In this document: one piece after another, positions 1 through 64,000 of the stretch
Layout of the letters: the number at the start of each line of letters is the position of its first letter
How positions within the stretch are numbered: the first letter of the stretch is position 1
Assembly: GCA_044378095.1 (NCBI GenBank)
Contig: JBILXX010000005.1
Coordinates: forward strand, 55 to 64,054
Reading direction: 5' to 3'
DNA length: 64,000 bases
Source of the DNA: Polaromonas sp.
GTDB taxonomy: Bacteria; Pseudomonadota; Gammaproteobacteria; Burkholderiales; Burkholderiaceae_C
The notes under the pieces: generated by a model
Database searches by the model: none
The model's input: only the letters and a program-made list of their open reading frames with translations
Told to the model about the DNA's origin: nothing
Made by a program: the position numbers and the translations under genes

Positions 1-72
1 ATCGCAAACAAAATAGAAAAAGCGGACAATCTATTTGCTCTAAAACCGGACAGTTCTATTTACTGCTGACAG

Positions 73-86
73 CACTACAGGTAGTG
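73..86. promoter_or_regulatory. NrdR-box-like palindrome CACTAC-AG-GTAGTG
   Basis: Perfect 6-bp inverted repeat resembling the NrdR consensus acaCwAtATaTwGtg. It lies in the AT-rich region 3' of ampD, where nrdA commonly follows (recalled synteny; nrdA is outside the window). Confidence 0.45.
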
Positions 87-271
87 TTTTTCGTGTGAAT
101 TGAGGTTAAAACCAATTTTTACGTTTTGTAGTGGTTTTTAAATCCGGGGCATGTGCATCACGGCATCGCGCTTGCAAGCGCTGCGATGACAGGCTGGCCA
201 TGAAAACAGCCTGCATTCATGCTGCCTGGCGCAGGTTTAGCCCGGGCAAAGCCCGTCAAGTCTCAGCTACG

Positions 272-862
272 TCAGAAAGTAGGCAAACAAGCGGGAGCCA
301 GCGCCAGGCTGCGTGTCAATTCTTGCCAGTCAAAACCAGAGCCCGGATCCTGTTTGCGACCGGGTGCAATATGTTCATGCCCGGCAACATGCGCCACCGG
401 GTACTGCGCCATCACGGCGGCGCACATAGCGCTTAATGTCTCGTACTGTGCGGCCTCAAAACAATGACCCTCCAGCCCTTCAAGCTCTACGCCAATCGAG
501 TCGTCGTTGCAATTGGAGCGGCCCCTGTAGCTGGACTGCCCGGCATGCCAGGCCCTGGCATCACAGCTGACAAACTGCCAAAGCTCACCGGCGCGACTGA
601 TGAAAAAATGTGCAGACACCTGCATGCTGCGAATCGTCTGAAAGTAAGGGTGTGCGTCCCAGTCCAACTGGTTGGTAAACAGGCGCTGAACATTGTGGTT
701 GCCGTACTCGCCGGGCGGCAGGCTTATAGAGTGAAACACGATGAGGTCGATGCGCGCGTCATCAGGTCGTGGCCCGAAATTGGGAGATGCCAAAGCCCTG
801 GCACAGCGGTACCAGCCGTTTTGCCAGAGCGAGCCAGACGGTTCCGCCTCAGGCTGGTTCAT
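272..862 (-). CDS. ampD: 1,6-anhydro-N-acetylmuramyl-L-alanine amidase AmpD
   Basis: Motifs SPNFGPRP, LIVFHSISLPPGEY, VSAHF, AWHAG, NDDSIGVELEG, GHEHIAPGRKQDPG. ATG at 862 preferred; ORF extends to 883. Confidence 0.93.
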   Translation of the reverse strand: MNQPEAEPSGSLWQNGWYRCARALASPNFGPRPDDARIDLIVFHSISLPPGEYGNHNVQRLFTNQLDWDAHPYFQTIRSMQVSAHFFISRAGELWQFVSCDARAWHAGQSSYRGRSNCNDDSIGVELEGLEGHCFEAAQYETLSAMCAAVMAQYPVAHVAGHEHIAPGRKQDPGSGFDWQELTRSLALAPACLPTF

Positions 863-2360
863 GGGTACTGTCGTGGCTGGCATCTGGTAAGTCGCCGTCT
901 GGCATGGCGATGTTCAGGCGGGCAATGCGGTAACGGATCTGGCGCAAACTCATACCCAGTTTGCTGGCGGCTGCGGTACGGTTGTAGCGGGTGTCATGCA
1001 GCACCCGGCACAAAATATCACGCTCCTGTCCGTCCAGGTAGTCTTGCAGGTTGTCAGGCAGCGCCAGCATCACGGGCGTTGTGACGGCAGTTGCTGCCAG
1101 TGGCAGCAAGGGTTGCATCGCCGTTTGAGGGTTATCCAAAAGGAGTTCCCCGCCTTCTCCAAGTGCGACCGCCCGATGCAAAATATTTTCAAGCTCGCGC
1201 ACGTTGCCGTTAAATGTATGTGCGCGCAATTGCTCCAGTACCAGTTCGGGCAGATGCGGCACGCTGAATCCTGACTCTTTGCAAATTCTCGTCAGTAGCG
1301 CATCGCACAGTTCCGGCAAATCCTCCAGTCGTTCACGCAATGGCGGTATGCCAATCACAATCACGTTCAGGCGGTAATACAAGTCCTGACGAAAATGTCT
1401 GGATGCCAGTTCTTGGCTCAGGTCTTTGTGTGAGGCGCTGACAATGCGCACGTCGACCATGTCTTCTTGTGACGAGCCTAGCGGACGCACCACCCGCTCT
1501 TGAATCGCCCGCAGCAACTTGGACTGCATGACAAATGGCAGGTCGCCGATTTCGTCCAAAAACAACGTCCCGCCCTGTGCCGCCTGAAAATAACCGAGTC
1601 GATCTTGGGTTGAGCCGGTGTAAGCACCTTTGCGGGCCCCAAAAAACTCGGCCTCCAGCAAATTTTCAGGAATAGCGCCGCAGTTGACGGCTACAAACGG
1701 ACCATTCGCACGGTGACTCGAGTCATGTACAGCCCGGGCGACCAGTTCCTTGCCTGTGCCTGACTCTCCCTGTATCAACACAGGCGCCATACTGCCCGCC
1801 ACTTTGACAATACGCGACTTGACTGCCTGCATGCTGGCTGAATGGCCCACCAGACTTTGTAGCGCAGACGATGCATGAGGAGGTTTACGTTTTGCCGGGG
1901 GAGCATGTCTTGCCGCATCCGCAGTGCTCTGCGGGATGTCTTCGGGTGCAGACAATGCAGCCGCGCGGGAACTTTGTATTGCCGACGCAACCACACTGCG
2001 AAACTGCTTCAAATCAACCGGCTTGGTTAAATAATCAAAGGCCCCAGCCTTCAAGGCTTCGACCGCGTTTTCTGCGGAGCCGTGCGCCGTGATGACCACG
2101 CAGCGTTCTGGCCGCTGCGCTTTGACCATCTCGCGCAGTAGCTCCAGCCCCAGTCCATCAGGCAGACGCATGTCGGTGATGACAGCATCAAACTGATGGC
2201 TTTCAAGTTGCTGGCGCGCTTGTGCCAAATCGCCTGCGGCTTCAACACGATAGCCTTCGCGCAGCAGCGTCAACTCGTACAGTGTGCGCAGGTCGGGCTC
2301 GTCGTCGATCACCAGAATATGGGCGGGCTGCGGGTGTGAGGTACTGGGATTGATGGACAT
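849..2360 (-). CDS. pilR: Sigma-54-dependent response regulator PilR (receiver, AAA+, Fis HTH)
   Basis: Receiver ILVIDDEPD/ITDMRLPDG; Walker A GESGTGKE; FLDEIGDL; FRQDLYYRLNV; C-terminal HTH; directly downstream of a PilS-like kinase. Confidence 0.88.
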   Translation of the reverse strand: MSINPSTSHPQPAHILVIDDEPDLRTLYELTLLREGYRVEAAGDLAQARQQLESHQFDAVITDMRLPDGLGLELLREMVKAQRPERCVVITAHGSAENAVEALKAGAFDYLTKPVDLKQFRSVVASAIQSSRAAALSAPEDIPQSTADAARHAPPAKRKPPHASSALQSLVGHSASMQAVKSRIVKVAGSMAPVLIQGESGTGKELVARAVHDSSHRANGPFVAVNCGAIPENLLEAEFFGARKGAYTGSTQDRLGYFQAAQGGTLFLDEIGDLPFVMQSKLLRAIQERVVRPLGSSQEDMVDVRIVSASHKDLSQELASRHFRQDLYYRLNVIVIGIPPLRERLEDLPELCDALLTRICKESGFSVPHLPELVLEQLRAHTFNGNVRELENILHRAVALGEGGELLLDNPQTAMQPLLPLAATAVTTPVMLALPDNLQDYLDGQERDILCRVLHDTRYNRTAAASKLGMSLRQIRYRIARLNIAMPDGDLPDASHDSTHEPA

Positions 2361-2365
2361 GGGGT

Positions 2366-4093
2366 TCAGGCAAACAAGTCGTCAGGATACGGCAACGCAG
2401 CATGATGCGGCACAGCCGCCAATTTGAACAGCACAAAAAACTCATTGCCTTCAACCAACTGGAGTGCGCCACGACTTGCTCTCTGGTAGCCGATCAGCGC
2501 GCCATAGCGTTCGCACAACTCGCGGCAAATATACAGACCCAAACCGCTGGAGCGGCTCTCAGACGTAAAAAAGGGCTCAAACAAGTGGGTCTGCACGGCC
2601 TTTTCAAGCGGCAAACCATCACTCCAGACCGATAGCCGAACCTGACCGCTGTCAGACATTTCGGTCGTAACTTGAATCGCACGACTGGACTGGCTGGCAT
2701 AACGCAGGGCATTGTCAAGCAGGTTGATCATCAGGCGGCGCAAATGCTCAGGGTCAAAAACCACACTGGCCTGGTTTGCCTTGAGCATGACATGGGTACG
2801 GCCACTGGATGCCGTGTGCTGCATCCAGTCTTCGCTGATACGTGCAGCCGCCTCATCCAGCATCAGTGACATGCCGTGCTGCTCTGGGCTGAGTACCTGA
2901 ACCCTTGAAATATTCAGGACATCATCCACAATTTTTGCCAGCCGCTGGGCATTTTGGCGCACCATGGCAGTGAGCTGCTTGTGCGCCGGGTTTTGCAGGT
3001 CTTCTTCAAGCAGGGCATTGGCCTGTGAAATAGCCGCCAGCGGGTTTCTGATTTCATGCGCCACAGCTGCTGACATTCGGCCCATAGCGGCCATTTTTTC
3101 AACCCGCACGCGGGCTTCCATTTCACGCAGGTCTTCAAGAAACATCACGCACAGCGCTTCTTCGGCATTGCCCTGCGATGCTGCCAGCCTTGTACGCACA
3201 TGCAGTTGGCGCGCGTGCTGGCCTGCATGGTTCAAGGCAACATCACCTTGCTGCGGCAGCTTGTGTATAAAAGTCTGGCGCATGATGTCTGCCAACGGCT
3301 GCCAGGCCGCCTGAGTGGCCAGCACAAACGGTGCCATCCGGGTCATGTCACTGGCCGCCAGCAGGCGGCGTGCGGCCGGGTTGGCCGAACGCACAATGCC
3401 ATTGGCGTCAATGACCAGCACGCCGTCGGTGAGCGTTTCAATCACCAGCTCATTGACCTGGGTTTGCATGCGCGCCACCATTTGGCTGCTCTTGGCCAAT
3501 TTCTCTTCCCGCGCCAGGCGCAAGGCCAATTGGTTGGCCAGCAAAGCGACTGCAAAAAAGCCAGAACCACTCAGCCCCGACTGCAAAAACCGTGCGGCCG
3601 AGTCTCCCGTCAGATGCGAAGATGTCCACCACGCGTCGGCCAGAAGCAGCAGCGTCACGCTCGCAGCCGTACCCAGCGCCAGCAAAATGGGCCCGAGGAT
3701 GGATGCCAACAGCACCGGCAGCGCAAACAGCGGGGTGTAATTGATGCCACTGGACGGCAAAAAATTAAGCGCTGAAAAAACCACCACATCGACGCCCACG
3801 GTCAGCACCCATTGCACGTCGAACGTCGTGCCCGGTGGCCTGGGGCGAGCCAGCAGCCAGACCAGCAGCGTTGCACAAAGATAAGCCGCACTCACGGCAA
3901 TTGACCAACCGTTGCTGACGTTACCCATGGCATAGATGGATGCCTGTAAAACCAGCAACACACTGGCAATCGTGATGCGCGCCGTCATGAAGGCACGCCA
4001 CAACCTGACGAATGCGCTTTGCCGTGGTTCTGAAGTCCACCCACTGCCCAGTTGCTCAGCTATGCCAAACCATGAACTGGGGGCGTTTATCAT
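2366..4093 (-). CDS. pilS: PAS-domain sensor histidine kinase PilS
   Basis: About 6 N-terminal TM helices, PAS-like region, H-box VAHEIRNPL, NLLDNALRY, FEPFFTS, GLGLYI. Confidence 0.85.
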   Translation of the reverse strand: MINAPSSWFGIAEQLGSGWTSEPRQSAFVRLWRAFMTARITIASVLLVLQASIYAMGNVSNGWSIAVSAAYLCATLLVWLLARPRPPGTTFDVQWVLTVGVDVVVFSALNFLPSSGINYTPLFALPVLLASILGPILLALGTAASVTLLLLADAWWTSSHLTGDSAARFLQSGLSGSGFFAVALLANQLALRLAREEKLAKSSQMVARMQTQVNELVIETLTDGVLVIDANGIVRSANPAARRLLAASDMTRMAPFVLATQAAWQPLADIMRQTFIHKLPQQGDVALNHAGQHARQLHVRTRLAASQGNAEEALCVMFLEDLREMEARVRVEKMAAMGRMSAAVAHEIRNPLAAISQANALLEEDLQNPAHKQLTAMVRQNAQRLAKIVDDVLNISRVQVLSPEQHGMSLMLDEAAARISEDWMQHTASSGRTHVMLKANQASVVFDPEHLRRLMINLLDNALRYASQSSRAIQVTTEMSDSGQVRLSVWSDGLPLEKAVQTHLFEPFFTSESRSSGLGLYICRELCERYGALIGYQRASRGALQLVEGNEFFVLFKLAAVPHHAALPYPDDLFA

Positions 4094-4111
4094 GGAACGC
4101 ACCGTGCGGTC

Positions 4112-4354
4112 TCAGTCGCCAGCTTGCTGGCGGTGCGCTGCCGAGCAATAAAACCCTTGGCTGCCATTCAGGGCTTCGTTGAGCGGCAGGTGAACCTGGC
4201 ACACCTGGCAAGCCACAATTTCAGTGGCCTTTTCAAGAGACGCTTGCTTTGAATGGGGGCGTGCCTGTTTCTTGTTATCAGCTGCAGACTGGCGGGCGCT
4301 GCGCCACAACCAGACAACCACCAGCACCAGCCCCAAAACCAAGGCGTATTTCAT
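4112..4354 (-). CDS. PP0621-family small membrane-anchored Zn-finger protein
   Basis: N-terminal TM; CQVC-x-HLP...FYCSAAH; conserved position between ypjD/ccsA and pilS. Confidence 0.8.
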   Translation of the reverse strand: MKYALVLGLVLVVVWLWRSARQSAADNKKQARPHSKQASLEKATEIVACQVCQVHLPLNEALNGSQGFYCSAAHRQQAGD

Positions 4355-5151
4355 AGGCGGTTCAAAACAACTTCAAGCACAAAGCGGGACCCGGCATAGC
4401 CCAGCAGCAAAAGCCCGGTACCCACGTACAAAAGGCGAACCGCCTTCAGGCCGCGCCAACCCAGTCGCATCCGTCCTACCAGCAAGCCGGCAAAAGTCAG
4501 CCATGCCAGCACGGAAAAAATAGTTTTGTGGTTCCACTGCCAGGCCAGACCCGGGCCGTAAAGTTGCTCTGCAAACAGCCAACCGACCAACAAGGTGGCT
4601 GACAGCAGTACAAAGCCAGCCTCTACAAAACGAAAGGTCAGGCGCTCCAGCGTCAGCAGCGGCACACCTGCGCTGCTTTGAGTGCCCAGACGCATGGCGC
4701 GTTCTGCGCGTTGCATCAGCCAGCCATGCGTCACAGCAGCGGCGAACAGGCCATACGACGCAATTCCCAGTGCCCAATGCAATGGCAGCCAGATAGACGC
4801 TGCACGCGTGTAAACCGAGCCAGGAAATATTTCAGCCAGCGCCACGGCAACAGCTCCCAGACCAGCCAGAGCCCACTGCGCCTGCAGTTGCGGCAGCAGA
4901 CGGCTTTCGATGGCGTAAACCGCCAGCACCAGCCATGCGGTGGTTGACAGGGCTGGCGCAAACCCAAAACGCTGCGGCTCACCCAAAAGGCCCTGAGCCA
5001 GCATCAAGCCATGCAAAACCCAACCCGAGAACAGCATCAGGCGCAGCATATCGGGCGCCATGCGCTGGCGCGCCAAAAGAGACACCAGATATGAGAGAAA
5101 CGCGCCAGCGGCCAGCACCGTACCCCACCATTGACTCATCGCTAAAATCAT
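4351..5151 (-). CDS. Cytochrome c assembly family inner-membrane protein (YpjD/CcsA-like)
   Basis: About 8 TM; PLLTLERLTF, WNHKTIFS, GRMRLGWRG, YAGSRFVLEV; divergent from ffh. Confidence 0.85.
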   Translation of the reverse strand: MILAMSQWWGTVLAAGAFLSYLVSLLARQRMAPDMLRLMLFSGWVLHGLMLAQGLLGEPQRFGFAPALSTTAWLVLAVYAIESRLLPQLQAQWALAGLGAVAVALAEIFPGSVYTRAASIWLPLHWALGIASYGLFAAAVTHGWLMQRAERAMRLGTQSSAGVPLLTLERLTFRFVEAGFVLLSATLLVGWLFAEQLYGPGLAWQWNHKTIFSVLAWLTFAGLLVGRMRLGWRGLKAVRLLYVGTGLLLLGYAGSRFVLEVVLNRL

Positions 5152-5233
5152 TCCTACAGTTTAGCCTTTGCGCTGATCTGTCCCGACCTATTTTTTTGTT
5201 CCCCTCACCGCTGTATTGCACCGGAGCCCTCTC

Positions 5234-6592
5234 ATGGCCTCAGCCCTTACCGACAAACTCTCCCGCCTCGTCAAGGAAATGCGTGGCCAGGCCCGCATCA
5301 CTGAAAGCAACGTACAGGACATGCTGCGCGAAGTGCGCATGGCTCTGCTGGAAGCCGACGTGGCCCTGCCGGTGGTGCGCGACTTTATTGCACGCGTCAA
5401 GGACAAAGCTCTGGGCGCTGAAGTCATGGGCTCCCTGCAGCCCGGCCAGGTGCTGGTCAGCATTGTCAACAAAGAGCTGGCAGCCACGATGGGCGAAGGC
5501 GTCAGCGACATCAATCTGGCCGCGCAGCCCCCAGCCGTGATCTTGATGGCCGGCCTGCAGGGCGCCGGTAAAACCACCACCACAGCGAAGCTGGCCAAAC
5601 ACCTGATAGAAAAGCGCAAGAAAAAGGTGCTGACGGTCTCGGGCGACGTGTATCGCCCTGCCGCCATCGAGCAGCTCAAAACCGTGACAGCGCAAGCCGG
5701 AGCCGAGTGGTTCCCCAGCACGCCAGACCAAAAGCCAGTGGACATTGCACGCGCCGCGATTGATTACGCCAAGCGCCACTTTTTCGACGTGCTGCTGGTC
5801 GACACCGCCGGCCGCCTGGCGATTGACGAAGCGCTGATGGCCGAGATCAAAGAGCTGCACGCCGTGCTGAATCCGGTCGAAACACTGTTTGTGGTCGATG
5901 CCATGCAGGGCCAGGACGCTGTCAACACCGCCAAAGCTTTCAAGGACGCCCTGCCGCTAACCGGCATCATTTTGACCAAACTTGATGGCGACTCTCGCGG
6001 CGGCGCTGCGCTGAGCGTGCGGCAAATCACTGGCGCGCCCATCAAGTTCGCGGGAACAAGTGAAAAGCTCGACGGTCTGGAAGTGTTTGACGCAGAACGC
6101 CACGCCGGGCGCATATTGGGCATGGGCGACATCGTTGCACTGGTCGAGCAGGTCACCGCTGGCGTTGACGTGGCGGCAGCCCAAAAGCTGGCAGCCAAAC
6201 TCAAGTCTGGCAGCGGTTTTGACCTGGAAGACTTTTTAAGCCAGCTCCAGCAGATGAAAAGCATGGGCGGCCTGGTCAGCCTGATGGACAAGCTGCCCGC
6301 CCAAATGGCGGCCAAGGCCGGCCAGGTGGACATGGGCAAGGCTGAAAAAGACATCAAGCGCAAGGAGGGCATCATTCAAAGCATGACCCCGCTGGAGCGC
6401 CGCAAGCCCGAACTCATCAAAGCCACCCGCAAAAAACGCATCGCCATGGGTTCAGGGGTGCATGTGCAGGAGGTCAACCGCTTGCTCAACGAGTTTGAGC
6501 AGATGCAGGGCATGATGAAGAAGATGAAGGGCAGCGGGATGATGAAAATGATGAAAAAAATGGGCGGCATGAAGGGTATGCCCAAGTTTTAA
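5234..6592 (+). CDS. ffh: Signal recognition particle protein Ffh
   Basis: GLQGAGKTTT, DTAGRL, TKLDGDSRGG, RILGMGD, Met-rich C-terminal M domain. Confidence 0.98.
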   Translation: MASALTDKLSRLVKEMRGQARITESNVQDMLREVRMALLEADVALPVVRDFIARVKDKALGAEVMGSLQPGQVLVSIVNKELAATMGEGVSDINLAAQPPAVILMAGLQGAGKTTTTAKLAKHLIEKRKKKVLTVSGDVYRPAAIEQLKTVTAQAGAEWFPSTPDQKPVDIARAAIDYAKRHFFDVLLVDTAGRLAIDEALMAEIKELHAVLNPVETLFVVDAMQGQDAVNTAKAFKDALPLTGIILTKLDGDSRGGAALSVRQITGAPIKFAGTSEKLDGLEVFDAERHAGRILGMGDIVALVEQVTAGVDVAAAQKLAAKLKSGSGFDLEDFLSQLQQMKSMGGLVSLMDKLPAQMAAKAGQVDMGKAEKDIKRKEGIIQSMTPLERRKPELIKATRKKRIAMGSGVHVQEVNRLLNEFEQMQGMMKKMKGSGMMKMMKKMGGMKGMPKF

Positions 6593-6619
6593 CGCCTGAA
6601 GGCCTGTTTTGGGGCTTTT

Positions 6620-6681
6620 CAGGTGTCATTTATGGCATTTGACCAATGAATACGGGGGCAAACAGCTCCTGATTTCATAGC
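6620..6681 (-). repeat. Dispersed repeat family A, copy 1 (intergenic, after ffh)
   Basis: Minus strand GCTATGAAATCAGGAGCTGTTTGCCCCCGTATTCATTGG; left end approximate. Confidence 0.8.
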
Positions 6682-6769
6682 TTCAAAGCCACTCGACTAT
6701 CCTTTTTCTGAGTCCCAGCACGGCAGCCAGCCTACAGTTGGCCGTCACTTCGGGGCGCAGACTCGGGTT

Positions 6770-8089
6770 ATGCCACAACCCGACATTTTCACCCTGAGCT
6801 GTATTACGGTTGGCTTGCTACTGATTGCCAAAACCCTGGGTGGCTCGTTCATTGCGCGTTTGCCGCTCAGCACCCCCATGTTGTACCTGGCTGTGGGCAT
6901 GGCCGTTGGTCCCTGGGGCTGGGGCTTGCTGGTATTGGACGCATTTGACAACATGCAGTTGCTGGAGCGGCTGACTGAAGTGGCCGTGCTGATATCGCTG
7001 TTCACGGCGGGCATGAAACTGGAACTGCCTCTGCGGGACAAACGCTGGCGTATTCCGGTTCAGCTGGCCACGGGATCGATGGCCTTGACCGTGGCGGCTA
7101 TCACGGCTGCAGGCGTCTGGCTTCTGAATTTGCCGCTGGGTGCGGCAGTTTTGCTGGGTGCGATTCTGGCGCCGACGGACCCGGTCCTGGCGTCAGATGT
7201 GCAGGTCTCTGACCCAGCCGATCGCGACCGCCTGCGCTTTGGCCTGACGGGCGAAGGCGGGCTGAACGATGGCACGGCTTTCCCGTTTGTGATGCTGGGG
7301 CTGGGGCTGCTGGGCCTGCATGATCTGGGCGACTGGCACTGGCGCTGGTGGGCGGTTGATGTGCTGTGGGCTGTTGCGGGCGGCCTGGCCTTGGGCTATG
7401 CGATGGGCACGGGGGTGGGGCGGGTGATTATTTACTTGCGTACCCAGCGGCGTGAAGCCTTGGGCTCAGACGAATTTATTGCCCTGGGTCTGATTGCGCT
7501 GACATATGGGCTGGCACTGCTCACATGGACTTACGGCTTTTTGGCGGTCTTTGCGGCGGGTCTGGCGCTCAGGCGGATTGACGAGCCGAAGGAGATGGCG
7601 ACACTCACGCCCAGAATCGAGGCAAGCGAACTCAGTGCGGAAGACCAGCGCGCCACTGGTAGCCATGCGCCGGCCCACATGATGCGGCAAGTCGAACGAT
7701 TTAACAGCCAGCTGGAAAGCTTTGCCGAGGTGGCCATCGTGCTGGTGGTGGGCGCACTGCTGGCAACAGTCGAATTTCGTTTTGACATGCTCTGGTTTGT
7801 TCCCCTGCTTTTTTTGGCGATTCGCCCTGCCGCTGTGGCCATTGGCCTGCTGGGCACAGACGCCAAACACTCCCAGCGACGCCTGATGGCCTGGTTTGGC
7901 ATACGCGGCATTGGCTCGCTGTATTACCTGCTGTATGCCATCAGTCACGGCATTGCAGAGCCGCTGGCGCAGCAGTTGTTGGCCATCACGCTGGCCGTCA
8001 TCGTGACATCGGTGATTGCGCATGGCATATCTGTCACGCCGCTGATGACGCGCTATGAAACCCGAAAAAAGGCCGCAAAAGGCTCATAA
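6770..8089 (+). CDS. CPA1-family cation:proton antiporter (NhaP-like)
   Basis: About 12 TM; LAPTDPVLAS, GEGGLNDGTAFP, WFGIRGIGSLYY. Confidence 0.9.
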   Translation: MPQPDIFTLSCITVGLLLIAKTLGGSFIARLPLSTPMLYLAVGMAVGPWGWGLLVLDAFDNMQLLERLTEVAVLISLFTAGMKLELPLRDKRWRIPVQLATGSMALTVAAITAAGVWLLNLPLGAAVLLGAILAPTDPVLASDVQVSDPADRDRLRFGLTGEGGLNDGTAFPFVMLGLGLLGLHDLGDWHWRWWAVDVLWAVAGGLALGYAMGTGVGRVIIYLRTQRREALGSDEFIALGLIALTYGLALLTWTYGFLAVFAAGLALRRIDEPKEMATLTPRIEASELSAEDQRATGSHAPAHMMRQVERFNSQLESFAEVAIVLVVGALLATVEFRFDMLWFVPLLFLAIRPAAVAIGLLGTDAKHSQRRLMAWFGIRGIGSLYYLLYAISHGIAEPLAQQLLAITLAVIVTSVIAHGISVTPLMTRYETRKKAAKGS

Positions 8090-8108
8090 AAGGCTCATAA
8101 AAGGCTCA
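8077..8108 (+). repeat. Short tandem repeat (AAAAGGCTCAT) about x3 spanning the antiporter stop codon
   Basis: AAAAGGCTCAT AAAAGGCTCAT AAAAGGCTCA read directly. Confidence 0.8.
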
Positions 8109-8110
8109 AT

Positions 8111-8173
8111 TTATATGTGTTTTAGTGCTTAAACCCAATGAATACGGGCGCAAGCAGCTCCTGTATAAATAGC
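8111..8173 (-). repeat. Dispersed repeat family A, copy 2
   Basis: Minus strand GCTATTTATACAGGAGCTGCTTGCGCCCGTATTCATTGGG. Confidence 0.9.
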
Positions 8174-8241
8174 GATTGAGTCAACGTCTTTCTATCTTTT
8201 TCATTCAACGCGTACGGTCAAAGTAACAGCCCGCTTTATGG

Positions 8242-9999
8242 CTACTTCACTGCTAACACAAGTGCAATCAGTTTGTTGAAAAAATCATGCACATCCTGAT
8301 GAATTTCGTCTGCCGTCATGACAGCTGCAACCCGTTCACGTGGCAACTCAATAGATGGATCGCCATTTCGCAGCGTGTGAAACAAAGACGCATCATTTTT
8401 GAAAAGAATCCGCTTGCCATCCACCTGTTGGAAGATGTTTGCGGAAACATCCCGCCAGTTTTTACCTCGGGGCAGCGTTAAATTTTCGTTAGCAAAAAAC
8501 TCATCGACTGATTGCATGACGCTAGCTGCGAATAAGTCATCTTCCCCAATCTGCAGACTTTGAGCCACCGCCCGCCGCCAGGCTGGCGCGACAAGCAGAT
8601 AGTTTTCAATGTTTTTTCGGCGCCACTCTGCAAGTGAAGGGTTATCTGCTTCGGGATGAAATGCCTCATCTTGACTGTCGAAGTCAAACAACATGAGATG
8701 TTGCACAGAGGGAATAATCTGTTTGAGTGCAGCGAAATGTTCCTTCGCAACTTTTTTCATTTCTGATTTACTGCCACCGCCCATGACTTTAAAGTGAATC
8801 TTGTCCATCACTGGCAGCGCATTGCATTGCTCTGCCCAAGCTCGAAGAATGCGCTCATCGCTCTCGCCTTCGACATAGACGATGTAAGGAGAACCTAGAA
8901 GTAACGCGATATCTTCATTGGATACTTCTGCCATAGCGCGTAACACTTCGGGTGTGGACTCAATACGCGTTGGTGCCTGCTTAAGCAAGGACAAAATTTG
9001 CTTTGGGTCTACACCTTTTGCAAATTCTTCTGCGTGTGTGGCGATAAGAAATTGCACGCCGTTTTCTGCTGATTTTTTTTTGAAATACTCCAGAATTTCA
9101 CGCTGCAAGTTCACGTGAAGGTGCGCATCAGGCTCATCCAGCAGCATCGTCGTCGGTTGGTAGCCATAAAAGAATGCCAGCAGTGTCAATGTCTGGTGAA
9201 AGCCGCTGCCACCGGCAATGATGTCCAAGGCTTTGTTATTCCGAATGCTGTCTGAAGCGACCTTTTTTGAATACTCTACTTTGATGTGAATGTCCTTTCC
9301 GTCTTCATATCTGGGACGCGCGAGGGTCACTGAGAACCAACGCTCCACGGTGCTGACCAGCTCAAGCCAATCGGGTGGCAGCGGCGTATTTTTAGTGGCA
9401 GGCGTGCCCGCAGGACACACGCGCAGCAATAAATTTCTGAGCACGCTGCCCGGTTGTCCTTTGCCTACTTGCTGGCGTATCGGCCCATCATCAAGCCGCT
9501 TTTCCATCGGCTCCAAGCCCGAAAACGGTGGAACATAAGCAATTTTAGGCAGCGACTGTTCGCAATCGCGAAACTTAGTCCAACCGCCGGCGGGTATGGC
9601 ATACAAGGTTTGACTGGTTTGAAAGCGCAGCTGAACTCCGAACTCACGCTCATGTTGATCGGAATCCCGCCAGTAGACGACGATATCAATCAGAATTAGT
9701 TTTGGCGGGCTTTTTTCAGCTGTACGTCCAAGGCCTACAACTTGGTCTTTCCAAAGCAGCCTGAACGCAGGAACCGGCAATGCCGTAAAGCTCGGCAAAA
9801 TGATTTGAATACCTTTTGATCCTCCGACCTTTCCTTGCTCGCTAGAAAATCCGTCCACGCAAAACTGCCAAATCGCCAACGCCTGCAAAACAGTGCTTTT
9901 ACCGCTGTTGTTACGCCCCACCAGCAAATCGAAGTCCTTAAATTCATACGATTGCTCGCTGATGCTTTTGAAGTTGCGTAGTGTCAGTTTGTGAATCAT
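8242..9999 (-). CDS. ABC-type ATPase plus TOPRIM nuclease (OLD family-like), stand-alone
   Basis: LTLRNFKSI, Walker A VGRNNSGKS, signature-like GGSGFHQ, Walker B LLDEPDAHLH, IATH; TOPRIM IVYVEGESDE, DxD (FDFD), RRKNIENYL. Visibly AT-richer than its flanks. Confidence 0.8.
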   Translation of the reverse strand: MIHKLTLRNFKSISEQSYEFKDFDLLVGRNNSGKSTVLQALAIWQFCVDGFSSEQGKVGGSKGIQIILPSFTALPVPAFRLLWKDQVVGLGRTAEKSPPKLILIDIVVYWRDSDQHEREFGVQLRFQTSQTLYAIPAGGWTKFRDCEQSLPKIAYVPPFSGLEPMEKRLDDGPIRQQVGKGQPGSVLRNLLLRVCPAGTPATKNTPLPPDWLELVSTVERWFSVTLARPRYEDGKDIHIKVEYSKKVASDSIRNNKALDIIAGGSGFHQTLTLLAFFYGYQPTTMLLDEPDAHLHVNLQREILEYFKKKSAENGVQFLIATHAEEFAKGVDPKQILSLLKQAPTRIESTPEVLRAMAEVSNEDIALLLGSPYIVYVEGESDERILRAWAEQCNALPVMDKIHFKVMGGGSKSEMKKVAKEHFAALKQIIPSVQHLMLFDFDSQDEAFHPEADNPSLAEWRRKNIENYLLVAPAWRRAVAQSLQIGEDDLFAASVMQSVDEFFANENLTLPRGKNWRDVSANIFQQVDGKRILFKNDASLFHTLRNGDPSIELPRERVAAVMTADEIHQDVHDFFNKLIALVLAVK

Positions 10000-10142
10000 T
10001 TAAACAGCCTTGTTTTTACAACCTTGCAAGTATTGTGCGCTACGCTATCGGTCAAGCAAATACTGATTTTCTATACCCTGTCTGCTGATATTGGCGCGAA
10101 TTGCCAAAAATTTCGAGTCAATTCGGATTCTGAAGGTATGTA

Positions 10143-10394
10143 TCTTTAGCTCCCCACTGGCAAAACGTTCCGCAACCCGTTTGGGACTTCACCATTGGCG
10201 GCTACCAGGTCATGAAAAAATGGCTCAGCTACCGTGAGCAGCGGGTGCTGGGCCGGGCGCTCACGATGGCCGAGATCATGGAAGTCACCGCGATGGCCAG
10301 GCGGCTGGCCGCGCTGGTGGGGCTGCAAGCTGCACTGGACGCCAATTACAAGGCGGTGGCGGTTGCAACCTGGACGTTTGGCAACGCAGACTGA
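10143..10394 (+). pseudogene. C-terminal remnant of a Type ISP restriction-modification enzyme
   Basis: The frame of the 10212 ORF reads HWQNVPQPVWDFTIGGYQVMKKWLSYREQRVLGRALT...RRLAALVGLQAALDANY, a typical Type ISP C-terminus. In-frame TGA at 10131; the rest of the gene is absent. Confidence 0.75.
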
Positions 10395-10403
10395 AATTTA
10401 AAT

Positions 10404-10460
10404 GCTATTAGTTCAGTAGCTACTTGCGCCCGTATTTATTGGTTTTCAGGTCTATTTGAC
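10404..10460 (+). repeat. Dispersed repeat family A, copy 3
   Basis: GCTATTAGTTCAGTAGCTACTTGCGCCCGTATTTATTGG. Confidence 0.9.
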
Positions 10461-10645
10461 AGGTAAAATGGCTTAAAAGCATCAAAAATGAGCCAAAAAT
10501 CCAATAATGACCACCAACACCTGCCCAGCAGGGCTTAAAGCCGACAAAACAAGGCAACTACTTGGCTTGAAGACGGCCGCACAGGCCGTTGTGTGGCAAG
10601 ATTCCTCTGTCAATTTAGACTTTCACAACTCAAAACCGAAATCAC

Positions 10646-10966
10646 ATGACCCATACCAATCGCCGCACCTTCATCATTCACACGGCCGCTGGCGCTTCTG
10701 CGCTGGTCGCTGGCCATGCCATGGCTCAGGCAGCTGCGCCTATGGTCAATGAAAAAGACCCAGCTGCCGCTGGCTTGGGCTACGCCGCGGACACCACCAA
10801 GGTCGATGCCAAAAAGTACCCCAAGCACACCAAAGAGCAAAATTGCGCCAACTGCCAGTTGTACACAGGCAAACCCAAAGAAGCCGCCGGCCCTTGCCCA
10901 CTGTTTGCTGGCAAGCAAGTCACGGCCAAGGGCTGGTGCAGTGCCTGGGTCAAGAAAGCGGCCTGA
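10646..10966 (+). CDS. High-potential iron-sulfur protein (HiPIP) with Tat signal
   Basis: Tat NRRTFII signal; VNEKDPAAAGLGY; four Cys in CANCQLY...CPLF...GWC. Confidence 0.93.
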   Translation: MTHTNRRTFIIHTAAGASALVAGHAMAQAAAPMVNEKDPAAAGLGYAADTTKVDAKKYPKHTKEQNCANCQLYTGKPKEAAGPCPLFAGKQVTAKGWCSAWVKKAA

Positions 10967-11038
10967 GTGAGCCAGCGGGCGCGAATAGCCCCGCACAACT
11001 GGCCAAGCGGCCAGACTTGGCAGGCTTCATCGGCTCCG

Positions 11039-11071
11039 GATTCATGTCCCGACATAATAGTGACATGAATC
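11039..11071. promoter_or_regulatory. Perfect 10-bp inverted repeat GATTCATGTC-N13-GACATGAATC upstream of ccmA, with -10-like CATAAT in the spacer
   Basis: Read directly; nested ATGTC-CC-GACAT at 11044-11055. Regulatory role inferred. Confidence 0.5.
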
Positions 11072-11097
11072 AGACCTGATACCCGCTGAAGCAAACT

Positions 11098-11748
11098 TTG
11101 ACCACCCTGCCAGACACTTTTAAAACGCCGAACGCCCTTACTTTGAGTGAGCTGAGCTGCACACGGGGTGGCCGCCAGCTCTTCAGTGGTGTCACGCACC
11201 AGGTGTTGCCAGGCCAACTTTTGCGGGTAAAAGGACTCAACGGTGCGGGTAAAACCAGCCTGCTGAGGATGCTGTGTGGCTTGCTGTTGCCCAGCAGCGG
11301 CCAGGTGTTGTGGCGTGGAAAGCAAATCTCCGCTCATCGAGAAAGTTTCGGACAAGACTTGGTGTACCTGGGTCATGCCGCTGCTTTGAAAGACGAGCTG
11401 TCACCGCTTGAAAACTTGTTGGACGCTTGCGCACTGGGCGGGCGGGCGCCTGACGCTGCGGCTGCGATGACCGCCCTGCGAGCCGCAGGCCTGCGCGGCC
11501 ATGAGCGAACGGCCGCACGCCGACTGTCACAAGGCCAAAAGAGGCGCAGCGCCCTGGCACGGCTGGCCTTGAGCCAACACGCCCCGCTGTGGATTCTGGA
11601 CGAGCCCTTCAACGCACTGGACACCGCCGCCAATGCCTGGCTGACGAGCCTGATCGAAGCGCATTTGCACCGTGCAGGCATGGTGATATTGACCAGCCAC
11701 CAAGACACGCCAATATCCGCGCGCAACCAGCAGGACTTGACGCTATGA
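11098..11748 (+). CDS. ccmA: Heme ABC exporter ATP-binding subunit CcmA
   Basis: GLNGAGKT, LSQGQKRR, WILDEPFNALD, LTSHQ; first gene of the ccm operon. Confidence 0.93.
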   Translation: MTTLPDTFKTPNALTLSELSCTRGGRQLFSGVTHQVLPGQLLRVKGLNGAGKTSLLRMLCGLLLPSSGQVLWRGKQISAHRESFGQDLVYLGHAAALKDELSPLENLLDACALGGRAPDAAAAMTALRAAGLRGHERTAARRLSQGQKRRSALARLALSQHAPLWILDEPFNALDTAANAWLTSLIEAHLHRAGMVILTSHQDTPISARNQQDLTL

Positions 11749-12410
11749 CAGGGCTGTTGGTGGTTCTGCGTCGTGACCTGCGCGTGGCGCTGCGCAGGCG
11801 CAGCGATACGTTTTCAACACTGATTTTTTTTGTGATGGTGGTCAGCCTGTTTCCGCTGGGTGTGGGGCCTGAACCGCAATTGCTGCGCACCATGGCACCC
11901 GGCGTGTTGTGGGTCGCTGCCATGCTGGCATCCATGCTGTCGCTGCCGCGCCTGTTTGCTGACGACCACGCCGACGGAACTTTAGAGCAGCTGCTGCTGT
12001 CAACACATTCGCTGGCCTGGCTGGTGCTGGGCAAAACGCTGGCGCATTGGGTTGGTTCGGGTTTGCCTCTGGTGTTGTTGTCTCCTGTGCTGGCTTTGCA
12101 GTTTGACTTGTCTGCCTCGGCTACCGGGGTACTGGTGCTGTCGCTGCTGCTGGGCACGCCCATTCTGAGTCTGGTGGGCGCGATGGGCGCAGCGCTGACG
12201 GTTGGCTTGCGCGGCTCCAGCGTTTTACTGTCTTTGCTGGTGTTGCCTTTAACAATTCCAGTGCTGATTTTTGGCGCAGGAGCTGTTGAGGCTCACACCG
12301 CTGGCTTGGGGGTAGCGGGGCATTTCTCTTTGTTGGGTGCGCTGCTGATTGTGAGCGGGATGGCATCGCCTTGGGTTGCGGCGGCTGCGCTGCGGATTTC
12401 AATGGAATAA
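11745..12410 (+). CDS. ccmB: Heme exporter protein CcmB
   Basis: LFPLGVGP, FADDHADGTLEQL, LVLPLTIPVLIFG; ATGA overlap with ccmA. Confidence 0.93.
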   Translation: MTGLLVVLRRDLRVALRRRSDTFSTLIFFVMVVSLFPLGVGPEPQLLRTMAPGVLWVAAMLASMLSLPRLFADDHADGTLEQLLLSTHSLAWLVLGKTLAHWVGSGLPLVLLSPVLALQFDLSASATGVLVLSLLLGTPILSLVGAMGAALTVGLRGSSVLLSLLVLPLTIPVLIFGAGAVEAHTAGLGVAGHFSLLGALLIVSGMASPWVAAAALRISME

Positions 12411-12461
12411 CAATTGGTCGTGCTGAATAAAATACCAGACAAGAATTAGGAATTTAAGCAA

Positions 12462-13205
12462 GTGCCCACAAGCAATATCAACTGGTTTTACTTTGCCGCG
12501 CCGCAACGCTTTTACCCACTGGCGGGCAAACTTGTGCCATGGTTTACGGCGGCTGGCATCCTGCTGGCGGCTTATGGCCTGTATTTGGGCTTGTGGGTTG
12601 CACCGACCGATGCAACCCAGGGGCAGGCCTACAGGATCATCTATGTCCATGTCCCCACCGCCTGGATGTCGATGGTGATTTATGTCGCCATGGCAGGTTG
12701 GGCTGGCGCGGGGCTGGTGTTTAATTCGCGCCTGTCGTCCATGATGGCTTGCGCGCTGGCGCCGACAGGTGCTTTGATGACGTTTTTGGCACTGTGGACT
12801 GGCGCACTATGGGGCAAGCCCACGTGGGGCACGTGGTGGGTGTGGGACGCACGCCTGACCTCTGAACTGGTGCTGCTGTTTTTGTACATCGGCTTCATGT
12901 CGCTTCATGCATCCATTGACGACGTACGACGTGCTGACCGTGCCGCCGGGCTGCTGGCGTTGATTGGCGTTGTCAATGTCCCGATCATTTACTTTTCAGT
13001 CAAATGGTGGAATACCCTGCACCAAGGCGCGTCCATCACCATCAAGGGCTCTAGCATGGCCACGCCCATGTTGATGGGTATGCTGGTCATGGCGCTGGCA
13101 TTTTGGGCCTACTGCATTGCATTGGCCTTGATGCGGGTACGGGTGATTATTCTGGATCGTGAGCGCCACACGGCATGGGCGCGCGCCGAGATGGGAGCAG
13201 ATTGA
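12462..13205 (+). CDS. ccmC: Heme exporter / holo-CcmE synthase CcmC
   Basis: YRIIYVHVP, WWD motif WGKPTWGTWWVWDARLT, WWNTLHQ. Confidence 0.96.
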   Translation: MPTSNINWFYFAAPQRFYPLAGKLVPWFTAAGILLAAYGLYLGLWVAPTDATQGQAYRIIYVHVPTAWMSMVIYVAMAGWAGAGLVFNSRLSSMMACALAPTGALMTFLALWTGALWGKPTWGTWWVWDARLTSELVLLFLYIGFMSLHASIDDVRRADRAAGLLALIGVVNVPIIYFSVKWWNTLHQGASITIKGSSMATPMLMGMLVMALAFWAYCIALALMRVRVIILDRERHTAWARAEMGAD

Positions 13206-13387
13206 TGTGGAACAGCTGGTCTGACTTTTTGGCCATGGGCGGCTATGGCTTGTTTGTTTGGGGCTCGCTTGGGGTGTGCGCGCTGGTCTGCGTGTTTGAG
13301 CCGATTTTGCTTAACCTCAGACGCCGTGCGCTTTTGGCTGAGGTGCGTGAGCAAGGGGCACTAGACAAGGGACAATCAGAATTATGA
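13205..13387 (+). CDS. ccmD: Heme exporter protein CcmD
   Basis: [14 protein letters not shown], single TM, basic tail; coupled to ccmC and ccmE. Confidence 0.9.
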
Positions 13388-13848
13388 AACCTAGAAGCAA
13401 ACGTTTGATCGCCATTGCCTGTGGGCTCGCAGCCTTGGGCGTGGCCACTGCGTTGGTATTGAACGCATTTAACAGCAACCTTGTGTTTTTCTTCAGTCCC
13501 ACGCAAGTCGCGGCAAATGAAGCGCCCCAAGGCCGCAGCTTTCGCATTGGCGGTCTGGTTGAAGAAGGCAGCATCAAACGCGAAACCCAGGGCCTGACCA
13601 CACGGTTTGTTGTCACCGATTTGGCCAAGACCATTCCCGTCACTTATACCGGTCTGCTGCCCGATTTGTTCAAAGAAGGCAAGGGCGTGGTGGCACAGGG
13701 CAAGCTCGGGGCTGACGGCATCTTCAGGGCCGACCAGGTGCTGGCCAAGCATGATGAAAACTACATGCCGCCCGAAGCCGCCGATGCGTTGGCAAAAGCC
13801 AAAGCAGGCGCTCCCCAGCAGACCAGCAAAACGCTGAAGCCGTATTAA
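13384..13848 (+). CDS. ccmE: Heme chaperone CcmE
   Basis: [22 protein letters not shown], canonical HxxxY (AKHDENY). Confidence 0.96.
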
Positions 13849-13882
13849 ACCCGTTTCAAACATTTTTAATTGAGCGCACCCC

Positions 13883-15898
13883 ATGATCAGTGAACTTGGA
13901 CACTTCGCCTTAATTTTGGCCTTCATGATGGCACTGTCGCAAAGCGTGCTGCCGCTGATTGGCGCGCACACAGGAAACGCTGCGTGGATGGCGCTGGCAC
14001 GACCATCTGCGCGTGGGCAATTTTTGTTTATCGCCATTTCATATGGCTGCCTGACGTACGCCTTCGTTACCAACGATTTTTCAGTTCAATTGGCGGCGCA
14101 GCATTCCAACAGCATGTTGCCCATGATGTACAAAGTCACTGCTGTGTGGGGCAACCACGAAGGTTCGATTTTGCTGTGGTCATTGATCATGGGTGGCTGG
14201 ACGCTAGCTGTCTCTATTTTTTCCAAACAGCTTGATGACCGCATGATTGCCCGGGTACTGGGCGTGATGGGATTGGTGAGCTGCGGCTTTATTTTGTTCA
14301 CACTGCTAACGTCCAACCCGTTTACCCGCCTGCTGCCTGCTGCGCCTGACGGGCAAGACCTGAACCCGCTGCTGCAAGACCCGGGCATGATCATTCACCC
14401 ACCCATGCTCTACATGGGCTATGTTGGTTTTGTAGTGGCGTTTGCGTTTGCGATTGCAGCGCTGCTGTCGGGCCGGCTGGACGCAGCCTGGGCGCGCTGG
14501 TCACGGCCCTGGACGACGGTTGCCTGGTGCTTTTTAACGCTTGGCATTGCGCTAGGAAGCTTTTGGGCTTACTACGAGCTGGGCTGGGGCGGCTGGTGGT
14601 TTTGGGATCCTGTTGAAAACGCCTCCTTCATGCCATGGCTGGTGGGCACAGCGCTGATTCACTCATTGGCAGTGACTGAAAAGCGTGGCGGCTTCAAAAT
14701 GTGGACGGCATTGCTGGCCATCATGACTTTTTCGCTCTCACTGCTGGGTGCTTTCATTGTTCGCTCGGGCGTACTGAGTTCTGTTCATGCGTTTGCAACT
14801 GACCCGGAGCGGGGTATCTTCATTTTGATTTTTCTTGTGTTAGTGGTCGGAAGCTCGCTGGCGCTGTTTGCGTGGCGCGCACCACGGGTCGGTTTGGGAG
14901 GCAGCTTTGAGCCAGTTTCGCGCGAATCCATGCTGCTGGCGAATAATGTTCTGCTGGTGGTGGCCGCAGCCGCTGTACTGTTGGGCACGCTTTACCCACT
15001 TGTGATTGACGCACTGGGTATGGGCAAGTTGTCGGTTGGACCACCGTACTTTGTGGCGGTATTTGTGCCGCTGATAGCGCCGGCTCTGTTCTTGATGGGC
15101 GTGGGCCCGATGACGCGCTGGCGTCAGGCTGAGGTGATGGACCTGACCAAACGGCTGCGCTGGGCGATTGGTGTCAGCGTGGCGAGTGCCATCATTGCGC
15201 CTATGGTGCTGGGGACATGGAAGCCCATGACAGGTTTGGGTTTGCTGCTGGCCGTCTGGGTTGGCAGTACGGCTGTGGTGAACCTGATTGACAAAGTGCG
15301 TGAGCACCGCTCACCCAGCTGGCTGACCCGCTTCGCATCGCTGCCGGGTAGCTACTACGGCATGTTGTTGGCACACTTTGGCATTGCCGTGTTCATCCTC
15401 GGCGTGACAGTGGTCAGCAGCTTTCAAAGCGAAAACGATGTGCGCATGGAGCCGGGTGAAACGGCCGCCGTCGGCGGCTTCACCTTCAAACTGGACCAGG
15501 TGGTGCAATCCAAGGGCCCCAACTTCACGTCAGCCAAAGCCACCCTCACTGTGACGGATGGCGAAAAAATTATAGCTACCCTGCGGCCAGAACGCCGCTT
15601 CTACACCGTACGCAGCATGCCGATGACTGAGGTAGCGATTGACCGGGGTGTGACGCGCGATTTGTATGTGGCATTGGGCGAGCCCGTCAGCGCCACAGCC
15701 TGGAGTGTTCGCCTGCATTACAAGCCGTTCGTTAACTGGATCTGGTTTGGCTGCGTGTTGATGGCACTTGGCGGCTTGTTGGCAGTGCTGGACAGGCGCT
15801 ACCGGGCTGTCAAGGTGGCAGCCAAGAAAGCGTCGCCTGTTGTTGAGCCTTCTGAGGGAATGCCCGCAACACCTGTTACAGCAAAAGTCCAAGCCTGA
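13883..15898 (+). CDS. ccmF: Cytochrome c synthase CcmF
   Basis: WGNHEGS, LNPLLQD, IHPPMLY, WGGWWFWDPVENASF, SVHAFA. Confidence 0.97.
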   Translation: MISELGHFALILAFMMALSQSVLPLIGAHTGNAAWMALARPSARGQFLFIAISYGCLTYAFVTNDFSVQLAAQHSNSMLPMMYKVTAVWGNHEGSILLWSLIMGGWTLAVSIFSKQLDDRMIARVLGVMGLVSCGFILFTLLTSNPFTRLLPAAPDGQDLNPLLQDPGMIIHPPMLYMGYVGFVVAFAFAIAALLSGRLDAAWARWSRPWTTVAWCFLTLGIALGSFWAYYELGWGGWWFWDPVENASFMPWLVGTALIHSLAVTEKRGGFKMWTALLAIMTFSLSLLGAFIVRSGVLSSVHAFATDPERGIFILIFLVLVVGSSLALFAWRAPRVGLGGSFEPVSRESMLLANNVLLVVAAAAVLLGTLYPLVIDALGMGKLSVGPPYFVAVFVPLIAPALFLMGVGPMTRWRQAEVMDLTKRLRWAIGVSVASAIIAPMVLGTWKPMTGLGLLLAVWVGSTAVVNLIDKVREHRSPSWLTRFASLPGSYYGMLLAHFGIAVFILGVTVVSSFQSENDVRMEPGETAAVGGFTFKLDQVVQSKGPNFTSAKATLTVTDGEKIIATLRPERRFYTVRSMPMTEVAIDRGVTRDLYVALGEPVSATAWSVRLHYKPFVNWIWFGCVLMALGGLLAVLDRRYRAVKVAAKKASPVVEPSEGMPATPVTAKVQA

Positions 15899-16437
15899 TG
15901 AACAGCGTCACCTTCAAGCGGTTTTTACCGCTCGGCATTTTTATCGTGCTGGTCGGCTTTTTGGCGATTGGCCTGACGCTCAACCAGCGTGAAGTGCCTT
16001 CTCCACTGATCAATAAACCTGTGCCGCAATTCAAATTGTCCGTGCTCAGCGAGCCCAGCAAAACCATTGCAGCGCAGGATATGTTGGGCAAAGTATGGCT
16101 GCTTAATGTGTGGGCATCCTGGTGCGTGGCCTGCCGTATTGAACACCCGCACCTTGTCGAGCTGGCCAAAACTAACCAGGTGCCGATTTACGGCCTGAAC
16201 TACAAAGACAAATCCCCCGCCGCTATTGCGTGGCTGGGTAACTTTGGCAATCCGTATGTTGCTTCGCTTGTCGATGCAGATGGCCTGGTCGGCATCGACC
16301 TGGGTGTGTACGGTGTGCCTGAGACTTTTGTGGTCGACAAGCAAGGCGTGATTCGCTTCAAGCAAATCGGGCCAGTAACACCCGAGGTACTGCGCGACAC
16401 GATTTTGCCGCTGGTTAAAAAACTCTCTGCCGTTTAA
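15898..16437 (+). CDS. ccmG: Thiol:disulfide interchange protein CcmG/DsbE
   Basis: WASWCVAC, YGLNYKD, GVYGVPETF. Confidence 0.95.
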   Translation: MNSVTFKRFLPLGIFIVLVGFLAIGLTLNQREVPSPLINKPVPQFKLSVLSEPSKTIAAQDMLGKVWLLNVWASWCVACRIEHPHLVELAKTNQVPIYGLNYKDKSPAAIAWLGNFGNPYVASLVDADGLVGIDLGVYGVPETFVVDKQGVIRFKQIGPVTPEVLRDTILPLVKKLSAV

Positions 16438-16440
16438 AAC

Positions 16441-16902
16441 ATGAAAGCTTTTTTTATAGCGTTAGCGCTTTGCCTGAGTTTGTCGCTTCAGGCCAAAGTA
16501 GCTCCCAACATATCGGCGGATCCGGTGCTGGAAGCCAAAATGATGGTAATTGCTGAAGAGCTGCGCTGCCTGGTGTGCCAGAACGAAACCATCGCCGCTT
16601 CGAGTGCAGATTTGGCGGTCGATTTGAAGAATCAGATTCGTATCAAGCTTAACGAAGGCCAGTCGCAAAAGCAGATCCTTGATTTTATGGTTGAGCGCTA
16701 CGGCGACTTTGTGCTGTATCGTCCCCCCCTAAAAACCACCACTGTACTGCTCTGGATGGGGCCGTTCGTGCTTTTATTCATAGCGCTGTTCATGCTGGTC
16801 CTCAACGTACGGCGGCGCAGGTTTGCGGTTCAACCCTCCGCCTTGAACGATGCAGATGCCGCCAAGGCACGCGCGCTTTTAGCCACCCCACCTCAAGACT
16901 AA
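16441..16902 (+). CDS. ccmH: Cytochrome c biogenesis protein CcmH (CcmL type)
   Basis: LRCLVCQNE, RYGDFVLYRPP. Confidence 0.95.
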   Translation: MKAFFIALALCLSLSLQAKVAPNISADPVLEAKMMVIAEELRCLVCQNETIAASSADLAVDLKNQIRIKLNEGQSQKQILDFMVERYGDFVLYRPPLKTTTVLLWMGPFVLLFIALFMLVLNVRRRRFAVQPSALNDADAAKARALLATPPQD

Positions 16903-16905
16903 AAA

Positions 16906-18159
16906 ATGATCGCTTTCTGGATTTCAGCTGCAGTGCTTCTAGTATTGGCTCTTGCATTCGTGTTACCGGCGCTTCTGAAGTCAAAAGGTGATACCGATCA
17001 AACCACCGCCAGCGCAGCGCATGCCAACTTGGCCGTTTTGCGTAGCCAGCTCACGCAACTGGAGTCTGACCATGCATCAGGCAGCATCAGTGCCGGACAG
17101 CTGGCGCTGGCTACAAGCGAGATCGAACGCCGCGTGCTCGAAGAAGAAAGCGCACCGGAAACTGCTATAGCACCAGTCAAGTCAAAACGTACTGCATGGG
17201 CGCTGGGTTTCACCATTCCGCTGCTGGCAATTTTCATTTACGGTTTTTTGGGCAATATCAATGCCTTGAATCCTGCAAATTTGCAGGCCAGCCCAGAAAC
17301 TGACCCAACACCTGAGCAGATCGAAGCCATGGTCAGCGCTTTTGCCGCTCGTCTGGAGGCTGTGCCCGCCGCAGAAACACCTGACCCCAAGGCTTGGGAA
17401 ATGCTGGCCAGATCGTATGCCGCGATGCAAAAATTTACAGAAGCCAACAAAGCCTACAAGCGTGCCGTTGAGTTAAATCCCGGCAACGCGCAAATCATGG
17501 CCGACCACGCCGATGTGATTGCCATGCTCCAAGGCCAGAGCATGCTGGGCGAGCCGACCAGACTTTTCGAGCGAGCTCTGGTGTTGGACCCAAATAACCT
17601 CAAAGCCCTTGCGCTGGCAGGCAGCGCGGCATATGAGAAAAAAGATTTTGCCAAAGCCTTTCAGTATTGGACCAAGGCTCAAGGACTTGCCCCCCCGGGT
17701 GGCGAATTTGCCAAAGGTCTGGCCAGCAGCATTGAAGAGGCTCGGCTTGCGTCGGGTCAGCAGGCTGTTGCCCCGTCAGCAACTGACAAGTCAGCACCCA
17801 CACCCGTCGCGGCCACTGCCAACATTCAAGGCGTGGTCAGCCTGTCACCTGCATTGAAAGCCAGAGTCGCCCCTGACGACACCGTCTTCATCTTCGCCCG
17901 AGCCTCCCAAGGGCCAAGAATGCCACTGGCTATTTTGAAACGAAAAGCCAGCGAATTGCCCATCACCTTCACGCTGGACGACAGTACCGCCATGGCTGAC
18001 GAGCTCAAACTTTCCAGGTTCGAACTCGTCATCGTCGGTGCGCGAGTCTCCAAGACGGGCAATGCCATTCCCCAAAGTGGTGATTTGATCGGCCAAAGCT
18101 CACCCGTCAAAGCGGGCGGCAAAAAATTGACATTGACGATTGACGGCGTTCAACCTTAA
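16906..18159 (+). CDS. ccmI: Cytochrome c biogenesis TPR protein CcmI/CycH
   Basis: N-terminal TM, EIERRVLEE, TPR region, C-terminal domain VFIFARA..GPRMPLA..LPITFTLDD. Confidence 0.92.
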   Translation: MIAFWISAAVLLVLALAFVLPALLKSKGDTDQTTASAAHANLAVLRSQLTQLESDHASGSISAGQLALATSEIERRVLEEESAPETAIAPVKSKRTAWALGFTIPLLAIFIYGFLGNINALNPANLQASPETDPTPEQIEAMVSAFAARLEAVPAAETPDPKAWEMLARSYAAMQKFTEANKAYKRAVELNPGNAQIMADHADVIAMLQGQSMLGEPTRLFERALVLDPNNLKALALAGSAAYEKKDFAKAFQYWTKAQGLAPPGGEFAKGLASSIEEARLASGQQAVAPSATDKSAPTPVAATANIQGVVSLSPALKARVAPDDTVFIFARASQGPRMPLAILKRKASELPITFTLDDSTAMADELKLSRFELVIVGARVSKTGNAIPQSGDLIGQSSPVKAGGKKLTLTIDGVQP

Positions 18160-18173
18160 CGTCCTGTCGAGTT

Positions 18174-18230
18174 ACTATGTTTTCAGTAGCTGCTTGCGCA
18201 TGGATTTATTGAGCAAAAGCCGTTTTTGAC
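18174..18230 (+). repeat. Dispersed repeat family A, copy 4 (14 nt after ccmI stop)
   Basis: ACTATGTTTTCAGTAGCTGCTTGCGCATGGATTTATTGAGC. Confidence 0.85.
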
Positions 18231-18255
18231 GCCCGAATAAGTGCTCAAGCGGCTT

Positions 18256-18927
18256 TCAGCCATCCAATTCTGATTGAAACTGGTATTTCATACCGATAGA
18301 AGCGACTGTTTGGGCATTGTTGCGTCCCACTGTGCCTTCCAATTGGAGTTCTTTGGTGAGCTGTGTGCGTGCGCCAAACTGGACGGTTGGTTTGGAGCGT
18401 TCAACACCAAACACTTCAGCATGCGGAGTCCAGCCGGTCAAGGGTAGCTCGACAGCCAAACCCCAAGTGCCCGTGGATGCCACGTCTTTGGCTTTGCTGA
18501 CACCCAGATTGGCATGCACATTAAAAGGGCCCAAAGCGTTGCAACTGAGGTTGCCAGTCAGGTACGCGGTACTGCCCGCACCGGCAGGCAGTCGCGTTGC
18601 TCCAAGCACTCCCGCCACGTTACAACCCTTTTCCTGAGCCGGTGTAATGCGCCATTTGGCCTGTAGTGTCTGAGTGTTCAGTCTGTTGGTAGTGTCGCGT
18701 GACAAGACCGCGGACAGTTCCAGATCGTCAATCGGCGCGTAGGCCGGTGCAAGGTTAATCAGGGTGTTTTTGGCACTGTCGCGCGCCACCCAGACCTCCA
18801 CGTGGCCAGCACCTTTGTCGTTGACACTTGCATCATCAACACCCAATGGACGACCAGCATGGGCGGCCATGGCAGAGCTTAAGCTGAGTGCCAAGGTGGC
18901 CCACTTATAGCGGTTGGAATGGTTCAT
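18256..18927 (-). CDS. Putative outer-membrane beta-barrel protein, function unknown
   Basis: Signal peptide ending AAHA-GRPL; alternating amphipathic strands; GMKYQF near the C-terminus; RBS GAGGA before ATG 18927. Confidence 0.65.
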   Translation of the reverse strand: MNHSNRYKWATLALSLSSAMAAHAGRPLGVDDASVNDKGAGHVEVWVARDSAKNTLINLAPAYAPIDDLELSAVLSRDTTNRLNTQTLQAKWRITPAQEKGCNVAGVLGATRLPAGAGSTAYLTGNLSCNALGPFNVHANLGVSKAKDVASTGTWGLAVELPLTGWTPHAEVFGVERSKPTVQFGARTQLTKELQLEGTVGRNNAQTVASIGMKYQFQSELDG

Positions 18928-19034
18928 TGATGTCCTCAAAATGAATGCGTTGTTTGGAAAAGAGACAATGAATTGAGTGTCAAGTTTTGTCTCTCGTTAT
19001 GCAGCATATTCTTAAAAAACCACCCAGCTGATGA

Positions 19035-19397
19035 TCAGCGATCGCATCGCCCTTGAGAACTTACTACCCCACGCAGATCACTTTTCCAGGTTTGAGCGAT
19101 CGCATCAAATTGAATCCGCTCACCGTCAATTGCTGTCAGCACAATGCTATCGATGACGCTGAATGAATAAACTCGGACACCATCGACTGCTACGGAACGA
19201 ACGGATTCAGCATCGTAGTCAATGGCCAGTGTACGGGTCCAGATACTGCGGGCAGGCAGGTAAAAGGCCTGGCAGGTCCAGACTACAGTACCGCTCTGCG
19301 CGAGGGATGAATTTTGTGAGTGTGCCGTTGTGGCGAAAAGGGCAATCGCCAACGCCAGCATGCGAGATGCAACAAAAAGTGATTTCTTTATCGTCAA
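19035..19397 (-). CDS. Hypothetical secreted protein with two Cys
   Basis: Signal-peptide-like N-terminus; WTCQAFY...QGRCDR; lies between the tRNA terminator and the next gene. Confidence 0.6.
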   Translation of the reverse strand: MTIKKSLFVASRMLALAIALFATTAHSQNSSLAQSGTVVWTCQAFYLPARSIWTRTLAIDYDAESVRSVAVDGVRVYSFSVIDSIVLTAIDGERIQFDAIAQTWKSDLRGVVSSQGRCDR

Positions 19398-19429
19398 AGC
19401 ATGTCACCGTTACTTATCAATTCAGCCAA

Positions 19430-19455
19430 GAAAAACGCCTACTCACGGTAGGCGT
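19430..19455 (-). terminator. Rho-independent terminator after rplQ/tRNA-fMet
   Basis: Minus strand ACGCCTAC-CGTGA-GTAGGCGT followed by a T-run. Confidence 0.8.
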
Positions 19456-19492
19456 CTTGGTTGATTTTTAAGCAAAATGCTCATCATCATGT

Positions 19493-19569
<77 letters not shown>

Positions 19570-19587
19570 GTATCTATATATTATAGC

Positions 19588-19986
19588 TTACTCTGCCTTG
19601 GCCGTGTCAGCCGTGGTGGTATCCACGTCAGGACGATCGACCAATTCAACCAAGGCCATCGGTGCGTTGTCACCAACGCGGAAACCCATTTTCAAAATTC
19701 GGGTGTAGCCGCCTGGACGAGCTTTGTAACGCGGACCAAGTTCAGCAAATAACTTGACCACCATATCGCGGTCACGCAAGCGATCAAACGCCAAGCGCTT
19801 GTTGGCCAGCGTTGGCTCTTTGGCCAACGTGATCATGGGTTCAACCACGCGGCGCAACTCCTTGGCCTTTGGCAGAGTGGTTTTGATGGCTTCGTGCTGT
19901 AGCAGCGAATTCATCATGTTGCGAAGCATGGCGAGGCGGTGCTCGCTGGTGCGGTTAAGTTTACGTAGTCCGTGTCCGTGGCGCAT
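19588..19986 (-). CDS. rplQ: 50S ribosomal protein L17
   Basis: [27 protein letters not shown]. Confidence 0.99.
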
Positions 19987-20063
19987 GATCTTTTTCCTTT
20001 GTAGTATTCAGGCAGCCGTATCAGGTACTGCCCGTTGCGTCATTCTTTTTTAAGAATGAAATT

Positions 20064-21053
20064 TTAGTGTTTGTCCAGGCCAGCAGGTGGCCAGCTTTCA
20101 AGACGCATACCCAACGTCAAACCTCGCGATGCAAGCACTTCCTTAATCTCATTGAGCGATTTGCGACCGAGATTTGGTGTCTTGAGCAGCTCGTTTTCGG
20201 TACGCTGAATCAAATCGCCGATGTAATAAATGTTTTCAGCCTTCAAACAATTGGCTGAACGAACTGTCAACTCCAGCTCGTCAACAGGGCGCAACAAGAT
20301 CGGATCGAACTGCTGCGAACTGCGCTGCACAGGTGCATTGAAATCAGGCAACTCATTGCCTTCAAGTTGTGCAAACACAGCCAACTGTTCAACCAGAATT
20401 TTGGCCGATGCACGAACTGCATCTTCAGCTGTCACAGCACCATTGGTTTCAATCTCGAGAACAAGCTTGTCAAGGTCAGTACGCTGCTCAACGCGAGCGC
20501 TTTCAACCGTGTAGCTGACGCGTTTGACAGGCGAGAACGAAGCGTCCAAAACAATGCGGCCTATCGACTTGGTTGACTCGTCGCCGTAGCGGCGCACATT
20601 GCCAGGTACGTAACCGCGACCATTTTCAACCTTGATCTGCATGTCAATTTTGCCACCATGCGACAGGTTAACAATCACATGCTCGGGGTTGATGATTTCA
20701 ACGTCGTGCGGCGTTTGAATGTCGGCAGCCGTCACAGGGCCGGTGCCATCTTTGCGCAGGCTCAGGGTGACTTCATCGCGGTTGTGGAGCTTGAACACCA
20801 CGCCCTTGAGGTTCAACAAAATGTTGACGACGTCTTCTTGCACACCGTCGATCGACGAGTACTCGTGCAGCACGCCAGCGATTGTCACTTCGGTAGCCGC
20901 GTGGCCCACCATCGACGACAGCAAGACGCGACGCAGTGCATTGCCCAGCGTATGCCCGTAGCCACGCTCAAAAGGTTCGAGCGTGACTTTTGCGCGGTTG
21001 GCGCTCAGTTGCTCCACATTAATGGTTTTTGGTTTCAGTAAATTAGTCTGCAT
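20064..21053 (-). CDS. rpoA: RNA polymerase alpha subunit
   Basis: [38 protein letters not shown]. Confidence 0.99.
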
Positions 21054-21130
21054 GCAATCTTCCTCTCAATACCCTCGGTTCGTTACACCGATAAGGCCGG
21101 CGACGTGTCAAGCACGTCGCAGGAACGAAA

Positions 21131-21754
21131 TTAGCGTGAGTACAACTCGACGATCAATGATTCATTGATGTCTGCTGCGAACTCGTCGCGATCAGGAACC
21201 TTCTTGAAGGTACCTTCGCCTTTGTCAATGCTCACGTCAACCCATGAAGGCATGCCAACTTGCGTTGCAAGTTGAAGGGCTTCATCCACACGGGTCTGCT
21301 TTTTGGATTTGTCGCGCACTGCAATCACGTCACCGGCTTTGACCATGTACGACGGTATGTTCACTGAACCGCCATTAACGACGATCGCCTTGTGGGACAC
21401 CAGCTGACGCGCTTCAGCGCGGGTTGAACCAAAGCCCATGCGGTACACGACGTTATCAAGACGTGACTCAAGAATGAACAGCAAGTTGGCGCCGGTATTG
21501 CCTTTGCGGCGGTCAGCCTCTTCAAAGTAACGGCGGAATTGCTTTTCCAGCACGCCGTACATGCGCTTGACCTTCTGCTTTTCACGCAGTTGCAGACCGT
21601 AGTCTGATGTGCGGGTGCCAGACGTGCGGCCATGCTGACCCGGCTTGGAGTCAAACTTGGCTTTGTCGGCAATAGCGCGGCGAGCGCTTTTTAAGAATAA
21701 GTCCGTACCTTCACGGCGGGACAATTTGGCCTTGGGGCCCAGGTAACGTGCCAC
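21131..21754 (-). CDS. rpsD: 30S ribosomal protein S4
   Basis: [26 protein letters not shown]. Confidence 0.99.
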
Positions 21755-21899
21755 TTGAATTTCCTTTTGTCATCTGCTGCATTGCTGCAGGAGCCTTCAG
21801 CTTTAACTTTTACGTTATGGCTTAACGGCGGTGGGCTTTGGTTAAATGCCTTGTGCCGATTGACCAAACAAATAGCCAATAGTCCAAAGCGACGAAAAA

Positions 21900-22304
21900 T
21901 TAAATCCGGCGACGTTTCTGTGGACGGCAGCCGTTGTGAGGTACAGGCGTCACGTCAGCAATCGAATTGATTCGAATACCGAGAGCGCCCAGCGCACGAA
22001 CTGAAGATTCACGTCCAGGTCCAGGGCCCTTGATTTCAACGTCAAGATTTTTGATGCCCTGCTCAATCGCAGCGCGACCTGCAACCTCAGACGCGACCTG
22101 AGCAGCAAAAGGAGTCGATTTACGCGAACCTTTAAAGCCCTGACCGCCTGAAGATGCCCACGACAAGGCATTGCCCTGACGGTCGGTGATCATGATGATA
22201 GTGTTGTTGAAAGATGCATGCACGTGTGCAATACCGTCAGCAACGTTCTTGCGAACTTTCTTGCGAACGCGCTGTGCAGCCGTGTTGTTTTGTGCTTTAG
22301 CCAT
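21900..22304 (-). CDS. rpsK: 30S ribosomal protein S11
   Basis: [29 protein letters not shown]. Confidence 0.99.
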
Positions 22305-22327
22305 ATGTGCTTTACCTATCTCTTGCT

Positions 22328-22693
22328 TTATTTCTTCAGGGATGCTGCTGCCTTGCGCGGACCTTTGCGGGTACGGGCATTGGTACGCGTACGCTGGCCA
22401 CGCATCGGCAAACCACGACGATGGCGGAAACCGCGGTAGCAGCCAATGTCCATCAAACGCTTGATGTTCATAGTAGTTTCGCGGCGCAGGTCGCCTTCGA
22501 TAGTGAACAGTGCGATCTGATCACGAATTTTTTCCAGGTCTCCGTCAGTCAAGTCTTTGACTTTTTTGGAATAGGCGATCTCGCATGCTTCGCAAATTTT
22601 GCGAGCGCGAGTCCGACCTATGCCAAAAATAGCAGTTAAACCGATTTCAGCATGCTGCTGCGGCGGAATATTGATACCAGCGATACGAGCCAT
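22328..22693 (-). CDS. rpsM: 30S ribosomal protein S13
   Basis: [24 protein letters not shown]. Confidence 0.99.
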
Positions 22694-22717
22694 ATAAATC
22701 CTCTAAAACTCTTGAAA

Positions 22718-22831
22718 TCAGCCTTGGCGCTGTTTGTGGCGTGGGTCTGTGCAGATCACGCGAACAACGCCCTTGCGACGAATAACCTTGCAGTTACGGC
22801 AAATTTTCTTGACCGAAGCTGAAACTTTCAT
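22718..22831 (-). CDS. rpmJ: 50S ribosomal protein L36 (Zn-binding form; below the ORF-track cutoff)
   Basis: Manual translation [37 protein letters not shown]. Confidence 0.97.
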
Positions 22832-22858
22832 GTCTTTTCTCCTAAAACTTTAAATCGA

Positions 22859-24178
22859 TTAGCCGCCAGGTGTAGTCTTGAAATTTGCTTTTTTAAGCAA
22901 AGACTCATACTGCTGCGACATCATGTAATTCTGGACCTGCGCCATGAAATCCATGGTCACCACCACAATAATCATCAAAGATGTGCCGCCAAAATAAAAC
23001 GGCACGTTGTACTTCAAAATCAAAAACTCCGGCAACAGGCAAACAAAGGTGATATAAACCGCACCGGCCAGCGTTAGGCGAACCAAAATTTTGTCAATGT
23101 AACGCGCTGTCTGGTCACCCGGACGAATGCCCGGAATAAACGCACCGCTCTTTTTCAGGTTATCTGCTGTCTCACGGCTGTTAAAAACAAGCGTCGTGTA
23201 AAAAAAACAGAAAAACACAATCGCACTGGCATAAAGCAACACATAGATTGGCTGGCCTGGCGTTAAAGTGCCAGCAATGTCTTTCAGCCAGCGCATGCTT
23301 TCACCTGTGCTGAACCACCCTACAACGGTAGCGGGCAACAAAATGATTGATGAAGCAAAAATAGGTGGAATCACACCGGCCATGTTGAGCTTCAAAGGCA
23401 AGTGGGACGACTGGCCGCCATAAACCTTGTTACCTACTTGTCTGCGAGCATAGTTGACCAAAATCTTGCGCTGACCACGCTCGACAAAAACCACAAAATA
23501 AGTGACAGCCACTACAACTGCGATGATAGCAATCGCTACCAAAATACTCATGGCTCCTGTTCGGATGAGTTCAAGCAAGCCGCCAACTGCGCTTGGAAGA
23601 CCAGCCGCAATTCCTGCGAAAATCAGAATTGATATGCCGTTGCCGAGGCCGCGCTCAGTAATCTGCTCACCCAGCCACATCAAAAACATCGTACCGGCCG
23701 TCAAACTGACCACGGCAGTCATTCGAAAACCAAAACCGGGCGCCAGCACCAAACCAGGCGAGCTCTCAAGTGCGACGGCGATGCCTATCGACTGAAACAG
23801 AGCCAAACCCAAACTGGCGTATCGTGTGTACTGCGTGATCTTGCGGCGACCACTTTCACCTTCTTTTTTCAGTTGTTCGAATGTCGGCAGGACATAGGTG
23901 AGCAACTGCATGATGATGGAAGCAGAAATATAGGGCATGATGCCCAGCGCAAAAACCGTGAATCGTGACAATGCTCCACCAGAAAACATATTGAACAAAT
24001 TCAATATGCCGCCTGACTGACCTTTGAACAACTCTTTCAACTGATTGGGATCAATGCCGGGCACCGGAATATGCGCGCCAATGCGGTATACAACCAATGC
24101 CAGCAGTAAAAAGATAAGGCGATTGCGCAGATCACCGAACTTGCCGGTTTTTGCAATTTGAGCCGCGTTGGTTGCCAC
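22859..24178 (-). CDS. secY: Preprotein translocase SecY
   Basis: [18 protein letters not shown]-like [33 protein letters not shown]. Confidence 0.99.
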
Positions 24179-24206
24179 TGATTAATCCGTTAAATTCTCT
24201 AAGTAC

Positions 24207-24647
24207 TTAGGCAGCAGCAGAAATCGAGCCGCCTGCGGCTTCGATGATTGCCTTTGCACCAGCCGTTGCACCGATACCGTTCAACTTGACCGACTTGGTC
24301 AACATCCCGGACTTGATCACTTTGACATTCTTTGCAAGCTGACCAACCAGGCCAGCAGTTTTCAGCACCAGTAGATCAACCTCTGGCAAACCGAGCAACT
24401 CAAGAGCCGTCAAGCTAACTTCAGCGTTGAACTTGAGCAAATGCGACTTGAAGCCGCGCTTTGGCAAACGGCGATGCATAGGCATCTGGCCGCCCTCAAA
24501 GCCAACCTTGTGGTAACCACCGGCGCGTGACTTTTGGCCTTTATGACCACGACCAGCTGTTTTGCCGATGCCCGAACCAATACCACGACCCACTCGGCGT
24601 TTGTAATGTTTGGCGCCTTCTCCAGGCTTGATTCCGTTCAATTCCAT
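24207..24647 (-). CDS. rplO: 50S ribosomal protein L15
   Basis: [17 protein letters not shown]. Confidence 0.99.
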
Positions 24648-24672
24648 TTTGAATTCCTAATGAACTTAAAGC

Positions 24673-24855
24673 TCAAACAATCTTGACCAGATACGCGATC
24701 TTGTTGATCATGCCGCGAACTGCGGGCGTGTCCTCTAACTCACTGACGCTGTTGACACCGCGCAAACCCAAACCACGCACAGTCGCACGGTGTGATTCTT
24801 TGGTGCCGATCGGGCTGCGAATCAGCTGAACTTTCAATTTGTTTTCTGTTGTCAT
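24673..24855 (-). CDS. rpmD: 50S ribosomal protein L30
   Basis: [17 protein letters not shown]...GLGLR...VRGMINK; ATG at 24855. Confidence 0.97.
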
Positions 24856-24877
24856 GTTGTGATCCTCAACTGCTGTT

Positions 24878-25396
24878 TTAGCCGAAAATTTCTTCGACTG
24901 ATTTGCCGCGCTTGGCCGCAATATCCGAAGCAGTCGTTGATTTGTTGAGTGCGTCTAATGTTGCACGCACCATGTTGTACGGGTTGCTCGAACCGTGGCT
25001 CTTGGCCACGATGTCGGTGATGCCCATGACTTCAAAAACAGCGCGCATGGGGCCGCCAGCAATGATGCCGGTACCTTTGGCAGCAGGCATCATCATGACG
25101 TTAGCTGCACCCCAGTGACCCGACACTTTGTGATGAATCGTGCCGTTTTTCAATGACACTTTATTCAAATTGCGGCGCGCTTCTTCCATGGCTTTTTGCA
25201 CTGCTGCCGGCACTTCTTTTGACTTGCCTTTGCCCATGCCAACACGGCCATCACCGTCGCCGACCACTGTGAGTGCGGCGAAACCGAGAATACGGCCACC
25301 CTTTACCACTTTGGTTACGCGGTTGACCGCGATCATCTTTTCCTTCAGACCATCGTCTGGAGCATCGTTTGCTGATTTAGCTTGAAACTTGGCCAT
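24878..25396 (-). CDS. rpsE: 30S ribosomal protein S5
   Basis: [18 protein letters not shown]. Confidence 0.99.
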
Positions 25397-25414
25397 ACGT
25401 CTATTCCAATCTTC

Positions 25415-25780
25415 TTAAAACTGCAGGCCAGCTTCGCGGGCTGCATCAGCCAGCGCTTTCACGCGGCCATGGTACGCAAAACCAGCACGGTCAAACGCAA
25501 CTTTATCGACGCCAGCAGCTTTTGCTTTTTCAGCAATGCGCTTGCCAATGGCTTGTGCAGCGGCGACGTTGCCGCCTTTGCCTGATGCGCCAATTTCCTT
25601 GCGAACTTCGACTTCTGCCGTCGATGCTGCGGCCAAAACTTTGGTACCGTCGCCAGAAATAACGCTGGCATAAATGTGCAAATTGGTGCGGTTCACCGTC
25701 AAACGGGCAACACCTTGCGTGGCGATGCGAATCCGGGTTTGACGTGAACGACGCAGGCGCTGCTCTTTTTTGGTCAACAT
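25415..25780 (-). CDS. rplR: 50S ribosomal protein L18
   Basis: [20 protein letters not shown]. Confidence 0.99.
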
Positions 25781-25791
25781 GGTGCAGCTCC

Positions 25792-26325
25792 TTATTTCTT
25801 CTTGGTTTCTTTGATCGTGATCTTCTCATCCGCATAGCGGATGCCCTTGCCTTTGTAAGGCTCAGGAGTGCGAACAGCACGAACTTCAGCGGCGATCTGG
25901 CCAACACGTTGGCGGTCAGAACCTTTGATCACGATTTCGGTAGGCGCTGGCGTTGCAACAGTGATACCTGCAGGCATCACGAAATCAACAGGATGCGAAT
26001 AGCCCACCGTCAAGTTCAGCTTGGCGCCTGAAGCAGCAGCCTTGTAACCCACACCAACCAGGCTGAGCTTTTTCTCAAAGCCCTTGGTCACACCGACCAC
26101 CATGTTGTTGACCAGCTGACGCATGGTGCCTGACATGGCATTGGCTTCGCGCGAATCATTCACTGGTGCGAAACTCAGCTTGCCAGCATCACTGGTGATG
26201 ATGACGAGCGCATTTTGAGCCAGACTCAGAGTACCCAAAGGACCCTTGACACTGATCTGGTCTTGTTTGATAGCCACATCCACACCGGCTGGTACGGACA
26301 CTGGCGTTTTTCCTACACGGGACAT
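25792..26325 (-). CDS. rplF: 50S ribosomal protein L6
   Basis: [24 protein letters not shown]. Confidence 0.99.
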
Positions 26326-26350
26326 TTCAGTTACTCCTCAATGCCTGCGA

Positions 26351-26746
26351 TTAAGCGACGTAGCAAAGCACTTCACCACCGATACCGGTAGCACGCGCCT
26401 TACGATCTGTCATGACACCCTGTGGTGTCGTGACAATTGCCACACCCAAGCCATTCATGACCTGAGGAATGGCGCCATTGCCTTTGTAAACGCGAAGGCC
26501 TGGGCGACTGACGCGCTCGATGCGCTCAATCACGGGCTTGCCTGCGTAATACTTCAGGGCGATTTCCAGTTGGGATTTACCGTCGTCAAGCTTGACGGAA
26601 AAGCCATCAATGTAGCCCTCATCCTTCAACACTTGCGCGATGGCAACTTTGACTTTTGACGATGGCACTTGAACAACGGCTTTTTCAACCATTTGTGCGT
26701 TCCGAATGCGTGTCAGCATGTCGGCGATAGGATCACTCATACTCAT
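26351..26746 (-). CDS. rpsH: 30S ribosomal protein S8
   Basis: [21 protein letters not shown]. Confidence 0.99.
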
Positions 26747-26764
26747 TTTGCGGTTCTCCTATGC

Positions 26765-27070
26765 TTACCAGCTTGCCTTGGTGATACCAGGGATATCACC
26801 AGCAAATGCCAACTCACGAATCTTGGCGCGAGCCAAGCCGAATTGACGGAACGTACCACGCGGGCGACCCGTGATCGCGCAGCGGTTGCGCTGGCGGGTT
26901 GGGTTCGCGTTGCGCGGCAACTTTTGCAACTCAAGACGGGCAGCAGCGCGCTCGTCGTCAGTGCGTTTGAAGTCGTTAGACGTCTTTTTGAGTTCTGCGT
27001 GCTTTTTAGCAAACTTGGCGACCAGTTTGTCGCGTTTGATTTCACGTTGCAGCAATGCTTGTGTTGACAT
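26765..27070 (-). CDS. rpsN: 30S ribosomal protein S14 (long, Zn-independent form)
   Basis: [13 protein letters not shown]-terminal KASW. Confidence 0.98.
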
Positions 27071-27079
27071 GCGAGAGCC

Positions 27080-27652
27080 TCAGTTCTTGAACGGGAAACG
27101 GAAAGCAGTCAAAAGAGCTTTGCACTCTTCGTCGGTCTTGGCCGTTGTGGTGATGCTGATGTTGAGTCCGCGCAAGGCATCGACCTTGTCGTATTCAATT
27201 TCAGGAAAAATGATCTGCTCTTTCACGCCGATGTTGTAGTTGCCACGGCCGTCAAACGCACGGCCAGAGATACCGCGAAAGTCACGAACGCGAGGCAGAG
27301 CCACAGTCACGAAACGATCCAGGAACTCATACATCTTCACGCCGCGCAAGGTGACCATGCAGCCAATTGGCAAGTCTTCGCGGATTTTGAAACCGGCGAT
27401 AGCCTTTTTGGCCTTGGTCACGACTGGCTTTTGGCCAGCGATTTTGGTCATGTCGCCGACGGCGCTGTCCATGACTTTCTTGTCAGCAACCGCCTCGCTC
27501 ACACCCATGTTGAGTGTGATCTTGGTGATGCGGGGAACCTGCATTGGCGACTTGTAGCCGAACTTTTCAACCAGGGCGGGCGCGATTTTCTCGCGGAACT
27601 GCGTCTGCAGGCGAGCCTGGGTTGCAGCTTGTTGTGTAACTGTTTTAGCCAT
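27080..27652 (-). CDS. rplE: 50S ribosomal protein L5
   Basis: [24 protein letters not shown]. Confidence 0.99.
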
Positions 27653-27654
27653 TT

Positions 27655-27975
27655 TTATGCAGCCTTGATTTCGTCGCCGCTGGACTTGAAGACGCGCACT
27701 TTTTTGCCGTCAGCCAACAACTTGATGCCCACACGGTCCGCCTTGCCAGATGCCGCGTTGAAAATCGCGATATTGGATTGGTGAATCGGCATGCTCTTTT
27801 GCACGATGCCGCCGGTGGTTCCTTTGAGCGGATTGGGCTTGGTGTGTTTTTTCACCATGTTGATACCCTCAACCAGCACATAAGCGTCGTCGGTGCGCTG
27901 CGTGATCGTACCGGTTTTACCCTTGTCACGACCCGTGATGACGATGATTTTGTCGCCTTTGCGAATTTTGTTCAT
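27655..27975 (-). CDS. rplX: 50S ribosomal protein L24
   Basis: [17 protein letters not shown]. Confidence 0.99.
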
Positions 27976-27984
27976 GGCGTGCCT

Positions 27985-28353
27985 TTACAGAACTTCAGGA
28001 GCCAGGGACACGATCTTCATGAACTTTTCAGTGCGCAACTCGCGCGTCACTGGTCCGAAGATGCGGGTGCCGATAGGCTCCAGCTTGGCGTTAAGCAACA
28101 CTGCTGCGTTGCCGTCGAATTTGACCAGCGAACCATCGCCACGGCGAATGCCCTTGGCGGTGCGAACGACCACGGCACTGTAAACCTCGCCTTTTTTGAC
28201 GCGGCCACGTGGAGCGGCTTCTTTGATGCTGACTTTGATGACGTCACCAACGCTGGCATACCGGCGCTTGGAGCCGCCCAGCACTTTGATGCACATCACG
28301 GATTTGGCACCCGTATTGTCAGCAACATCGAGTTTGGATTGCGTTTGAATCAT
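27985..28353 (-). CDS. rplN: 50S ribosomal protein L14
   Basis: [19 protein letters not shown]. Confidence 0.99.
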
Positions 28354-28582
28354 TTAAATGTGTTCCCAACTTGCACCAGTTAGCCTTTTCAAGCCAGCCG
28401 ATCAGTCTTGGGCCTGTCGTCCACTTTGCAAACCACTTGCAAAGCTTCCATTAGGCTATTGTCCGGATCTCCACTTTTTCAAGCGAAGCCCATGAGTATC
28501 ACCCAAGTTCTGGGCCTTGTCAACACCTATCGGCGTAAAAACCCTATAAATTTGCAAGAAAACCTGAGCACTTCGGAGAAAG

Positions 28583-30166
28583 TCAGTTCGGTAGCCGCAA
28601 ATACTGGTCGCAAAGCACCAAAAACGCGCCTAAAGCCGGGTCAACGCCGGTTTCCTGTTGCAAAAGCGCTGCAACGGGCGCTGCCAGCGATTTGGCCAGC
28701 GCGGCATCCAAAAACAGCAGGCGCGAACGCCGCGCCAGCACGTCTTCAACGGTTCTGGCGTATTCAAAACGGGCCGCAAAGCGCACCATCGCCTCAGTTA
28801 GACCGCCGCCAAGGTCTGTTTCAGCCCCAGGCGACGCCAGCACAGCCGCCGCCTCGCTGCCATACAGATGAATGCCCGGCGCGTCGCTGATGCCATGTTT
28901 TGTGACCTGCGCACCCACCAGTTTCAAATCAGTCGTCACGCCGGCCGGCTTGGCAGGCAGCAAATCAGCTGAAAAACACCTGTCCAGCACGTCCTCAGCC
29001 ATCGCGCGGTAGGTTGTCCATTTGCCGCCTGTCACGGTGACCAGCCCGCTTTTGCTGACCAAAATGGTGTGCTCACGCGACAAGCCTTTGGTGTTGTCGC
29101 CGTCATCGTCCGCAGGCTTGACCAGCGGCCGCAAGCCTACCCAGATGCTTTTGATGTCAGCGCGGGTTGGCGCTTTGGTCAAATACCGGGCTGACTCGTT
29201 GAGAATGAAGTCGACTTCCTCTTTAAAAGCGAGCGGCTCGCGCACCACGTCGTCCCTCGGTGTGTCTGTCGTACCCAAAATGGTTTTGCCCAGCCACGGC
29301 ACGGCAAACAGCACCCGGCCATCGGCTGTTTTCGGGATCAACATGGCGTGATTCATGTTGTGGCTAGCGGGCAAAAAGCTGCGGTCAACAACAATATGCA
29401 CGCCTTGGCTAGGCGCGACCATGGCTTTGACATCGCGGCCAATCGCTTTACCGTCTTCCATCCGGAACTGGTCAACCCACACCCCTGTGGCATTGATGAC
29501 CGACTTGGCTCTGATGTCGTAAGTCTTGCCCGTTTCAACGTCTTTCACGTGCAGGCCAGCCACTTTGCCGCCTTCGTGAATCAAGCCAGTCGCCGCACAG
29601 TAACTAATAAGCAATGCGCCTTTGCTTGCCGCCGTGCGAGCCAAAGCCAGCGCCAGCCGCGCGTCGTCAAACTGGCCGTCCCAGTACTTCACCCCGCCTT
29701 TGAGCTGCCCTCCAGGACCATTTTTTTTGCTGTTCGGCAGCAGCGCCAGGGTTTCGTCAGGGTTTAAAAACTCGGTCGCACCCAGCCCGGCTTTGCCCGC
29801 CAGCGCGTCATACATCTTCAGACCCACGCCGTAAAAAGGCGCTTCCCAAAACTTGTACGACGGCATCACAAACGCCAGCGGCTGCGCCAGGTGCGGCGCA
29901 TTGGCCAGCAGCGTGCTGCGCTCATGCAGCGCCTCGCGCACCAATGAAATATTGCCCTGCGCCAGGTAGCGCACCCCGCCGTGCACCAGCTTGGTCGCGC
30001 GCGACGATGTGCCCTTGGCAAAGTCATGCGACTCAACCAGCACGACAGAAAACCCACGCGCCGCAGCGTCCAGCGCCACACCCAGCCCTGTTGCGCCGCC
30101 GCCGATGACGGCAATGTCGTAGGTGATGGGGCGGGCGAGTTGTTCTATCAGTGATGCGCGGTTCAT
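28583..30166 (-). CDS. glpD: FAD-dependent glycerol-3-phosphate dehydrogenase
   Basis: IGGGATGLG, GTSSRATKLVHGGVRYL, GQFDDARL, GGKWTTYR. Confidence 0.95.
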   Translation of the reverse strand: MNRASLIEQLARPITYDIAVIGGGATGLGVALDAAARGFSVVLVESHDFAKGTSSRATKLVHGGVRYLAQGNISLVREALHERSTLLANAPHLAQPLAFVMPSYKFWEAPFYGVGLKMYDALAGKAGLGATEFLNPDETLALLPNSKKNGPGGQLKGGVKYWDGQFDDARLALALARTAASKGALLISYCAATGLIHEGGKVAGLHVKDVETGKTYDIRAKSVINATGVWVDQFRMEDGKAIGRDVKAMVAPSQGVHIVVDRSFLPASHNMNHAMLIPKTADGRVLFAVPWLGKTILGTTDTPRDDVVREPLAFKEEVDFILNESARYLTKAPTRADIKSIWVGLRPLVKPADDDGDNTKGLSREHTILVSKSGLVTVTGGKWTTYRAMAEDVLDRCFSADLLPAKPAGVTTDLKLVGAQVTKHGISDAPGIHLYGSEAAAVLASPGAETDLGGGLTEAMVRFAARFEYARTVEDVLARRSRLLFLDAALAKSLAAPVAALLQQETGVDPALGAFLVLCDQYLRLPN

Positions 30167-30180
30167 GTTTTATTCAGTCA

Positions 30181-30486
30181 TCACGCAGCCAACGCCAGCG
30201 GCTCAATCTCAGCTTCGATTTGCTTGGCTTTTTGCTTTTGCGTCACTTTCAGGTCATAGCTTTGCTGCAAGTTCAGCCACGACTGCGCATCGCCCCCAAA
30301 ATAGCGTGCCAGTCGAAGCGCGGTATCAGGGGTTACGCCGCGCCGCTCTAGCACGATGTCATTGACCCGCCCGGCGGGCACGTGCAGCGCTTTTGACAAC
30401 GCGTTGGCGCTCATTTGCAGCGGCTTTAAAAAGTCTTCCCGCAGTATTTCACCGGGGTGTACGGGGCGCATTCCGTTTGTGATCAT
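30181..30486 (-). CDS. higA: HigA antitoxin (Xre HTH)
   Basis: PVHPGEILREDF, RGVTPDTALRLARYF, WLNLQQSYDL. Confidence 0.93.
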   Translation of the reverse strand: MITNGMRPVHPGEILREDFLKPLQMSANALSKALHVPAGRVNDIVLERRGVTPDTALRLARYFGGDAQSWLNLQQSYDLKVTQKQKAKQIEAEIEPLALAA

Positions 30487-30515
30487 GTTTGATTCCTTTT
30501 GTCTTAGCCAGATGT

Positions 30516-30794
30516 TCAGTGATAGTCAACAATTTCAACGTCAGCAGGGCCGTCAGCCGTCCAGACAAAGCACAGGCGCCATTGCTGATTGACGCGAATG
30601 CTGTATTGCCCCGCCCTGTCCCCCACCAGCAGCTCAAGGTGATTGCCGGGCGGTGACTTCAAAAACTCCAGCGTCACAGCGGCTGCAAGTTGTGTCAACT
30701 TGCGCTCAGCCACTTGTTTGATGTTGGCAAACTGCTTTGATTTGCCCGTTTCAAAAAGCTCCTGTGTTTGCTCGCACTTGAAGGACTGAATCAT
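30516..30794 (-). CDS. higB: HigB toxin (RelE superfamily)
   Basis: MIQSFK, PPGNHLELLVGDRAGQYSIRVNQQWRLCF, EIVDYH. Confidence 0.93.
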   Translation of the reverse strand: MIQSFKCEQTQELFETGKSKQFANIKQVAERKLTQLAAAVTLEFLKSPPGNHLELLVGDRAGQYSIRVNQQWRLCFVWTADGPADVEIVDYH

Positions 30795-30800
30795 GTGAAT

Positions 30801-30829
30801 ATTTTATACCGTTTGACGGTAAGCGGCAA
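30801..30829 (-). promoter_or_regulatory. higBA promoter TTGCCG-N17-TAAAAT with operator TACCGT-N3-ACGGTA in the spacer; predicted leaderless mRNA
   Basis: Read directly; -10 ends 6 nt before the higB ATG; no SD present. Confidence 0.7.
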
Positions 30830-30984
30830 CTCCGATGCGATGGCGCAGCAGCTTCAGTAAGGCGAGCAGCTCGCACGGCAAAAATTTTGCAGCCCAGCGC
30901 AGGATGCCGCTCAAAACGATTTGAAAGTGAACGAGACCTGTTTAGCGGGTTAAAACAAGTTTTGGGATTTATTTTGACTATTTC

Positions 30985-31046
30985 AAAGGCTATTTTTGGC
31001 CTTTTAGCCAACAAATACGGGCGCAAGCAGATCCTGAATTAATAGC
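30985..31046 (-). repeat. Dispersed repeat family A, copy 5 (overlaps the STAND-TPR stop codon)
   Basis: Minus strand TA|GCTATTAATTCAGGATCTGCTTGCGCCCGTATTTGTTGGC. Confidence 0.88.
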
Positions 31047-33428
31047 TAACTCAAGCCGTCAAGTGCTCGCCGTGCTGTCGCTAACTGCACGTCAAACGCG
31101 CCGGGGGTTTGTAGATTCACCTTTTCATACAAGGCTACCGCCTCTTTCGCGGCTTCTAGGGTGGCGGGGCGGTTGACAGTGTCACTTAAACAGCCTGCAA
31201 GGTTAAAGATGCTCATAGCTAAATCAGGCGTGTAGGCGACTGGGTTCGTTTCGGCCAAACGCCTGTAAATATCAGCCGCCTCTCGCGCAGCTTTCAGTGC
31301 GCCCGTATGGTCGCCGATTTCACCTAACCGGATTGCTAGGTTGTTGATGCCCCCTGCCAATAAGGGCGCGTATGCGGCTGGGTTCGTTTCGGCCAAGCGT
31401 CTATCAATCGCCACCGCCTCTTGTGCGGCTTTCACTGCGGCGCGGCGGTCGCCAGCTCCACTTAAACAGCTCGCCAAGTTGTTGATGCACATCGCCAAAT
31501 TAGGCTCGTAGGCGGCAAGGTTGGTTTTGGCCAAGCGCCTATAAATGGCCACCGCCTCTTGCGCGGCTTTCAATGCGCCGGGGCGGTCTCCCGTTTCGCT
31601 TAAAGAGCTGGCCAGATTGTTGATGCTCATCGCCAAGTCGGGCTCGTAAGCGGCGGGGTTGATTTCGACCAAGCGTCTGCGAATTTCCACCGCCTCTTGC
31701 GCAGCTTTCAATGCTCCTCGGCGGTCGCTAGTTGCGCTTAAATAACCTGCTAGATTATTCATGCTGATTGCCAAGTCTGACTCGTAGGCTGCGGGATTGG
31801 TTTTGGCCAAAGACCTGCAAATGGCCACCGCCTCTTGCGCGGCTTTGAGTGCGCCAGAGTGTTCTCCAGCTGAAGCCAAATACAAAGCATGATTGTTTAA
31901 TTGCGTTGCTTGTGCTGCGAGCTGATCAGCGTCAAGCACAATGCCATCAATTAGGGTGGCGGGCTTACTAATAGCAACAGCCAAATCAGCTAACGCCGTC
32001 CAGTTGGCCATGATTACAAAAGATCGTTTTAAACGGTTTGCAAAGTCTGAACCCGGCGCAGCTGCGTCTTGTAGCAACCCGGCCAGCGCAGCTGCATCTT
32101 GCGGCCTGCCCAGTTGCAAACGCACGGTTTGGTCATAAGCCTGCATGTGCCAGCGCTGTAGCGAAACGGTAACGCCAAACCAGTCAACTGGCGCAAGGCT
32201 GGCCAGCAGATTGGCATCAGTTGGCACGCCGCGCTTGGCAAGCGGGCTTTGCCAGTGCCACAGCAACACAGCCGCCAACAGGTCTGGCGCCAACGTCGGG
32301 TAGGTTTGGGTCAACTCATCAAGCGGCCAAACCTCTGCCAGTGCGCTGTGCAGCTTAGCCAGTGTGTTGGCGGGCCATTTGTAGGCATCGTTTAACTGGG
32401 TGTTGACAGCCGCCGCAGGCAAACCGTTGAGCAAGGTGGCAAAAGCCAGCACATCAGTCAGCACGCCTTTCGGCAGGCCGTGGCCTTCTTCGGCTTTTGT
32501 CCAACGGGCTTGCTCACGCGTGACGAGCGCTATCAGCAGATCCTTGCCGTTTAAAAACCGACGTGTTGGGTCTGGCGATTTTGACAAATGGATAGCCAGT
32601 GCAACGACGAATAAGGCGGTGCTGTGCAGTGGCGACTCGGTGAGCCATGCGTCAAAGTCTGCTTGACTCACGCTGGGAGCCGTGGGCGCAAGCCTGCTTA
32701 ACGACTGGGTGAGCAGGTTTAAGTTGCCTTTGCCTGCCAGCTCGCCCAGTGCCATGGGTGTGCTGGCGTAACTTTGCGCGCCTTGTTGGTTTAAAAGCGC
32801 ATTCACCCCTGCTGACAAACGGCAAAGCAGCAAAATGCGCAGCTTGTTTTTTTTGTTACCGGGTTGAATACCCTCTTTGGCCGCAGTAATCAATTGCGCC
32901 AGCCGCTCGGGCGAATGCTCGGGGTAGTCAACCACCACAATGGTGTTGCCCTGCCACGCCAAGCGCTGGGCTTGCTCAAATTTTGTCAAATTAACAAAGC
33001 CTCCCGCCCAGCGCTTGGTGTCAATCAGGCTTTGCGCAAACTCTGCGGCCAACCGCGTTTTACCAGTACCGCCGTCAGCCTGAATGACTTTAAAAGACAA
33101 TGCATGGTGCGAATTGGCCCAATCGCGCAGTTCTTTTTGTTCAGCTTCACGACCAATCAGCGGGGTCAGTCGGCAGCGCCAGTCCAGCCAAACGGCCTCC
33201 TTGCCTTGTGGGGATTCATTCCAGCCGATGGAGAGGTCAAAAGTTAGGGGTTTGCCGTCAATGGCGAGGCTGCTGGTGGTGGGTTTGAGTGAAAAATAGG
33301 CCACCGCATTGAGTACGACCGATAAGAAAAACCCAAAAGGCTCATAGTTGCCAGAAGGGTTACGCATCCACAGGACTCCCGTCAGCAAAAAAGCCAAAAT
33401 CAAAATCGATGAAACAACCTTAACCATG
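31046..33428 (-). CDS. 2TM - STAND-type P-loop NTPase - TPR repeat protein (NLR-like)
   Basis: Two N-terminal hydrophobic helices; LIGREAE; Walker A ADGGTGKTRLA; Walker B IVVVDYPE; LRILLLCR; six 46-aa TPR-like repeats. Start at 33428 or 33466. Confidence 0.8.
31100..31900 (-). repeat. Six tandem 138-bp (46-aa) TPR-coding repeats
   Basis: Anchor CCACCGCCTC-like at 31135, 31273, 31411, 31549, 31687, 31825 (138-bp spacing). Confidence 0.9.
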
Positions 33429-33535
33429 AGCGCCCCCCCCTGAGAGTTGAGTTTTTCTGGCTTCATGATACGTTGGCTTACACGGCTTGGGCAATGCGGA
33501 AACCGCATGAGAACGCCCCACAGGTTAGCCATTTT

Positions 33536-33595
33536 GCTATATTTTTAGGAGCTATTTGCGCCCGTTTTTATTGCCTTGCAGCCCTAAATGACAGG
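33536..33595 (+). repeat. Dispersed repeat family A, copy 6
   Basis: GCTATATTTTTAGGAGCTATTTGCGCCCGTTTTTATTGCC. Confidence 0.88.
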
Positions 33596-33689
33596 TATTT
33601 ATGGTTAAAAAGATACTCAAAAAGCCAGTTTGAACTTTGTGAACGATGCTATCAATGGTCAAAACCTTAAAAATCGTGCTTTTAAGCAC

Positions 33690-33755
33690 TTTTTACCCAT
33701 CCAGTTAGTCTCCGGCCCAATAGATTCGGGCGCAAGCAGCTCCTATTTATATAGC
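33690..33755 (-). repeat. Dispersed repeat family A, copy 7 (7 nt after glpK stop; inverted partner of copy 6)
   Basis: Minus strand GCTATATAAATAGGAGCTGCTTGCGCCCGAATCTATTGGGCC. Confidence 0.9.
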
Positions 33756-33762
33756 AGCTAAA

Positions 33763-35313
33763 TCACCCATCCGCCCAGTCCCCAGCCCGCGCTACTGCCT
33801 TGTGCCAGCGCGCCAGCTTGGCGGCCCTTGCCTCAGCGCTCATTTGGGGTTCAAAGCGGCGGTCAACTTGCCATTGGCTGGCGATTTCATCCGCGCCTGA
33901 CCAAAAGCCGACCGCCAGCCCGGCCAGGTAGGCTGCGCCCAGGGCGGTGGTTTCTGTCACTTTGGGCCGCACGACCGGCACGCCTGAAAAGTCGGCCTGC
34001 ATTTGCATCAGCAGGTTGTTGGCCGATGCACCGCCGTCTACCCGCAGCTCTTTGAGGCCAACACCTGCGTCCTGGCTCATGGCGGTGAAGACGTCTGCGC
34101 TTTGCAGGGCGATGGCTTCCAGGGCGGCGCGCGCAATGTGGGCGCGGGTTGTGCCGCGAGTCAGCCCTAACATCGCGCCGCGTGCATAGGGGTCCCAGTT
34201 GGGTGTGCCCAGGCCGGTGAAGGCGGGGACCAGGTACACGTCGCCGCTGTCGGGCACGGATTCGGCCAGCGCCTGTACTTCAGCCGCCGAATCAATGATT
34301 TGCAGCCCGTCCCGCAGCCACTGGATGGTGGCGCCGCCCATGAAGACGCTGCCTTCTAAACAGTAGGTGGTTTTATCAAGCTGCCAGCCCACGGTGCTGA
34401 GCAGCTTGTTTTTAGACGCCACGGGCTGGCTGCCGGTATTCATCAACATGAAGCAGCCTGTGCCGTAGGTGTTTTTGGCCATGCCGGGATTGAGGCAAGC
34501 CTGCCCGAAGGTGGCGGCTTGCTGGTCGCCCGCGATGCCTGCTATCGGGATGGGTGTGCCGAAAAGTGAGTGGCTACTTTCCCCCACCACGCCGCTGCTG
34601 GTCACAACTTTGGGCAAGACTGATGGCGGAATGTTGAAAAGCGCGAGCAATTCGTCGTCCCACTGCAAAGTGTGGATGTTGAACAGCAGGGTGCGCGATG
34701 CGTTGCTGGCGTCCGTCACGTGAACCCCACCTAGATGAGCGCCGGTCAGGTTCCAAATCAGCCATGAATCCATCGTGCCAAAGGCCAGCTCGCCTTTATC
34801 CGCCCTGGCGCGCGCGCCGGGTGTGTTGTCCAGCAGCCAGGCCAGCTTGGTGGCTGAAAAGTAGGCGTCGAGTACCAGCCCGGTTTTTTGCTGAATCAGC
34901 TCGGCATGGCCTTGGCTGCGTAACTCGTCGCAGCGGCCAGCGGTGCGGCGGTCTTGCCAGACGATGGCGTTGGCCAGTGGCTGGCCGGTGTTGCGGTCCC
35001 ACAGCACAGTGGTTTCACGCTGGTTGGTGATGCCGATGGCGAGTATTTCAGTCTTTGACGGCGCTATTAAATCAGGAGCTGCTTGCGCCCGTATTGATTG
35101 ATCTATAGGCCGATTTGATGCCTTTTTCAGGCAGTTTTGAGCGGTTTTGAGCTGACTTTGCCAAATTTCTTGCGCATCATGCTCCACCCAGCCCGGCTGC
35201 GGGAAGATTTGGGCAAATTCAGCCTGCTCCACCGCCACGACGGAGCCGGCGTGGTCAAACAGCATGGCGCGGCTGGAGGTGGTGCCTTGGTCTAGGGAGA
35301 GGATGTAGCGCAT
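33763..35313 (-). CDS. glpK: Glycerol kinase with a repeat-derived insertion
   Basis: [50 protein letters not shown]. Confidence 0.97.
35063..35125 (+). repeat. Dispersed repeat family A, copy 8, in frame inside glpK (antisense)
   Basis: GCTATTAAATCAGGAGCTGCTTGCGCCCGTATTGATTG; encodes [19 protein letters not shown] just before [13 protein letters not shown]. Confidence 0.9.
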
Positions 35314-35379
35314 GACCCCAAGACTAACGCACAGCGGCTGTGTTTTGATCTGTCGCTTTCCCCAGATAACATGCTACGC

Positions 35380-36489
35380 ATGACAACCCACATGGCCAAC
35401 CGCCGCCAGTTCCTGGCCCATGCCAGCGCAGCTTTGGCAGCGGGGCTGACAGGCTGCGCGTCAACACAGGCTGCCGTTGCTGGACCCAGACTGCGCCTGA
35501 TCGGCGAGACGCGCTTGCCGCACAAGCTGCCATACCAGGGCACCACGGTTGGCGGTTTGTCGGGCATTGACCATGACCCGGCAAGCGGCATGTATTACCT
35601 GCTCAGCGACGACGGCGGCGGCGTCAGTGCACCGCGCTTTTATACCGCTCGCATCGCCATTGGCAGTGACAAAATGGGTGATATTGAATTGACCGGCGTG
35701 ACGTTTTTACAGGGCATCAGCGCACCCGACCCTGAAGCCATTCGCTGGCATGCGCCCAGCCAAAGCCTGCTGTGGACGAGTGAGGGCAATGCGGTACGGT
35801 TTGCGGCAACAGCTTTGTATCAAACCCGCCTTGAAGGCACGTTGCAGCGCACCTACCCCCTGCCTGCGACGTTTGACTTTGGGCTGACCAGCGGCTCGCG
35901 AATCAATAAAACGCTGGAGGGGCTGGCCATCAGCCCCGACGGCCAAACTGCCTGGTTGGCCATGGAAGCCGCTTTGCGCCAAGACGGAGAAGAACCCACG
36001 GTGGGCAGCCCCGGCGGGCCTTGCCGCCTGACACAAATAGACATCGCCAGCGGCAAACTGCTGCGGCAAATCGCGTATGTGACCGATGCCATCCCCAGAG
36101 CACCGATACCGGCCAACGCGAATGCAGACAACGGCGTGGTCGAAGTGCTGATGCTGGACGCGCACCGCATGCTGGTTCTTGAGCGGGCCTACATGGCCGG
36201 GCTGGACGACAAAACCCGCAACTCCATGCGGCTGTACCTGATTGACACGCGCCAGGCGACTGATACCTTGAGCGTTGCAGCACTCAAACCCGGTAACCAC
36301 ACAGCCGCCAGCAAAAAGCTGGTGGCTGACTTTGCCGGCTTCCCGGTTTTGACGCAGCTCGACAATACAGAGGGCATGTGCTGGGGGCCGAACTTACCGA
36401 ATCAAAACCGTACGCTGTTGTTCGTCAGCGACGACAATTTCAACCCGCGGCAGATCACGCAGTTTCTGGCTTTCGAATTTCTGGAATAG
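35380..36489 (+). CDS. Phytase-like (esterase-like activity of phytase) beta-propeller family protein, Tat lipoprotein-type signal
   Basis: NRRQFL...LTGC; GGLSGID, LSDDG, DPEAI, NKTLEGLA, DNTEG, VSDDNF. Confidence 0.82.
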   Translation: MTTHMANRRQFLAHASAALAAGLTGCASTQAAVAGPRLRLIGETRLPHKLPYQGTTVGGLSGIDHDPASGMYYLLSDDGGGVSAPRFYTARIAIGSDKMGDIELTGVTFLQGISAPDPEAIRWHAPSQSLLWTSEGNAVRFAATALYQTRLEGTLQRTYPLPATFDFGLTSGSRINKTLEGLAISPDGQTAWLAMEAALRQDGEEPTVGSPGGPCRLTQIDIASGKLLRQIAYVTDAIPRAPIPANANADNGVVEVLMLDAHRMLVLERAYMAGLDDKTRNSMRLYLIDTRQATDTLSVAALKPGNHTAASKKLVADFAGFPVLTQLDNTEGMCWGPNLPNQNRTLLFVSDDNFNPRQITQFLAFEFLE

Positions 36490-36502
36490 ACGGAATAGAC
36501 CC

Positions 36503-37330
36503 ATGGCAACAACACATCACGACAATATCGCCTTCATTGGCGGCGGCAACATGGCCAGTGCCATCATTGGCGGCTTGCTCAAACGGGGCGCGCCTGCCAG
36601 CAGCATTCAGGTGGTTGAACCGTTTGAAGAAGCGCGTACCAGGCTGAAAGAAAAGTTTGGCGTCAGTGTGCGCGAAGCACCCAGCCCCCATTTGACCAGC
36701 GCGACGCTGGTGGTGTGGGCCGTCAAGCCGCAAACCTTCAAAGACGCGGCGCTGGACACCCGCTTTCACACCAAAACCGCGCTGCATTTGAGTGTGGCTG
36801 CCGGCATCACATCCAGCAGCATTGCCCACTGGCTGGGCAGCGAGCACATCGTGCGCGCCATGCCCAACACGCCTGCGCTGGTGGGCAAAGGCATGACAGC
36901 CCTATTTGCACGGCCCGCCGTAACTGCCGCAGGCCGCGCCATGGTGGACCGCGTGATTCAAACCACTGGCGACCACCTGTGGCTGGATGATGAAAGCCAG
37001 CTCGATGCCGTCACCGCCCTGTCAGGCTCAGGCCCCGCTTATGTTTTTTACTTTATCGAGGCCATGATTGAAGCGGGTGTGGCGATGGGCTTGACGCGCG
37101 AACAGGCGCACCAGTTGGCGGTAGGTACGTTTGTCGGCGCCAGCGCACTGGCCAAGGCCAGCGATGAGCCGATTGAAATTTTGCGCTCCCGCGTCACGTC
37201 CAAAGGCGGTACAACCCATGCGGCTATTACCTCGATGGAGCAGGACAACGTGAAAACCCTGTTCATGCGCGCCATGAGCGCGGCCAGGCAAAGAGCCAAA
37301 GAAATGGGTCAAGAGTTTGGCTCGAATTGA
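36503..37330 (+). CDS. proC: Pyrroline-5-carboxylate reductase
   Basis: FIGGGNMA, VRAMPNTP, ALSGSGPAY, VTSKGGTT. Confidence 0.97.
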   Translation: MATTHHDNIAFIGGGNMASAIIGGLLKRGAPASSIQVVEPFEEARTRLKEKFGVSVREAPSPHLTSATLVVWAVKPQTFKDAALDTRFHTKTALHLSVAAGITSSSIAHWLGSEHIVRAMPNTPALVGKGMTALFARPAVTAAGRAMVDRVIQTTGDHLWLDDESQLDAVTALSGSGPAYVFYFIEAMIEAGVAMGLTREQAHQLAVGTFVGASALAKASDEPIEILRSRVTSKGGTTHAAITSMEQDNVKTLFMRAMSAARQRAKEMGQEFGSN

Positions 37331-37335
37331 GTTTT

Positions 37336-38217
37336 TTATAACTGCGCAGCGTAAGTGGCGGCAATGCCCATGAACACGGTAAACCCCAGCCAGTGATTTA
37401 GCCTGAAAGCCTTGAAGCAATCGTCTCGCTGGCGCTTTCGGATCAGCCAGATATGCCACAGGGCTTGCGCCAGTGCCAGACCAATTGCTACTAAATAGAT
37501 AGCTTCTTGCGCTCGATTTAATTGACTTGAAAGCACATTCAGCCATATAAAAAGGTATAAAAAGTAACTCACGAGCACCGCCAGCACGTCAAAACGCCCA
37601 AAGGTGATGGCCGAGGTCTTCATGCCGATTTTCAGGTCATCATCGCGGTCCACCATGGCGTATTCGGTGTCGTAGGCAATCACCCAGAACAGATTGCCCA
37701 GCAACAGCACCCAGGCCAGCATAGGCACGCGCGACTGCACGGCGGCAAACGCCATCGGTATGCCAAAGCTGAAAGCCACGCCCAGCACCGCCTGCGGCAT
37801 GACCACAAAGCGTTTGGCAAACGGGTAAATGATGGCAATGCCTAAAGCGGCAAATGACCAGGCAATGGCGGTGATATTGGTCGTCAGCACAAGGCCGAAT
37901 GCGCAGAGCGCCAGCATCGCGCCCACCGCCAGCGCTTCTTTGGCGGGCAGCTTGCCGCTGGTCACAGGGCGCTGGGCGGTGCGCTTGACGTGACGGTCAA
38001 AGTCACGGTCGGCCACATCGTTCAAACAGCACCCTGCGCTGCGCATGAGGAACGTGCCCAAGGTAAAAACCACCAGCAAATGCCAGCTCGGAAAACCGTG
38101 TGACGCCAGCCAAAGCGCCGACAGCGTGGGCCACAGCAGCAGCAGCCAGCCCGCAGGGCGGTCCCAGCGGATGAGTTGCAGGTAGAGGTTCAGTCTGTTT
38201 TTCAAAAACGTGCTCAA
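37336..38217 (-). CDS. ubiA: 4-hydroxybenzoate polyprenyltransferase
   Basis: [43 protein letters not shown]; TTG start overlaps the res stop. Confidence 0.95.
37487..37540 (+). repeat. Dispersed repeat family A, copy 9, in frame inside ubiA (antisense, diverged)
   Basis: GCTACTAAATAGATAGCTTCTTGCGCTCGATTTAATTG; encodes [13 protein letters not shown]. Confidence 0.7.
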
Positions 38218-41200
38218 GTCACTTGCGCTAGCAAACCGTCCAGCGTCTTGGCTTTCACAAACTTGGCGGGGTTCTGGCCAGTTGCCACCGCCTCAAAATG
38301 CCGCACGCCACAGTCAATCTTGTCAGACTCGCCAGTGCGTAAGTCCAGTGTGACCAAGCTGCCTTTGGTCTCCACCACAAAGTACAACTTGTCTTGCCCC
38401 TCATGGTCAACCACTACTGCCCAGTCTGGGTTGTAGCCGCCAAGCGGCGTTGGGATGCTGAACCAGCTTGGCAGCTTCACATACAGCTTGACCGACTCAT
38501 TTTTCTCTAGTGCGTCAGCAAAAGTACGTTCAATCTCTGAGTCATACAGCACGCTTTCAAACACTGATTTCTCAGCCTTCAGCGTATTGAGGTAACCCAT
38601 CAGCTCGGCCGTTTCAAACAGCTCTTGTGCCCAAACATGCGCTTGACTGTCTACATCGCCCAAGCGGGTGTAGCGTATGCCGTCCACGATGGCGTGTTGC
38701 TTGTAACAGTTGATGTACTTCGCCGCCAAGTCAATAAACTGCTGCGGATTGATTTTGAAATCACCCAGCCGCCCGCTGCGCTGCAGCACATCGACCAGGC
38801 TGCGGCGCGTCAGTTGTGTGCGGTCTTGCAACTCGGTCAGCAGGTCAGGCAGGGGAATCGTCTCAGCCAAGGTTTCATGCACAGAGTCGCTGGTACCCAC
38901 TGCATCCACACCACCACGCCCAATTGACAAATCTGCCTTGCGAAAGCGCGCGCGGGTAGGCGTGACTTTGGGTGCTTCTTGCAAGGCTTTGACGCAGGTA
39001 TCCAGCAACTTGGCATTGTCAAACGCCACGCGGTAAGTGGTGCGGTGCTTGATGCGGTCCCACAGCGCTTTGAAGTCAGGGCTTAAATACACCTCGCGGC
39101 GCAGTGCAATGGGTTTTTTGTCGTCGGCGTTTTTAATGTCCAGCTTGCCCGCCAGTTTGCGCAGGCGGTCAATGATCTGAACCTTCCATGCTTCCAACTC
39201 CAATGGGATGGGTACCGTGCCGTCTTTCAGCGCCTGGCGCAATCCGTCTTGCACTTTGCCAGCCGCATTGATCAAGCCCAAAGATTTCAAATGCTGGGCA
39301 ATGGCTTCAGAGCGCTCCGCGCCCAACACATCAGCATCACCATCCGCGCCAGCCACGGCCAACTGTGCAAAGGCATGGCCTTCGACCACACCAAAGCGTA
39401 TGCCGGTCTCGGCCTCCATTTCTTTTTGCAGTTTGTCGGCAAAGTCTTCATAGCTTTCGTTGGCAATCACGGTGAGTGTGTTCACCTCAAAGCCGCGCAG
39501 GCGTTGGCCGGTTTGGTCCACGCACAGGCGCAAGCCACGGCCAATGGTTTGGCGGCGCTCGCGCTCGGTGTTGATCTCGCGCAGGTTGCAAATCTGAAAC
39601 ACATTGGGGTTGTCCCAGCCTTCGCGCAGAGCAGAATGCGAGAAGATGAATTTGAGCGGCGTGTCAAAGCTCAACAAGCGCTCTTTGTCTTTCATGATCA
39701 GGTTGTAAGCTCGTTCTGCGCTGTCACGACCCGTTTGGTTACTTTCACCTGTGTCTGTCCAGCCGCCTTTTTTGTCGATAGAAAAGTAGCCGTCATGTAC
39801 GCCGCTGGCGGGGGCACTTAAATCGACTTCTTTAAACAAGCTGTTGTACCTGCTGGACTTGGCATAGGCCGTGTATTCCTCTTCAAACATCTGCGCAAAC
39901 TTGCCCTGCGCGGCAACACCATTGTCGCTGTACTGGCGGTAGTTGGCCACGGTGTCGATAAAAAACAGGCTCAGCACCTTGATGCCTTTGGGCCGCAAAC
40001 GCAGCTCTTTGTCCAGGTGCTCGCGAATGGTGCGCTTGATCATCATGCGTTTGATGGCGTCGTCGTCTACATCGCCTACCGCCTGACCTACTGTCAGTTG
40101 CTCTTCCCCGCCCGGAAATCGCAAGTCCAGGTACTGCGCACCTGTTTTGGCGCTGAATTCGCCCACCACGTAGTTGGCGTACATGGCATTGTTGGTGACC
40201 TGCTGCAAGTCATCGTCCACCCGCACTTTTTTAGCCATCCGTTTGATGCTGCCCGTTTTAGACTGCACGTCCAGCTCCACCTCGGCCACCGGTTTTTTTG
40301 CCTCAAAGCCGACACCCAGAAGCTTCACATACGGCTTGTTATGACCACCTTGAATATCCAGGCTGGCCACTTCAATTTGTTTGACCAGCTGCCGCTCATA
40401 CGCGTCCACCGCGTCCAGCTTGTAGACCATGTGGTGCTTGGTGGCATGGGTGGCTGAATAGCGCAGGGTACACAGCGGGTTCATTTCGCTAAGCGCTTGT
40501 TTGCCCTTGCCGTCTTTGCCACCGTCCACGCTTTGTGGCTCGTCCACAATCACGATGGGGCGGGCTTGGCGAATCAGCGTGATGGGGCTCTCACCGCCCG
40601 TTTTTTCGCTGTCTTTGTAAACCACCGCATAGTCTGCTCGGGCAATCGACTGAATCGTCATCACCATGATCTGCATGTGCGAACTGGTTGCAAAGTTACG
40701 GACTTGGCCTAGTTTTTTAGAGTCATAAATAAAGTAATCAAACGGCACACCCGCGTACAGCGTTTTAAAGTGCGGCGCCATGATTTGCAGGCTTTTGTAC
40801 ACGCCTTCTTTGATGGCCACCGACGGCACCACAATCACAAACTTGGTAAAGCCAAACTTCTGGTTCAGCTCAAACAGCGTGCGCAGGTAGACATAGGTTT
40901 TGCCGGTGCCGGTTTCCATTTCTACCGTGAAGTCGCCTGACTCCAATGTGGGCGACAGCGCCAAGCCGTTGCGCAGTTGCACCGCGTTCAGGTTTTTAAG
41001 CAAGTCGTCGTCCAGCAGGCTGAGCCGGTTGCCAATACCCAGCTCGCTTTCAGCCAGCCCCAGACCCATTTGCTGCTGCACCACCTGCCCTGCAAGGTCG
41101 ATGCTTTGGCCATAGCCCGGCGCACTGTGACTGACGGTAAATTCAGTCCGGCACAGCTCTTGGCCCATGAAGAGGCCACACACCGCGTCAATGGCGGCGC

Positions 41201-41237
41201 GCTGGTAGTCCAGGTTGTGTTCAAACTGAAGGTTCAT
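38214..41237 (-). CDS. res: Type III restriction enzyme Res subunit (SF2 helicase plus PD-(D/E)xK nuclease)
   Basis: [50 protein letters not shown]...VETKG. Confidence 0.93.
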
Positions 41238-41291
41238 AGCTTGTACTTGTTGTGACTTTGAACGCTTTCCAAAATGGAAGCAGTTGCATGG

Positions 41292-42320
41292 TCATTTGGC
41301 AGGTTTCGGTTTTGACAGCAGCTTTGTGGTCTGTACCAGCGACTCAATCGACGTGCCGTCCGCTGCATTTTCAAGCTGCGCGCGGCGTTGTTCGGCAAAT
41401 TTATCGTATTCGGCATGCGCTTTTGCCAGCGCTGCTTTGTGGCTCACAGCCCCAGCGTTGCCCAACACGTTGCGGTCGTTAAACGCCAAAAACGCATCAA
41501 GCCGCTCGTTCCAGTGCGCTAAAAACACCTGCTTGCGTCGCAGCGCCTGGTCTTCTGCAAAGTCCAGCCACATGGTGACGATGCGGTTCAGCTCGGTCAC
41601 TTCCGCTTCATGCAGGTAGTTTTTGGCTACCGTTACGTCTGCTTTGTTCAGCCACTGCCCCTTCCAGCTTGACAAACCCATATTCGGTTGCGTTGCGTCT
41701 ACCCGGGCGGTGATAAGCTCTGCCGCCGTTTGGCCAGTCACTGCAAAGTGCAGCTTGTTTTGAATCACCCGAAAAAACGCGGTGGTCTCTGGCAAGCTGG
41801 GCTCATAGTCCGCCGCCAGCGTGAAAATTTCACGCACCCGCAGGTACATGCGTCGCTCGCTGGCACGTATGTCACGCACACGGTCAAGCATTTGCGCGAA
41901 GTAATCAGGTGCCGCGTTGTCTGCAACGGGCGGGTTTTTAAGCCGCTCGTCGTCCATGGTGAAGCCTTTGAGCAAGTACTCACCCAGCCGCTCGGTAGCC
42001 CAGCGCCTGAACTGCGTGCCGCGTGCGGACCGCACGCGATAGCCCACCGCCAGCACCATGTCCAGGTTGTAGTGCTCTACATCACGCTCTACATTGCGGC
42101 CGCCCTCAGATTGAACTGTTCGGAATAGCCGAACAGTTGCCTCAGGGCTTAGCTCGCCTTCCTCGTAAATGTGTTTGATGTGCTCACTAACCGTCCCTTT
42201 TGCTTTGCCAAACAGTTCTGCAAGCTGCTTTTGGCTAAGCCACAGGGTTTCGCCATCCAGCGTCACGTCCAGTCGCGTGCGCCCGTCGTCGCTTTGAAAA
42301 ATTAAAAATTCACCCATCAC
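41292..42320 (-). CDS. RhuM-family DNA-binding protein
   Basis: ETLWLSQKQLAELF, HYNLDMVLAVGYRV, FRRWAT, RDIRASE, KNYL. Confidence 0.9.
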   Translation of the reverse strand: MMGEFLIFQSDDGRTRLDVTLDGETLWLSQKQLAELFGKAKGTVSEHIKHIYEEGELSPEATVRLFRTVQSEGGRNVERDVEHYNLDMVLAVGYRVRSARGTQFRRWATERLGEYLLKGFTMDDERLKNPPVADNAAPDYFAQMLDRVRDIRASERRMYLRVREIFTLAADYEPSLPETTAFFRVIQNKLHFAVTGQTAAELITARVDATQPNMGLSSWKGQWLNKADVTVAKNYLHEAEVTELNRIVTMWLDFAEDQALRRKQVFLAHWNERLDAFLAFNDRNVLGNAGAVSHKAALAKAHAEYDKFAEQRRAQLENAADGTSIESLVQTTKLLSKPKPAK

Positions 42321-44458
42321 AAGCTCCGCACGTCCTCCAGCCCGCGCTGGCGCAGGATGGCGGTTAGGTTGGTTTTGGCGACATCTCCGTCAAACAGGCT
42401 GTCGCGCAGCACCACGCGGGTGTGCAGCTCGGCCGGGGTTTGGCCTAAAGTGGCGGCCAGTTGGGTGTGCCAGTCGGCTATGCCCAGGGCCAGCGCCTCG
42501 GCGTTGGCGGCTGTGACGCTGGCTTCAAGCATCGCACCTTTTTCGTCGCCGTCCCGGGCCAAACACACCAGCAGAGCCCCAGCGCCCACGCTGTGTACCG
42601 TGTGCCCGGCAATCACCTGGCGCTGCACGGGCAAGGCCAGGTCCAGCCCTTGTTTGAGCAGCACTTCATACAGCACGTCCGCCTCGGTACGGCCAGCGGC
42701 CAGGTGCTCGGTGTGCGCCATCAGCGTGTCGGCCAGCTCATCGGGGTTGGGGTTCCAGGCGCGGATGTTGGACGTGTCGAGCTTGAAGACCTTGAAGCCC
42801 AAATCGAGTGGCTTTTGGGGCGTTTTAGCCTCATTTTCAAGGCTTAATTGGGCTGTAGCCGAATCATGACGGGCGTAAGCAGCTCCTATTTTTGTAGCGG
42901 CGCGGCGCAGGCGTTCTTTGGTGAGTTCGGCGATGTTGCGGGGTTTGCCGATGGAATCGCAAAAATCAGCCGCTACCTTTTGATCTTTGTTTTCAATGTC
43001 TAACGCTTCTGGGAGTTGAACCAGAATGAAGCGTCGTCCAGCGCGCTCTGTTTCATTTTGCTCAAAAATAGCGTGACCGGATGTACCAGAACCTGCAAAA
43101 AAATCCAACACCAGATCGTCAGGACCACAAATGTAGCTAACGAGTTTTTTCAAATCGTCTAGAGGTTTTGGATTATCAAAAACTCTCTTGCCTTCAAAAA
43201 GTGCGTTAAATTGATTTGCAGAGTTCTGCGCGTAGCTGTAGTGAACGCTGACCATTACTTGATCGCTGTTTTCAAACAAATTCGTTCTTACTCTCGGTAC
43301 GGTTGTTTCATCAACGCCAAACACGATTCGGCCATTTGCCACCTCTTCCCAGAAACGATTTGGATTTGGGTATCGCCATCCACTTACGGGCAGTTTGCAT
43401 GGTCGGTTTGTGGTGGGATGCAGAACCTCGTAAAAAGGGCCACCACCGCCAGGCCAGTTAATATTTCCGTCGTCGCGAAACGGCCCTTTTTCGTCAACTT
43501 TTGTGAATCGTTTTAACGGTGCACGTTCATCTTCGTCTGTTATCAAAGCGTAGTAGTCAGAAAGCCCCTGCCGAATGCTCGGCCAATCGTTGCCGTGAAG
43601 ATTTACAAGCCGGACAAACTCTGCTCTTACTTCTTCAACCCCTTCCTTTTGACCTCTGAAAATTATTTGGTTTTCTTTTAGTAACGCTTCGTTCTTAAAG
43701 TAAACAAGCATGTACTCATGTCCAACAGAAAAATATTTTGCGTCATTTTTTCTGTTTCTATCCCACACAAGACATGCAGCGAAATTTTCCTCCCCAAATA
43801 CCTCATCCACAACACGGCGGATGTTGTGCATTTCCGCATCATCAATGCTAATAAAAATAACCCCATCCTCCCGCAACAAATTCCGAGCCAACTTCAACCT
43901 CGGATACATCATGTTCAGCCAGTCCGTATGAAAGCGCCCGCTGGCCTCGGTGTTGCTGCTGAGCTTGCGGCCTTCGCCGTCCGTCTGGCCGGTCAGCTCC
44001 AGGTAGTTTTTAATGTTGTCGGTGAAGTTGTCGGGGTACACAAAGTCTTTGCCGGTGTTGTACGGCGGGTCGATGTAGATCATCTTGACTTTGCCGGCGT
44101 AGCTTTTTTGCAGCAGCTTTAAGACTTCGAGGTTGTCGCCCTCAATCATCAGGTTTTGGGTGGTGTCCCAGTCCACACTCTCGCCGGGGCAGGGGCGCAA
44201 GGTGCCTGTGCTGGGGGTCAGCGCAATTTGCCGGGCGCGGCGTTTGCCGTGCCAGTTCAAACCATACTTTTCCTCCCGCTCATCGACTTGCCCACCCAGC
44301 AGTTGTTTGAGGACCTCAAAGTCAACGCCGCCTTCTTTGAAGGCCTCGGGGAACAGGGTTTTAAGCTGGGCCAGGTTGCCTTCCACCACGTTGGCGCTTT
44401 GGGTGTGGGCGGCGTCTAGCGGGGCAATCACGCTGGCTGAGCTTGATGATGTGTTCAT
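42317..44458 (-). CDS. mod: Type III R-M Mod subunit (N6-adenine DNA methyltransferase, beta arrangement)
   Basis: YGLNWHGK, IEGDNLEVLKLL, motif IV IYIDPPY, motif I LDFFAGSG, GFKVFKLD. Confidence 0.93.
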   Translation of the reverse strand: MNTSSSSASVIAPLDAAHTQSANVVEGNLAQLKTLFPEAFKEGGVDFEVLKQLLGGQVDEREEKYGLNWHGKRRARQIALTPSTGTLRPCPGESVDWDTTQNLMIEGDNLEVLKLLQKSYAGKVKMIYIDPPYNTGKDFVYPDNFTDNIKNYLELTGQTDGEGRKLSSNTEASGRFHTDWLNMMYPRLKLARNLLREDGVIFISIDDAEMHNIRRVVDEVFGEENFAACLVWDRNRKNDAKYFSVGHEYMLVYFKNEALLKENQIIFRGQKEGVEEVRAEFVRLVNLHGNDWPSIRQGLSDYYALITDEDERAPLKRFTKVDEKGPFRDDGNINWPGGGGPFYEVLHPTTNRPCKLPVSGWRYPNPNRFWEEVANGRIVFGVDETTVPRVRTNLFENSDQVMVSVHYSYAQNSANQFNALFEGKRVFDNPKPLDDLKKLVSYICGPDDLVLDFFAGSGTSGHAIFEQNETERAGRRFILVQLPEALDIENKDQKVAADFCDSIGKPRNIAELTKERLRRAATKIGAAYARHDSATAQLSLENEAKTPQKPLDLGFKVFKLDTSNIRAWNPNPDELADTLMAHTEHLAAGRTEADVLYEVLLKQGLDLALPVQRQVIAGHTVHSVGAGALLVCLARDGDEKGAMLEASVTAANAEALALGIADWHTQLAATLGQTPAELHTRVVLRDSLFDGDVAKTNLTAILRQRGLEDVRSL
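42815..42898 (-). repeat. Dispersed repeat family A, copy 10, in frame inside mod (sense)
   Basis: GCTACAAAAATAGGAGCTGCTTACGCCCGTCATGATTCGGC; encodes ATKIGAAYARHDSATAQLSLENEAKT. Confidence 0.85.
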
Positions 44459-44498
44459 AGTTGACAGGTTGTTTTTTTAATCTGTGCGTTGTGCTGTT

Positions 44499-44531
44499 TT
44501 CAATAGTCCGCCCAGTGGGTGGACTATTGAA
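44499..44531. other. Long hairpin between the toxin gene and mod
   Basis: TTCAATAGTCC-GCCC-AGT-GGGT-GGACTATTGAA, about 15-bp stem; no adjacent U-tract on either strand. Confidence 0.7.
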
Positions 44532-44553
44532 GGAAGGTCAGACAAGGTGCGCT

Positions 44554-45018
44554 TCAGGTGGATTGGTTGAGCAGTTCTTCGATGCTTTGCGGCACGATGC
44601 CTTTGGCGAGCATTCGGCCAAAGGTTTCGTAAACATCGGTTTTTGAACCCGCTTTGCGCAGAGTGTCCTCATCGTTGAACCAGACATAGACAATGAGTTT
44701 GACGGGGCTGGAGGCATAGCGAAAAAACAGGCGGTAGCGGCCGGGTAAGCCTTTTTTGACTCTGCGCCAATGGGCGTTCGTTGAAGCTGCGGTGCCTAGC
44801 GTCTTGCCAAGCCGAAATTCTGGCGCTGCGGGGTTGGCGGGCACGGTTTGGCTCATGGCTTTGAAGATGGAGGCCAAGAGTTTGGTTTTAGGGTGGGTTT
44901 TGTAAGTGCTAGGCTCGCGCTGAGCAAGCTGGGAGACGAAGCCTTCCAGCTCGCCCAAGGCAACTTGAAAGGCGCGGAGCTTGAAAATTTGCCATCCGTT
45001 GACTTGCATGGCGATCAA
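44554..45018 (-). CDS. YhaV-family toxin (RelE-superfamily RNase)
   Basis: VNGW, KTKLLASI, EFRLGKTLG, WRRVKKG..RYRLFFRY, IVYVWFNDEDTLRKAGSKTDVY. Confidence 0.88.
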   Translation of the reverse strand: MIAMQVNGWQIFKLRAFQVALGELEGFVSQLAQREPSTYKTHPKTKLLASIFKAMSQTVPANPAAPEFRLGKTLGTAASTNAHWRRVKKGLPGRYRLFFRYASSPVKLIVYVWFNDEDTLRKAGSKTDVYETFGRMLAKGIVPQSIEELLNQST

Positions 45019-45335
45019 TCAACCTCAACGCCTTCAACCAAAGCGGCAATTCGAGCCCATTGTGCGGGGTCAGCAGGCACGATTTGCTCAGGATGGGCGG
45101 CCATTTGAGCTTCTAAAAAGCTCAAAAAACTCTCCATCACGGGGTCTATCTCTGGCTTGGCGGCTTTGCTTTTGGCAGCGGGCTGCGCGGAGATGAGCAC
45201 CTGGCCATCGGCCACAAAGGTGGCACGTACTTTGCCGCTGAACTCGGGGTGGGCATTAAAAAACCCCGCTGGCAGGCGCATGCCGCGGCTGTTGCCTACC
45301 TGAACGACGGTGCCCTCGTATTGGGTGGTTTGCAT
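45015..45335 (-). CDS. AbrB/PrlF-like antitoxin
   Basis: AbrB-type VVQVGNSRGMRLP; C-terminal DPVMESFLSFLEAQM...LVEGVEVD resembles PrlF; overlaps the toxin start. Confidence 0.82.
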   Translation of the reverse strand: MQTTQYEGTVVQVGNSRGMRLPAGFFNAHPEFSGKVRATFVADGQVLISAQPAAKSKAAKPEIDPVMESFLSFLEAQMAAHPEQIVPADPAQWARIAALVEGVEVD

Positions 45336-45420
45336 GGTGGTTTACCTTTGATGTAGATACAAGTGTGATCACGCATGTTATCCCAGAAACTAGGACTTGC
45401 CCCGCTGTTGATCATCCCGC

Positions 45421-46287
45421 TCAAAGGTGGCCTAGCAAAGCCTGGCGCTCGGCCATGAGTTTTGCAATTTGGACATTGAGAGCGGCGCGTTGGCCAAGCT
45501 GGCTTTCTTTGCGGGCCTGGGTGCGCAGGCTGGCCAGTTGTTGGCCCAGCTGGTCGTAAGCGGCCAAAGAACTGCGGCGCTGGGCGGCGTGTGGTGCGCT
45601 GGGGCTGACGATGAACTGCCCGGTGTGTTCGGCTGCGGCCAGCGCTTCAATGGCGTGCAGCCAGTCGTTGTAGCGGGCATACAGGTCCCGACATTGACGT
45701 AGTGGGGCGCTGGCGCCTTGATTGAAGGCTAAATATTGAGAAAATTGGCCAGCAGCCCCCGCTCTATGTGCGCGAGCAGCTATTGATTTAGTAGTAACCA
45801 CTTGCTCCAGCACCATGGCGCTGCCTGTGCCCAGGCTAAGGCGTTTGTGGGCCAGGCTGAGTTGTTCAGTGCCGCCGTCAGCCCCGTTATGCGCGCTGGG
45901 CTGGCTGACGATGAGGACAACCGGGTAGGGAATGGTGCGGTGAATGAGTTCAATGAGCCGGGTCAGTTGTGCGCTGCCGCGCGAGGCTGACTTGGAAGAG
46001 CTGTGGCGCAGAACCGCGTGCAACACAGCAATCTCCAGATAGTCATGGGTGCCCGTTTGCCACACCGCCAAGCCGCAGGTGGCGGGCTTCAGAGCTGCCA
46101 GCCAGTGCAGCTCGGCCAGCAACTGATTGACGAGCCGCTTGTCTGCCGCTGTGCTGCCGGGCAGATTGGCGATTTGCTCTATGAGCAGTGTTTTGGCGAT
46201 GCGCTGGCCCACGCAGGCACTGGCGGGTAGGGCCAGGGCTTGCACCAGCGCGGGGGCTTGGCTGAATGGGTTGGCCGCCTTGGTCAT
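45421..46287 (-). CDS. DUF4391-family protein
   Basis: WLAALKP, DYLEIAVL, IHRTIPYPVVL, SLAHKR, C-terminal coiled coil KESQLGQRAALNVQI; ATGA overlap with the helicase. Confidence 0.82.
   Translation of the reverse strand: MTKAANPFSQAPALVQALALPASACVGQRIAKTLLIEQIANLPGSTAADKRLVNQLLAELHWLAALKPATCGLAVWQTGTHDYLEIAVLHAVLRHSSSKSASRGSAQLTRLIELIHRTIPYPVVLIVSQPSAHNGADGGTEQLSLAHKRLSLGTGSAMVLEQVVTTKSIAARAHRAGAAGQFSQYLAFNQGASAPLRQCRDLYARYNDWLHAIEALAAAEHTGQFIVSPSAPHAAQRRSSLAAYDQLGQQLASLRTQARKESQLGQRAALNVQIAKLMAERQALLGHL
45730..45795 (-). repeat. Dispersed repeat family A, copy 11, in frame inside the DUF4391 gene (sense)
   Basis: ACTACTAAATCAATAGCTGCTCGCGCACATAGAGCGGGGGCTGCTGGCCAATTTT; encodes TTKSIAARAHRAGAAGQF. 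Confidence 0.8.
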
Positions 46288-49200
46288 GGCGCGGCGGGCA
46301 GCACCGCCAGCCAGGCCACCACTTCAAAGTCACCCATACCTGCAAATTCACCCGCCAGGGCGTGGGTGCCGCCAGGGCTGAACAAACTGGCGGCGGCGCG
46401 CTCTTGGCTTTTGCCTGCAATGGATGCAATGGCGGCGGCCAGCAGTTGCTGGGCGTGTGTCATGTTTTGCCCGCCTTTGGTTGACTTGTCAAACTGAGCG
46501 TGGGCGGCCATGTCTGGTGCAGTGCGGCCAAGCGCCAGGCGTTTGAGCTGGTCAAGGATGCGCTTGGCTTGTGGGTAGGGCAGCAGCACGGTGCCGTCTG
46601 CGCCAACCTTATCGCCGACGTGAACCAGGTAGTGGGGAGCCAGCGGGTAGCTTGGGTCTTGCCCAGTGTCTGGCCGGACAGAACGCAGGCAAAAGATGAT
46701 GCCGGGGGCAATGTCTGCATCTAGCGTGGTGGTGACGGCAAAGCTGCCAAGCGGAAGCTGCGGCAAAACGTCTGGATTCGCTTTGTTGTACTCCGCCAGG
46801 TCAATGCGAAAGTCGGTCAGGGTGAGGTCGGTAATGGCGATGCCGCTCCCCAAGTCCTCCAGATCAATCACGCTGGTTTGCATTTGAATCAGCTGGGCGC
46901 GGCGGTAGGCCAGGTCGTTCATGGGGTCGCCGGACTGTTGTTCAATCAGGTTTTCTTCGCCGGTGGCAGATATATCCAGCAGCACCATGCGGCCGCTGAC
47001 GCGCTGCTCAAGGTTGATATATTCCTCCAGCTCAATATTGGGCCAAAAGTTAACCAGCTGAATGGCGCTGTTGGGCGAGCCCAGGCGGTCAATGCGGCCA
47101 AAGCGCTGAATGATGCGCACCGGGTTCCAATGGATGTCGTAGTTGACTAAAAAGTCGCAGTCTTGCAAGTTTTGGCCTTCGCTGATGCAGTCGGTGGCAA
47201 ACAGCAGGTCAATCGTGCCCTCACTGGCCAGCTCGGCGGGGCGCTCTTTGGACTGGGGTGAAAACGCCGTCAATATATTGCCCAAGCTGCGCTGCATGGG
47301 CAGCGTGGTTTGGTTGTGGCCTGCACCTGTGACCAGGGCGGATTCAACATTTAGCTCTGCTTTGGCCCAGTCTGCCAACTGGGCATACAGGTATTTAGCG
47401 GTGTCTGCAAAGGCCGTAAAAACAATGATTTTGCGATTGCCCGCATTGAACGGGTTGCGGCATTTATCGGCAATCAAAGCTTGCAGCTTGAGCAGCTTGT
47501 CGTCTCGCGCGGCGCTGACGCTGGCGGCTGCAGCGCTTAAGGTGGCTAAGCGGTTGCGGTCTTCCGTCAGGTCTTGCCGCCAGCGTATCAAATCAACATC
47601 GCCTAGCAGTACCTTGACTTTGCGGCCCACCAGCAATGCCTCGTACGCAGGGTCTTCAATATCAATGTCGTCAATTTCCAGCTCATCAACCTCGACTGCT
47701 TTGGCATCGATGCGGGCGAGGATGCTTTCTACATCACGCAACTGGCGCTGCACGGTGAGGGTGAAGGACGACACAGAGCTTTCCATGCGCTTCAAAACAT
47801 TGACGCGCAGCAGGTGAATCAAGCTTTCTTCACGGTCTGCCTGGCGAAAGTAGCCTTGGCCACCGCGCAGCTGGGTGCTGTATTTGGCGTCATACGCTGC
47901 TTGCTTGTGCGGCAGTACGTAGCGTAATGGCGCATACGCGGCCAGGTTGAGGCGGCGGATCTCCTGGTTAATGTCGCGAATGGAACGGAACTCGCCGGTG
48001 CGGTCAACATCGGCTTTGATGTTGATGGGCGGCAAGCGATCTGGGAAGCGGCCTGTCTCTGCTGTACCGTAGTATTTTTCAATGTGGCGGCGTGACCGGG
48101 CAATCGTCAGGTGGTCTAGCAGGCTGAAGTAGTCAAAGCCCAGCATGTCAATGAGCAGCGCGGGGGTCTTCTCCTCTGCGGGAAGCGCTAGCCAGCGGTT
48201 AAAGGCTTTTTGCGCTCGGCGCGTGGTGCTGTCTATGCTGGCGATACCGTGTGGCGACAAAGCGGTGTCGTCACCCTCCGTCACGAAGGCAATTTGGTTT
48301 TTAAGGTCGTTCAAGCGGTTATTGACAGGTGTCGCCGACAGCATCAGCACGCGGGTTTTAACGCCTTCGCGGATGATTTTGCGCATCAGGCGGTCGTAGC
48401 GCGTTTCGCGGCCTTTGTTACTGGCTTTGTTGCGAAAGTTATGGGACTCGTCAATCACGACCAAATCGTAGTTGCCCCAGTTGACGTGCTGCAAATCAAT
48501 ATCACCCGACTGACCCGCGTCGCGCGACAAGTCGGTGTGGTTGAGCACGTCAAAGTTAAAGCGGTCTGCCTCTAACGCATTGCGTTTGTCGTTGGCTTTG
48601 TACAGCGCCCAGTTGTCTCGCAGGCGCTTGGGCACCAGCACCAGCACGCGGTCGTTACGCAGCTCGTGGTACTTGATGATGGCGAGGGCTTCAAAAGTTT
48701 TGCCCAGGCCTACGCTGTCGGCCAAAATACAGCCGCCAAAACGGTTGAGTTTGTCGATGGCAGCCACCACGCCGTCGCGCTGGAATTTATAAAGCTTTTT
48801 CCAAACTGCTGTGTTGCGAATGCCGGTGGAGGCTTTGACGATGGCGTCTTCGTCCAGCGCATCGTTTTTAGAAGCGAAAAGATGGTGAAGAATCAGGCTG
48901 TAGATGCTGGTTGGGTCGCGCTGCACATACAGCGCCTTAACGCTGGCTATAAGCTGGGCTTTGGCGTCGGGCTGGTCCTGCAAGGCAGCCCATTGTTGGT
49001 TAAACCACTGGCTTAAATTTGTTGCCTCTGCGCCCGTGTCTGACTGTTGAATCAAGCTGAGCGGATTGCCGGGTGCCATGCCCAGACCGTCGGTGGTGAA
49101 AGCAAATGCGCCCAAAACGGCCTGCTGCGCTTTGCCGTCACCGTCGCGTAGCACCAAAGTGCCCTGGGGAATGCTGCCTTTAGCCTGGCGTACTTCGGCG

Positions 49201-49487
49201 TTGGCGTTTAGCCAGTCAGCAAACTGCCGGGCAAACCAGTGACTTTGCAGTTGGTTGCGCCAGGCGATGTCGGCATCACTTCCCAACAGTTGCAGTGATT
49301 CAGTGCCCGCCTGAAGGGGCGGCGCAATCAGCCGCACTTGGGATAGCTGCGATGCAAGTGCCGCCAGTTCAGCAAACGCAAACAAGCTGTAATACGGCGA
49401 CGCAATATCAAGCTGTGATTGGCTTTGCAACCACGGGCGAATGGAATCTATGACGCGGTCGTTGCCCGTGTTGTTGATGAATTTCAT
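46284..49487 (-). CDS. SNF2-family helicase with a degenerate N-terminal PLD-like domain
   Basis: ADSVGLGKT, IDESHNF, LMLSATP, IIVFTAFADT, TDCISEGQNLQD, QRFGRIDR. Confidence 0.88.
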   Translation of the reverse strand: MKFINNTGNDRVIDSIRPWLQSQSQLDIASPYYSLFAFAELAALASQLSQVRLIAPPLQAGTESLQLLGSDADIAWRNQLQSHWFARQFADWLNANAEVRQAKGSIPQGTLVLRDGDGKAQQAVLGAFAFTTDGLGMAPGNPLSLIQQSDTGAEATNLSQWFNQQWAALQDQPDAKAQLIASVKALYVQRDPTSIYSLILHHLFASKNDALDEDAIVKASTGIRNTAVWKKLYKFQRDGVVAAIDKLNRFGGCILADSVGLGKTFEALAIIKYHELRNDRVLVLVPKRLRDNWALYKANDKRNALEADRFNFDVLNHTDLSRDAGQSGDIDLQHVNWGNYDLVVIDESHNFRNKASNKGRETRYDRLMRKIIREGVKTRVLMLSATPVNNRLNDLKNQIAFVTEGDDTALSPHGIASIDSTTRRAQKAFNRWLALPAEEKTPALLIDMLGFDYFSLLDHLTIARSRRHIEKYYGTAETGRFPDRLPPINIKADVDRTGEFRSIRDINQEIRRLNLAAYAPLRYVLPHKQAAYDAKYSTQLRGGQGYFRQADREESLIHLLRVNVLKRMESSVSSFTLTVQRQLRDVESILARIDAKAVEVDELEIDDIDIEDPAYEALLVGRKVKVLLGDVDLIRWRQDLTEDRNRLATLSAAAASVSAARDDKLLKLQALIADKCRNPFNAGNRKIIVFTAFADTAKYLYAQLADWAKAELNVESALVTGAGHNQTTLPMQRSLGNILTAFSPQSKERPAELASEGTIDLLFATDCISEGQNLQDCDFLVNYDIHWNPVRIIQRFGRIDRLGSPNSAIQLVNFWPNIELEEYINLEQRVSGRMVLLDISATGEENLIEQQSGDPMNDLAYRRAQLIQMQTSVIDLEDLGSGIAITDLTLTDFRIDLAEYNKANPDVLPQLPLGSFAVTTTLDADIAPGIIFCLRSVRPDTGQDPSYPLAPHYLVHVGDKVGADGTVLLPYPQAKRILDQLKRLALGRTAPDMAAHAQFDKSTKGGQNMTHAQQLLAAAIASIAGKSQERAAASLFSPGGTHALAGEFAGMGDFEVVAWLAVLPAAP

Positions 49488-49571
49488 AGCTGCATCATAC
49501 GGTTGCAGGCTAAAAATTCAGTGCGCGTGGCCGCTGATGTCCGCGCGACGGGTTGAGCGGCCTAGAGACGA

Positions 49572-50549
49572 TCAAGACAAGCGCGTCACACCCGGCAGCT
49601 CACAGGCATAAATCGCGTTGCGCAGTGCGGCAATCGCCTCGTAGCGGGTAAAACTGCGCCGCCAGACCAGTACCACGCGTCTTGAGGGGATGTGGCCTTC
49701 AAACGGCAGGTATTTGATGAACGAGGGTTGCTTGGTCGGGACTTTGCTTTTTTTGCCTTTGGCTGTAACAGCATCGTCAAGCAGCGCTTCTTTGGGCACA
49801 CCCAGGCGCGGCACCAGGGTGATGCCCATGCCGGCAGCCACCATGTGTTTGATGGTCTCCAGTGACGAGCCCTCAAAGCTTTTTTGAATGCCGCCCGAGG
49901 TGCTGGAAAAGCGCGCAAATTCAGGGCAGACCTCCAGCACGTGATCACGAAAGCAATGGCCATTGCCCAGCAGCAGCATGGTTTCTTTTTTGATTTCTTC
50001 CGCCGTGATGCTGCTGCGCGTTGCCAGGTGGTGCGAGCTGGGTACCGCCGCCATGAAGGGCTCGTCATACAGCGGGGCAATGGCCAGATTCGTGTCGGGG
50101 AAAGGCTCCGCCAAAATGGCGCAGTCAATCTCGCCGTTGCGCAACTCTTCCAGCAGCTTGACGGTGAAGTTTTCCTGCAGCATCAGCGGCATTTGTGGCA
50201 GCCGCACAATCATTTGCCGCACCAGGTCGGGCAGCAAATAGGGGCCAATGGTGTAGATCACACCCAGGCGCAGGCTGCCGGCCAGCGGGTCTTTGCCGCG
50301 CTTGGCAATGTCTTTAATCTGGTCGGCTTGCTCCAGCACGCTTTGCGCCTGACGAATGATTTCCTCACCCAGCGGCGTGACGGTGATCTCATTGGCGTTG
50401 CGCTCAAACAGTTTGACCTGCAACTCTTCTTCCAGCTTTTTGATCGCCACGCTTAGCGTGGGCTGCGACACATGGCAGGCGTCTGCGCCCTTGCCAAAAT
50501 GCTTTTCACGCGCCACGGCGACGATGTATTTGAGTTCAGTAAGCGTCAT
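49572..50549 (-). CDS. oxyR: OxyR-type LysR regulator
   Basis: MTLTELKYIVAV, SQPTLS, redox Cys pair GHCFRDHVLEVC, SSLETI. Confidence 0.88.
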   Translation of the reverse strand: MTLTELKYIVAVAREKHFGKGADACHVSQPTLSVAIKKLEEELQVKLFERNANEITVTPLGEEIIRQAQSVLEQADQIKDIAKRGKDPLAGSLRLGVIYTIGPYLLPDLVRQMIVRLPQMPLMLQENFTVKLLEELRNGEIDCAILAEPFPDTNLAIAPLYDEPFMAAVPSSHHLATRSSITAEEIKKETMLLLGNGHCFRDHVLEVCPEFARFSSTSGGIQKSFEGSSLETIKHMVAAGMGITLVPRLGVPKEALLDDAVTAKGKKSKVPTKQPSFIKYLPFEGHIPSRRVVLVWRRSFTRYEAIAALRNAIYACELPGVTRLS

Positions 50550-50579
50550 GGCTTGATTGTCTGCTTTTCACATTCGGGT

Positions 50580-51512
50580 TCAAACAAAAAAATGCCGCAG
50601 CGCAGTTGCCGTCTCCTGCGGCAATTCTTCAGGAATGAAATGCCCCGCCGCCATGGCCTGCCCAGCCACCACGCCGCCGCACTGCGCCTGCCACAGCGCC
50701 ATCGGGTCAAACAGGCGCTGCACCACGCCCCGTGCGCCCCAAAGCACCAGCAGGTCGCAAGCCACTTTGTCACCGCGCGCGCGGCTTTCACGGTCATGCG
50801 CCAGGTCAATGCCGGCGCTGGCGCGGTAGTCTTCGCACGCGCTGTGCAGGGCTTCTGAGTTGCAAAAGCAGCGTTCGTATTCACCAAGCGCCTGCGGCTC
50901 GATGTAGCCCAGCCCCGCACTGCCCCAGCCGCCCAGCTTGGCATGCAGGTAAGCCCTGGCTGTCTCGGGGTGGTTGGCGCCCATCATGATCTCGGGCAAG
51001 GGCGCAGGCTGCAACATGTGAAACCAGTGGTAATAAGCGCGTGCTAATTCCATGTAAGGTGCGGTGAGCGTTTCGCCGTTGTACATGTCAAGCGTGGGCG
51101 CGATGTCAATGACGCAGAGCTTTTTGACCCGATCAGCGTGGTCCAGCGCCAGCCGGTGCGCCACACGGCCGCCCCGGTCGTGGCCACACAGGTAAAAGTT
51201 GTCAATGCCCAGTGCGCTAATGACAAGCGCCATATCGTGTGCCATGTTGCGCTTGCTGTAGTTGCTGTGGTCGGGCAGGCCTGGCGTTTTGGATGAGTCA
51301 CCATAGCCGCGCAAATCGGGCATGACCAGAAAGTAATCCTGCGCCAGCAACTGTGCGACTCTGTGCCACATCACATGCGATTGGGGGAAACCGTGGAGCA
51401 ACAACAGCGCTGGCTTTTGTACGTCGCCCGGTGCGGTTCTAGAGATTCGCGCGTTGATGGTGGCGCCGTTCACCTCAAAACTGCGCTGCTCAAAGTTGTC
51501 AAACCAGCTCAT
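50580..51512 (-). CDS. Alpha/beta hydrolase, fluoroacetate/haloacetate dehalogenase-like
   Basis: LLHGFPQ, GHDRGGRV, DIAPT, YYHWF, EDYRAS, GHFIPEE; ATG at 51512. Confidence 0.8.
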   Translation of the reverse strand: MSWFDNFEQRSFEVNGATINARISRTAPGDVQKPALLLLHGFPQSHVMWHRVAQLLAQDYFLVMPDLRGYGDSSKTPGLPDHSNYSKRNMAHDMALVISALGIDNFYLCGHDRGGRVAHRLALDHADRVKKLCVIDIAPTLDMYNGETLTAPYMELARAYYHWFHMLQPAPLPEIMMGANHPETARAYLHAKLGGWGSAGLGYIEPQALGEYERCFCNSEALHSACEDYRASAGIDLAHDRESRARGDKVACDLLVLWGARGVVQRLFDPMALWQAQCGGVVAGQAMAAGHFIPEELPQETATALRHFFV

Positions 51513-52006
51513 GATCGCGCCTTTCCTGATGCCATGAATTTTTGCAGATTGGCCGCTGCGGTGGTTCTGACTTTTTGCCTTAAAAAGGGTGTCCAGCCGA
51601 GCAGCAGGCCAGGCGTGCCCAGCGCCTGACGCGACCATTTCCAGAAGTTGAAACGGTCACGGTGTTTGACAATCAGGCCCTGGTCATTGAACTCGAATGC
51701 GCCGTCAATCACGTTGTGTACCAGGCGATTGGTGGCGCTGAAGCGGTAGTGCGCCTCCCAGTGCGCCTTGCCTGTTTTGGCATCAGCTTGAACACCGCTG
51801 TAAATCAGTTTCCAGTCAGCCAACGCCTTGGCTTGGGTGGTCTGGCACAGCATGCGCCACATGCCCATGACTTCGCTCTTGCCCCTCAGTGAAAACGCCT
51901 CGTCGTCAAACTGGGCATCGGCGGCGTAGCAGGTGGCCATGGTGCCCACATCGAGCTGGGCAAAGGCGGTGTAAAACTTTTCCAGAGTGGCCTGGTTGGG
52001 GTGCAT
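51509..52006 (-). CDS. NTF2/SnoaL-like protein
   Basis: FYTAFAQLD..M..CYA, FDDEAF, WEAHYRF, IVKHRDRFNFWKWSRQALG. Confidence 0.85.
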   Translation of the reverse strand: MHPNQATLEKFYTAFAQLDVGTMATCYAADAQFDDEAFSLRGKSEVMGMWRMLCQTTQAKALADWKLIYSGVQADAKTGKAHWEAHYRFSATNRLVHNVIDGAFEFNDQGLIVKHRDRFNFWKWSRQALGTPGLLLGWTPFLRQKVRTTAAANLQKFMASGKARS

Positions 52007-52019
52007 GGTGGCTCCTGAC

Positions 52020-52904
52020 TTAAAGAACATGGGGAATGTTGTCCCCCAGGAAATCGTACACCGCCCGGATGCGTTTGCTGGTACGAATTTCCCGGTGCAC
52101 CGCCAGCCAGACCGGAATCGGTGGAATTTTCAGCATCGGCAGCAATCGCACGACACTTGAATCTGTACGCGCCAAGTAGTCAGCCACAAAGCCGATACCG
52201 ACGCCACTGCGCACTGCCTGCCAGTAAGCCACCAGATCGTCAGAGCGAAAGGCAAACTGCTCACGGGTCATGGGATAGCCCATGGCGCCAAAGCCGCGGA
52301 TGATGTCTTCGTTCTTGTCATTGCCCAGAAGTGCGTGTGCCAGCAGCTCAGACGGTTCAAGCGGCGTGCCGGCGCGTTGCAGGTAGTCGCGGTGGGCATA
52401 CACCCCAAGCGTGACTTTGCCAATACGTTTTGCCACCAGACTGCTTTGGTCCGGTTGCACCATGCGGATGGCAATGTCTGCCTCACGCCTGAGCAGGTTG
52501 CTCACCTCGTTGCTAGCCACCAGTTCAACCTGCACCTGCGGCAACGCCTGCTGCATCCGGGCCAGCAGTGGCGGCAGCAGCACACACGCCACTGGCTGGC
52601 TGGCCGTGATGCGCACCGTGCCGCGCACCGCATCGTCCTGGCCAGACACACTGCGCTGCAACTGGTGCGCGCTCAGCTCCATCGCCCGGGCAGAGTCGGC
52701 CAGCTTGAGCGCCATTTCAAGGGGCTTCAGGCCGCGCCCGGTGCGCTCAAACAGAGCCACGCCGAGCTGGGACTCCAGCTCCGCAATATGTCGCCCGATG
52801 GTGGGCTGACTTGATTTCAGTGCACGCGCTGCGCCCAGCAAACTGCCCTGGTCCAGCGCCGCCAGAAACGACCGCACCAGTGTCCAGTCAAAGTTGGTAT
52901 TCAT
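52020..52904 (-). CDS. LysR-family transcriptional regulator
   Basis: DWTLVRSFLA, SQPTIGRHI, LFERTGRGL, READIAIR; the ORF-track upstream extension is spurious. Confidence 0.93.
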   Translation of the reverse strand: MNTNFDWTLVRSFLAALDQGSLLGAARALKSSQPTIGRHIAELESQLGVALFERTGRGLKPLEMALKLADSARAMELSAHQLQRSVSGQDDAVRGTVRITASQPVACVLLPPLLARMQQALPQVQVELVASNEVSNLLRREADIAIRMVQPDQSSLVAKRIGKVTLGVYAHRDYLQRAGTPLEPSELLAHALLGNDKNEDIIRGFGAMGYPMTREQFAFRSDDLVAYWQAVRSGVGIGFVADYLARTDSSVVRLLPMLKIPPIPVWLAVHREIRTSKRIRAVYDFLGDNIPHVL

Positions 52905-52997
52905 TTTTGAAACCCTGCTATTGATGGTTAGCCAATTGTGGAGTGTGCAAGATTTTTTCACAATCGCTGCATCACATTTTTTATTCAGGAGATTGGT

Positions 52998-54194
52998 ATG
53001 GACCGTCGTCATTTCATTCGCGTCATCGGGGGTGGCAGCATCCTTGCGGCAACGGCAGTCAGCCAGTCGGGCTGCTCGGCGCTGTCCAGCAACTTGCCGG
53101 CTGAGGCGGTTGAAGCCTGGCAGGGGCCATCTGCCCAGGACACCGATCCACGCCGCCGGGCACTTGCTTATGCCATCACCGCACCCAATCCGCACAACCT
53201 GCAGCCCTGGCTGGCGGACCTGCGCGAGGCGAACGCCATCACGGTCTACACCGACCGCGAACGCGTGCTGCCCGAGACTGACCCGTTTGGCAGGCAGATT
53301 TTGATTGGCCACGGTGCCTTTATTGAACTGCTGGTGATAGCCCTGGCCAGCCAGGGCCTGACAGCGCAGGTGACGCTGTGGCCACAAGGCGAATTGCCCG
53401 CGACGCTCAAAGACTGGGACAAAAGACCGGTGGCGCGCATGACCCTGACACCCGCCACACCTGGCAGTGGGCCCGACGATTTGTTCAAGCAGATTTTGAT
53501 TCGCCGCACACCCAAAACCGATTTTGATGCCACGAAAACTGTCAGCGACGCCAGCCTGCAATCGCTGATAGCCAGCGTGACAAGCCCAGCCCTACGTGCT
53601 GCCGGAACGTCTGATGTATCACGCCTGCAGCCGCTGCGTGACCTGTGCTGGCAGTCAGCCAAAGTCGAACTGCTGACCCCGCGCACCATGATGGAAAGCA
53701 TCAAGCTGATCCGTCTGGGGCCTGACGAGATATTAAAGCACCGCGACGGCATCACCATCAACAGCCCGTTTTTGCGTGCCATGGGCTCTGTTGGCATGTT
53801 TGACCGCAGCGCACCACCCGCTGAAGGCAGCGCAGGCTATAAAAACGCCATGGCCCGGTTTGAAGGCCACAGCCGAACCGCGATGGGTTTTGTCTGGCTC
53901 AGCACGCCGGGCAACAGCCGCAGCCAGCAGATTGAAGCCGGACGCGCCTATGTGCGACTGCAGCTCAAAGCCACAGAACTTGGCTTGGGCGTTCACCCCA
54001 TGAGCCAGGCGCTGCAGGAGTTTGCCGAGATGAAGCCGTTTTTCAGCAAGGCCCATGAGCTGATGCTGGGCAAGCCAGCGCCCCAAAAGCCAACCGATGA
54101 CACCGTGCAGATGTTTTGCAGGCTGGGCTACTCAGCAGGCGCCGAGCCTGCATCACCCAGGCGACCACTGGACAAATTCATGTTGACGACCTGA
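52998..54194 (+). CDS. Tat-exported Acg/nitroreductase-like FMN-binding protein
   Basis: MDRRHF; APNPHNLQPW; DPFGRQILIGHG; AGRAYVRLQL..GLGVHPMSQ; RLGY. Confidence 0.8.
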   Translation: MDRRHFIRVIGGGSILAATAVSQSGCSALSSNLPAEAVEAWQGPSAQDTDPRRRALAYAITAPNPHNLQPWLADLREANAITVYTDRERVLPETDPFGRQILIGHGAFIELLVIALASQGLTAQVTLWPQGELPATLKDWDKRPVARMTLTPATPGSGPDDLFKQILIRRTPKTDFDATKTVSDASLQSLIASVTSPALRAAGTSDVSRLQPLRDLCWQSAKVELLTPRTMMESIKLIRLGPDEILKHRDGITINSPFLRAMGSVGMFDRSAPPAEGSAGYKNAMARFEGHSRTAMGFVWLSTPGNSRSQQIEAGRAYVRLQLKATELGLGVHPMSQALQEFAEMKPFFSKAHELMLGKPAPQKPTDDTVQMFCRLGYSAGAEPASPRRPLDKFMLTT

Positions 54195-54693
54195 GCCTGT
54201 GAACCAGGCCGTGGATGGCATGGGCAACCGTTGCCGAGCGTACGCTGGCGCGGTCGCCGTCAAAGCGCATCACCTCGGATGTCAACATGCCAGCGACTGA
54301 AAAGCCAAACCAGACGGTGCCCACGGGCTTGTCAATGCTTCCGCCAGTCGGCCCGGCCACGCCTGTCACAGCCACAGACACCTGCGCCTTCGAATGGCGG
54401 ATGGCCCCAAACGCCATGGCTCTGGCCACCGGCTCGCTCACCGCGCCGTGCTGGGCAATCAGCGCGGCATCCACGCCCAGCAGTTCTGTTTTAGCAGCGT
54501 TGGAATAGGTCACAAAACCGCGCTCAAACCAGGCGCTGGACCCAGCCAGGTCGGTGCAGGCGGCGGCGATCATGCCGCCTGTACAACTCTCGGCTGTGGC
54601 CAGAAAAAGGCCGTTTTCAAGCATCAAATCGGCCAATTGGCCAATAGGCGCGGGCGCAAGCAGCTCCTGATTCGATAGTGTATTTGACGTCAT
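54178..54693 (-). CDS. CinA-family (NMN deamidase PncC-like) protein
   Basis: ATAESCTGG, GSSAWFERGFVTYSN, GAVSEPVA, VTGVAGP, KPVGTVW. Confidence 0.92.
   Translation of the reverse strand: MTSNTLSNQELLAPAPIGQLADLMLENGLFLATAESCTGGMIAAACTDLAGSSAWFERGFVTYSNAAKTELLGVDAALIAQHGAVSEPVARAMAFGAIRHSKAQVSVAVTGVAGPTGGSIDKPVGTVWFGFSVAGMLTSEVMRFDGDRASVRSATVAHAIHGLVHRLRSST
54610..54679 (-). repeat. Dispersed repeat family A, copy 12, forming the CinA N-terminus (sense, different frame)
   Basis: ACTATCGAATCAGGAGCTGCTTGCGCCCGCGCCTATTGGCC; encodes LSNQELLAPAPIGQL. Confidence 0.8.
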
Positions 54694-55226
54694 ACAAACA
54701 TCCACAGAGCGATCACCAGCAGCGTACAGAACGCCGCCACAAAGTCGTCCAGCAAAATACCAAAGCCGCCGCGTGCGCCAAAACCCTTGAACAGCTGGTC
54801 AGCCCAGGCCACAGGGCCTGGCTTGACGGCATCAAAAAAGCGGAACAGCGCAAACGCCACCAGTTGCCCGGTAAAACCTGCGGGCATGATGAGCCACAGC
54901 ACCAGCCAGAAGGCCACCACCTCGTCCCACACGATGTTGCCAGGGTCCAGCACGCCCATGTTTTTGGCGGTGACGGTGCAAGCCCACCAGCCGACCAATG
55001 TTGAAAGCGCAATAACCACGCCCATCTGTGTGGCTGTCATCAGCGGGTACATTACCAAAAAAGCCAGCCATGCCCACAGGGTGCCTGCTGTGCCAGGTGC
55101 CACCGGGCTGAGCCCGGAACCAAAACCCAGCGCAATGAAATGGGCTGGATGCGCCAGTAAAAACCGGGCGTTGACTTTGGCTGGGGCGACAGGAGGCGTT
55201 GAATCTGATGGTGTCGCAAGGGTCAT
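54690..55226 (-). CDS. pgpA: Phosphatidylglycerophosphatase A
   Basis: ALGFGSGLSPVAPGT, DPGNIVWDEVVAF, FRFFDAVKP, GILLDD; start approximate. Confidence 0.92.
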   Translation of the reverse strand: MTLATPSDSTPPVAPAKVNARFLLAHPAHFIALGFGSGLSPVAPGTAGTLWAWLAFLVMYPLMTATQMGVVIALSTLVGWWACTVTAKNMGVLDPGNIVWDEVVAFWLVLWLIMPAGFTGQLVAFALFRFFDAVKPGPVAWADQLFKGFGARGGFGILLDDFVAAFCTLLVIALWMFV

Positions 55227-55278
55227 GGTCCTAATCGTACAGCGGGGCGGCATGTGTCGCCTGTTTCAGGAGTTGCTT

Positions 55279-55767
55279 ATGTTGAAGATTTCCAGATATG
55301 GCAGCATCATGGCCGCGCTGGCTTTGACGATGCTGGGCGGCTGCGCGGTGGTTCAGGTCAAGCCGGGCACAATGCGCGCGGAGGTCATCGCCAAGTACGG
55401 CCAGCCGTCACGTGAAGTACCTTTGCCCTATGGCAGCCGGTTGCAGTACTCGTACCAGCCCTTTGGCCAGCGGGCGGTGATGGTGGACCTGGACGCCGCA
55501 GGACGGGTGGTGTCAAGCCGCCAGGTGATGCAAAGCAGCGAGTTTGCGCGCATCGGCATCGGTCAGTGGAGCCGGGCTGACGTGGAACGCGAATTCGGCC
55601 TGAGTGCCACGATTGACCGCGTGGCAAGCTGGCCCGGAAACATCATGACCTACTACTGGAACGACTCTGGCCAGGACATGTATTTTTATGTTTACCTGGA
55701 CAGCGCCAACATCGCGCAGCGCACCGGCCAGGGCATGGACTTCAGAAAAGAGCCGCCCAGCGATTGA
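55279..55767 (+). CDS. Putative lipoprotein with two BamE/SmpA-like modules
   Basis: Lipobox LGGC; repeated module V...YGQP / V...FG; RBS AGGAG before ATG 55279. Confidence 0.65.
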   Translation: MLKISRYGSIMAALALTMLGGCAVVQVKPGTMRAEVIAKYGQPSREVPLPYGSRLQYSYQPFGQRAVMVDLDAAGRVVSSRQVMQSSEFARIGIGQWSRADVEREFGLSATIDRVASWPGNIMTYYWNDSGQDMYFYVYLDSANIAQRTGQGMDFRKEPPSD

Positions 55768-55773
55768 CGACTG

Positions 55774-57018
55774 CTATTGAATGGCTTCATCGTTTTGAAC
55801 GGTGCGGCCAATCTCGGGGTAACGTTTGTGCAGGTACAGCCAGGCCACCAGCCCAATGCACAGCATGCCCAATGAAGCCGTGGCCAGCCCAAGCGTTGAA
55901 TGCATGACCAGCGGCGTCAGCAGTCCGGCCACCAGGCCGTTGGCCGTCGAGCCAATCACCGCCTGAAGCGACGACGCCATGCCGCGCCGCTCGGGGTACA
56001 GGTCCAGCACCAGCAGGGTCACGACTGGCACCATCAGCGCCCAGCCAAAGGCGAACAGCGCAATCGGAATCATGGCCCAAGACACATGCGCCTTGAAAAA
56101 ATAATTGGCCAGCAGGTTGACTACAGAGACCGTCAGCATGATGACGAAGCCGTGGCGAATCTGCACCTTGGGCGCGATCTTGCCCGCCAGCCGGCCACTG
56201 AGCCACGCCCCCGACATGATGCCGCCAATCGTCAGCATGAAAAACCAGAAAAACTGGGTCGGCTGCAACTGCAGGTGGTCACCCAAAAAAGCTGGCGCTG
56301 CCAGCACATACAAAAACATGCCATTGAAAGGCACGCCACTGGCAAACGCCAGTAGCACGAATCGCGGGCTGGAGCCCAGCTGCCGGTAGCCACGCATCAG
56401 GTGTTTGAACTTGAAGCTCTGGCGCTGGTCAGCGTGCAGCGTTTCGGGCAGATAGCGGTAGTTGGCCGCCCACAGCAAAGCGCCCACGCCAGTCAAAAAC
56501 CAGAAAATACTGTGCCAGCCTAAAAATACAAACAGCCAGCCACCAACGATGGGCGCAACGGCAGGGGCGACGCCGAAATAAATCGTCACCTGGCTCATCA
56601 CCTGCTGCGCCTGGGCAGGCGGGAACATGTCGCGTATCACCGCACGTGACACCACAATGCCCGCCCCGGTTGACAAGCCTTGCAGCGCCCTGAAAAACAC
56701 CAGTTGTTCAATGCTTTGCGACAGCGCGCAACCCGCAGAGGCCACCGTGAACATGGCAACGCCCCAGAGCACCACCGGGCGGCGGCCAAAACTGTCGGCC
56801 AGCGCGCCATGAAACAAATTCATGAAGGCAAAACCAAACAGGTAGGCTGACAGCGTTTGCTGCATTTCAATCGGCGTGGCACCCAGTGACTTGGCGATGC
56901 CGGTGTAGGCCGGCAGGTAGGTGTCAATTGAAAACGGACCCAGCATGCCCAGCAGCGCCAGCAGCACCGCCAGTGCCCAGCGCGGGCCGGGCCACAACTT
57001 ATCCGCGTTCGGGTTCAT
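55774..57018 (-). CDS. Bcr/CflA-family MFS drug efflux transporter
   Basis: PFSIDTYLP, DSFGRRPV, RAVIRD, PETL. Confidence 0.93.
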   Translation of the reverse strand: MNPNADKLWPGPRWALAVLLALLGMLGPFSIDTYLPAYTGIAKSLGATPIEMQQTLSAYLFGFAFMNLFHGALADSFGRRPVVLWGVAMFTVASAGCALSQSIEQLVFFRALQGLSTGAGIVVSRAVIRDMFPPAQAQQVMSQVTIYFGVAPAVAPIVGGWLFVFLGWHSIFWFLTGVGALLWAANYRYLPETLHADQRQSFKFKHLMRGYRQLGSSPRFVLLAFASGVPFNGMFLYVLAAPAFLGDHLQLQPTQFFWFFMLTIGGIMSGAWLSGRLAGKIAPKVQIRHGFVIMLTVSVVNLLANYFFKAHVSWAMIPIALFAFGWALMVPVVTLLVLDLYPERRGMASSLQAVIGSTANGLVAGLLTPLVMHSTLGLATASLGMLCIGLVAWLYLHKRYPEIGRTVQNDEAIQ

Positions 57019-57904
57019 TGTTTTTCAATTTCAGCGCTGTGTCATACAAATCATTGCGCGGCGCACCGGTGATGTCGGCCGCCAGTTTGACAGCGGTTTT
57101 AAGCGGCAATTCAGCCAGCAACAAGCGCAGCACCCGCTGGCCATCGTCTTTGGGCAAGGCTTGCGATGCGGGGTGCAGCACCAGCACAAACTCACCGCGC
57201 GTTCGCTGCGTGCCCGCAGCCACCCAGCTTGCAAACTGATTCGCAGCCACGGTGGCAATTTCTTCAAACTGTTTGGTCAGCTCACGGCAAATGGTGACGG
57301 GTCTTTCGCCCAGCGGCGTCATGGCCAGCGCCAGGGCTTCAATGCGGTGGGGGGCCTCCAGGATGACCACCGCTTTGGGCTCAGACTGCAGCCCGGCGAC
57401 GGCCTGGTCACGCTCGCCCGCCTTGCTGGGCAAAAAGCCTGCGAATACAAATCCTGAATCACCAGTCATGCCCGACGCGCTCAAAGCAGTAGTCACGCTG
57501 CTGGCACCGGGCAAGGGCATCACGTTCAAGCCCGCACTGCGCACGGCGGCCACCAGCCGCGCACCGGGGTCGCTGACAGCGGGCGTGCCCGCGTCGCTCA
57601 CATACGCCACGCGCTCACCGCGCTGCAACCGGTCAATCACGCCCACAGCGGCAACTTGCTCGTTGTGTTCATGCACAGCCAGCAGGGTTTTGTCGATACC
57701 AAACTGTCGCAGCAGGCCTTGCGTGTGGCGCGTGTCTTCACACGCAATGCAGTCGGCCAGTTGCAGCACATGCAGCGCCCGCAAACTGATGTCAGCCAGG
57801 TTGCCAATCGGCGTGGCCACCACATACAGCATGCCCTGCGGATAATGCTGCATGCCAGCAGCGGCTTTTGCCGCGCTTAAAGCCATCTCGAAAGAAGCGT
57901 TCAA
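56999..57904 (-). CDS. rsmI: 16S rRNA C1402 2'-O-methyltransferase
   Basis: LYVVATPIGNLADI, CEDTR, SDAGTP, ELTKQFE, RGEFVL. Confidence 0.95.
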   Translation of the reverse strand: MNASFEMALSAAKAAAGMQHYPQGMLYVVATPIGNLADISLRALHVLQLADCIACEDTRHTQGLLRQFGIDKTLLAVHEHNEQVAAVGVIDRLQRGERVAYVSDAGTPAVSDPGARLVAAVRSAGLNVMPLPGASSVTTALSASGMTGDSGFVFAGFLPSKAGERDQAVAGLQSEPKAVVILEAPHRIEALALAMTPLGERPVTICRELTKQFEEIATVAANQFASWVAAGTQRTRGEFVLVLHPASQALPKDDGQRVLRLLLAELPLKTAVKLAADITGAPRNDLYDTALKLKNNEPERG

Positions 57905-58338
57905 TGTGGTTTTCCAAAAAAGGTGCGACTGCCATCACAGGCCATACGCCAAAAGGTCAGGTTACCACCAAGGCCGTGGGCGATGCTGCGGAGCAGCTGG
58001 CGCTGGCGCATTTACAAAGTGCGGGCCTGACGTTTCTGGAGGCCAATTATCGAACACCCGGGCGCGGCGGCGGCGAGATTGACCTCATCATGAAAGACGC
58101 CGACGGCACACTGGTGTTTACAGAAGTACGCCAGCGCGCCAGCCAGTCCCACGGCGGCGCGGGCGCCAGTATCAGCGCCGTCAAGCAAAAGCGCATCGTT
58201 TTTGCCGCAAGGCATTATTTGATGCGTTACAAATCTTTGCCACCCTGCCGCTTCGACGTGGTGCTGATTCATGGCGGGCTGGGGGCGGGGGATGCGCCCG
58301 CGATTGAGTGGCTGCGGGCTGCTTTTGATGCGTTTTGA
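57904..58338 (+). CDS. YraN-family endonuclease-like protein
   Basis: GDAAEQLA, GEIDLIM, VFTEVRQR, CRFDVV; start approximate. Confidence 0.9.
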   Translation: MWFSKKGATAITGHTPKGQVTTKAVGDAAEQLALAHLQSAGLTFLEANYRTPGRGGGEIDLIMKDADGTLVFTEVRQRASQSHGGAGASISAVKQKRIVFAARHYLMRYKSLPPCRFDVVLIHGGLGAGDAPAIEWLRAAFDAF

Positions 58339-58407
58339 CCCTTGCCAAGTTGTAAGTTGATGTCAAGGATAGGAATTTCCTTTGACCCAACCCGCTATCA
58401 TTGCCGC

Positions 58408-59007
58408 ATGCTCGAACAACGAATTGAACAGCACTTTATCGACAGCGCCGACCTGAAGTACCAGTCGGCTCAGGTTTTGTCCAAGCCCATCGCGGCTGCC
58501 GTGCAGGCGATTTTGGCCAGTGTGACCAGCGGCGGCAAGGTGCTGGCGTGTGGCAATGGCGGCTCTGCTGCTGATGCGCAGCACTTTGCGGCTGAGTTTG
58601 TGGGCCGTTATGAGCGTGAACGGCCTGAACTGGCCGCCATTGCGCTGACGACCGACAGCTCCATCCTGACGGCCATTGCCAACGATTACGACTTCAATGT
58701 GATTTTTTCCAAGCAGGTGCGGGCCTTCGGCGGTGCAGGAGATGTGTTGCTGGCACTGAGCACCAGTGGCAACTCGGGCAACGTGCTGGCGGCCATTGAG
58801 GCGGCGCATGAGCGCGAAATGACCGTGGTGGCATTGACCGGCAAAGGCGGCGGCAAGATAACCCACGCCCTGCGTGAAACCGATGTGCATATCTGCGTGC
58901 CGCATGACCGCACAGCGCGAATCCAGGAAGTGCATTTGCTTGTCCTGCACTGTATTTGCGATGGTGTGGATACCCAGTTACTTGGTGATCAGGAGTCTTC
59001 TGTATGA
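58408..59007 (+). CDS. SIS-domain protein (GmhA/DiaA family)
   Basis: CGNGGSAADAQH, IANDY, STSGNS, TARIQEVH. Confidence 0.9.
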   Translation: MLEQRIEQHFIDSADLKYQSAQVLSKPIAAAVQAILASVTSGGKVLACGNGGSAADAQHFAAEFVGRYERERPELAAIALTTDSSILTAIANDYDFNVIFSKQVRAFGGAGDVLLALSTSGNSGNVLAAIEAAHEREMTVVALTGKGGGKITHALRETDVHICVPHDRTARIQEVHLLVLHCICDGVDTQLLGDQESSV

Positions 59008-59645
59008 AAAAAATCATGACCAAACGTTTTGTATTGCATGCGGTAGCAGCCGCGCTTTTGCTGGGCTCGCTCAGTGCCTGCGTGCCGCTGGTGGTGGGTG
59101 GTGCCATGGTGGGCGGCACGCTGGTGGCCAACGACAGGCGCACATCGGGAGCGCAACTGGAAGACGAAGGCATTGAGCTGCGCAGCACCAGCCGAATCCG
59201 CAGCAACGTGGGGGACCGGGTTCACGTCAACGTGAACAGCTACAACCGCCAGGTGTTGCTGACGGGTGAGGTGCCTACCGCGCAAGACAAACTGCTGGTT
59301 GAGCAAATAGTGTCCAGGGTTGAAAACGTGAAGTCAGTGGTAAATGAACTGGCTGTACTTGGCAATTCCAGCCTGACACAGCGCTCGTCAGATGTGCTGG
59401 TCACGGGCCGGGTAAGAGCGCAGCTGGTGGACGCCAAAGACCTGTTTGCCAATTCTTTTCGGGTGGTGACAGAACGCGGCACCACTTACCTGATGGGCCG
59501 CGTCACCCAGCGCGAGGCTGACCGGGGCACAGCCGTGGCACGCAGCACGCCGGGTGTGCAAAAAGTGGTGCGTATATTTGAAATCATCAGCGAAGAAGAG
59601 CTGGCGCGGCAATTGCCAACGCCCGCCAAGCCAGCCGGGAACTGA
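59004..59645 (+). CDS. Dual BON-domain lipoprotein (YraP/DolP-like)
   Basis: Lipobox LSAC; DRRTSG..EDEGIE; VLLTGEV; VYLMG-like TYLMGRV. Confidence 0.9.
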   Translation: MKKIMTKRFVLHAVAAALLLGSLSACVPLVVGGAMVGGTLVANDRRTSGAQLEDEGIELRSTSRIRSNVGDRVHVNVNSYNRQVLLTGEVPTAQDKLLVEQIVSRVENVKSVVNELAVLGNSSLTQRSSDVLVTGRVRAQLVDAKDLFANSFRVVTERGTTYLMGRVTQREADRGTAVARSTPGVQKVVRIFEIISEEELARQLPTPAKPAGN

Positions 59646-60551
59646 TTACTGCAAGCGCTTGACCAGGCTGGACGTGTCCCAGCGCTGACCGCCCAGAGCC
59701 TGCACGTCTGCATAAAACTGGTCGACCAGCGCCGTGACAGGCAAACGAGCACCATTGCGTTTTGCCTCATCCAGCACCAGCCCCAGGTCTTTGCGCATCC
59801 AGTCCACGGCAAAACCAAAGTCGAATTTGTCGGCCACCATGGTTTTGCCACGGTTGTCGAGCTGCCAGCTTTGCGCTGCGCCCTTGCCAATCACGTCAAG
59901 TACCTGATTCACGTCCAGCCCGGCTTTTTGGCCAAAGGCGACCGCTTCGCTCAAGCCTTGCACCAGCCCCGCGATGCAAATCTGGTTCACCATTTTGGTC
60001 AGCTGGCCAGCGCCGCTCGCACCCATCAATGTGAAAGCCTTTGAAAACGCCATGCCAACGGGTTTGGCGGCATCAAAGGCCGCTGCATCACCGCCGCACA
60101 TCACCGTCAAGGCGCCGTTTTGCGCGCCTGCCTGGCCGCCTGAAACAGGAGCGTCCACAAAATGCAGACCCAGGTTTTTGGCAGCGGCATAAAGCTCGCG
60201 TGCAACGTCGGCAGACGCGGTGGTGTGGTCGACCAAGATAGCGCCGGGCTTCATGCCTGCGAACGCACCATCAGGCCCGAGCACCACACTGCGTAAATCG
60301 TCATCGTTGCCCACGCAGCTGAACACAATGCCCGCGCCATTGACTGCAGAGTTGGGGGTTAAACCGTGGGTAGCACCCTTGAACTCAGCACAAAACGCTG
60401 CTGATTTTGCAGCCGTCCGGTTGTACACACTGACCTGGTGGCCCGCTGTGGCCAGATGACCGGCCATGGGATGACCCATCACGCCCAGACCTAAAAAGGC
60501 GACGTTCATCGGTGTTGCAGGTTCGTAGGTTTTGGTATTGATAGTTGACAT
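59646..60551 (-). CDS. NAD(P)-dependent beta-hydroxyacid dehydrogenase (3-hydroxyisobutyrate DH family)
   Basis: FLGLGVMG, DAPVSGGQAGA, KMVNQ, WMRKDL. Confidence 0.92.
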   Translation of the reverse strand: MSTINTKTYEPATPMNVAFLGLGVMGHPMAGHLATAGHQVSVYNRTAAKSAAFCAEFKGATHGLTPNSAVNGAGIVFSCVGNDDDLRSVVLGPDGAFAGMKPGAILVDHTTASADVARELYAAAKNLGLHFVDAPVSGGQAGAQNGALTVMCGGDAAAFDAAKPVGMAFSKAFTLMGASGAGQLTKMVNQICIAGLVQGLSEAVAFGQKAGLDVNQVLDVIGKGAAQSWQLDNRGKTMVADKFDFGFAVDWMRKDLGLVLDEAKRNGARLPVTALVDQFYADVQALGGQRWDTSSLVKRLQ

Positions 60552-60569
60552 ATGAGTGATTTAAAACGG

Positions 60570-61706
60570 TTAAACAATGGCAAAGCCTTCAGTTCCCGCA
60601 GCCAGATCAATGGATTTTGCGCGCTGGGAATTAAGCTTGATTTGAAGGCGCAGGTCATTGACCGAATCTGCATTGCGCAAAGCGTCTTCGTAGGTGATGA
60701 CGTTCGTTTCATAAGCATCAAACAGCGCCTGGTCAAAGGTTTGCATGCCCAGATTGCGGCTTTTCTTCATGATCTCCTTGATTTCGGAGACTTCACCTTT
60801 GAAGATCAGGTCAGAAATCAACGGCGTATTGAGCATCACCTCGACCACAGCCGCCCTGCCCTTGCTGTCCTGCTTGGGGATAAGGCGCTGCGACACCATG
60901 GCTTTGAGGTTGAGCGACAAGTCCATCAGAAGTTGGGCGCGGCGCTCTTCAGGGAAGAAGTTGATGATGCGGTCCAGCGCCTGGTTGGCACTGTTGGCGT
61001 GCAAGGTACACAGGCACAGGTGACCCGTTTCTGCAAAAGCGATGGCGTGCTCCATGGTTTCACGGTCGCGCACCTCGCCCATCAAAATCACATCCGGTGC
61101 CTGGCGGAGCGTGTTTTTAAGTGCAGCTTCCCAGCTGTCGGTGTCCAGGCCAACTTCACGCTGGGTGATGACGCAGTTTTTATGCGGGTGAACAAACTCG
61201 ACCGGGTCTTCAATCGTGATGATGTGGCCATACGACTCTTCGTTACGCCAATCGACCATCGCTGCCAGCGTGGTGGACTTGCCTGAACCTGTAGCACCGA
61301 CCAAAATCGTCAGGCCGCGCTTGGCCATGACCACCTCTTTGAGCACCTGGGGCACGCCCAGCCCGTCAATCGTTGGCAACACAGCCGGAATCACCCGCAT
61401 CACCATGCCGACCTTGCCCTGCTGGATAAAAGCATTGACCCGAAAACGACCCACACCCGGCGGGCTGATGGCAAAGTTGCATTCCTTGGTGCGCTCAAAC
61501 TCCGCAGCCTGCTTGTCGTTCATGATGGCGCGTGCCAAAGCCAGCGTATGACCAGCATTGAGCGGCTGCGGCGAAACCTTGGTGATTTTGCCGTCCACCT
61601 TCATGGCAGGCGGAAAGTCGCCAGTGATGAACAAGTCACTGCCATTGCGGCTGACCATCAGCTTTAAAAGGTCATTGATGAATTTACTGGCCTGGTCGCG
61701 TTCCAT
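60570..61706 (-). CDS. pilU: Type IV pilus retraction ATPase PilU
   Basis: GATGSGKST, TIEDPVE, AETGHL, GMQTFDQAL. Confidence 0.95.
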   Translation of the reverse strand: MERDQASKFINDLLKLMVSRNGSDLFITGDFPPAMKVDGKITKVSPQPLNAGHTLALARAIMNDKQAAEFERTKECNFAISPPGVGRFRVNAFIQQGKVGMVMRVIPAVLPTIDGLGVPQVLKEVVMAKRGLTILVGATGSGKSTTLAAMVDWRNEESYGHIITIEDPVEFVHPHKNCVITQREVGLDTDSWEAALKNTLRQAPDVILMGEVRDRETMEHAIAFAETGHLCLCTLHANSANQALDRIINFFPEERRAQLLMDLSLNLKAMVSQRLIPKQDSKGRAAVVEVMLNTPLISDLIFKGEVSEIKEIMKKSRNLGMQTFDQALFDAYETNVITYEDALRNADSVNDLRLQIKLNSQRAKSIDLAAGTEGFAIV

Positions 61707-61748
61707 GAAAAACTCCTAAATTTGTTGACTTCCCCGCTTCTTCAAGCA

Positions 61749-61836
61749 GGGGCCGCGGAACTGGCTTTGCCAGGCCGCAGGCGCAGCGGCCCCCTCGGGG
61801 GGCACGGCGCTACACGCAGTGAGCAACCGTGGGGGG
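61749..61836. repeat. GC-rich multi-hairpin REP/MITE-like element (family B) between pilT and pilU
   Basis: GGGGCCGC/GCGGCCCC stem with inner CTGGC-TTT-GCCAG; CCCCC-TC-GGGGG; CACGG/CCGTG stem. Single copy here; resembles repeats recalled from Comamonadaceae. Confidence 0.5.
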
Positions 61837-61842
61837 ACATAT

Positions 61843-62886
61843 CTAGCCTGGGAAATTCTCGGGTATTTTTGCTTTCCCGCGCGCTTCAGCCGCAGAAATC
61901 ACGTTGCGCTTGACCAGATCCGTCAGGTTTTGGTCCAGCGTTTGCATGCCCACGCTGTTGCCGGTTTGAATCGACGAATACATTTGTGCCACTTTGGCCT
62001 CGCGAATCAGATTGCGGATAGCACTGGTGCCCAACATGATTTCATGGGCCGCCACCCGGCCCTGCCCGTCTTTGGTTTTACAAAGCGTTTGTGAGATGAC
62101 GGCCTGCAAGGACTCTGACAACATCGAGCGGATCATTTCCTTTTCTTCTGCCGGAAACACGTCGATGATCCGGTCAATCGTTTTGGCGGCACTGGATGTG
62201 TGCAGCGTGCCAAACACCAGGTGTCCCGTTTCAGCCGCCGACATGGCCAGGCGAATGGTTTCCAGGTCACGCATCTCGCCGACCAGAATGGCGTCCGGGT
62301 CTTCACGCAGTGCGGATTTGAGCGCGGCTTGAAAGCTCAGGGTGTGCGGGCCCACCTCTCGCTGGTTGATCAGACACTTTTTGGATTCATGCACAAACTC
62401 AATCGGGTCTTCAACCGTGAGGATGTGGCCGTACTCGTTTTCATTGAGGTAGTTGACCATGGCCGCCAGTGTGGTGGACTTGCCCGAGCCAGTTGGTCCG
62501 GTCACCAGCACCATGCCGCGCGGCTTCATGGCCAGGTCACCAAAAATCTTGGGGGCATTGAGCTGCTCAAGCGTCAGGATTTTTGAAGGGATGGTTCGCA
62601 GTACCGCACCTGCACCACGGTTGTGGTTAAAAGCGTTAACCCGAAAGCGCGCCAGACCATCAATTTCAAACGAAAAGTCGACTTCCAGAAACTCTTCGTA
62701 GTTCTTGCGCTGGGTGTCGTTCATGATGTCGTACACCATCGAATGCACCTGCTTGTGGTCCAGTGGGTCAACGTTGATGCGTCGTACATCACCATGCACA
62801 CGTATCATAGGTGGCAGCCCGGCGGACAGGTGCAGGTCGGAGGCCTTGTTTTTGACACTGAAGGCCAGCAGCTGGGTAATATCCAT
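61843..62886 (-). CDS. pilT: Type IV pilus retraction ATPase PilT
   Basis: ASDLHLSAG, GPTGSGKST, AIRNLIRE, GMQTLDQ. Confidence 0.97.
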   Translation of the reverse strand: MDITQLLAFSVKNKASDLHLSAGLPPMIRVHGDVRRINVDPLDHKQVHSMVYDIMNDTQRKNYEEFLEVDFSFEIDGLARFRVNAFNHNRGAGAVLRTIPSKILTLEQLNAPKIFGDLAMKPRGMVLVTGPTGSGKSTTLAAMVNYLNENEYGHILTVEDPIEFVHESKKCLINQREVGPHTLSFQAALKSALREDPDAILVGEMRDLETIRLAMSAAETGHLVFGTLHTSSAAKTIDRIIDVFPAEEKEMIRSMLSESLQAVISQTLCKTKDGQGRVAAHEIMLGTSAIRNLIREAKVAQMYSSIQTGNSVGMQTLDQNLTDLVKRNVISAAEARGKAKIPENFPG

Positions 62887-62943
62887 CCCGAAAATCCTTA
62901 AAGCATGTAGGACAAAATCGTTGAGCTTGCAGTTTACAGTCGA

Positions 62944-63639
62944 ATGATGACCATGATCGTGAGAAATTTACAGGGTGTACGTGACCGCATCACGACCGCC
63001 TGCTTTGCAGCGGGGCGCCACCCGGACAGCGTGAAATTACTGGCCGTGTCCAAAACTTTTGGTGCAGACGCCGTGCTTGACGCAATGAGCGACGGGCAGC
63101 GCGCGTTTGGTGAGAACTACATTGCCGAGGGCGTGGAAAAAATCACCGCGCTGCGCGGCCATACAGGGCTTGAATGGCACTGCATTGGCCCGATACAAAG
63201 CAACAAAACCCGGCTGGTGGCCGAGCATTTTGACTGGGTGCAATCGGTTGACCGCCTGAAGATTGCGCAACGCCTGAGCGAGCAGAGGCCGCCGCACCTT
63301 GCGCCACTGCAAATCTGCCTGCAAGTCAATCTGGATGGGGGCGCCAATAAATCCGGGGTTTCGCCTGATGAGCTGATGGCACTGGTCGGGCAAGTGGTCC
63401 AGTTGCCGAATTTGAGGTTACGGGGCCTGATGACGATACCCGAGCCAGCGATTAATTTTGTAGCTGCTTGCGCCCTGCATTCGAGCGCAAAAGTCCTGTT
63501 TGACCAGATAAACAGTGCCGATGTATTACCAGAGATGATGGACACACTGTCGATGGGCATGACGGCGGACCTGGAAGCTGCGATTCACTCGGGCAGCACG
63601 ATGGTGCGTGTGGGTTCAGCGATTTTTGGGGCAAGATAG
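62944..63639 (+). CDS. yggS: PLP homeostasis protein YggS
   Basis: LLAVSKT, FGENY, WHCIGPIQSNK, LSMGMTADLE, VRVGSAIFGAR. Confidence 0.96.
   Translation: MMTMIVRNLQGVRDRITTACFAAGRHPDSVKLLAVSKTFGADAVLDAMSDGQRAFGENYIAEGVEKITALRGHTGLEWHCIGPIQSNKTRLVAEHFDWVQSVDRLKIAQRLSEQRPPHLAPLQICLQVNLDGGANKSGVSPDELMALVGQVVQLPNLRLRGLMTIPEPAINFVAACALHSSAKVLFDQINSADVLPEMMDTLSMGMTADLEAAIHSGSTMVRVGSAIFGAR
63448..63503 (+). repeat. Dispersed repeat family A, copy 13, in frame inside yggS (sense, diverged)
   Basis: GCGATTAATTTTGTAGCTGCTTGCGCCCTGCATTCGAGCGCAAAAGTCCTGTTTGA; encodes AINFVAACALHSSAKVLFD. Confidence 0.7.
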
Positions 63640-63651
63640 CCGGTCGGCTGG

Positions 63652-64000
63652 CTACTTCGGCATCACCATCGGCTTGATGGGGCCACAATCCGCACCCAAC
63701 CATTTGCCTGACGAGTCCATGGTGGTGATGACCGGTTTGCCCTGCTGGGGGGTGTTGATCTTCATTTTCATGGTGTAGGCGCTGTCGCCCATGAAGGTGT
63801 ACTGCGCTTCACCGCTGGACGGCGGGCTGGCGCATGAGAACTTGAGCGTCATGCCCGAGCTGCTTTTGTTGCTGGCGGTGCTGGTGCAGTCGCCCTGGCT
63901 TTGTACCGGCATTTGCCCACGCTCAACCATGTCTTTGGTGATGCACATTCTGGACATCACACCGCCTGGCGTGGCGGTCATGCTCATGCCCTGCTTGGCG
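63652..64000 (-). CDS. DUF3617-family protein (5' end beyond the window)
   Basis: RMCIT, GDC, KFSC, GKWLGADCG; the ORF runs off the window edge. Confidence 0.75.
   Translation of the reverse strand, partial: AKQGMSMTATPGGVMSRMCITKDMVERGQMPVQSQGDCTSTASNKSSSGMTLKFSCASPPSSGEAQYTFMGDSAYTMKMKINTPQQGKPVITTMDSSGKWLGADCGPIKPMVMPK

Follow-up and report, generated by a model that had tools for sequence, protein, structure and literature searches.

Rickettsia palindromic elements (RPEs) are small, non-coding interspersed repeats that lie between genes and often in frame within unrelated housekeeping genes, where the encoded peptide occupies structurally tolerant sites; old copies are common to species and no transposase is known, as far as these elements are summarised in PMC10969869. 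The dispersed element described here, from a genome of Polaromonas, has the same properties. For R. conorii, the same summary gives 44 RPE insertions in genes (Ogata et al. 2000, 2002, in PMC10969869), against 62 to 111 in-gene copies of the present element in one genome. RPEs, in that account, are palindromic and have a built-in open frame, whereas the element is not palindromic, its consensus is stopped in nearly all frames, and its host is a free-living betaproteobacterium. Unlike RPEs, the element overwrites codons with no gain in length in roughly half of the in-gene cases that could be tested. The parallel with RPEs had been drawn in a first-pass annotation of this DNA; it stands for behaviour (in-frame insertion in unrelated genes) but not for form, since the element is not palindromic and has no hairpin. 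The element therefore parallels RPEs in behaviour only and is not a member of the RPE family.

MITEs such as the Correia elements of Neisseria and QMITE of Coxiella (PMC10969869, PMC5896051) resemble the element in being small, high-copy, non-autonomous and AT-rich relative to the genome, in forming occasional in-frame fusions, and in being depleted in promoter regions; a MITE reported for Polaromonas JS666 is among the works cited in the summary in PMC10969869. In contrast to MITEs, the profile of the element has no terminal inverted repeats, and no cognate insertion sequence (IS) was found; its 5' side is sharp, while its fuzzy 3' side decays into repeated A/T-tract units. REP sequences and REPIN-RAYT systems (PMC3337134, PMC3733652) share with the element vertical inheritance and a copy number in the hundreds, with copies at the 3' ends of genes; other mobile DNA is known to target REP sequences and to be bounded by them. 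The consensus of the element differs from them in having neither a GC-rich imperfect palindrome of 20-40 nt nor a GTAG/CGTC tag, and the lone RAYT-like gene of the genome has a different repeat.

The USS of Haemophilus and the DUS of Neisseria possess a core of 9-12 nt that is recognised by the uptake machinery. Like the element, they are dense, occur in both orientations between and within genes, include in-gene copies that leave length unchanged, place a core beside phased A/T tracts, are constrained at the DNA level, exist as taxon-specific dialects, and have no transposase. The element differs in that its core is at least 45 nt long and that discrete net insertions exist. Integron attC sites were rejected as an identity for the element: they are imperfect palindromes in one array beside an intI integrase, whereas its copies are not palindromic and are dispersed over all contigs.

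Copies in the window and across the family

The window (the whole 64-kb stretch of DNA that was analysed) was searched, filters off, with an nhmmer profile of ten of its own copies. The best 13 matches are exactly the 13 dispersed copies of the first-pass annotation, in position and in strand. They are listed here with the two genes that lie between inverted copies.

6608..6684, minus strand: element copy, intergenic, 63.9 bits; G030, the closest species, has an orthologous copy in this position
8071..8175, minus strand: element copy, 64.4 bits; absent from G030 along with the adjoining cassette
8242..9999, minus strand: OLD-like ATPase gene (AAA_15/AAA_21), cassette between inverted element copies
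10402..10477, plus strand: element copy, intergenic, 61.6 bits; orthologous copy in G030
18170..18247, plus strand: element copy, intergenic, 55.3 bits; begins 11 nt past the stop of ORF 16906-18159
30973..31048, minus strand: element copy, 60.4 bits
31046..33532, minus strand: STAND/TPR NTPase gene between inverted element copies
33534..33609, plus strand: element copy, intergenic, 56.5 bits
33682..33759, minus strand: element copy, intergenic, 61.9 bits; convergent with copy 33534..33609
35060..35131, plus strand: element copy in glpK (33763-35313, minus strand); antisense reading, net insertion of about 20 aa, loop
37487..37540, plus strand: weak, worn copy in ubiA (37336-38217, minus strand); antisense reading, net 0 to +4 aa
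42825..42901, minus strand: element copy in type III mod (42317-44458, minus strand); sense frame 1, clean 18-aa insertion
45768..45798, minus strand: weak partial match in a DUF4391 gene (45421-46287, minus strand), 12.7 bits
54607..54682, minus strand: element copy that makes up the N-terminal segment of a CinA/PncC-like gene (54178-54705, minus strand); reading in sense frame 2, net gain of 5 aa
63448..63512, plus strand: weak element-like stretch in yggS (62944-63639), 17.3 bits; no indel relative to relatives

Ten strong copies score 54.6-64.9 bits (E 2e-19 to 4e-16), a fit that is by construction because the profile was made from them. Three matches are weak: YggS (E 1.6e-4), UbiA (16.5 bits, E 2.9e-4) and DUF4391 (E 4.6e-3), the last of which is not significant at genome scale; the ortholog of the ubiA copy in G030 scores 35 bits. 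The 14th match falls to 6.7 bits (E 0.35). The bare 12-mer, allowed two mismatches, has 31 matches against 20.6 expected, which is not above chance, so the significance of the family stems from the unit of about 65 nt.

The element consists of a conserved head (about 65 nt) and, behind it, a variable tail built of A/T-tract units of about 10 nt each that reaches about 100-120 nt; the size of 55-90 bp proposed earlier was near the mark. The head starts GCTAT-N7-(G/T)AGCTGCTTGCGCCCGTAT, its 5' edge is sharp at GCTAT, and its conservation is position-specific over a region of about 45-65 nt. At the 5' end, other genera show a 5-N7-5 dyad, a type of site to which dimeric proteins bind. The idea of a LysR-type dyad gained no support; T-N11-A spacing is inherent in any 5-N7-5 dyad.

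Genome-wide, nhmmer finds 610 matches in 3.5 Mb, about one per 5.7 kb, dispersed over all contigs; hundreds score 55-74 bits, and most copies are intergenic. Of the congeners sampled, 32 of 36 carry the element, as do 38 of the 150 genera sampled within the Comamonadaceae; it was found in none of 24 other families of the order. Congener G027 has no match in 1.09 Mb even at E<10, and three further congeners are without copies. The family is an old interspersed DNA element, with a genus-specific version, in part of the Comamonadaceae. Intergenic copies are often near an upstream stop codon (median 17 nt), and divergent promoter regions are depleted of them (27 of the 325 intergenic copies that have genes on both sides). 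Orientation relative to transcription is only weakly biased, 115 to 86 in intergenic DNA and 63 to 48 inside genes.

Copies inside genes

Six copies of the window lie inside intact ORFs, as first annotated, and the peptides attributed to them are there: 12-residue stretches in GlpK and UbiA, ATKIGAAYA in Mod, NQELLAP in CinA and AINFVAACA in YggS. GlpK and Mod had been described as net insertions, and they are, of about 20 aa and 18 aa respectively. Replacement of native sequence had been suggested for UbiA, YggS and CinA; CinA (+5 aa) and UbiA (0 to +4 aa) do look like replacements. YggS cannot be counted as an insertion, because it has no indel and its AACA(V/L)H residues are found in element-poor relatives too. 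The stretch in yggS is probably native sequence with partial resemblance to the element, or else a short conversion patch. In GlpK, the one protein modelled, the element peptide (residues 71-85) has a pLDDT below 50 and forms a loop joining a helix and a strand.

The in-frame translated family extends far beyond the window: 111 heads lie deep (at least 90 nt) inside well-scoring ORFs of the genome. Recurrent element peptides derive from three main frames, and five or six frames are used overall. Genes were called by a custom codon-usage caller, and all 37 cases that could be tested against orthologs are true in-frame copies, having orthologous protein sequence on both sides in comparison with element-free G027. 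This comparison supplied the empty sites for which an ortholog check had been proposed. Thirteen of the 37 proteins gain at least 8 aa, 17 gain none, and none is shortened. True insertions add 11-24 residues per protein. Same-length overwrites include those in CoaBC and in PurK, which is exactly as long as the solved N5-CAIR synthase (PurK) sequence that matches it best. Intergenic copies have reading frames open in 2-22% of cases, compared with 54-58% for random 66-mers; because they are stop-laden in almost every frame, the in-gene copies must be selected survivors. A same-length copy is carried by selO in this genome.

Comparison of filled and empty sites at the codon level reveals no obvious target duplication; the insertions are old, and the empty-site species has about 70% protein identity. 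A RAYT/Y1 or IS transposase with matching ends was sought in the assembly and none was found. The sole Y1 transposase (PF01797, RAYT-like, G000:C101:35273-35977) lies between inverted AATTGGGGTCAGACTCCAATTAA-type repeats, not between copies of the element. Only five repeat pairs of at least 300 nt exist, none of them ending in the element, and there is almost no multi-copy IS, a count to be read with the caution that MAG assemblies may lose IS copies.

Age, constraint and cassettes

Orthologous copies at the same sites in G030 have 49% of their non-consensus bases in common, compared with 18% for non-orthologous copies. At all 34 sites mapped against G030 (about 82% DNA identity), the two genomes either have the copy in common or are distinguished solely by cassettes that the element bounds. 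The copies of this lineage are old and keep fixed positions. Simple presence/absence polymorphism was not found at any of the 34 sites, so the case for mobility comes solely from net insertions and copy number. The first-pass annotation had placed activity of the element after the arrival of an R-M island; this is retained in a relative sense only, as the island and its copies are common to G030.

Orthologous heads are 0.836 identical, compared with 0.671 at 4-fold sites and 0.688 in other intergenic DNA, an estimate partly conditioned on both copies remaining recognisable. Between orthologous copies, positions conserved across the family are 0.940 identical and variable positions 0.691 (rho 0.76, p 3e-10). 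With the conserved core at 94% and the neutral proxies at 67-69%, the core positions are evidently constrained at the DNA level. Inside genes (five genes), third codon positions are 0.861 identical in the element segment and 0.734 in the rest of the gene, whereas amino-acid identity is 0.826 in the element segment and 0.891 in the rest; silent sites are kept more and the peptide less, in keeping with the DNA-level rather than protein-level conservation on which the first interpretation depended. Such purifying selection on single copies would be unexpected if the element were purely selfish.

Every difference between the two genomes at element sites is of the form E versus E-X-E (or E-X-E-X-E), where E is the element and X carries a type IIG R-M gene, a PIN toxin, an OLD-like ATPase or a STAND-TPR gene. 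The element-bounded cassettes are 0.5-15 kb long, and one has a G+C content of 46% compared with 56% for the genome. G030 is without the stretch 8071-10388, which contains the OLD-like ATPase gene; the A-tract tail of copy 8071..8175 provides the final codons and the stop of ORF 6770-8089. The STAND/TPR gene is flanked by two copies, one directly at its stop (0 nt) and one 3 nt away from its start, the first base of copy 30973..31048 being the last base of the TAG stop, and its slot in G030 holds a divergent gene. In G030, the junctions of the type IIG R-M cassette are compatible with a single crossover inside the head. Neighbouring copies bound slots where defence and toxin cassettes come and go.

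Origin and role of the element

The best explanation, and probably the correct one, is an old element that multiplied by self-copying and is now under DNA-level constraint, with a sequence-specific role. About 600 copies would have arisen as the element copied itself into new places, through two types of event: true insertions that add residues, and same-length patches, possibly laid down by conversion, that overwrite existing codons. Inside genes, only copies with a stop-free variant and frame in a tolerant place, for example a loop or terminus, would survive. The constraint that keeps core positions constant points to a sequence-specific function or drive. The element may have, or may always have had, such a role, most likely as a protein recognition site or a recombination site.

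An unlikely alternative is that the element is no transposable element but primarily a host signal, for instance a site at which a nucleoid, recombination or DNA-uptake protein of this clade binds; selection or molecular drive would have amplified and kept it, and short-patch conversion would have copied it. Position-specific purifying constraint on individual old copies would be explained in this way, as would the many in-gene copies that overwrite codons at unchanged length, the weak orientation bias relative to genes, the failure to find a transposase, terminal inverted repeats or target site duplications, and the dyad seen in other genera. Phased A/T tracts beside a conserved core also resemble the layout of the Haemophilus uptake sequence. 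However, the copies are separate units of full length, have a sharp 5' edge and make clean insertions of 11-24 aa in conserved proteins, which point mutation cannot yield, and therefore a duplicative event is needed. With at least 45 nt, the core also far exceeds in length the uptake and nucleoid-protein sites known to us, and the copy-less congeners (G027 and three others) thrive without it. It is improbable that the element is primarily a recombination site for cassette exchange, with an attC-like role in which circular DNA with one copy integrates at a resident copy to give E-X-E, and excises likewise. The defence and toxin cargo, the E versus E-X-E differences and the R-M junctions of G030 all fit, but the OLD-like and STAND cassettes lie between inverted rather than direct copies, an arrangement that a single crossover cannot make, and deletion between neighbouring direct repeats would passively give the same pattern. 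No dedicated integrase was seen, intI aside, and most copies, including the 111 in genes, are without a cassette.

An RNA function, whether as a small RNA, as a stabiliser or terminator in the 3' UTR, or as a structure that regulates in cis, is very unlikely: although copies favour the vicinity of upstream stops and few are in divergent promoter regions, and some tails contain short hairpins followed by T runs, the element has no match in Rfam, folding of either strand gives z-scores of about 0 (range -2.4 to +0.4) and no shared structure, RNAalifold predicts 0 pairs, the proposed dyads and helices have no covariation beyond shuffles, and both orientations to transcription are common. It is barely credible that the family is a resemblance due to chance or composition, or a conserved protein motif that was taken for a DNA repeat. 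The YggS, UbiA and DUF4391 matches and some low-scoring in-gene matches do overlap Ala-rich native peptides (AQAA, AACA), the codons of which resemble the element core, and this caveat remains for matches below about 30 bits; for the strong copies it is rejected by the hundreds of high-scoring, mostly intergenic matches, by the reading of the same DNA in five or six frames, and by the empty 1.09 Mb of the element-free congener.

To our knowledge, it is mainly in Rickettsia, which are obligately intracellular and have decaying genomes, that a small repeat has been seen to colonise housekeeping genes in frame on a large scale. The element shows the same behaviour, at larger scale, in free-living freshwater and soil Comamonadaceae. 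It goes beyond the Rickettsia precedent in that roughly half of the in-gene copies open to testing swap native codons at unchanged length, and in that individual copies, those in genes included, are constrained at the DNA and not the protein level. Its copies make lineage-specific protein loops, may mislead gene callers at starts and stops, and are ready markers for strain typing; the element-free congeners are a natural control for identifying a candidate partner protein. Tentatively, the element may be a selected DNA signal of a Comamonadaceae clade, with a putative protein partner, that spreads by insertion and by short-patch conversion, the latter rewriting codons of conserved genes at constant protein length, and whose scattered copies provide portable recombination sites for the exchange of defence and toxin cassettes. 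If so, one cis-element would, across the whole genome, both remodel proteins and organise the accessory genome.

The repeat family and its relatives

A profile built from ten copies of the dispersed repeat and run over the window with filters off put exactly the 13 sites claimed in the first-pass annotation ahead of all others: ten at 54.6-64.9 bits and weaker ones in YggS (17.3 bits), UbiA (16.5 bits) and DUF4391 (12.7 bits), against a best score of 6.7 bits elsewhere. The family was also recovered on both strands by repeat finding, a common unit is visible once the 13 sites are read in one orientation, and the peptides quoted in that annotation are all present in their frames. The signal resides in the whole unit and not in its 12-mer core, which with two mismatches gave 31 matches versus 20.6 expected, a number not above chance. 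Over the assembly that contains the window (G000; 3.5 Mb, 167 contigs, 56% GC), the same profile gave 610 matches with E<0.01, or one every 5.7 kb.

When 556 copies were stacked on their 5' ends, the left edge of the element was sharp at GCTAT, with no information in the upstream flank, and opened a head of ~65 nt in which conservation is strongly position-dependent and highest in the blocks GCTA, AGCTGCTTGCGCC, GTAT and ATTGG. Past the head, a tail of degenerate ~10-nt units, variable in number and each containing an A4-5 or T4-5 tract, fades at ~100-120 nt. Copies in other genera have the same core, and at the 5' end their 5-N7-5 dyad, GCTAT-N7-ATAGC, is cleaner; some possess a second GC dyad; both are largely decayed in the Polaromonas sp. 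genus of the window. A hairpin or other RNA structure was considered and rejected: single copies (eight folded) show no gain in folding over shuffled controls on either strand, RNAalifold predicted no structure for a set of 24 copies (13 genomes), and counting of pairs in this set found no covariation beyond shuffles at either proposed dyad, leaving the dyad sequence itself as the sole signal. The two are read as DNA dyads and not as proven RNA structure. Interpretation of the head as a promoter or mini-ORF, judged by eye, was also rejected, as stops would arise at the variable position. Against Rfam, the window gave one tRNA only and no match for the element.

The closest genome is G030 (NCBI label Polaromonas sp.), and the closest GlpK is from a Comamonadaceae metagenome-assembled genome (MAG). 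The scan across the family that the first-pass annotation had proposed gave the following counts.

Table. Distribution of the element among relatives (sequence-only covariance model)
Same genus: match in 32 of 36 genomes sampled, many of them reaching the scoring cap
Same family: match in 38 of 150 genera sampled, one genome per genus
Other families of the order: match in 0 of 24 genomes

Four of the 36 congeners had no match, and in 1.09 Mb of the element-free congener G027 there was none even at E<10.

A search of the assembly for a RAYT/Y1 or IS transposase with matching ends found none. The sole Y1 (IS200/RAYT-like) transposase of the genome (234 aa, PF01797; outside the window, within G000:C101:35175-36035) was rejected as the mobiliser, being flanked by a different repeat, of inverted AATTGGGGTCAGACTCCAATTAA type; this gene is a second REP-like system, unrelated to the element. 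An IS partner was likewise rejected, as self-BLAST of the genome shows almost no long repeats. The plasmid collection contained no match to the element, and six viral contigs held one copy each, mostly partial, which are stray copies. At the start of the contig, window positions 1-74 are 99-100% identical to sequence at or near many contig ends in another congener (G022) and to one place in G030, genomes that are only ~80% identical elsewhere; this stretch resembles the terminus of an IS or transposon, recently shared and disruptive to assembly.

Among known systems, Rickettsia palindromic elements (RPEs) are nearest by behaviour; the parallel drawn with them earlier holds to that extent and does not extend to the palindrome. 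The terminal inverted repeats required of a MITE are absent, and the element does not qualify as REP/RAYT. Uptake sequences have several population-level traits in common with it, but the element is far longer and inserts as discrete units. No description of the element was found in the searchable literature, where its exact core strings occur in no relevant paper; the Polaromonas JS666 genome paper, which lay outside that search, reportedly describes a MITE.

Copies between and within genes

With genes called by a simple codon-usage caller (2,946 genes, 87% coding), 365 of the 610 element cores are intergenic, 61 lie across an ORF end and 184 are within ORFs. Intergenic copies avoid divergent promoter regions (27/325), occur in either orientation in co-directional spacers (115 antisense, 86 sense), and have the head end at a median of 17 nt from the upstream stop codon. 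Of 240 heads, 145 point against the strand that is locally richer in G (putatively the leading strand) and 95 point with it (p 0.0015). Genes number 1040 on that strand and 597 on the other; the strand lean of the heads probably follows from this gene strand bias and a weak antisense preference. A stricter rule, requiring 90 nt or more between the head and either ORF end and an ORF score of 40 or more, left 111 copies deep in genes, 62 of them at 40 bits or more.

Table. Reading frames of the 111 deep in-gene copies
Antisense frame: 57
Sense frame 1: 34
Sense frame 2: 11
Three other frames, various peptides: 3 copies each

Typical intergenic copies have stops in almost every frame and are open in only 2-22% of cases per frame, versus 54-58% for random genomic 66-mers. 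The element, in contrast to RPEs, is not built for translation. Copies within genes are those that survived, being free of stops from the outset or having become so.

In the genes of the window, the claimed net insertions are well matched by alignment. Relative to four orthologues from Comamonadaceae and Burkholderiales, GlpK is longer by ~20 residues (18-20 had been claimed), which lie between a helix and a strand; the closest MAG has this insert too, and a diverged form of it occurs in two Polaromonas-like MAGs. In the AlphaFold model of GlpK, the one protein modelled, pLDDT averages 88.6 and is lowest in the element peptide (below 50 at residues 71-85), which is predicted to form a loop between H47-66 and E89-97, in keeping with the expectation that insertions would map to loops. 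Mod has a clean insertion of 18 residues relative to six homologues of other taxa, also present in a 95%-identical protein and in G030. The C-terminal part of Mod (window 42317-42700) contains two more lineage-specific insertions, of ~11 and 6 aa, which do not resemble the element and are present in Mod and its two closest relatives.

The replacements claimed for CinA and UbiA were also found: the CinA-like protein has a replaced N-terminal segment and is a net 5 residues longer, and the loop before the last helices of UbiA differs by a net 0 to +4 residues, the ubiA copy being worn in G000 (16.5 bits) versus 35 bits in G030. The other two weak copies fared less well. YggS has no indel, and its AACA(V/L)H residues are present in element-poor relatives too, which points to a native stretch that partly resembles the element, or to a short patch at most; the DUF4391 match is too weak for interpretation (12.7 bits). 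Elsewhere in the window, a 145-nt direct repeat (61189-61333 and 62390-62534; 72% identical, 1,201 nt apart) falls in neighbouring ORFs of the minus strand, 60570-61706 and 61843-62886, which are probably tandem paralogues.

To find empty sites, every ORF with an element was compared by tblastn with the 1.09 Mb of G027, which is free of the element, a case being testable when an orthologue of at least 55% identity spanned the element on both sides. By virtue of this spanning, all 37 cases are true in-frame copies.

Table. Net length relative to the G027 orthologue (all copies; copies of at least 40 bits)
+8 aa or more, up to 24: 13/37; 10/17
+3 to +7 aa: 7/37; 2/17
About 0: 17/37; 5/17
Shorter: 0/37; 0/17

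No target site duplication is evident on comparison of filled with empty sites. Matches below ~30 bits in Ala-rich coding sequence are to be taken cautiously. The same-length cases are not accounted for by a decayed G027 copy alone. The PurK copy (50 bits) is equal in length to the best-matching solved N5-CAIR synthase (PurK) sequence, the element stretch of CoaBC aligns gap-free with M. smegmatis CoaBC, and between TruB and its E. coli counterpart the difference is 4 residues. In all three, the native peptide is already similar to the element peptide, as where QQAQQAALQIA of PurK is aligned with IRAQAATESIA, and in one insertion a native TINAMA is aligned to the first codons of the element. 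Such alignments lead us to propose homology-seeded short-patch conversion as one of the routes by which the element entered genes. Alternatively, the same-length copies may reflect selective retention of look-alike replacements, or insertion followed by compensating deletion.

Cassettes between copies

Wherever G000 and G030 differ in length at an element site, one copy (E) in one genome stands opposite E-X-E or E-X-E-X-E in the other, the cassette X being 0.5-15 kb in length. Three of the loci concerned are as follows.

L112:13649-17947 (G030:C60:33649-37947): type IIG-like R-M cassette of G030, 4.2 kb, 46% GC
Window 8071-10388: OLD-like ATPase gene plus the minus-strand copy at 8173 (8071-8175), missing from G030
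Window 31046-33532, minus strand: STAND-TPR gene, with a divergent gene in that slot of G030

The R-M cassette, flanked by two direct copies with nearly identical heads, has no counterpart in G000; its products are a type IIG-like methylase/endonuclease of 1024 aa (N6_Mtase, MmeI_Mtase, Eco57I) and a second protein of 238 aa that has no Pfam match. Another G030 cassette carries a PIN toxin. The tail of the copy at 8173 (window 8040-8110) includes three tandem AAAAGGCTCAT-like units; ORF 6770-8089 takes its stop and final three codons from this tail, whereas the G030 gene ends with its own codons. The STAND-TPR gene has inverted copies at 0-3 nt on both sides. Within this gene (window 31134-31823), approximately five tandem 138-nt units, 60-73% identical, correspond to its TPR_10/TPR_12 repeats. 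Cassettes between direct repeats fit circle integration at a resident copy or, equally, deletion between neighbouring copies; those between inverted copies match neither process in simple form.

Age and DNA-level constraint

In the 400 kb of G030 compared (81-85% DNA identity) there are 70 copies, and 34 G000 copies could be mapped to G030 by both flanks. None of the 34 sites differs by simple presence or absence, and recent transposition was rejected on this basis.

Table. Nucleotide identity between G000 and G030
Orthologous heads: 0.836
Non-orthologous heads: 0.731
Head positions at least 85% conserved across the family: 0.940
Head positions less than 65% conserved across the family: 0.691
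4-fold degenerate sites (179 gene pairs, n=32,805): 0.671
Element-free intergenic DNA: 0.688

The last two rows are neutral proxies; the spacer control contained only two element-bearing spacers and served only as a non-element baseline. Non-consensus bases are shared in 49% of cases in orthologous heads versus 18% in non-orthologous copies; orthologous heads were inherited, not re-inserted, and such shared private variants argue against wholesale homogenisation of copies. Position by position, family conservation correlates with orthologue identity (Spearman 0.76, p 3e-10). In five genes, amino-acid identity is 0.826 in the element segment versus 0.891 in the rest of the protein, and third-position identity is 0.861 in the segment versus 0.734 elsewhere (p 0.002). 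For pairs conditioned on recognisability in both genomes, and in this small gene sample, heads that stand above the neutral proxies, and third positions that are better kept than elsewhere in the gene while the peptide is less so, show individual old copies of the element to be under constraint at the level of DNA.

Follow-up and report, generated by a model that had tools for sequence, protein, structure and literature searches.

A lone gene in the glycerol operon of a Polaromonas sp. raises the question of how an NLR-like receptor might act on the membrane when sensor, NTPase and membrane helices are carried by one chain. NLR-like receptors represent an immune principle common to bacteria, fungi, plants, and animals; to our knowledge, the coupling of their sensing to killing is known in only few bacterial families. 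The gene lies in the window, the whole 64,000-nucleotide stretch of contig JBILXX010000005.1 analyzed here. An earlier note placed it at 31046-33466 and read its product as two transmembrane (TM) helices with a W..P..YEP-type linker, a STAND-like NTPase (GGTGKT, VVVDYPE, LLLCR), a helical region, and a C-terminal TPR sensor.

Gene and domain anatomy

Translation of the minus strand over 31046-33532 gives a single open frame (P0001, whose numbering is used unless stated otherwise) that contains all of these motifs. The ORF itself stands as proposed, but its start does not: translation probably begins at M36, the ATG at 33427 downstream of a G-run, because the closest homologs (P0003, P0004, and P0008) and the 793-residue database cluster representative P0002 begin at the equivalent Met. 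The in-frame ATGs further upstream, at 33466 and 33532, are probably unused. From the likeliest start the intact ORF encodes 793 residues plus stop (Table 1).

Table 1. Features of the gene and its surroundings (positions in the window; residues in P0001 numbering)
Feature	Position	Strand	Basis
Whole gene	31046..33427	-	ORF and translation; homolog starts
TM helix 1, V37-M56	33365..33424	-	Kyte-Doolittle mean 2.2-2.45 over 17 residues; AF2 helix
RNPSGNYEP turn, short, conserved, predicted to face the periplasm	33338..33364	-	Homolog comparison
TM helix 2, F66-L82	33287..33337	-	Kyte-Doolittle mean 1.88; AF2 helix
NOD module	31913..33190	-	AF2; Foldseek and VIA; weak Pfam matches
Walker A GGTGKT, 154-159	33056..33073	-	Translation; 46-relative alignment
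Walker B VVVDYPE, 199-205, family signature hhhhDYPE	32918..32938	-	Translation; alignment
LLLCR, sensor-1-like arginine, 234-238	32819..32833	-	Translation; alignment; AF2
Sensor, six tandem 46-residue TPR_10-type repeats	31073..31900	-	Pfam; DNA periodicity; repeat register
glpK	33763-35313		Neighbor
higB-like toxin	30516-30794	-	Pfam HigB-like_toxin, 1e-15
HTH antitoxin	30181-30486	-	Pfam HTH_3
glpD	28583-30166		Neighbor
Dispersed host repeat, downstream copy	30994..31049		Sequence comparison
Dispersed host repeat, upstream copy, inverted relative to the downstream copy	33533..33588		Sequence comparison

The proposed TM pair is borne out by hydropathy and by the AF2 model, in which both hydrophobic stretches are helical (H2-22 and H29-44 in the 793-residue numbering; pLDDT of helix 2-22 about 78-83) and are separated by the W..NPSGNYEP turn. 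The pattern W-x3-P-[SD]-G-x-[YF]-E-P is kept at this turn in P0002, P0003, P0004, and P0008. The hairpin is minimal, comprising about 46 residues with a nine-residue turn, and could be a plain anchor, as its helices show no strong conservation outside the turn. It has no Pfam match, with SLATT and Bell included (no SLATT family at E ≤ 0.1), and no similarity was detected to any known pore-forming domain. Scores of this N terminus against the small membrane proteins and N-terminal motifs of its relatives, described below, are indistinguishable from shuffles; MAFFT aligns the FGFF of helix 2 with the MFGFF start of the relatives, but not significantly. We count this dissimilarity, both to the relatives' small proteins and to known pore-formers, against the interpretation preferred below. 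The hairpin may have arisen by fusion, replacement, or de novo extension.

The NOD module comprises a pre-P-loop helix (LxWRxRL...GR..E...L..WA), a nucleotide-binding domain (NBD), a helical domain, a winged-helix domain, and another helical domain. Among 46 diverse relatives, the G, G, and K of Walker A and the Arg following GKT are invariant, with the preceding Gly and the following Leu almost so; in Walker B the Asp is invariant and Y-P-E is at least 90% conserved. The Arg of LLLCR, also invariant, lies at the end of a β-strand (AF2 strand 196-202), and the motif is comparable with the hhhTTR motif of NB-ARC. The AF2 model (pLDDT 90.4, pTM 0.85), searched with Foldseek and VIA, matches NB-ARC, Apaf-1, NLRC4, Avs5, and MalT. 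Since the NB-ARC, Apaf-1, and NLRC4 matches run across the NBD-helical-winged-helix module, the modeled NTPase is STAND-like, and the structural comparison thus agrees with the assignment first made from its motifs. The protein combines both Walker motifs with a sensor-1-type Arg, follows its NBD with helical and winged-helix domains, unlike plain AAA+ proteins, and belongs to a family with a C-terminal repeat sensor and a variable N-terminal output domain. Pfam recognizes this module weakly: the window protein matches AAA_16 and nSTAND_NTPase5 (PF25199), the latter at 17.3-17.9 bits (E 0.003-0.004), below its 34-bit gathering cut-off, and the 46 family members give weak matches to AAA_16 (the best match, given by 43 of them), nSTAND5, ATPase_2, and NB-ARC. 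An NCBIfam scan of the window protein returned nothing useful, and a profile search of PDB sequences returned generic P-loop matches only.

The helical region is followed, as proposed, by a C-terminal TPR sensor. Pfam TPR_10 matches it in five stretches (E 4.6e-28), and six 46-residue repeats are in register, visible in the DNA as a 138-nt periodicity. The repeats are near-identical, with a few variable positions in each, and between homologs the sensor gains or loses whole repeats. Its 276 residues compare with at least 400 for the defense-associated sensors clustered in PMC13581612, a shortfall that counts against an immune receptor.

The family exchanges its N terminus

A search at E ≤ 1e-10 yields 1432 cluster representatives, with hosts seen in Proteobacteria and Acidobacteriota, mostly as MAGs. 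Most members have a β-prone N terminus of ∼40 residues in place of the helices. Among the best 149 representatives, 122 have a non-TM N terminus of 13-70 residues and 12 a long N-terminal domain (among those tested, TIR_2 in P0093, 5e-22), and the 2TM hairpin is restricted to the window's clade. More distant relatives carry TIR-like (L015) or trypsin-like (L022 and P0040) N termini, and two have gained 2TM hairpins independently (L018 from Bryobacterales and P0048 from Dactylosporangium). The N terminus is therefore the position at which the family exchanges its output; because TIR, trypsin-like domains, amyloid-like motif, and 2TM hairpin swap there, its designation in the earlier note as the effector position gains independent support.

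In all seven close non-TM relatives, a gene for a protein of 90-119 residues without a Pfam match lies 3-13 nt upstream, and seven further, more distant loci also have a small upstream gene (14 loci examined altogether). The encoded proteins (86-150 residues overall, no significant Pfam match) consist of a TM helix, a motif, and usually a second TM helix. This motif matches the N terminus of the receptor in 12 of 12 tested pairs (z 4.2-15.9; score attained by at most 8 of 2000 shuffles). The common motif is ∼20 residues long, rich in G/N/Q/V/I and apparently amyloid-like; it falls into at least four classes that covary between receptor and partner. The usual output partner of the family is thus a small membrane protein sharing a covarying, β-prone motif with the receptor N terminus, and the membrane is, judging from these sequences, the probable target. 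A complex prediction for residues 1-60 of receptor L060 with its small protein scored 0.00; run without controls, it counts neither way.

The window protein has no β-prone motif and no small ORF upstream; the small gene is also absent at relative L011, and a search of the genome found no homolog of it. The tree recovers the 2TM clade as monophyletic (100/99), with the two-gene forms P0010 and P0017 as its sister, making the fused form a single derived clade nested among two-gene forms. The clade comprises just four cluster representatives, and a metagenome contig scan with the family alignment gave no confirmed locus.

Locus and distribution

The gene and higBA, which lies 250 nt downstream of it, form an insert between glpK and glpD relative to congener G015, where these two genes are adjacent and the 277-nt spacer contains neither. 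The proposed lone insertion in the glycerol operon next to higBA is thereby confirmed. No copy was found in the 24 congeners searched, so the broad vertical conservation that would have spoken for a housekeeping role is not seen; the distribution supports an accessory, sporadic insert. Neighboring genes are different at each homologous locus. Toxin-antitoxin genes adjoin the window gene and relatives L009 and L010, those beside the relatives being of different families (HI1420-type/CcdAB and Unstab_antitox). At a distance of 5 kb there is a Type III R-M/SNF2/YhaV island, but the immediate neighbors are housekeeping genes, so that the gene itself does not sit within a defense island; we count this setting against an immune role.

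The gene is bracketed by repeats, as had been noticed, the two copies forming an inverted pair; an extra copy lies at 33718-33755. We considered them as the ends of a mobile cassette and rejected this: the element is dispersed host-wide with 280 copies in the genome, a diverged copy is already present in the empty glpK-glpD spacer of the congener, and the repeat is missing from all homologous loci. It matches nothing in Rfam and shows no significant fold. An ORF just downstream of the gene (30751-31026, minus strand), Arg-rich, of low complexity, without a Pfam match, and overlapping both the repeat and higB, is probably spurious.

Relation to known systems and interpretation

The window protein shares with Avs/AVAST and bNACHT proteins (Lee et al. 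2026, PMC13581612; Kibby et al. 2022, bioRxiv 10.1101/2022.07.19.500537) a tripartite layout of N-terminal effector, STAND NTPase, and C-terminal TPR-like sensor, and by analogy the expected mechanism, in which ligand-induced oligomerization would activate the effector; its modeled NOD module resembles those of Avs5 and NLRs. It departs from them in its hhhhDYPE Walker B, in a sensor of just six regular TPR_10 repeats, and in an effector that is a bare 2TM hairpin. PADLOC v2.0.0, which does not include the Avs7-21 models of PMC13581612, gave no match for the window protein at E ≤ 0.1 and left the NTPase modules of six diverse relatives unmatched at E ≤ 0.001. Because of this, and because the score falls below the nSTAND5 cut-off, sequence comparison supports the view that the protein falls outside the classical Avs and bNACHT groups, in keeping with the earlier impression that it did not resemble Avs1-4. 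That neither a PADLOC model nor the cut-off of any curated family is reached also counts against the immune reading. The best specific Pfam neighbor is nSTAND_NTPase5, matched by 19 of the 46 members at E ≤ 0.01 (best 1.8e-6); its actinomycete proteins are distant homologs with trypsin-like or TIR N termini and TPR_10 C termini, and the window protein belongs to a sister or outlier group outside the curated family.

The relatives follow the logic of the Bell/BASS-NLR pairs (Dyrka et al. 2020, bioRxiv 10.1101/2020.01.06.895854) and of Bab/Agp, an amyloid-coupled BASS11 abortive infection system of E. coli (Ibarlosa et al. 2024, bioRxiv 10.1101/2024.11.07.622273): the gene of a small protein that targets the membrane precedes that of the STAND-TPR receptor by 3-13 nt, and the two proteins share a covarying motif. 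Both two-gene and all-in-one NLR forms have been described for Bell and HeLo (bioRxiv 10.1101/2020.01.06.895854), and the present family also has both, the window gene being all-in-one. Unlike in the known pairs, however, the NTPase of the family is neither NB-ARC nor NACHT. Whereas Bell is a five-helix bundle with a C-terminal motif, the 86-150-residue effectors of the relatives are not Bell/HeLo-like bundles and carry the motif in a loop between two hydrophobic helices. The known pairs come from filamentous Actinobacteria and Cyanobacteria, whereas the hosts seen for the present family are Proteobacteria and Acidobacteriota. A motif common to receptor and adjacent effector, the hallmark of BASS, is found in 12 of 12 tested pairs from relatives, but the window protein has neither motif nor partner.

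TM effectors also serve CBASS and Pycsar, which are nucleotide-signaling defense systems. The hairpin is analogous to 2TM pore-forming effectors such as SLATT (cited in Kaur et al. 2020, PMC7159879), in which a two-helix membrane killing output would act through induced oligomerization; unlike these, the window protein has no SLATT Pfam match and no nucleotide-sensing domain, and activation would proceed through fusion to an oligomerizing NTPase.

Taken with the intact catalytic motifs, we consider it reasonably likely that the protein is an all-in-one, NLR-like STAND abortive-infection receptor that disrupts membranes and is anchored in the inner membrane by its N-terminal hairpin. We infer its antiviral role, the nature of its trigger, its oligomerization, and a hairpin that is effector rather than mere anchor. 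The six-repeat TPR domain would bind a trigger, most likely a protein of a phage or other invader; binding would free the NTPase module for ATP binding and oligomerization; hairpins of several protomers would be gathered into a bundle; and the bundle would perturb or perforate the membrane, aborting the infection.

An unlikely alternative, though one with several points in its favor, is that the hairpin only anchors a membrane STAND sensor or scaffold whose output passes through a partner, such as an unlinked effector or HigBA. The small size of the hairpin and its short turn, its lack of Pfam, SLATT, and Bell matches, its dissimilarity to the relatives' small proteins, and the co-inserted HigBA would all fit. 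Elsewhere in the family, however, the same position holds output modules or an output-coupling motif, and no partner gene is conserved beside the three members of the 2TM clade whose surroundings could be inspected (the window gene, L011, and P0003 on its short contig). Moreover, the toxin-antitoxin modules of the relatives belong to other families, which argues for a shared islet habitat over a functional link. It is improbable that the protein is an evolutionary leftover, with amyloid-type motif and partner gene lost, a chance hydrophobic N terminus, and no more signaling: motif and partner are indeed both absent and the clade is small, but the ORF is intact and retains every family-invariant residue. 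In addition, the hairpin and turn are kept among members that share just 64-70% identity (the partial P0008 reaches 86%) and lie on different contigs and in different contexts, which argues for purifying selection on the new N terminus, and L018 and P0048 show that 2TM N termini have had separate origins in other parts of the superfamily.

We regard as very improbable a STAND switch outside immunity, in which a regulator or assembly factor associated with the membrane would answer an endogenous signal, as MalT or the AfsR-type STANDs do in transcription. Defense and non-defense clades are interspersed in the STAND superfamily tree (PMC13581612), AAA_16 also covers regulators, and the gene sits in a glycerol-catabolism locus. 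Against it stand the Pfam results, with no DNA-binding or enzymatic output domain, the failure to find it in the 24 congeners searched, its absence from a congener's glp locus, neighbors that differ at every homologous locus, and a family with TIR and trypsin-like N termini and cell-death-type motif pairs.

Returning to the membrane-disrupting receptor, its place in the family allows a further reading, toward which we lean slightly less than against: the window protein could be a fused branch, lacking the motif, of a large STAND-TPR family of which we found no description and which would use a new amyloid-type relay. The receptor β-motif would template a tiny two-helix membrane protein at its cytoplasmic loop, polymerizing it in the membrane. 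If so, the same receptor would exist in nature in two matched versions, "relay" and "direct-fusion". One sensor-NTPase chassis appears with two membrane wirings, a hairpin fusion here and a coevolving motif with a separate mini membrane protein in the relatives. These offer a handle on whether bringing minimal TM hairpins together is enough to kill the cell, and on whether amyloid-type templating operates within the plane of the membrane in such bacteria. A family without a PADLOC match would also extend the defense-system catalogs from which it is now missing; PMC13581612 distinguishes 589 STAND clades.

Domain anatomy and predicted fold

The minus-strand frame 31046-33532 is open throughout. 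In the closest homologues (P0003, P0004 and P0008), and in the 793-residue entry that represents the window's protein in the database (P0002), the first methionine lies at the equivalent of 33427, and a G-run precedes this ATG; the gene was thus taken to start here, rather than at 33466 as in the earlier note. The layout noted before, two transmembrane (TM) helices followed by NTPase motifs and TPRs, was recovered in full: hydropathy gives two hydrophobic stretches, joined by a conserved RNPSGNYEP turn, the translation contains GGTGKT, VVVDYPE and LLLCR, and Pfam reports TPR_10 (4.6e-28), with AAA_16 and nSTAND_NTPase5 as sub-threshold matches only. The TPR region consists of six 46-residue repeats in register, mirrored in the DNA by a 138-nt period.

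Features of the window (hydrophobic stretches numbered in the longest frame)
Feature	Position	Strand	Remark
NLR-like gene	31046-33427	-	793 aa, start shared with homologues
Hydrophobic stretch 1	V37-M56		mean hydropathy up to 2.45
Hydrophobic stretch 2	F66-L82		mean hydropathy up to 1.88
Repeat cores	6653, 8145, 10415, 31018, 33547, 33727, 35074, 42870, 54651		
91-codon ORF	30751-31026	-	no family match
glpK	33763-35313	-	
Repeat copy in glpK	35063-35100		in frame
Defence island	38214-49487	-	Type III Res, RhuM, Mod, YhaV toxin, DUF4391, SNF2 helicase

An AF2 model of the N-terminal 525 residues, based on a 46-sequence alignment, has a mean pLDDT of 90.4 and a pTM of 0.85; its first two helices form a hairpin. 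Foldseek matches at E ~1e-5 comprise ORC/Cdc6, the plant NLRs NRC2, NRC3, NRC4 and Sr35, Avs5, SAMD9, Apaf-1 and MalT. Structural matches extend over 277 residues for NRC2 (Z = 14.3) and the NRC1 NB-ARC (Z = 14.1), 287-343 residues for Apaf-1 (Z = 13.8) and 340 residues for NLRC4 (Z = 13.2). Z values are similar for proteasomal and Clp AAA+ proteins, yet over ~210 residues only; beyond the nucleotide-binding domain, the fold therefore takes in the helical and winged-helix domains of STAND proteins (all together, the NOD), which bears out the STAND-like NTPase proposed earlier. The nSTAND5 score of the protein is 17-18 bits against a 34-bit cut-off, and weak family matches among the 46 relatives are to AAA_16 (43), nSTAND5 (19), ATPase_2 (18), NPHP3_N (6), nSTAND3 (6) and NB-ARC (2). 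PADLOC matched the NTPase module neither in this protein nor in six diverse relatives, in line with the earlier impression that it is not a classical Avs. By sequence, the family lies near the curated models but outside them.

A small membrane partner in relatives

A profile of the NOD region, searched among cluster representatives, retrieved 5266 at E ≤ 1e-3, 1432 at E ≤ 1e-10 and 184 at E ≤ 1e-30; this large family is matched neither by PADLOC nor, above cut-off, by any curated family. The N terminus is non-TM, 13-70 residues long and rich in G, N, Q, V and I in 122 of the best 149 representatives, a long domain in 12 (the one identified, in P0093, is TIR_2 at 5e-22) and truncated or very short in four. 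A crude hydropathy filter finds one hydrophobic segment in 10 and two in P0004 only, a member of the window's clade; the 10 include P0002, P0003 and P0008, whose second helix scores just under the threshold. Among the 149, the 2TM hairpin is confined to this small clade (P0002, P0003, P0004 and P0008). More distant relatives carry TIR-like (L015) or trypsin-like (L022) N termini. Independent hairpin fusions occur in related STAND-TPR proteins of a Bryobacterales MAG (L018:2620-5295; its turn, YPEGLQGRE, loosely resembles NPSGNYEP) and of Dactylosporangium siamense (P0048).

All seven close hairpin-less relatives have a same-strand gene of 90-119 aa located 3-13 nt upstream, with no Pfam match, and an equivalent gene is found at seven more distant loci (L013, L014, L016 from Rhodopila, L019, L020, L065 and L066). 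In the encoded proteins, a first hydrophobic helix is followed by a basic stretch, a β-prone motif and a polar linker; each of them except that of L020 also has a second hydrophobic helix. In 12/12 pairs tested the motif matches the N terminus of the adjoining receptor (z = 4.2-15.9; local alignment scores against composition-preserving shuffles, of which ≤8/2000 reached the observed score). There are at least four motif classes, and partners match within but not between them; the L066 protein scores 88 with its own partner versus ≤31 with any other. Basic residues mark the cytoplasmic side of a membrane protein (the positive-inside rule); because they follow the first helix, the motif loop would be cytoplasmic, within reach of the receptor. 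The family representative P0142, a single chain of 664 aa, carries a hydrophobic helix and motif resembling the small protein minus its second helix, then the receptor's own matching motif, with the NTPase behind it. Either the two genes of the system are fused or read through here, or the sequence reflects a frameshift or an error of gene calling.

The same genomic signature defines amyloid signaling sequences in NLR/effector pairs (bioRxiv 10.1101/2020.01.06.895854), and an amyloid-signaling mechanism mediates abortive infection in E. coli Bab/Agp (bioRxiv 10.1101/2024.11.07.622273). The relatives resemble such pairs in the match between receptor N terminus and adjacent small protein, and their motif is putatively amyloid; however, the family NTPase is neither NB-ARC nor NACHT, the effector is no Bell domain, and the motif is flanked by two hydrophobic helices instead of being C-terminal. 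This two-gene, motif-coupled architecture, predominant in the family, was not found described in the literature searched.

The hairpin clade and its possible mechanism

In a tree built on the NOD region, without the N termini, the three 2TM proteins group together with support 100/99; their clade is nested in motif-bearing two-gene forms, with P0010 and P0017 as sister. The alignment shows no motif in the hairpin clade, the small upstream gene is absent from both loci examined (the window and L011), and the small protein has no homologue in the window's genome. The window's protein is therefore a derived, all-in-one version: the receptor itself carries the membrane helices and does not recruit them by way of a motif; no similarity between the hairpin and the small proteins was detectable.

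Within the reach of sequence analysis and predicted structure, the data support an NLR-like conflict-system gene with membrane-directed output, a known type, here from a family unmatched by PADLOC. The N terminus and NOD-TPR body would be cytoplasmic and the NPSGNYEP turn periplasmic; a trigger on the TPR array would release the NTPase, and ATP-dependent oligomerization would cluster the hairpins and compromise the membrane. We consider this course of events rather probable. Plant CC-NLR resistosomes form a funnel, which the proposed clustering parallels, and other bacterial defense systems use 2TM effectors, as proposed for the hairpin. SLATT proteins are cited as such effectors (PMC7159879). 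That the hairpin is a membrane anchor only seems unlikely; that the protein is a degenerate remnant is more doubtful still, and a non-immune STAND switch is the least probable reading.

Genomic setting and dispersed repeats

The NLR-like gene has glpK, a HigB-like toxin, an HTH antitoxin and glpD as neighbors, all on the same strand. In a congener (G015; GlpK 74% identical) glpK and glpD are only 277 nt apart, so the window holds a 3.6-kb insert that comprises the NLR-like gene and higBA; the earlier description of an insert in the glycerol locus beside higBA holds. Broad vertical conservation, which the note had named as a finding that would refute its reading, was not seen: a search of 24 other species of the genus did not recover the protein, and the G015 glp locus lacks the gene. 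Neighbors differ at every homologous locus examined, and two have toxin-antitoxin genes directly downstream of the family member: an HI1420-type antitoxin partner with CcdAB (L009:3927-6306) and Unstab_antitox (L010:5305-5538), of families differing from each other and from HigBA. A defense island lies 5-16 kb away, beyond glpK, a phytase-like gene, proC and ubiA; among PADLOC models, its SNF2 helicase best matches "HKD+Snf2" (4.5e-114). Between higB and the NLR-like gene lies the 91-codon ORF, which overlaps a dispersed repeat as well as the start of higB; it probably does not represent a gene.

The repeat core, AGGAGCT..TTGCGCCCG, lies inside a unit of ~45-75 nt and occurs nine times in the window versus 0.07 expected; it matches nothing in Rfam and shows no significant fold. 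The repeats do bracket the gene, as the earlier note observed, with four copies in 4.1 kb, but they mark no cassette boundary traveling with it: the 3.5-Mb genome has 280 copies, many close to contig ends, a diverged copy sits in the empty glpK-glpD spacer of G015, and homologous loci elsewhere have none. The repeat is a host-specific dispersed element accumulating around the insert. Copies 8145 (-) and 10415 (+) bracket an OLD-like ATPase/TOPRIM gene, inverted as around the NLR-like gene. The copy inside glpK adds 19 residues (GlpK 65-83) that are missing from the congener's GlpK, and the frame stays open.

Follow-up and report, generated by a model that had tools for sequence, protein, structure and literature searches.

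According to the textbook view, Type III restriction-modification (R-M) systems are two-gene systems, in which mod and res suffice, a single strand of an asymmetric site is methylated and two inversely oriented sites are needed for cleavage. To our knowledge, none of the classical restriction classes varies less. Type III Mod and Eco57I/MmeI-like enzymes presumably modify one strand only. DISARM, BREX, Zorya and Dpd all include SNF2 ATPases, whose roles there are poorly understood.

Described systems show how motors and methylases can be combined. The linear order of Type ISP enzymes is nuclease, SF2 motor, coupler, methylase and recognition domain (PMC7049714), and NTP-dependent enzymes of the CglI/NgoAVII type comprise a separate PLD nuclease R-subunit and a helicase-like H-subunit (PMC5861437). 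Hma combines HmaA, an SNF2-NOV_C protein, with a DUF1156 methylase and a DUF499 ATPase (PMC11232893), and the BREX-related 'Type-2 BR' system combines an HKD-SNF2 helicase, DUF3780, a DUF1156 methylase and a DUF499 ATPase (PMC12839542). Restriction loci can also embed toxin or abortive cargo, such as PrrC in a Type I locus (reviewed in PMC12707154).

Here we describe a locus from a 64,000-nucleotide stretch of Polaromonas sp. DNA (the window), in which an SNF2-family ATPase and a DUF4391 protein precede a Type III mod gene. No published description of an SNF2-DUF4391-Mod-Res operon was found in the literature, in line with an initial annotation that had noted the lack of a described role for DUF4391.

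Gene content and organisation of the locus

ORF calling placed all seven genes on the minus strand between 38214 and 49487, at the coordinates of the initial annotation, and Pfam, PADLOC and NCBIfam concur on the identities it had assigned, including those of SNF2, DUF4391, Mod, RhuM and Res (Table 1). The genes are co-oriented, with the three stop/start overlaps already reported, each of 4 bp, at SNF2/DUF4391, PrlF/YhaV and Mod/RhuM (where rhuM starts with GTG within the overlap on the mod stop codon), and with another at Res/ubiA, where the called ubiA start overlaps the res stop. The remaining intergenic gaps measure 54-95 bp. The longest of them, between yhaV and mod, holds a palindrome that is not followed by a T-run and might serve as an operator or form a hairpin. 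The SNF2 gene lies 84 bp downstream of a LysR-family gene, which in same-genus relatives adjoins ubiA; here the two genes are separated by the locus, an 11.3-kb insertion specific to the strain, and the region was acquired horizontally as an island.

Table 1. Features of the locus and its chromosomal flanks (window coordinates).
Feature	Position	Strand	Length	Evidence
UbiA prenyltransferase, chromosomal flank	37336..38217	-		Pfam
Type III Res	38214..41237	-	1007 aa	ResIII + RE_endonuc; REase_III 1253 bits
RhuM-family protein, cargo slot B	41292..42320	-	342 aa	Virulence_RhuM; PADLOC candidate PDC-S05
Type III Mod	42317..44458	-	713 aa	N6_N4_Mtase; PADLOC MTase_III 2.9e-210
Near-perfect palindrome	44499..44531	. 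(unassigned)	16+16 nt	I16, 94% complementary
YhaV-family toxin, cargo slot A	44554..45018	-	154 aa	PF11663 2.5e-40
PrlF-family antitoxin, cargo slot A	45015..45335	-	106 aa	PF15937 1.4e-09; NF007429
DUF4391 protein	45421..46287	-	288 aa	PF14335 2.9e-45
SNF2-family ATPase	46284..49487	-	1067 aa	SNF2-rel_dom + Helicase_C (Pfam, PADLOC, NCBIfam)
LysR-family (OxyR-like) regulator, chromosomal flank	49572..50549	-		Pfam

Mod is a beta-class N6-adenine methyltransferase that matches the full MTase_III profile and has the Type III motif order, with motif IV (DPPY, aa 130) preceding motif I (FxGxG; FAGSG, aa 454) and the target-recognition region between them; these are the catalytic motifs of a methylase that would mark one strand of an asymmetric site. 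Res, which the REase_III model likewise matches over its whole length, joins an SF2 helicase-like ATPase (GTGKT, aa 110; DEPQ, aa 232) to a C-terminal PD-(D/E)xK endonuclease (PDW...ETK, aa 937-959), as expected of Type III Res, and the two proteins appear to make up a complete Type III enzyme. Against the NCBIfam model PRK15483 ('type III restriction-modification system endonuclease'), Res reaches 360 bits, short of the cut-off of 564, and on this ground we assign it to a separate subfamily. GTGKT, DEPQ and PD..ExK are kept in Res proteins both with and without an SNF2 partner, and Res has not been replaced.

The adjacent PrlF and YhaV genes both score above their Pfam cut-offs (38.5 bits against 32 for PF15937; 138 bits against 35 for PF11663). 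RhuM gives full-length matches to PF13310 (3.8e-110) and to PDLC04852 (1.2e-154), and as an instance of PDC-S05 it is a candidate for anti-phage activity.

A conserved four-gene core with two cargo slots

We surveyed DUF4391 neighbourhoods in 401 Pseudomonadota genomes, a sample mostly from one phylum in which related genomes are not independent, and found PF14335 in 22 of them (about 5%). A co-oriented SNF2 gene stood upstream of DUF4391 in 16/16 readable loci; downstream, and always co-oriented, were Mod in 17 of 18 and Res in all 14 readable loci; one DUF4391 gene (L032) sat at the end of a contig and was not followed by Mod. Fourteen fully readable loci, drawn from different families, had the four genes in identical order and orientation, and the same SNF2-DUF4391-Mod-Res order recurs in Nitrospira contigs, an Erysipelothrix element, Melainabacteria and a methanogen (archaeal) plasmid. 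The linkage of SNF2-DUF4391 to type III mod/res, as first proposed for this locus, is thus tight, specific and far above chance expectation.

The conserved core is made up of four genes, SNF2, DUF4391, Mod and Res. The locus had been proposed to form one seven-gene module, and while the co-orientation and overlaps stand, the single seven-gene unit does not: PrlF/YhaV and RhuM are exchangeable guests in two variable insertion slots. The same slots in other genomes hold zeta-toxin-like, Fic, PDDEXK_3, GmrSD, AlbA_2-HATPase, TIR or Bro-N genes, and minimal four-gene versions carry no cargo (L025, L041 and L043). Several related loci carry RhuM in slot B, whether or not they have SNF2, among them a Mod-Res locus without SNF2-DUF4391 (L046).

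Pairwise identities of SNF2 and of DUF4391 track those of Res closely (Spearman rho 0.90 and 0.89, respectively). Two loci (L038 and L039) are near-identical in SNF2 (99%), DUF4391 (97%) and Res (98%), yet share only 59% identity in Mod, which suggests that SNF2-DUF4391 does not take part in recognising the target sequence. In five loci (L046, L048, L050, L051 and L053), Res proteins of the same clade (53-64% identity) belong to intact Mod-Res pairs that lack SNF2-DUF4391, consistent with two-gene sufficiency, and loci of this kind are scattered over the Res tree, requiring at least six changes. Since related Mod-Res pairs exist alone in this scattered fashion, SNF2-DUF4391 has the appearance of a dependent add-on, and the dependence runs one way, from SNF2-DUF4391 to Mod-Res and not the reverse. 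Mod and Res did not differ obviously in length between loci that have the pair and loci that lack it, nor was an additional docking domain evident.

The SNF2 ATPase and its PLD domain

The SNF2 protein comprises an N-terminal PLD-fold domain (approximately aa 1-170, nt 48978-49487), a translocase with intact GLGKT (aa 260) and DESH (aa 346) motifs, Helicase_C and a C-terminal region without assigned function. Its best sequence relative in the PDB is RapA, which recycles RNA polymerase, and PADLOC matches it to the DrmD, ZorD, BrxH and DpdE models. The PLD-like character first ascribed to the N-terminus is borne out at the level of fold: a Foldseek search with the predicted structure (pLDDT 80) returned SauUSI (E 2.7e-5), followed by NucT, NgoAVII R, Zucchini and BfiI, all of these listed PLD-fold matches having probabilities of 0.99-1.00. 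The catalytic motif HxK(x)4D...GSxN is absent from this domain, with Q108/T110 in place of H/K and GAFAF in place of GSxN, and HxK/GSxN is lost in 16/16 Res-linked SNF2 homologues; the domain is predicted to be catalytically dead. A three-gene sister system, composed of PLD-SNF2, a DUF4391-like domain and an Eco57I-type methylase, has no Res and keeps the PLD motif intact (LLHGK...GSSNFT).

DUF4391

DUF4391 is predicted with high confidence (AlphaFold2 pLDDT 91.3, pTM 0.88) to combine an alpha/beta N-terminal domain with three long C-terminal helices, a fold without a match among PDB structures (best E 0.047). Its family numbers 3615 clusters at 50% identity, and pairwise identities mark it as the fastest-evolving of the four core proteins, which would also fit a phage-sensing role. 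In the sister branch, a DUF4391-like domain, whose homology to DUF4391 is supported by hhalign (94%, E 9e-8), precedes Eco57I-type methylases as an in-frame N-terminal fusion. In seven further clusters, DUF4391 forms the C-terminus of RNase_H_2/SF1 helicase fusions, still beside Mod-Res; one such variant has its SNF2 gene divergently transcribed from the fusion, so translational coupling of SNF2 and DUF4391 is not obligatory. Searches never recovered a full-length SNF2 of this family without a DUF4391 relative. Since DUF4391 is fused elsewhere to methylases or to an SF1 helicase-nuclease, we read it as a coupler that probably links the SNF2 motor to the methylase. Being homologous neither to the Type ISP coupler nor to any solved fold, it owes this reading to its position and its fusions.

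Comparison with described systems

Like classical Type III enzymes (EcoP15I/EcoP1I, Mod2Res), the locus encodes a beta-class m6A Mod (DPPY, recognition region, FxGxG) and a Res with an SF2 ATPase and a C-terminal PD-(D/E)xK domain, with mod upstream of res; unlike them, it places SNF2 and DUF4391 before mod, and two cargo slots interrupt the operon. The order (PLD)-SNF2, DUF4391, methylase parallels that of Type ISP enzymes (LlaGI, LlaBIII), most clearly in the three-gene sister branch with an active PLD, and the DUF4391 gene takes the position held by the coupler domain in these single-chain enzymes. In contrast to Type ISP, however, the parts here are split over several genes, the PLD is apparently dead and Res is separate, and the PLD (in place of Mrr), SNF2 and DUF4391 are all non-homologous to their Type ISP counterparts. 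CglI and NgoAVII offer a precedent for a restriction motor as a separate subunit, and the NgoAVII R fold matches the SNF2 N-terminus, but their motor is of the DEAD-Z1 type, their PLD nuclease is active and they lack a Type III Mod/Res.

DISARM class 1 (DrmD, DrmMI, DrmA/B/C) likewise sets an SNF2 ATPase beside an adenine methylase, and the DrmD matches here are partial. We rejected an assignment to DrmD, as the SNF2 protein scored 147.6 bits against NF038317 (cut-off 610) and 103.9 against NF038318 (cut-off 950). PF09369 (MZB/DUF1998, DrmB) was not found in the 100%-complete genome, in a search for which control genomes were positive, and a PADLOC scan of the cluster genes and two flanking genes returned no DrmA/B/C. 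Mod, moreover, is a Type III beta-class enzyme, and the earlier view that the locus is not DISARM is well founded. Hma was rejected on a partial HmaA match (7.4e-24) and a Pfam scan without NOV_C, DUF1156 or DUF499. Type-2 BR resembles the locus in combining an SNF2 protein bearing an N-terminal HKD/PLD domain with a small protein of unknown fold and a methylase, but its helicases are distant (E 1e-13 to 1e-17, core motifs only), its HKD motif is intact where that of the present protein is dead, and its DUF499 and DUF1156 components are absent here. DUF3780 was not found in the genome, nor is DUF4391 its homologue (hhalign probability 1.8%); the missing DUF3780 and the dead HKD motif led us to reject this identity.

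Discussion

We favour, with moderate confidence, a reading in which SNF2-DUF4391 is an accessory sub-complex dependent on Mod-Res, with DUF4391 tethering the motor to the methylase. The sequences themselves show the gene content, the intact and dead motifs, the conserved linkage, the one-way dependence, the fusions and the active or dead state of the PLD motif; that the proteins touch, that DUF4391 is a coupler and that restriction is altered is what we infer. SNF2 would be an active translocase on dsDNA, its PLD nuclease domain having decayed to a non-catalytic form, probably retained for dimerisation or for holding DNA, and DUF4391 as the adaptor that tethers it to the methylase/specificity subunit. 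ATP-driven translocation would thereby be added to an enzyme that otherwise slides passively, and DNA cutting would be left to Res. A wider range of foreign DNAs might be cut, roadblocks or inhibitors cleared and stalled complexes recycled. PrlF/YhaV and RhuM may serve as back-up or abortive-infection modules, much as PrrC does inside its Type I locus. More tentatively, and with considerable doubt, DUF4391 may be a new coupler domain and the defining feature of a superfamily of ATP-dependent restriction systems, split yet Type ISP-like, in which SNF2 docks on the methylase/specificity subunit: with an Eco57I-type partner the SNF2 PLD would cut, and with a Type III partner the PLD would be dead and SNF2 would make a sliding enzyme translocate. 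If so, the need for two head-to-head sites would be relaxed, and phages that evade Type III enzymes through site orientation would be defeated.

The pair had initially been cast as either an R-M accessory or a separate defence layer, and the evidence favours an accessory dependent on the R-M pair. Defence genes do cluster, this locus takes in unrelated cargo, fast evolution such as that of DUF4391 is common in sensors, and SNF2 ATPases belong to several independent defence systems, as the DrmD, ZorD, BrxH and DpdE matches recall. Yet an autonomous second defence, for instance a sensor or abortive layer independent of the co-travelling Mod-Res, seems unlikely: the intact pair was never found away from a methylase among the loci examined, its sole candidate effector domain, the PLD, appears dead, its place just upstream of mod and its orientation do not vary from bacteria to archaea, and both members co-diverge with Res. 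Mere chance juxtaposition in a defence island, for which the horizontally acquired setting might speak, is scarcely credible, as the order and orientation of the four genes are repeated in 14 loci, in other phyla and in an archaeon.

The pair might instead guard or rescue R-M, by stripping DNA-mimic or anti-restriction proteins or by sensing them and triggering the cargo toxins. SNF2 enzymes remodel protein-DNA complexes, with RapA the nearest solved relative here, the operon carries toxin or abortive cargo comparable to PrrC (PMC12707154), and DUF4391 evolves fast. However, the cargo varies by locus and is missing from the minimal four-gene versions, so the core must be able to do without it; no feature suited to binding an inhibitor is identifiable, and the DUF4391-methylase fusion points to a constitutive structural link, which makes this proposal, too, improbable. 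A host-side role, in which SNF2-DUF4391 would give Mod access to newly replicated DNA or promote its methylation, or would clear sliding Res from the chromosome, and so limit self-cutting by an enzyme that marks a single strand, would suit partner methylases (Type III Mod, Eco57I/MmeI-like) that presumably modify single strands, as well as the fusion of sister-branch DUF4391 to a methylase and not to a nuclease. We hold it to be quite improbable, given that same-clade intact Mod-Res pairs persist alone, so that SNF2-DUF4391 is unnecessary for viability, and that the intact nuclease motif of sister-branch SNF2 fits a restriction subunit and not a protective factor.

As judged from its genes, the locus appears to be an intact copy of a widespread, apparently untested putative anti-phage operon. 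Within the large DUF4391 family, a Type III pair travels with a second motor, of the chromatin-remodeller type, and with a protein whose fold is predicted confidently yet has no match. The comparative pattern, in which the PLD appears alive without Res and dead with it, methylases or helicases are the fusion partners of DUF4391, and SNF2-DUF4391 depends on Mod-Res but not the reverse, yields a concrete hypothesis for both SNF2 and DUF4391. The two defined insertion slots in an R-M operon may be a source of further defence or toxin genes, and this tractable four-gene case could inform the roles of SNF2 ATPases in DISARM, BREX, Zorya and Dpd.

Four core genes and two cargo slots

PF14335, the Pfam family of DUF4391, has matches in 22 of the 401 sampled genomes of the phylum, and we surveyed up to 10 kb on either side of 20 of the matching genes, scoring the surrounding open reading frames with the proteins of the window. 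The initial annotation had left the linkage of SNF2-DUF4391 to mod and res to be checked, and the survey confirmed it: SNF2 lay immediately upstream of DUF4391 in all loci that were readable upstream (16/16), and downstream of it we found Mod in 17 of 18 loci and Res in 14 of 14, all of these genes being co-oriented. The sole exception to a downstream Mod is a locus in which the DUF4391 gene sits at a contig edge (L032). The same four-gene order recurs in Nitrospira-labelled metagenome contigs, on the methanogen plasmid pMETHO01 and in an Erysipelothrix prophage-like element; there the genes are annotated merely as 'helicase-related protein', 'DUF4391 domain-containing protein', methyltransferase and DEAD/DEAH helicase. 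By profile search, the DUF4391 family comprises 3615 clusters at 50% identity.

Other surveyed loci carry additional genes in either of two fixed positions: slot A separates DUF4391 from Mod, and slot B separates Mod from Res. Among the genes found in them are a zeta-toxin-like kinase accompanied by a small partner, Fic/DOC, PDDEXK_3, GmrSD, AlbA_2-HATPase_c_4, TIR, Bro-N and RhuM, and one locus carries an insertion sequence (IS) within mod. Because the slots hold varied genes elsewhere and are empty in the minimal four-gene versions (L025, L041 and L043), the PrlF/YhaV pair (slot A) and RhuM (slot B) of the window are cargo rather than core, and the seven genes initially described as one module reduce to a core of four.

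Several copies have unusual surroundings or structures. The four-gene cassette in a record deposited as Erysipelothrix phage phi1605 (L085) adjoins a site-specific recombinase as well as the macrolide-resistance genes mef(A)/msr(D); its DUF4391 gene is wrongly named there as encoding a methyl-accepting chemotaxis protein. The SNF2 open reading frame of L039 reads through 2150 aa, suggesting an in-frame fusion with a large upstream gene; in L038, a near-identical locus, that gene encodes 1255 aa. Decayed copies are many (L045, L047, L049, L069, L094, L103 and G047:C31), with truncated mod genes, IS insertions, split SNF2 genes and fusions of DUF4391 to cargo fragments, pointing to frequent erosion of the cassette.

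Gene content of the locus

The ORF listing bore out the seven co-oriented minus-strand genes at the positions first proposed (38214-49487), as well as the stop/start overlaps claimed for SNF2/DUF4391, PrlF/YhaV and Mod/RhuM, each of 4 bp. A further 4-bp overlap joins Res to ubiA, and the intergenic gaps elsewhere in the locus measure 54-95 bp. Gene identities were assigned from Pfam, PADLOC and NCBIfam models (see table). On inspection, the catalytic motifs of Mod (DPPY, FAGSG) and Res (GTGKT, DEPQ, PDW...ETK) and the ATPase motifs of SNF2 (GLGKT, DESH) are all intact. A search for phase-variable repeats in mod found none, and a promoter and terminator scan of the locus gave fewer matches than shuffled sequence, none of them convincing. 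The gap between yhaV and mod holds a near-perfect 16+16 nt palindrome, a candidate operator or RNA hairpin, with no T-run after it.

Features of the locus and of related loci in other genomes and contigs
Feature	Location	Strand	Support or remark
SNF2-family ATPase, 1067 aa		minus	Pfam/PADLOC/NCBIfam
DUF4391 protein, 288 aa		minus	2.9e-45
PrlF antitoxin + YhaV toxin		minus	Pfam/PADLOC/NCBIfam
Type III Mod		minus	MTase_III 2.9e-210
RhuM-family protein		minus	PADLOC candidate PDC-S05
Type III Res		minus	REase_III 1253 bits
Flanking genes: LysR/OxyR-like regulator + UbiA			
SNF2/DUF4391 overlap	46284-46287		4 bp
PrlF/YhaV overlap	45015-45018		4 bp
Mod/RhuM overlap	42317-42320		4 bp
Res/ubiA overlap	38214-38217		4 bp
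Palindrome, yhaV-mod gap	44499-44531		candidate operator or RNA hairpin
ubiA and LysR flanks used for read depth	36800-38200, 49600-50500		
RNase_H_2/SF1/DUF4391 fusion loci	L059:10001-14260, L092:10001-14260, L093:10001-14275		
Sister three-gene loci	L095:4954-12237, L098:5714-12857, L101:5702-13076		
Cassette deposited as Erysipelothrix phage phi1605	L085 (MF172979.1 75033-83913)		
Long SNF2 open reading frame	L039:10300-16752		2150 aa
Second Type III R-M, contig C99 of the same genome	L058:1995-8940		

SNF2-DUF4391 depends on Mod-Res

When the 401 genomes were searched with Res, about 15 of those lacking DUF4391 proved to encode a close relative (49-64% identity). Retrieval of their contexts revealed intact Mod-Res without SNF2-DUF4391 in five loci (L046, L048, L050, L051 and L053), one of which, L046, nevertheless carries RhuM in slot B; three further retrieved Res loci were decayed. 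In the Res tree, the loci without SNF2-DUF4391 are interspersed with strong support among those bearing SNF2, so that at least six changes are needed. In the reverse direction, a full-length SNF2 of the window's family without an adjoining DUF4391 relative was never found, and the truncated copies are IS-disrupted remnants. The dependence is thus one-way, of SNF2-DUF4391 on Mod-Res. We rejected the idea that SNF2 makes up for a defective Res, since the ATPase and nuclease motifs of Res are retained whether or not SNF2-DUF4391 is present.

Pairwise identities of SNF2, DUF4391 and Res correlate strongly across loci (rho 0.84-0.90), with DUF4391 the fastest-evolving of the four core proteins. Mod is only 59% identical between L038 and L039, against 99% for SNF2, 97% for DUF4391 and 98% for Res; this single pair suggests that SNF2 and DUF4391 do not read the recognition sequence, making DUF4391 unlikely as a sequence reader.

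A degenerate nuclease fold and DUF4391 as a proposed adaptor

The initial annotation had described the SNF2 N-terminus as PLD-like. Its fold supports this: the first 170 residues were modelled as a PLD fold (AlphaFold2, pLDDT 80), with Foldseek matches to SauUSI (2.7e-5), followed by NucT, NgoAVII R, Zucchini and BfiI. The catalytic HxK...GSxN motif, however, is absent from all 16 aligned homologues. DUF4391 was modelled confidently (pLDDT 91.3, pTM 0.88) as an alpha/beta domain plus three long C-terminal helices, a fold for which Foldseek returned no match in the PDB (best E 0.047, TM below 0.21). Assignment to the PD-(D/E)xK nucleases seems unlikely, as the secondary-structure elements come in an order that does not fit and the motif is absent. 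A protein atlas search by features gave weak, unrelated matches only; the corresponding structure search led to methylase fusions, later confirmed by sequence.

A region-restricted search for long DUF4391-containing proteins uncovered a second type of fusion, in which DUF4391 forms the C-terminal domain after an RNase_H_2/RecB-like nuclease and an SF1 helicase. This 1420-aa architecture is conserved across seven diverged clusters (51-66% identity), including a Melainabacteria MAG, and always lies beside a Type III Mod-Res. In L059 and L092 the fusion gene is transcribed divergently from a SNF2 65% identical to that of the window, and in L093 it comes after an entire canonical SNF2-DUF4391-Mod-Mod-Res module.

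The methylase fusions belong to a sister branch. A single full-length SNF2 gene, in Mesorhizobium (L095), lacks a neighbour recognised as DUF4391 at the Pfam level. A divergent DUF4391-like gene overlaps its end by 4 bp, as in the window, and an Eco57I/TaqI_C gamma-class methylase comes next, with no Res. The small protein of this branch, a true remote homologue of DUF4391 (hhalign 94%, E 9e-8), often forms an in-frame fusion with the methylase N-terminus. The arrangement recurs in L098 and L101, and the branch also includes a decayed copy (L103) and a copy without SNF2 (L102); PADLOC labels only the methylase, as Type IIG. Overall, this three-gene system resembles a Type ISP-like restriction enzyme divided over separate genes. 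Its DUF4391-like proteins share invariant D, D and H..H residues (alignment A6, consensus ...RDVLEKVTLIKDI....PHRAH.EIL...) that canonical DUF4391 lacks, and which may mark a lost active or binding site.

The PLD motif is intact in the sister branch (LLHGK...GSSNFT) and missing in the Res-linked homologues, which indicates that the nuclease domain is alive without Res and dead in loci that have the PD-ExK nuclease of Res. In these architectures DUF4391 is joined to a motor in some cases and to a methylase in others, the behaviour expected of an adaptor between them.

Relation to known systems

By sequence-level criteria the locus is a Type III R-M system. Type ISP enzymes have the domain order nuclease-ATPase-coupler-methylase-TRD (PMC7049714), which the gene order (PLD)-SNF2, DUF4391, methylase resembles, but the parts are not homologous to those of Type ISP. 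The locus is not DISARM, as first stated: DrmD models scored far under cut-off, and MZB/DUF1998 was not found in the genome. Membership in Hma was rejected, as was membership in the BREX-related Type-2 BR, whose helicase subfamily differs and whose DUF3780 is unrelated to DUF4391 (hhalign probability 1.8%). PADLOC has no model for DUF4391, and its best SNF2 model, 'C3a139' (HKD+Snf2), does not represent a defined system but goes back to a catalogue, from 2018, of genes neighbouring type III CRISPR loci. Our literature searches found no description of the cassette and no function for DUF4391, in keeping with the initial annotation; the name DUF4391 appeared in just three papers, once as a table entry without functional discussion and once as an apparent slip for DUF7941.

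A strain-specific island

In nine relatives of the same genus, 70-800 bp separate LysR from ubiA, and this interval contains no R-M genes; the locus is a strain-specific island. We found it in lake-water metagenomes from 2016 to 2024 as essentially identical sequence with flat depth. In three of four lake runs the ubiA and LysR flanks had 1.5- to 10-fold the contig depth of the island, and in several runs the factor was two- to ten-fold, suggesting co-existing strains without the island, although contig depth counts other organisms too. A search for flanking direct repeats or att sites yielded none that were convincing. The same genome encodes a second Type III R-M without SNF2-DUF4391 (L058), whose Res is 31% identical and has a DEPH motif; its mod and res are separated by an AAA_15/AAA_21 ATPase gene, and upstream, adjoining mfd, are two small open reading frames and a PIN gene.

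Proposed mechanism

The best reading of the cassette, which we hold with moderate confidence, is that Mod-Res would be a self-sufficient Type III enzyme and SNF2-DUF4391 an add-on motor sub-complex, docked via DUF4391 onto the methylase/specificity subunit. The enzyme otherwise relies on passive sliding for communication; the motor would add translocation driven by ATP, and cutting would be done by Res. The gain could be a broader target range, removal of roadblocks or inhibitors, or recycling.

An autonomous SNF2-DUF4391 defence that merely co-travels with the R-M genes seems improbable to us, and we give no greater weight to a guard or anti-anti-restriction function for the pair. A host-protective or methylation-assisting role appears less probable still, and a chance arrangement, given how the four-gene order recurs, is very hard to credit: the observation is real and non-random. 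The locus is a widespread variant of Type III R-M, and the docked-motor hypothesis for SNF2 and DUF4391 is directly testable.
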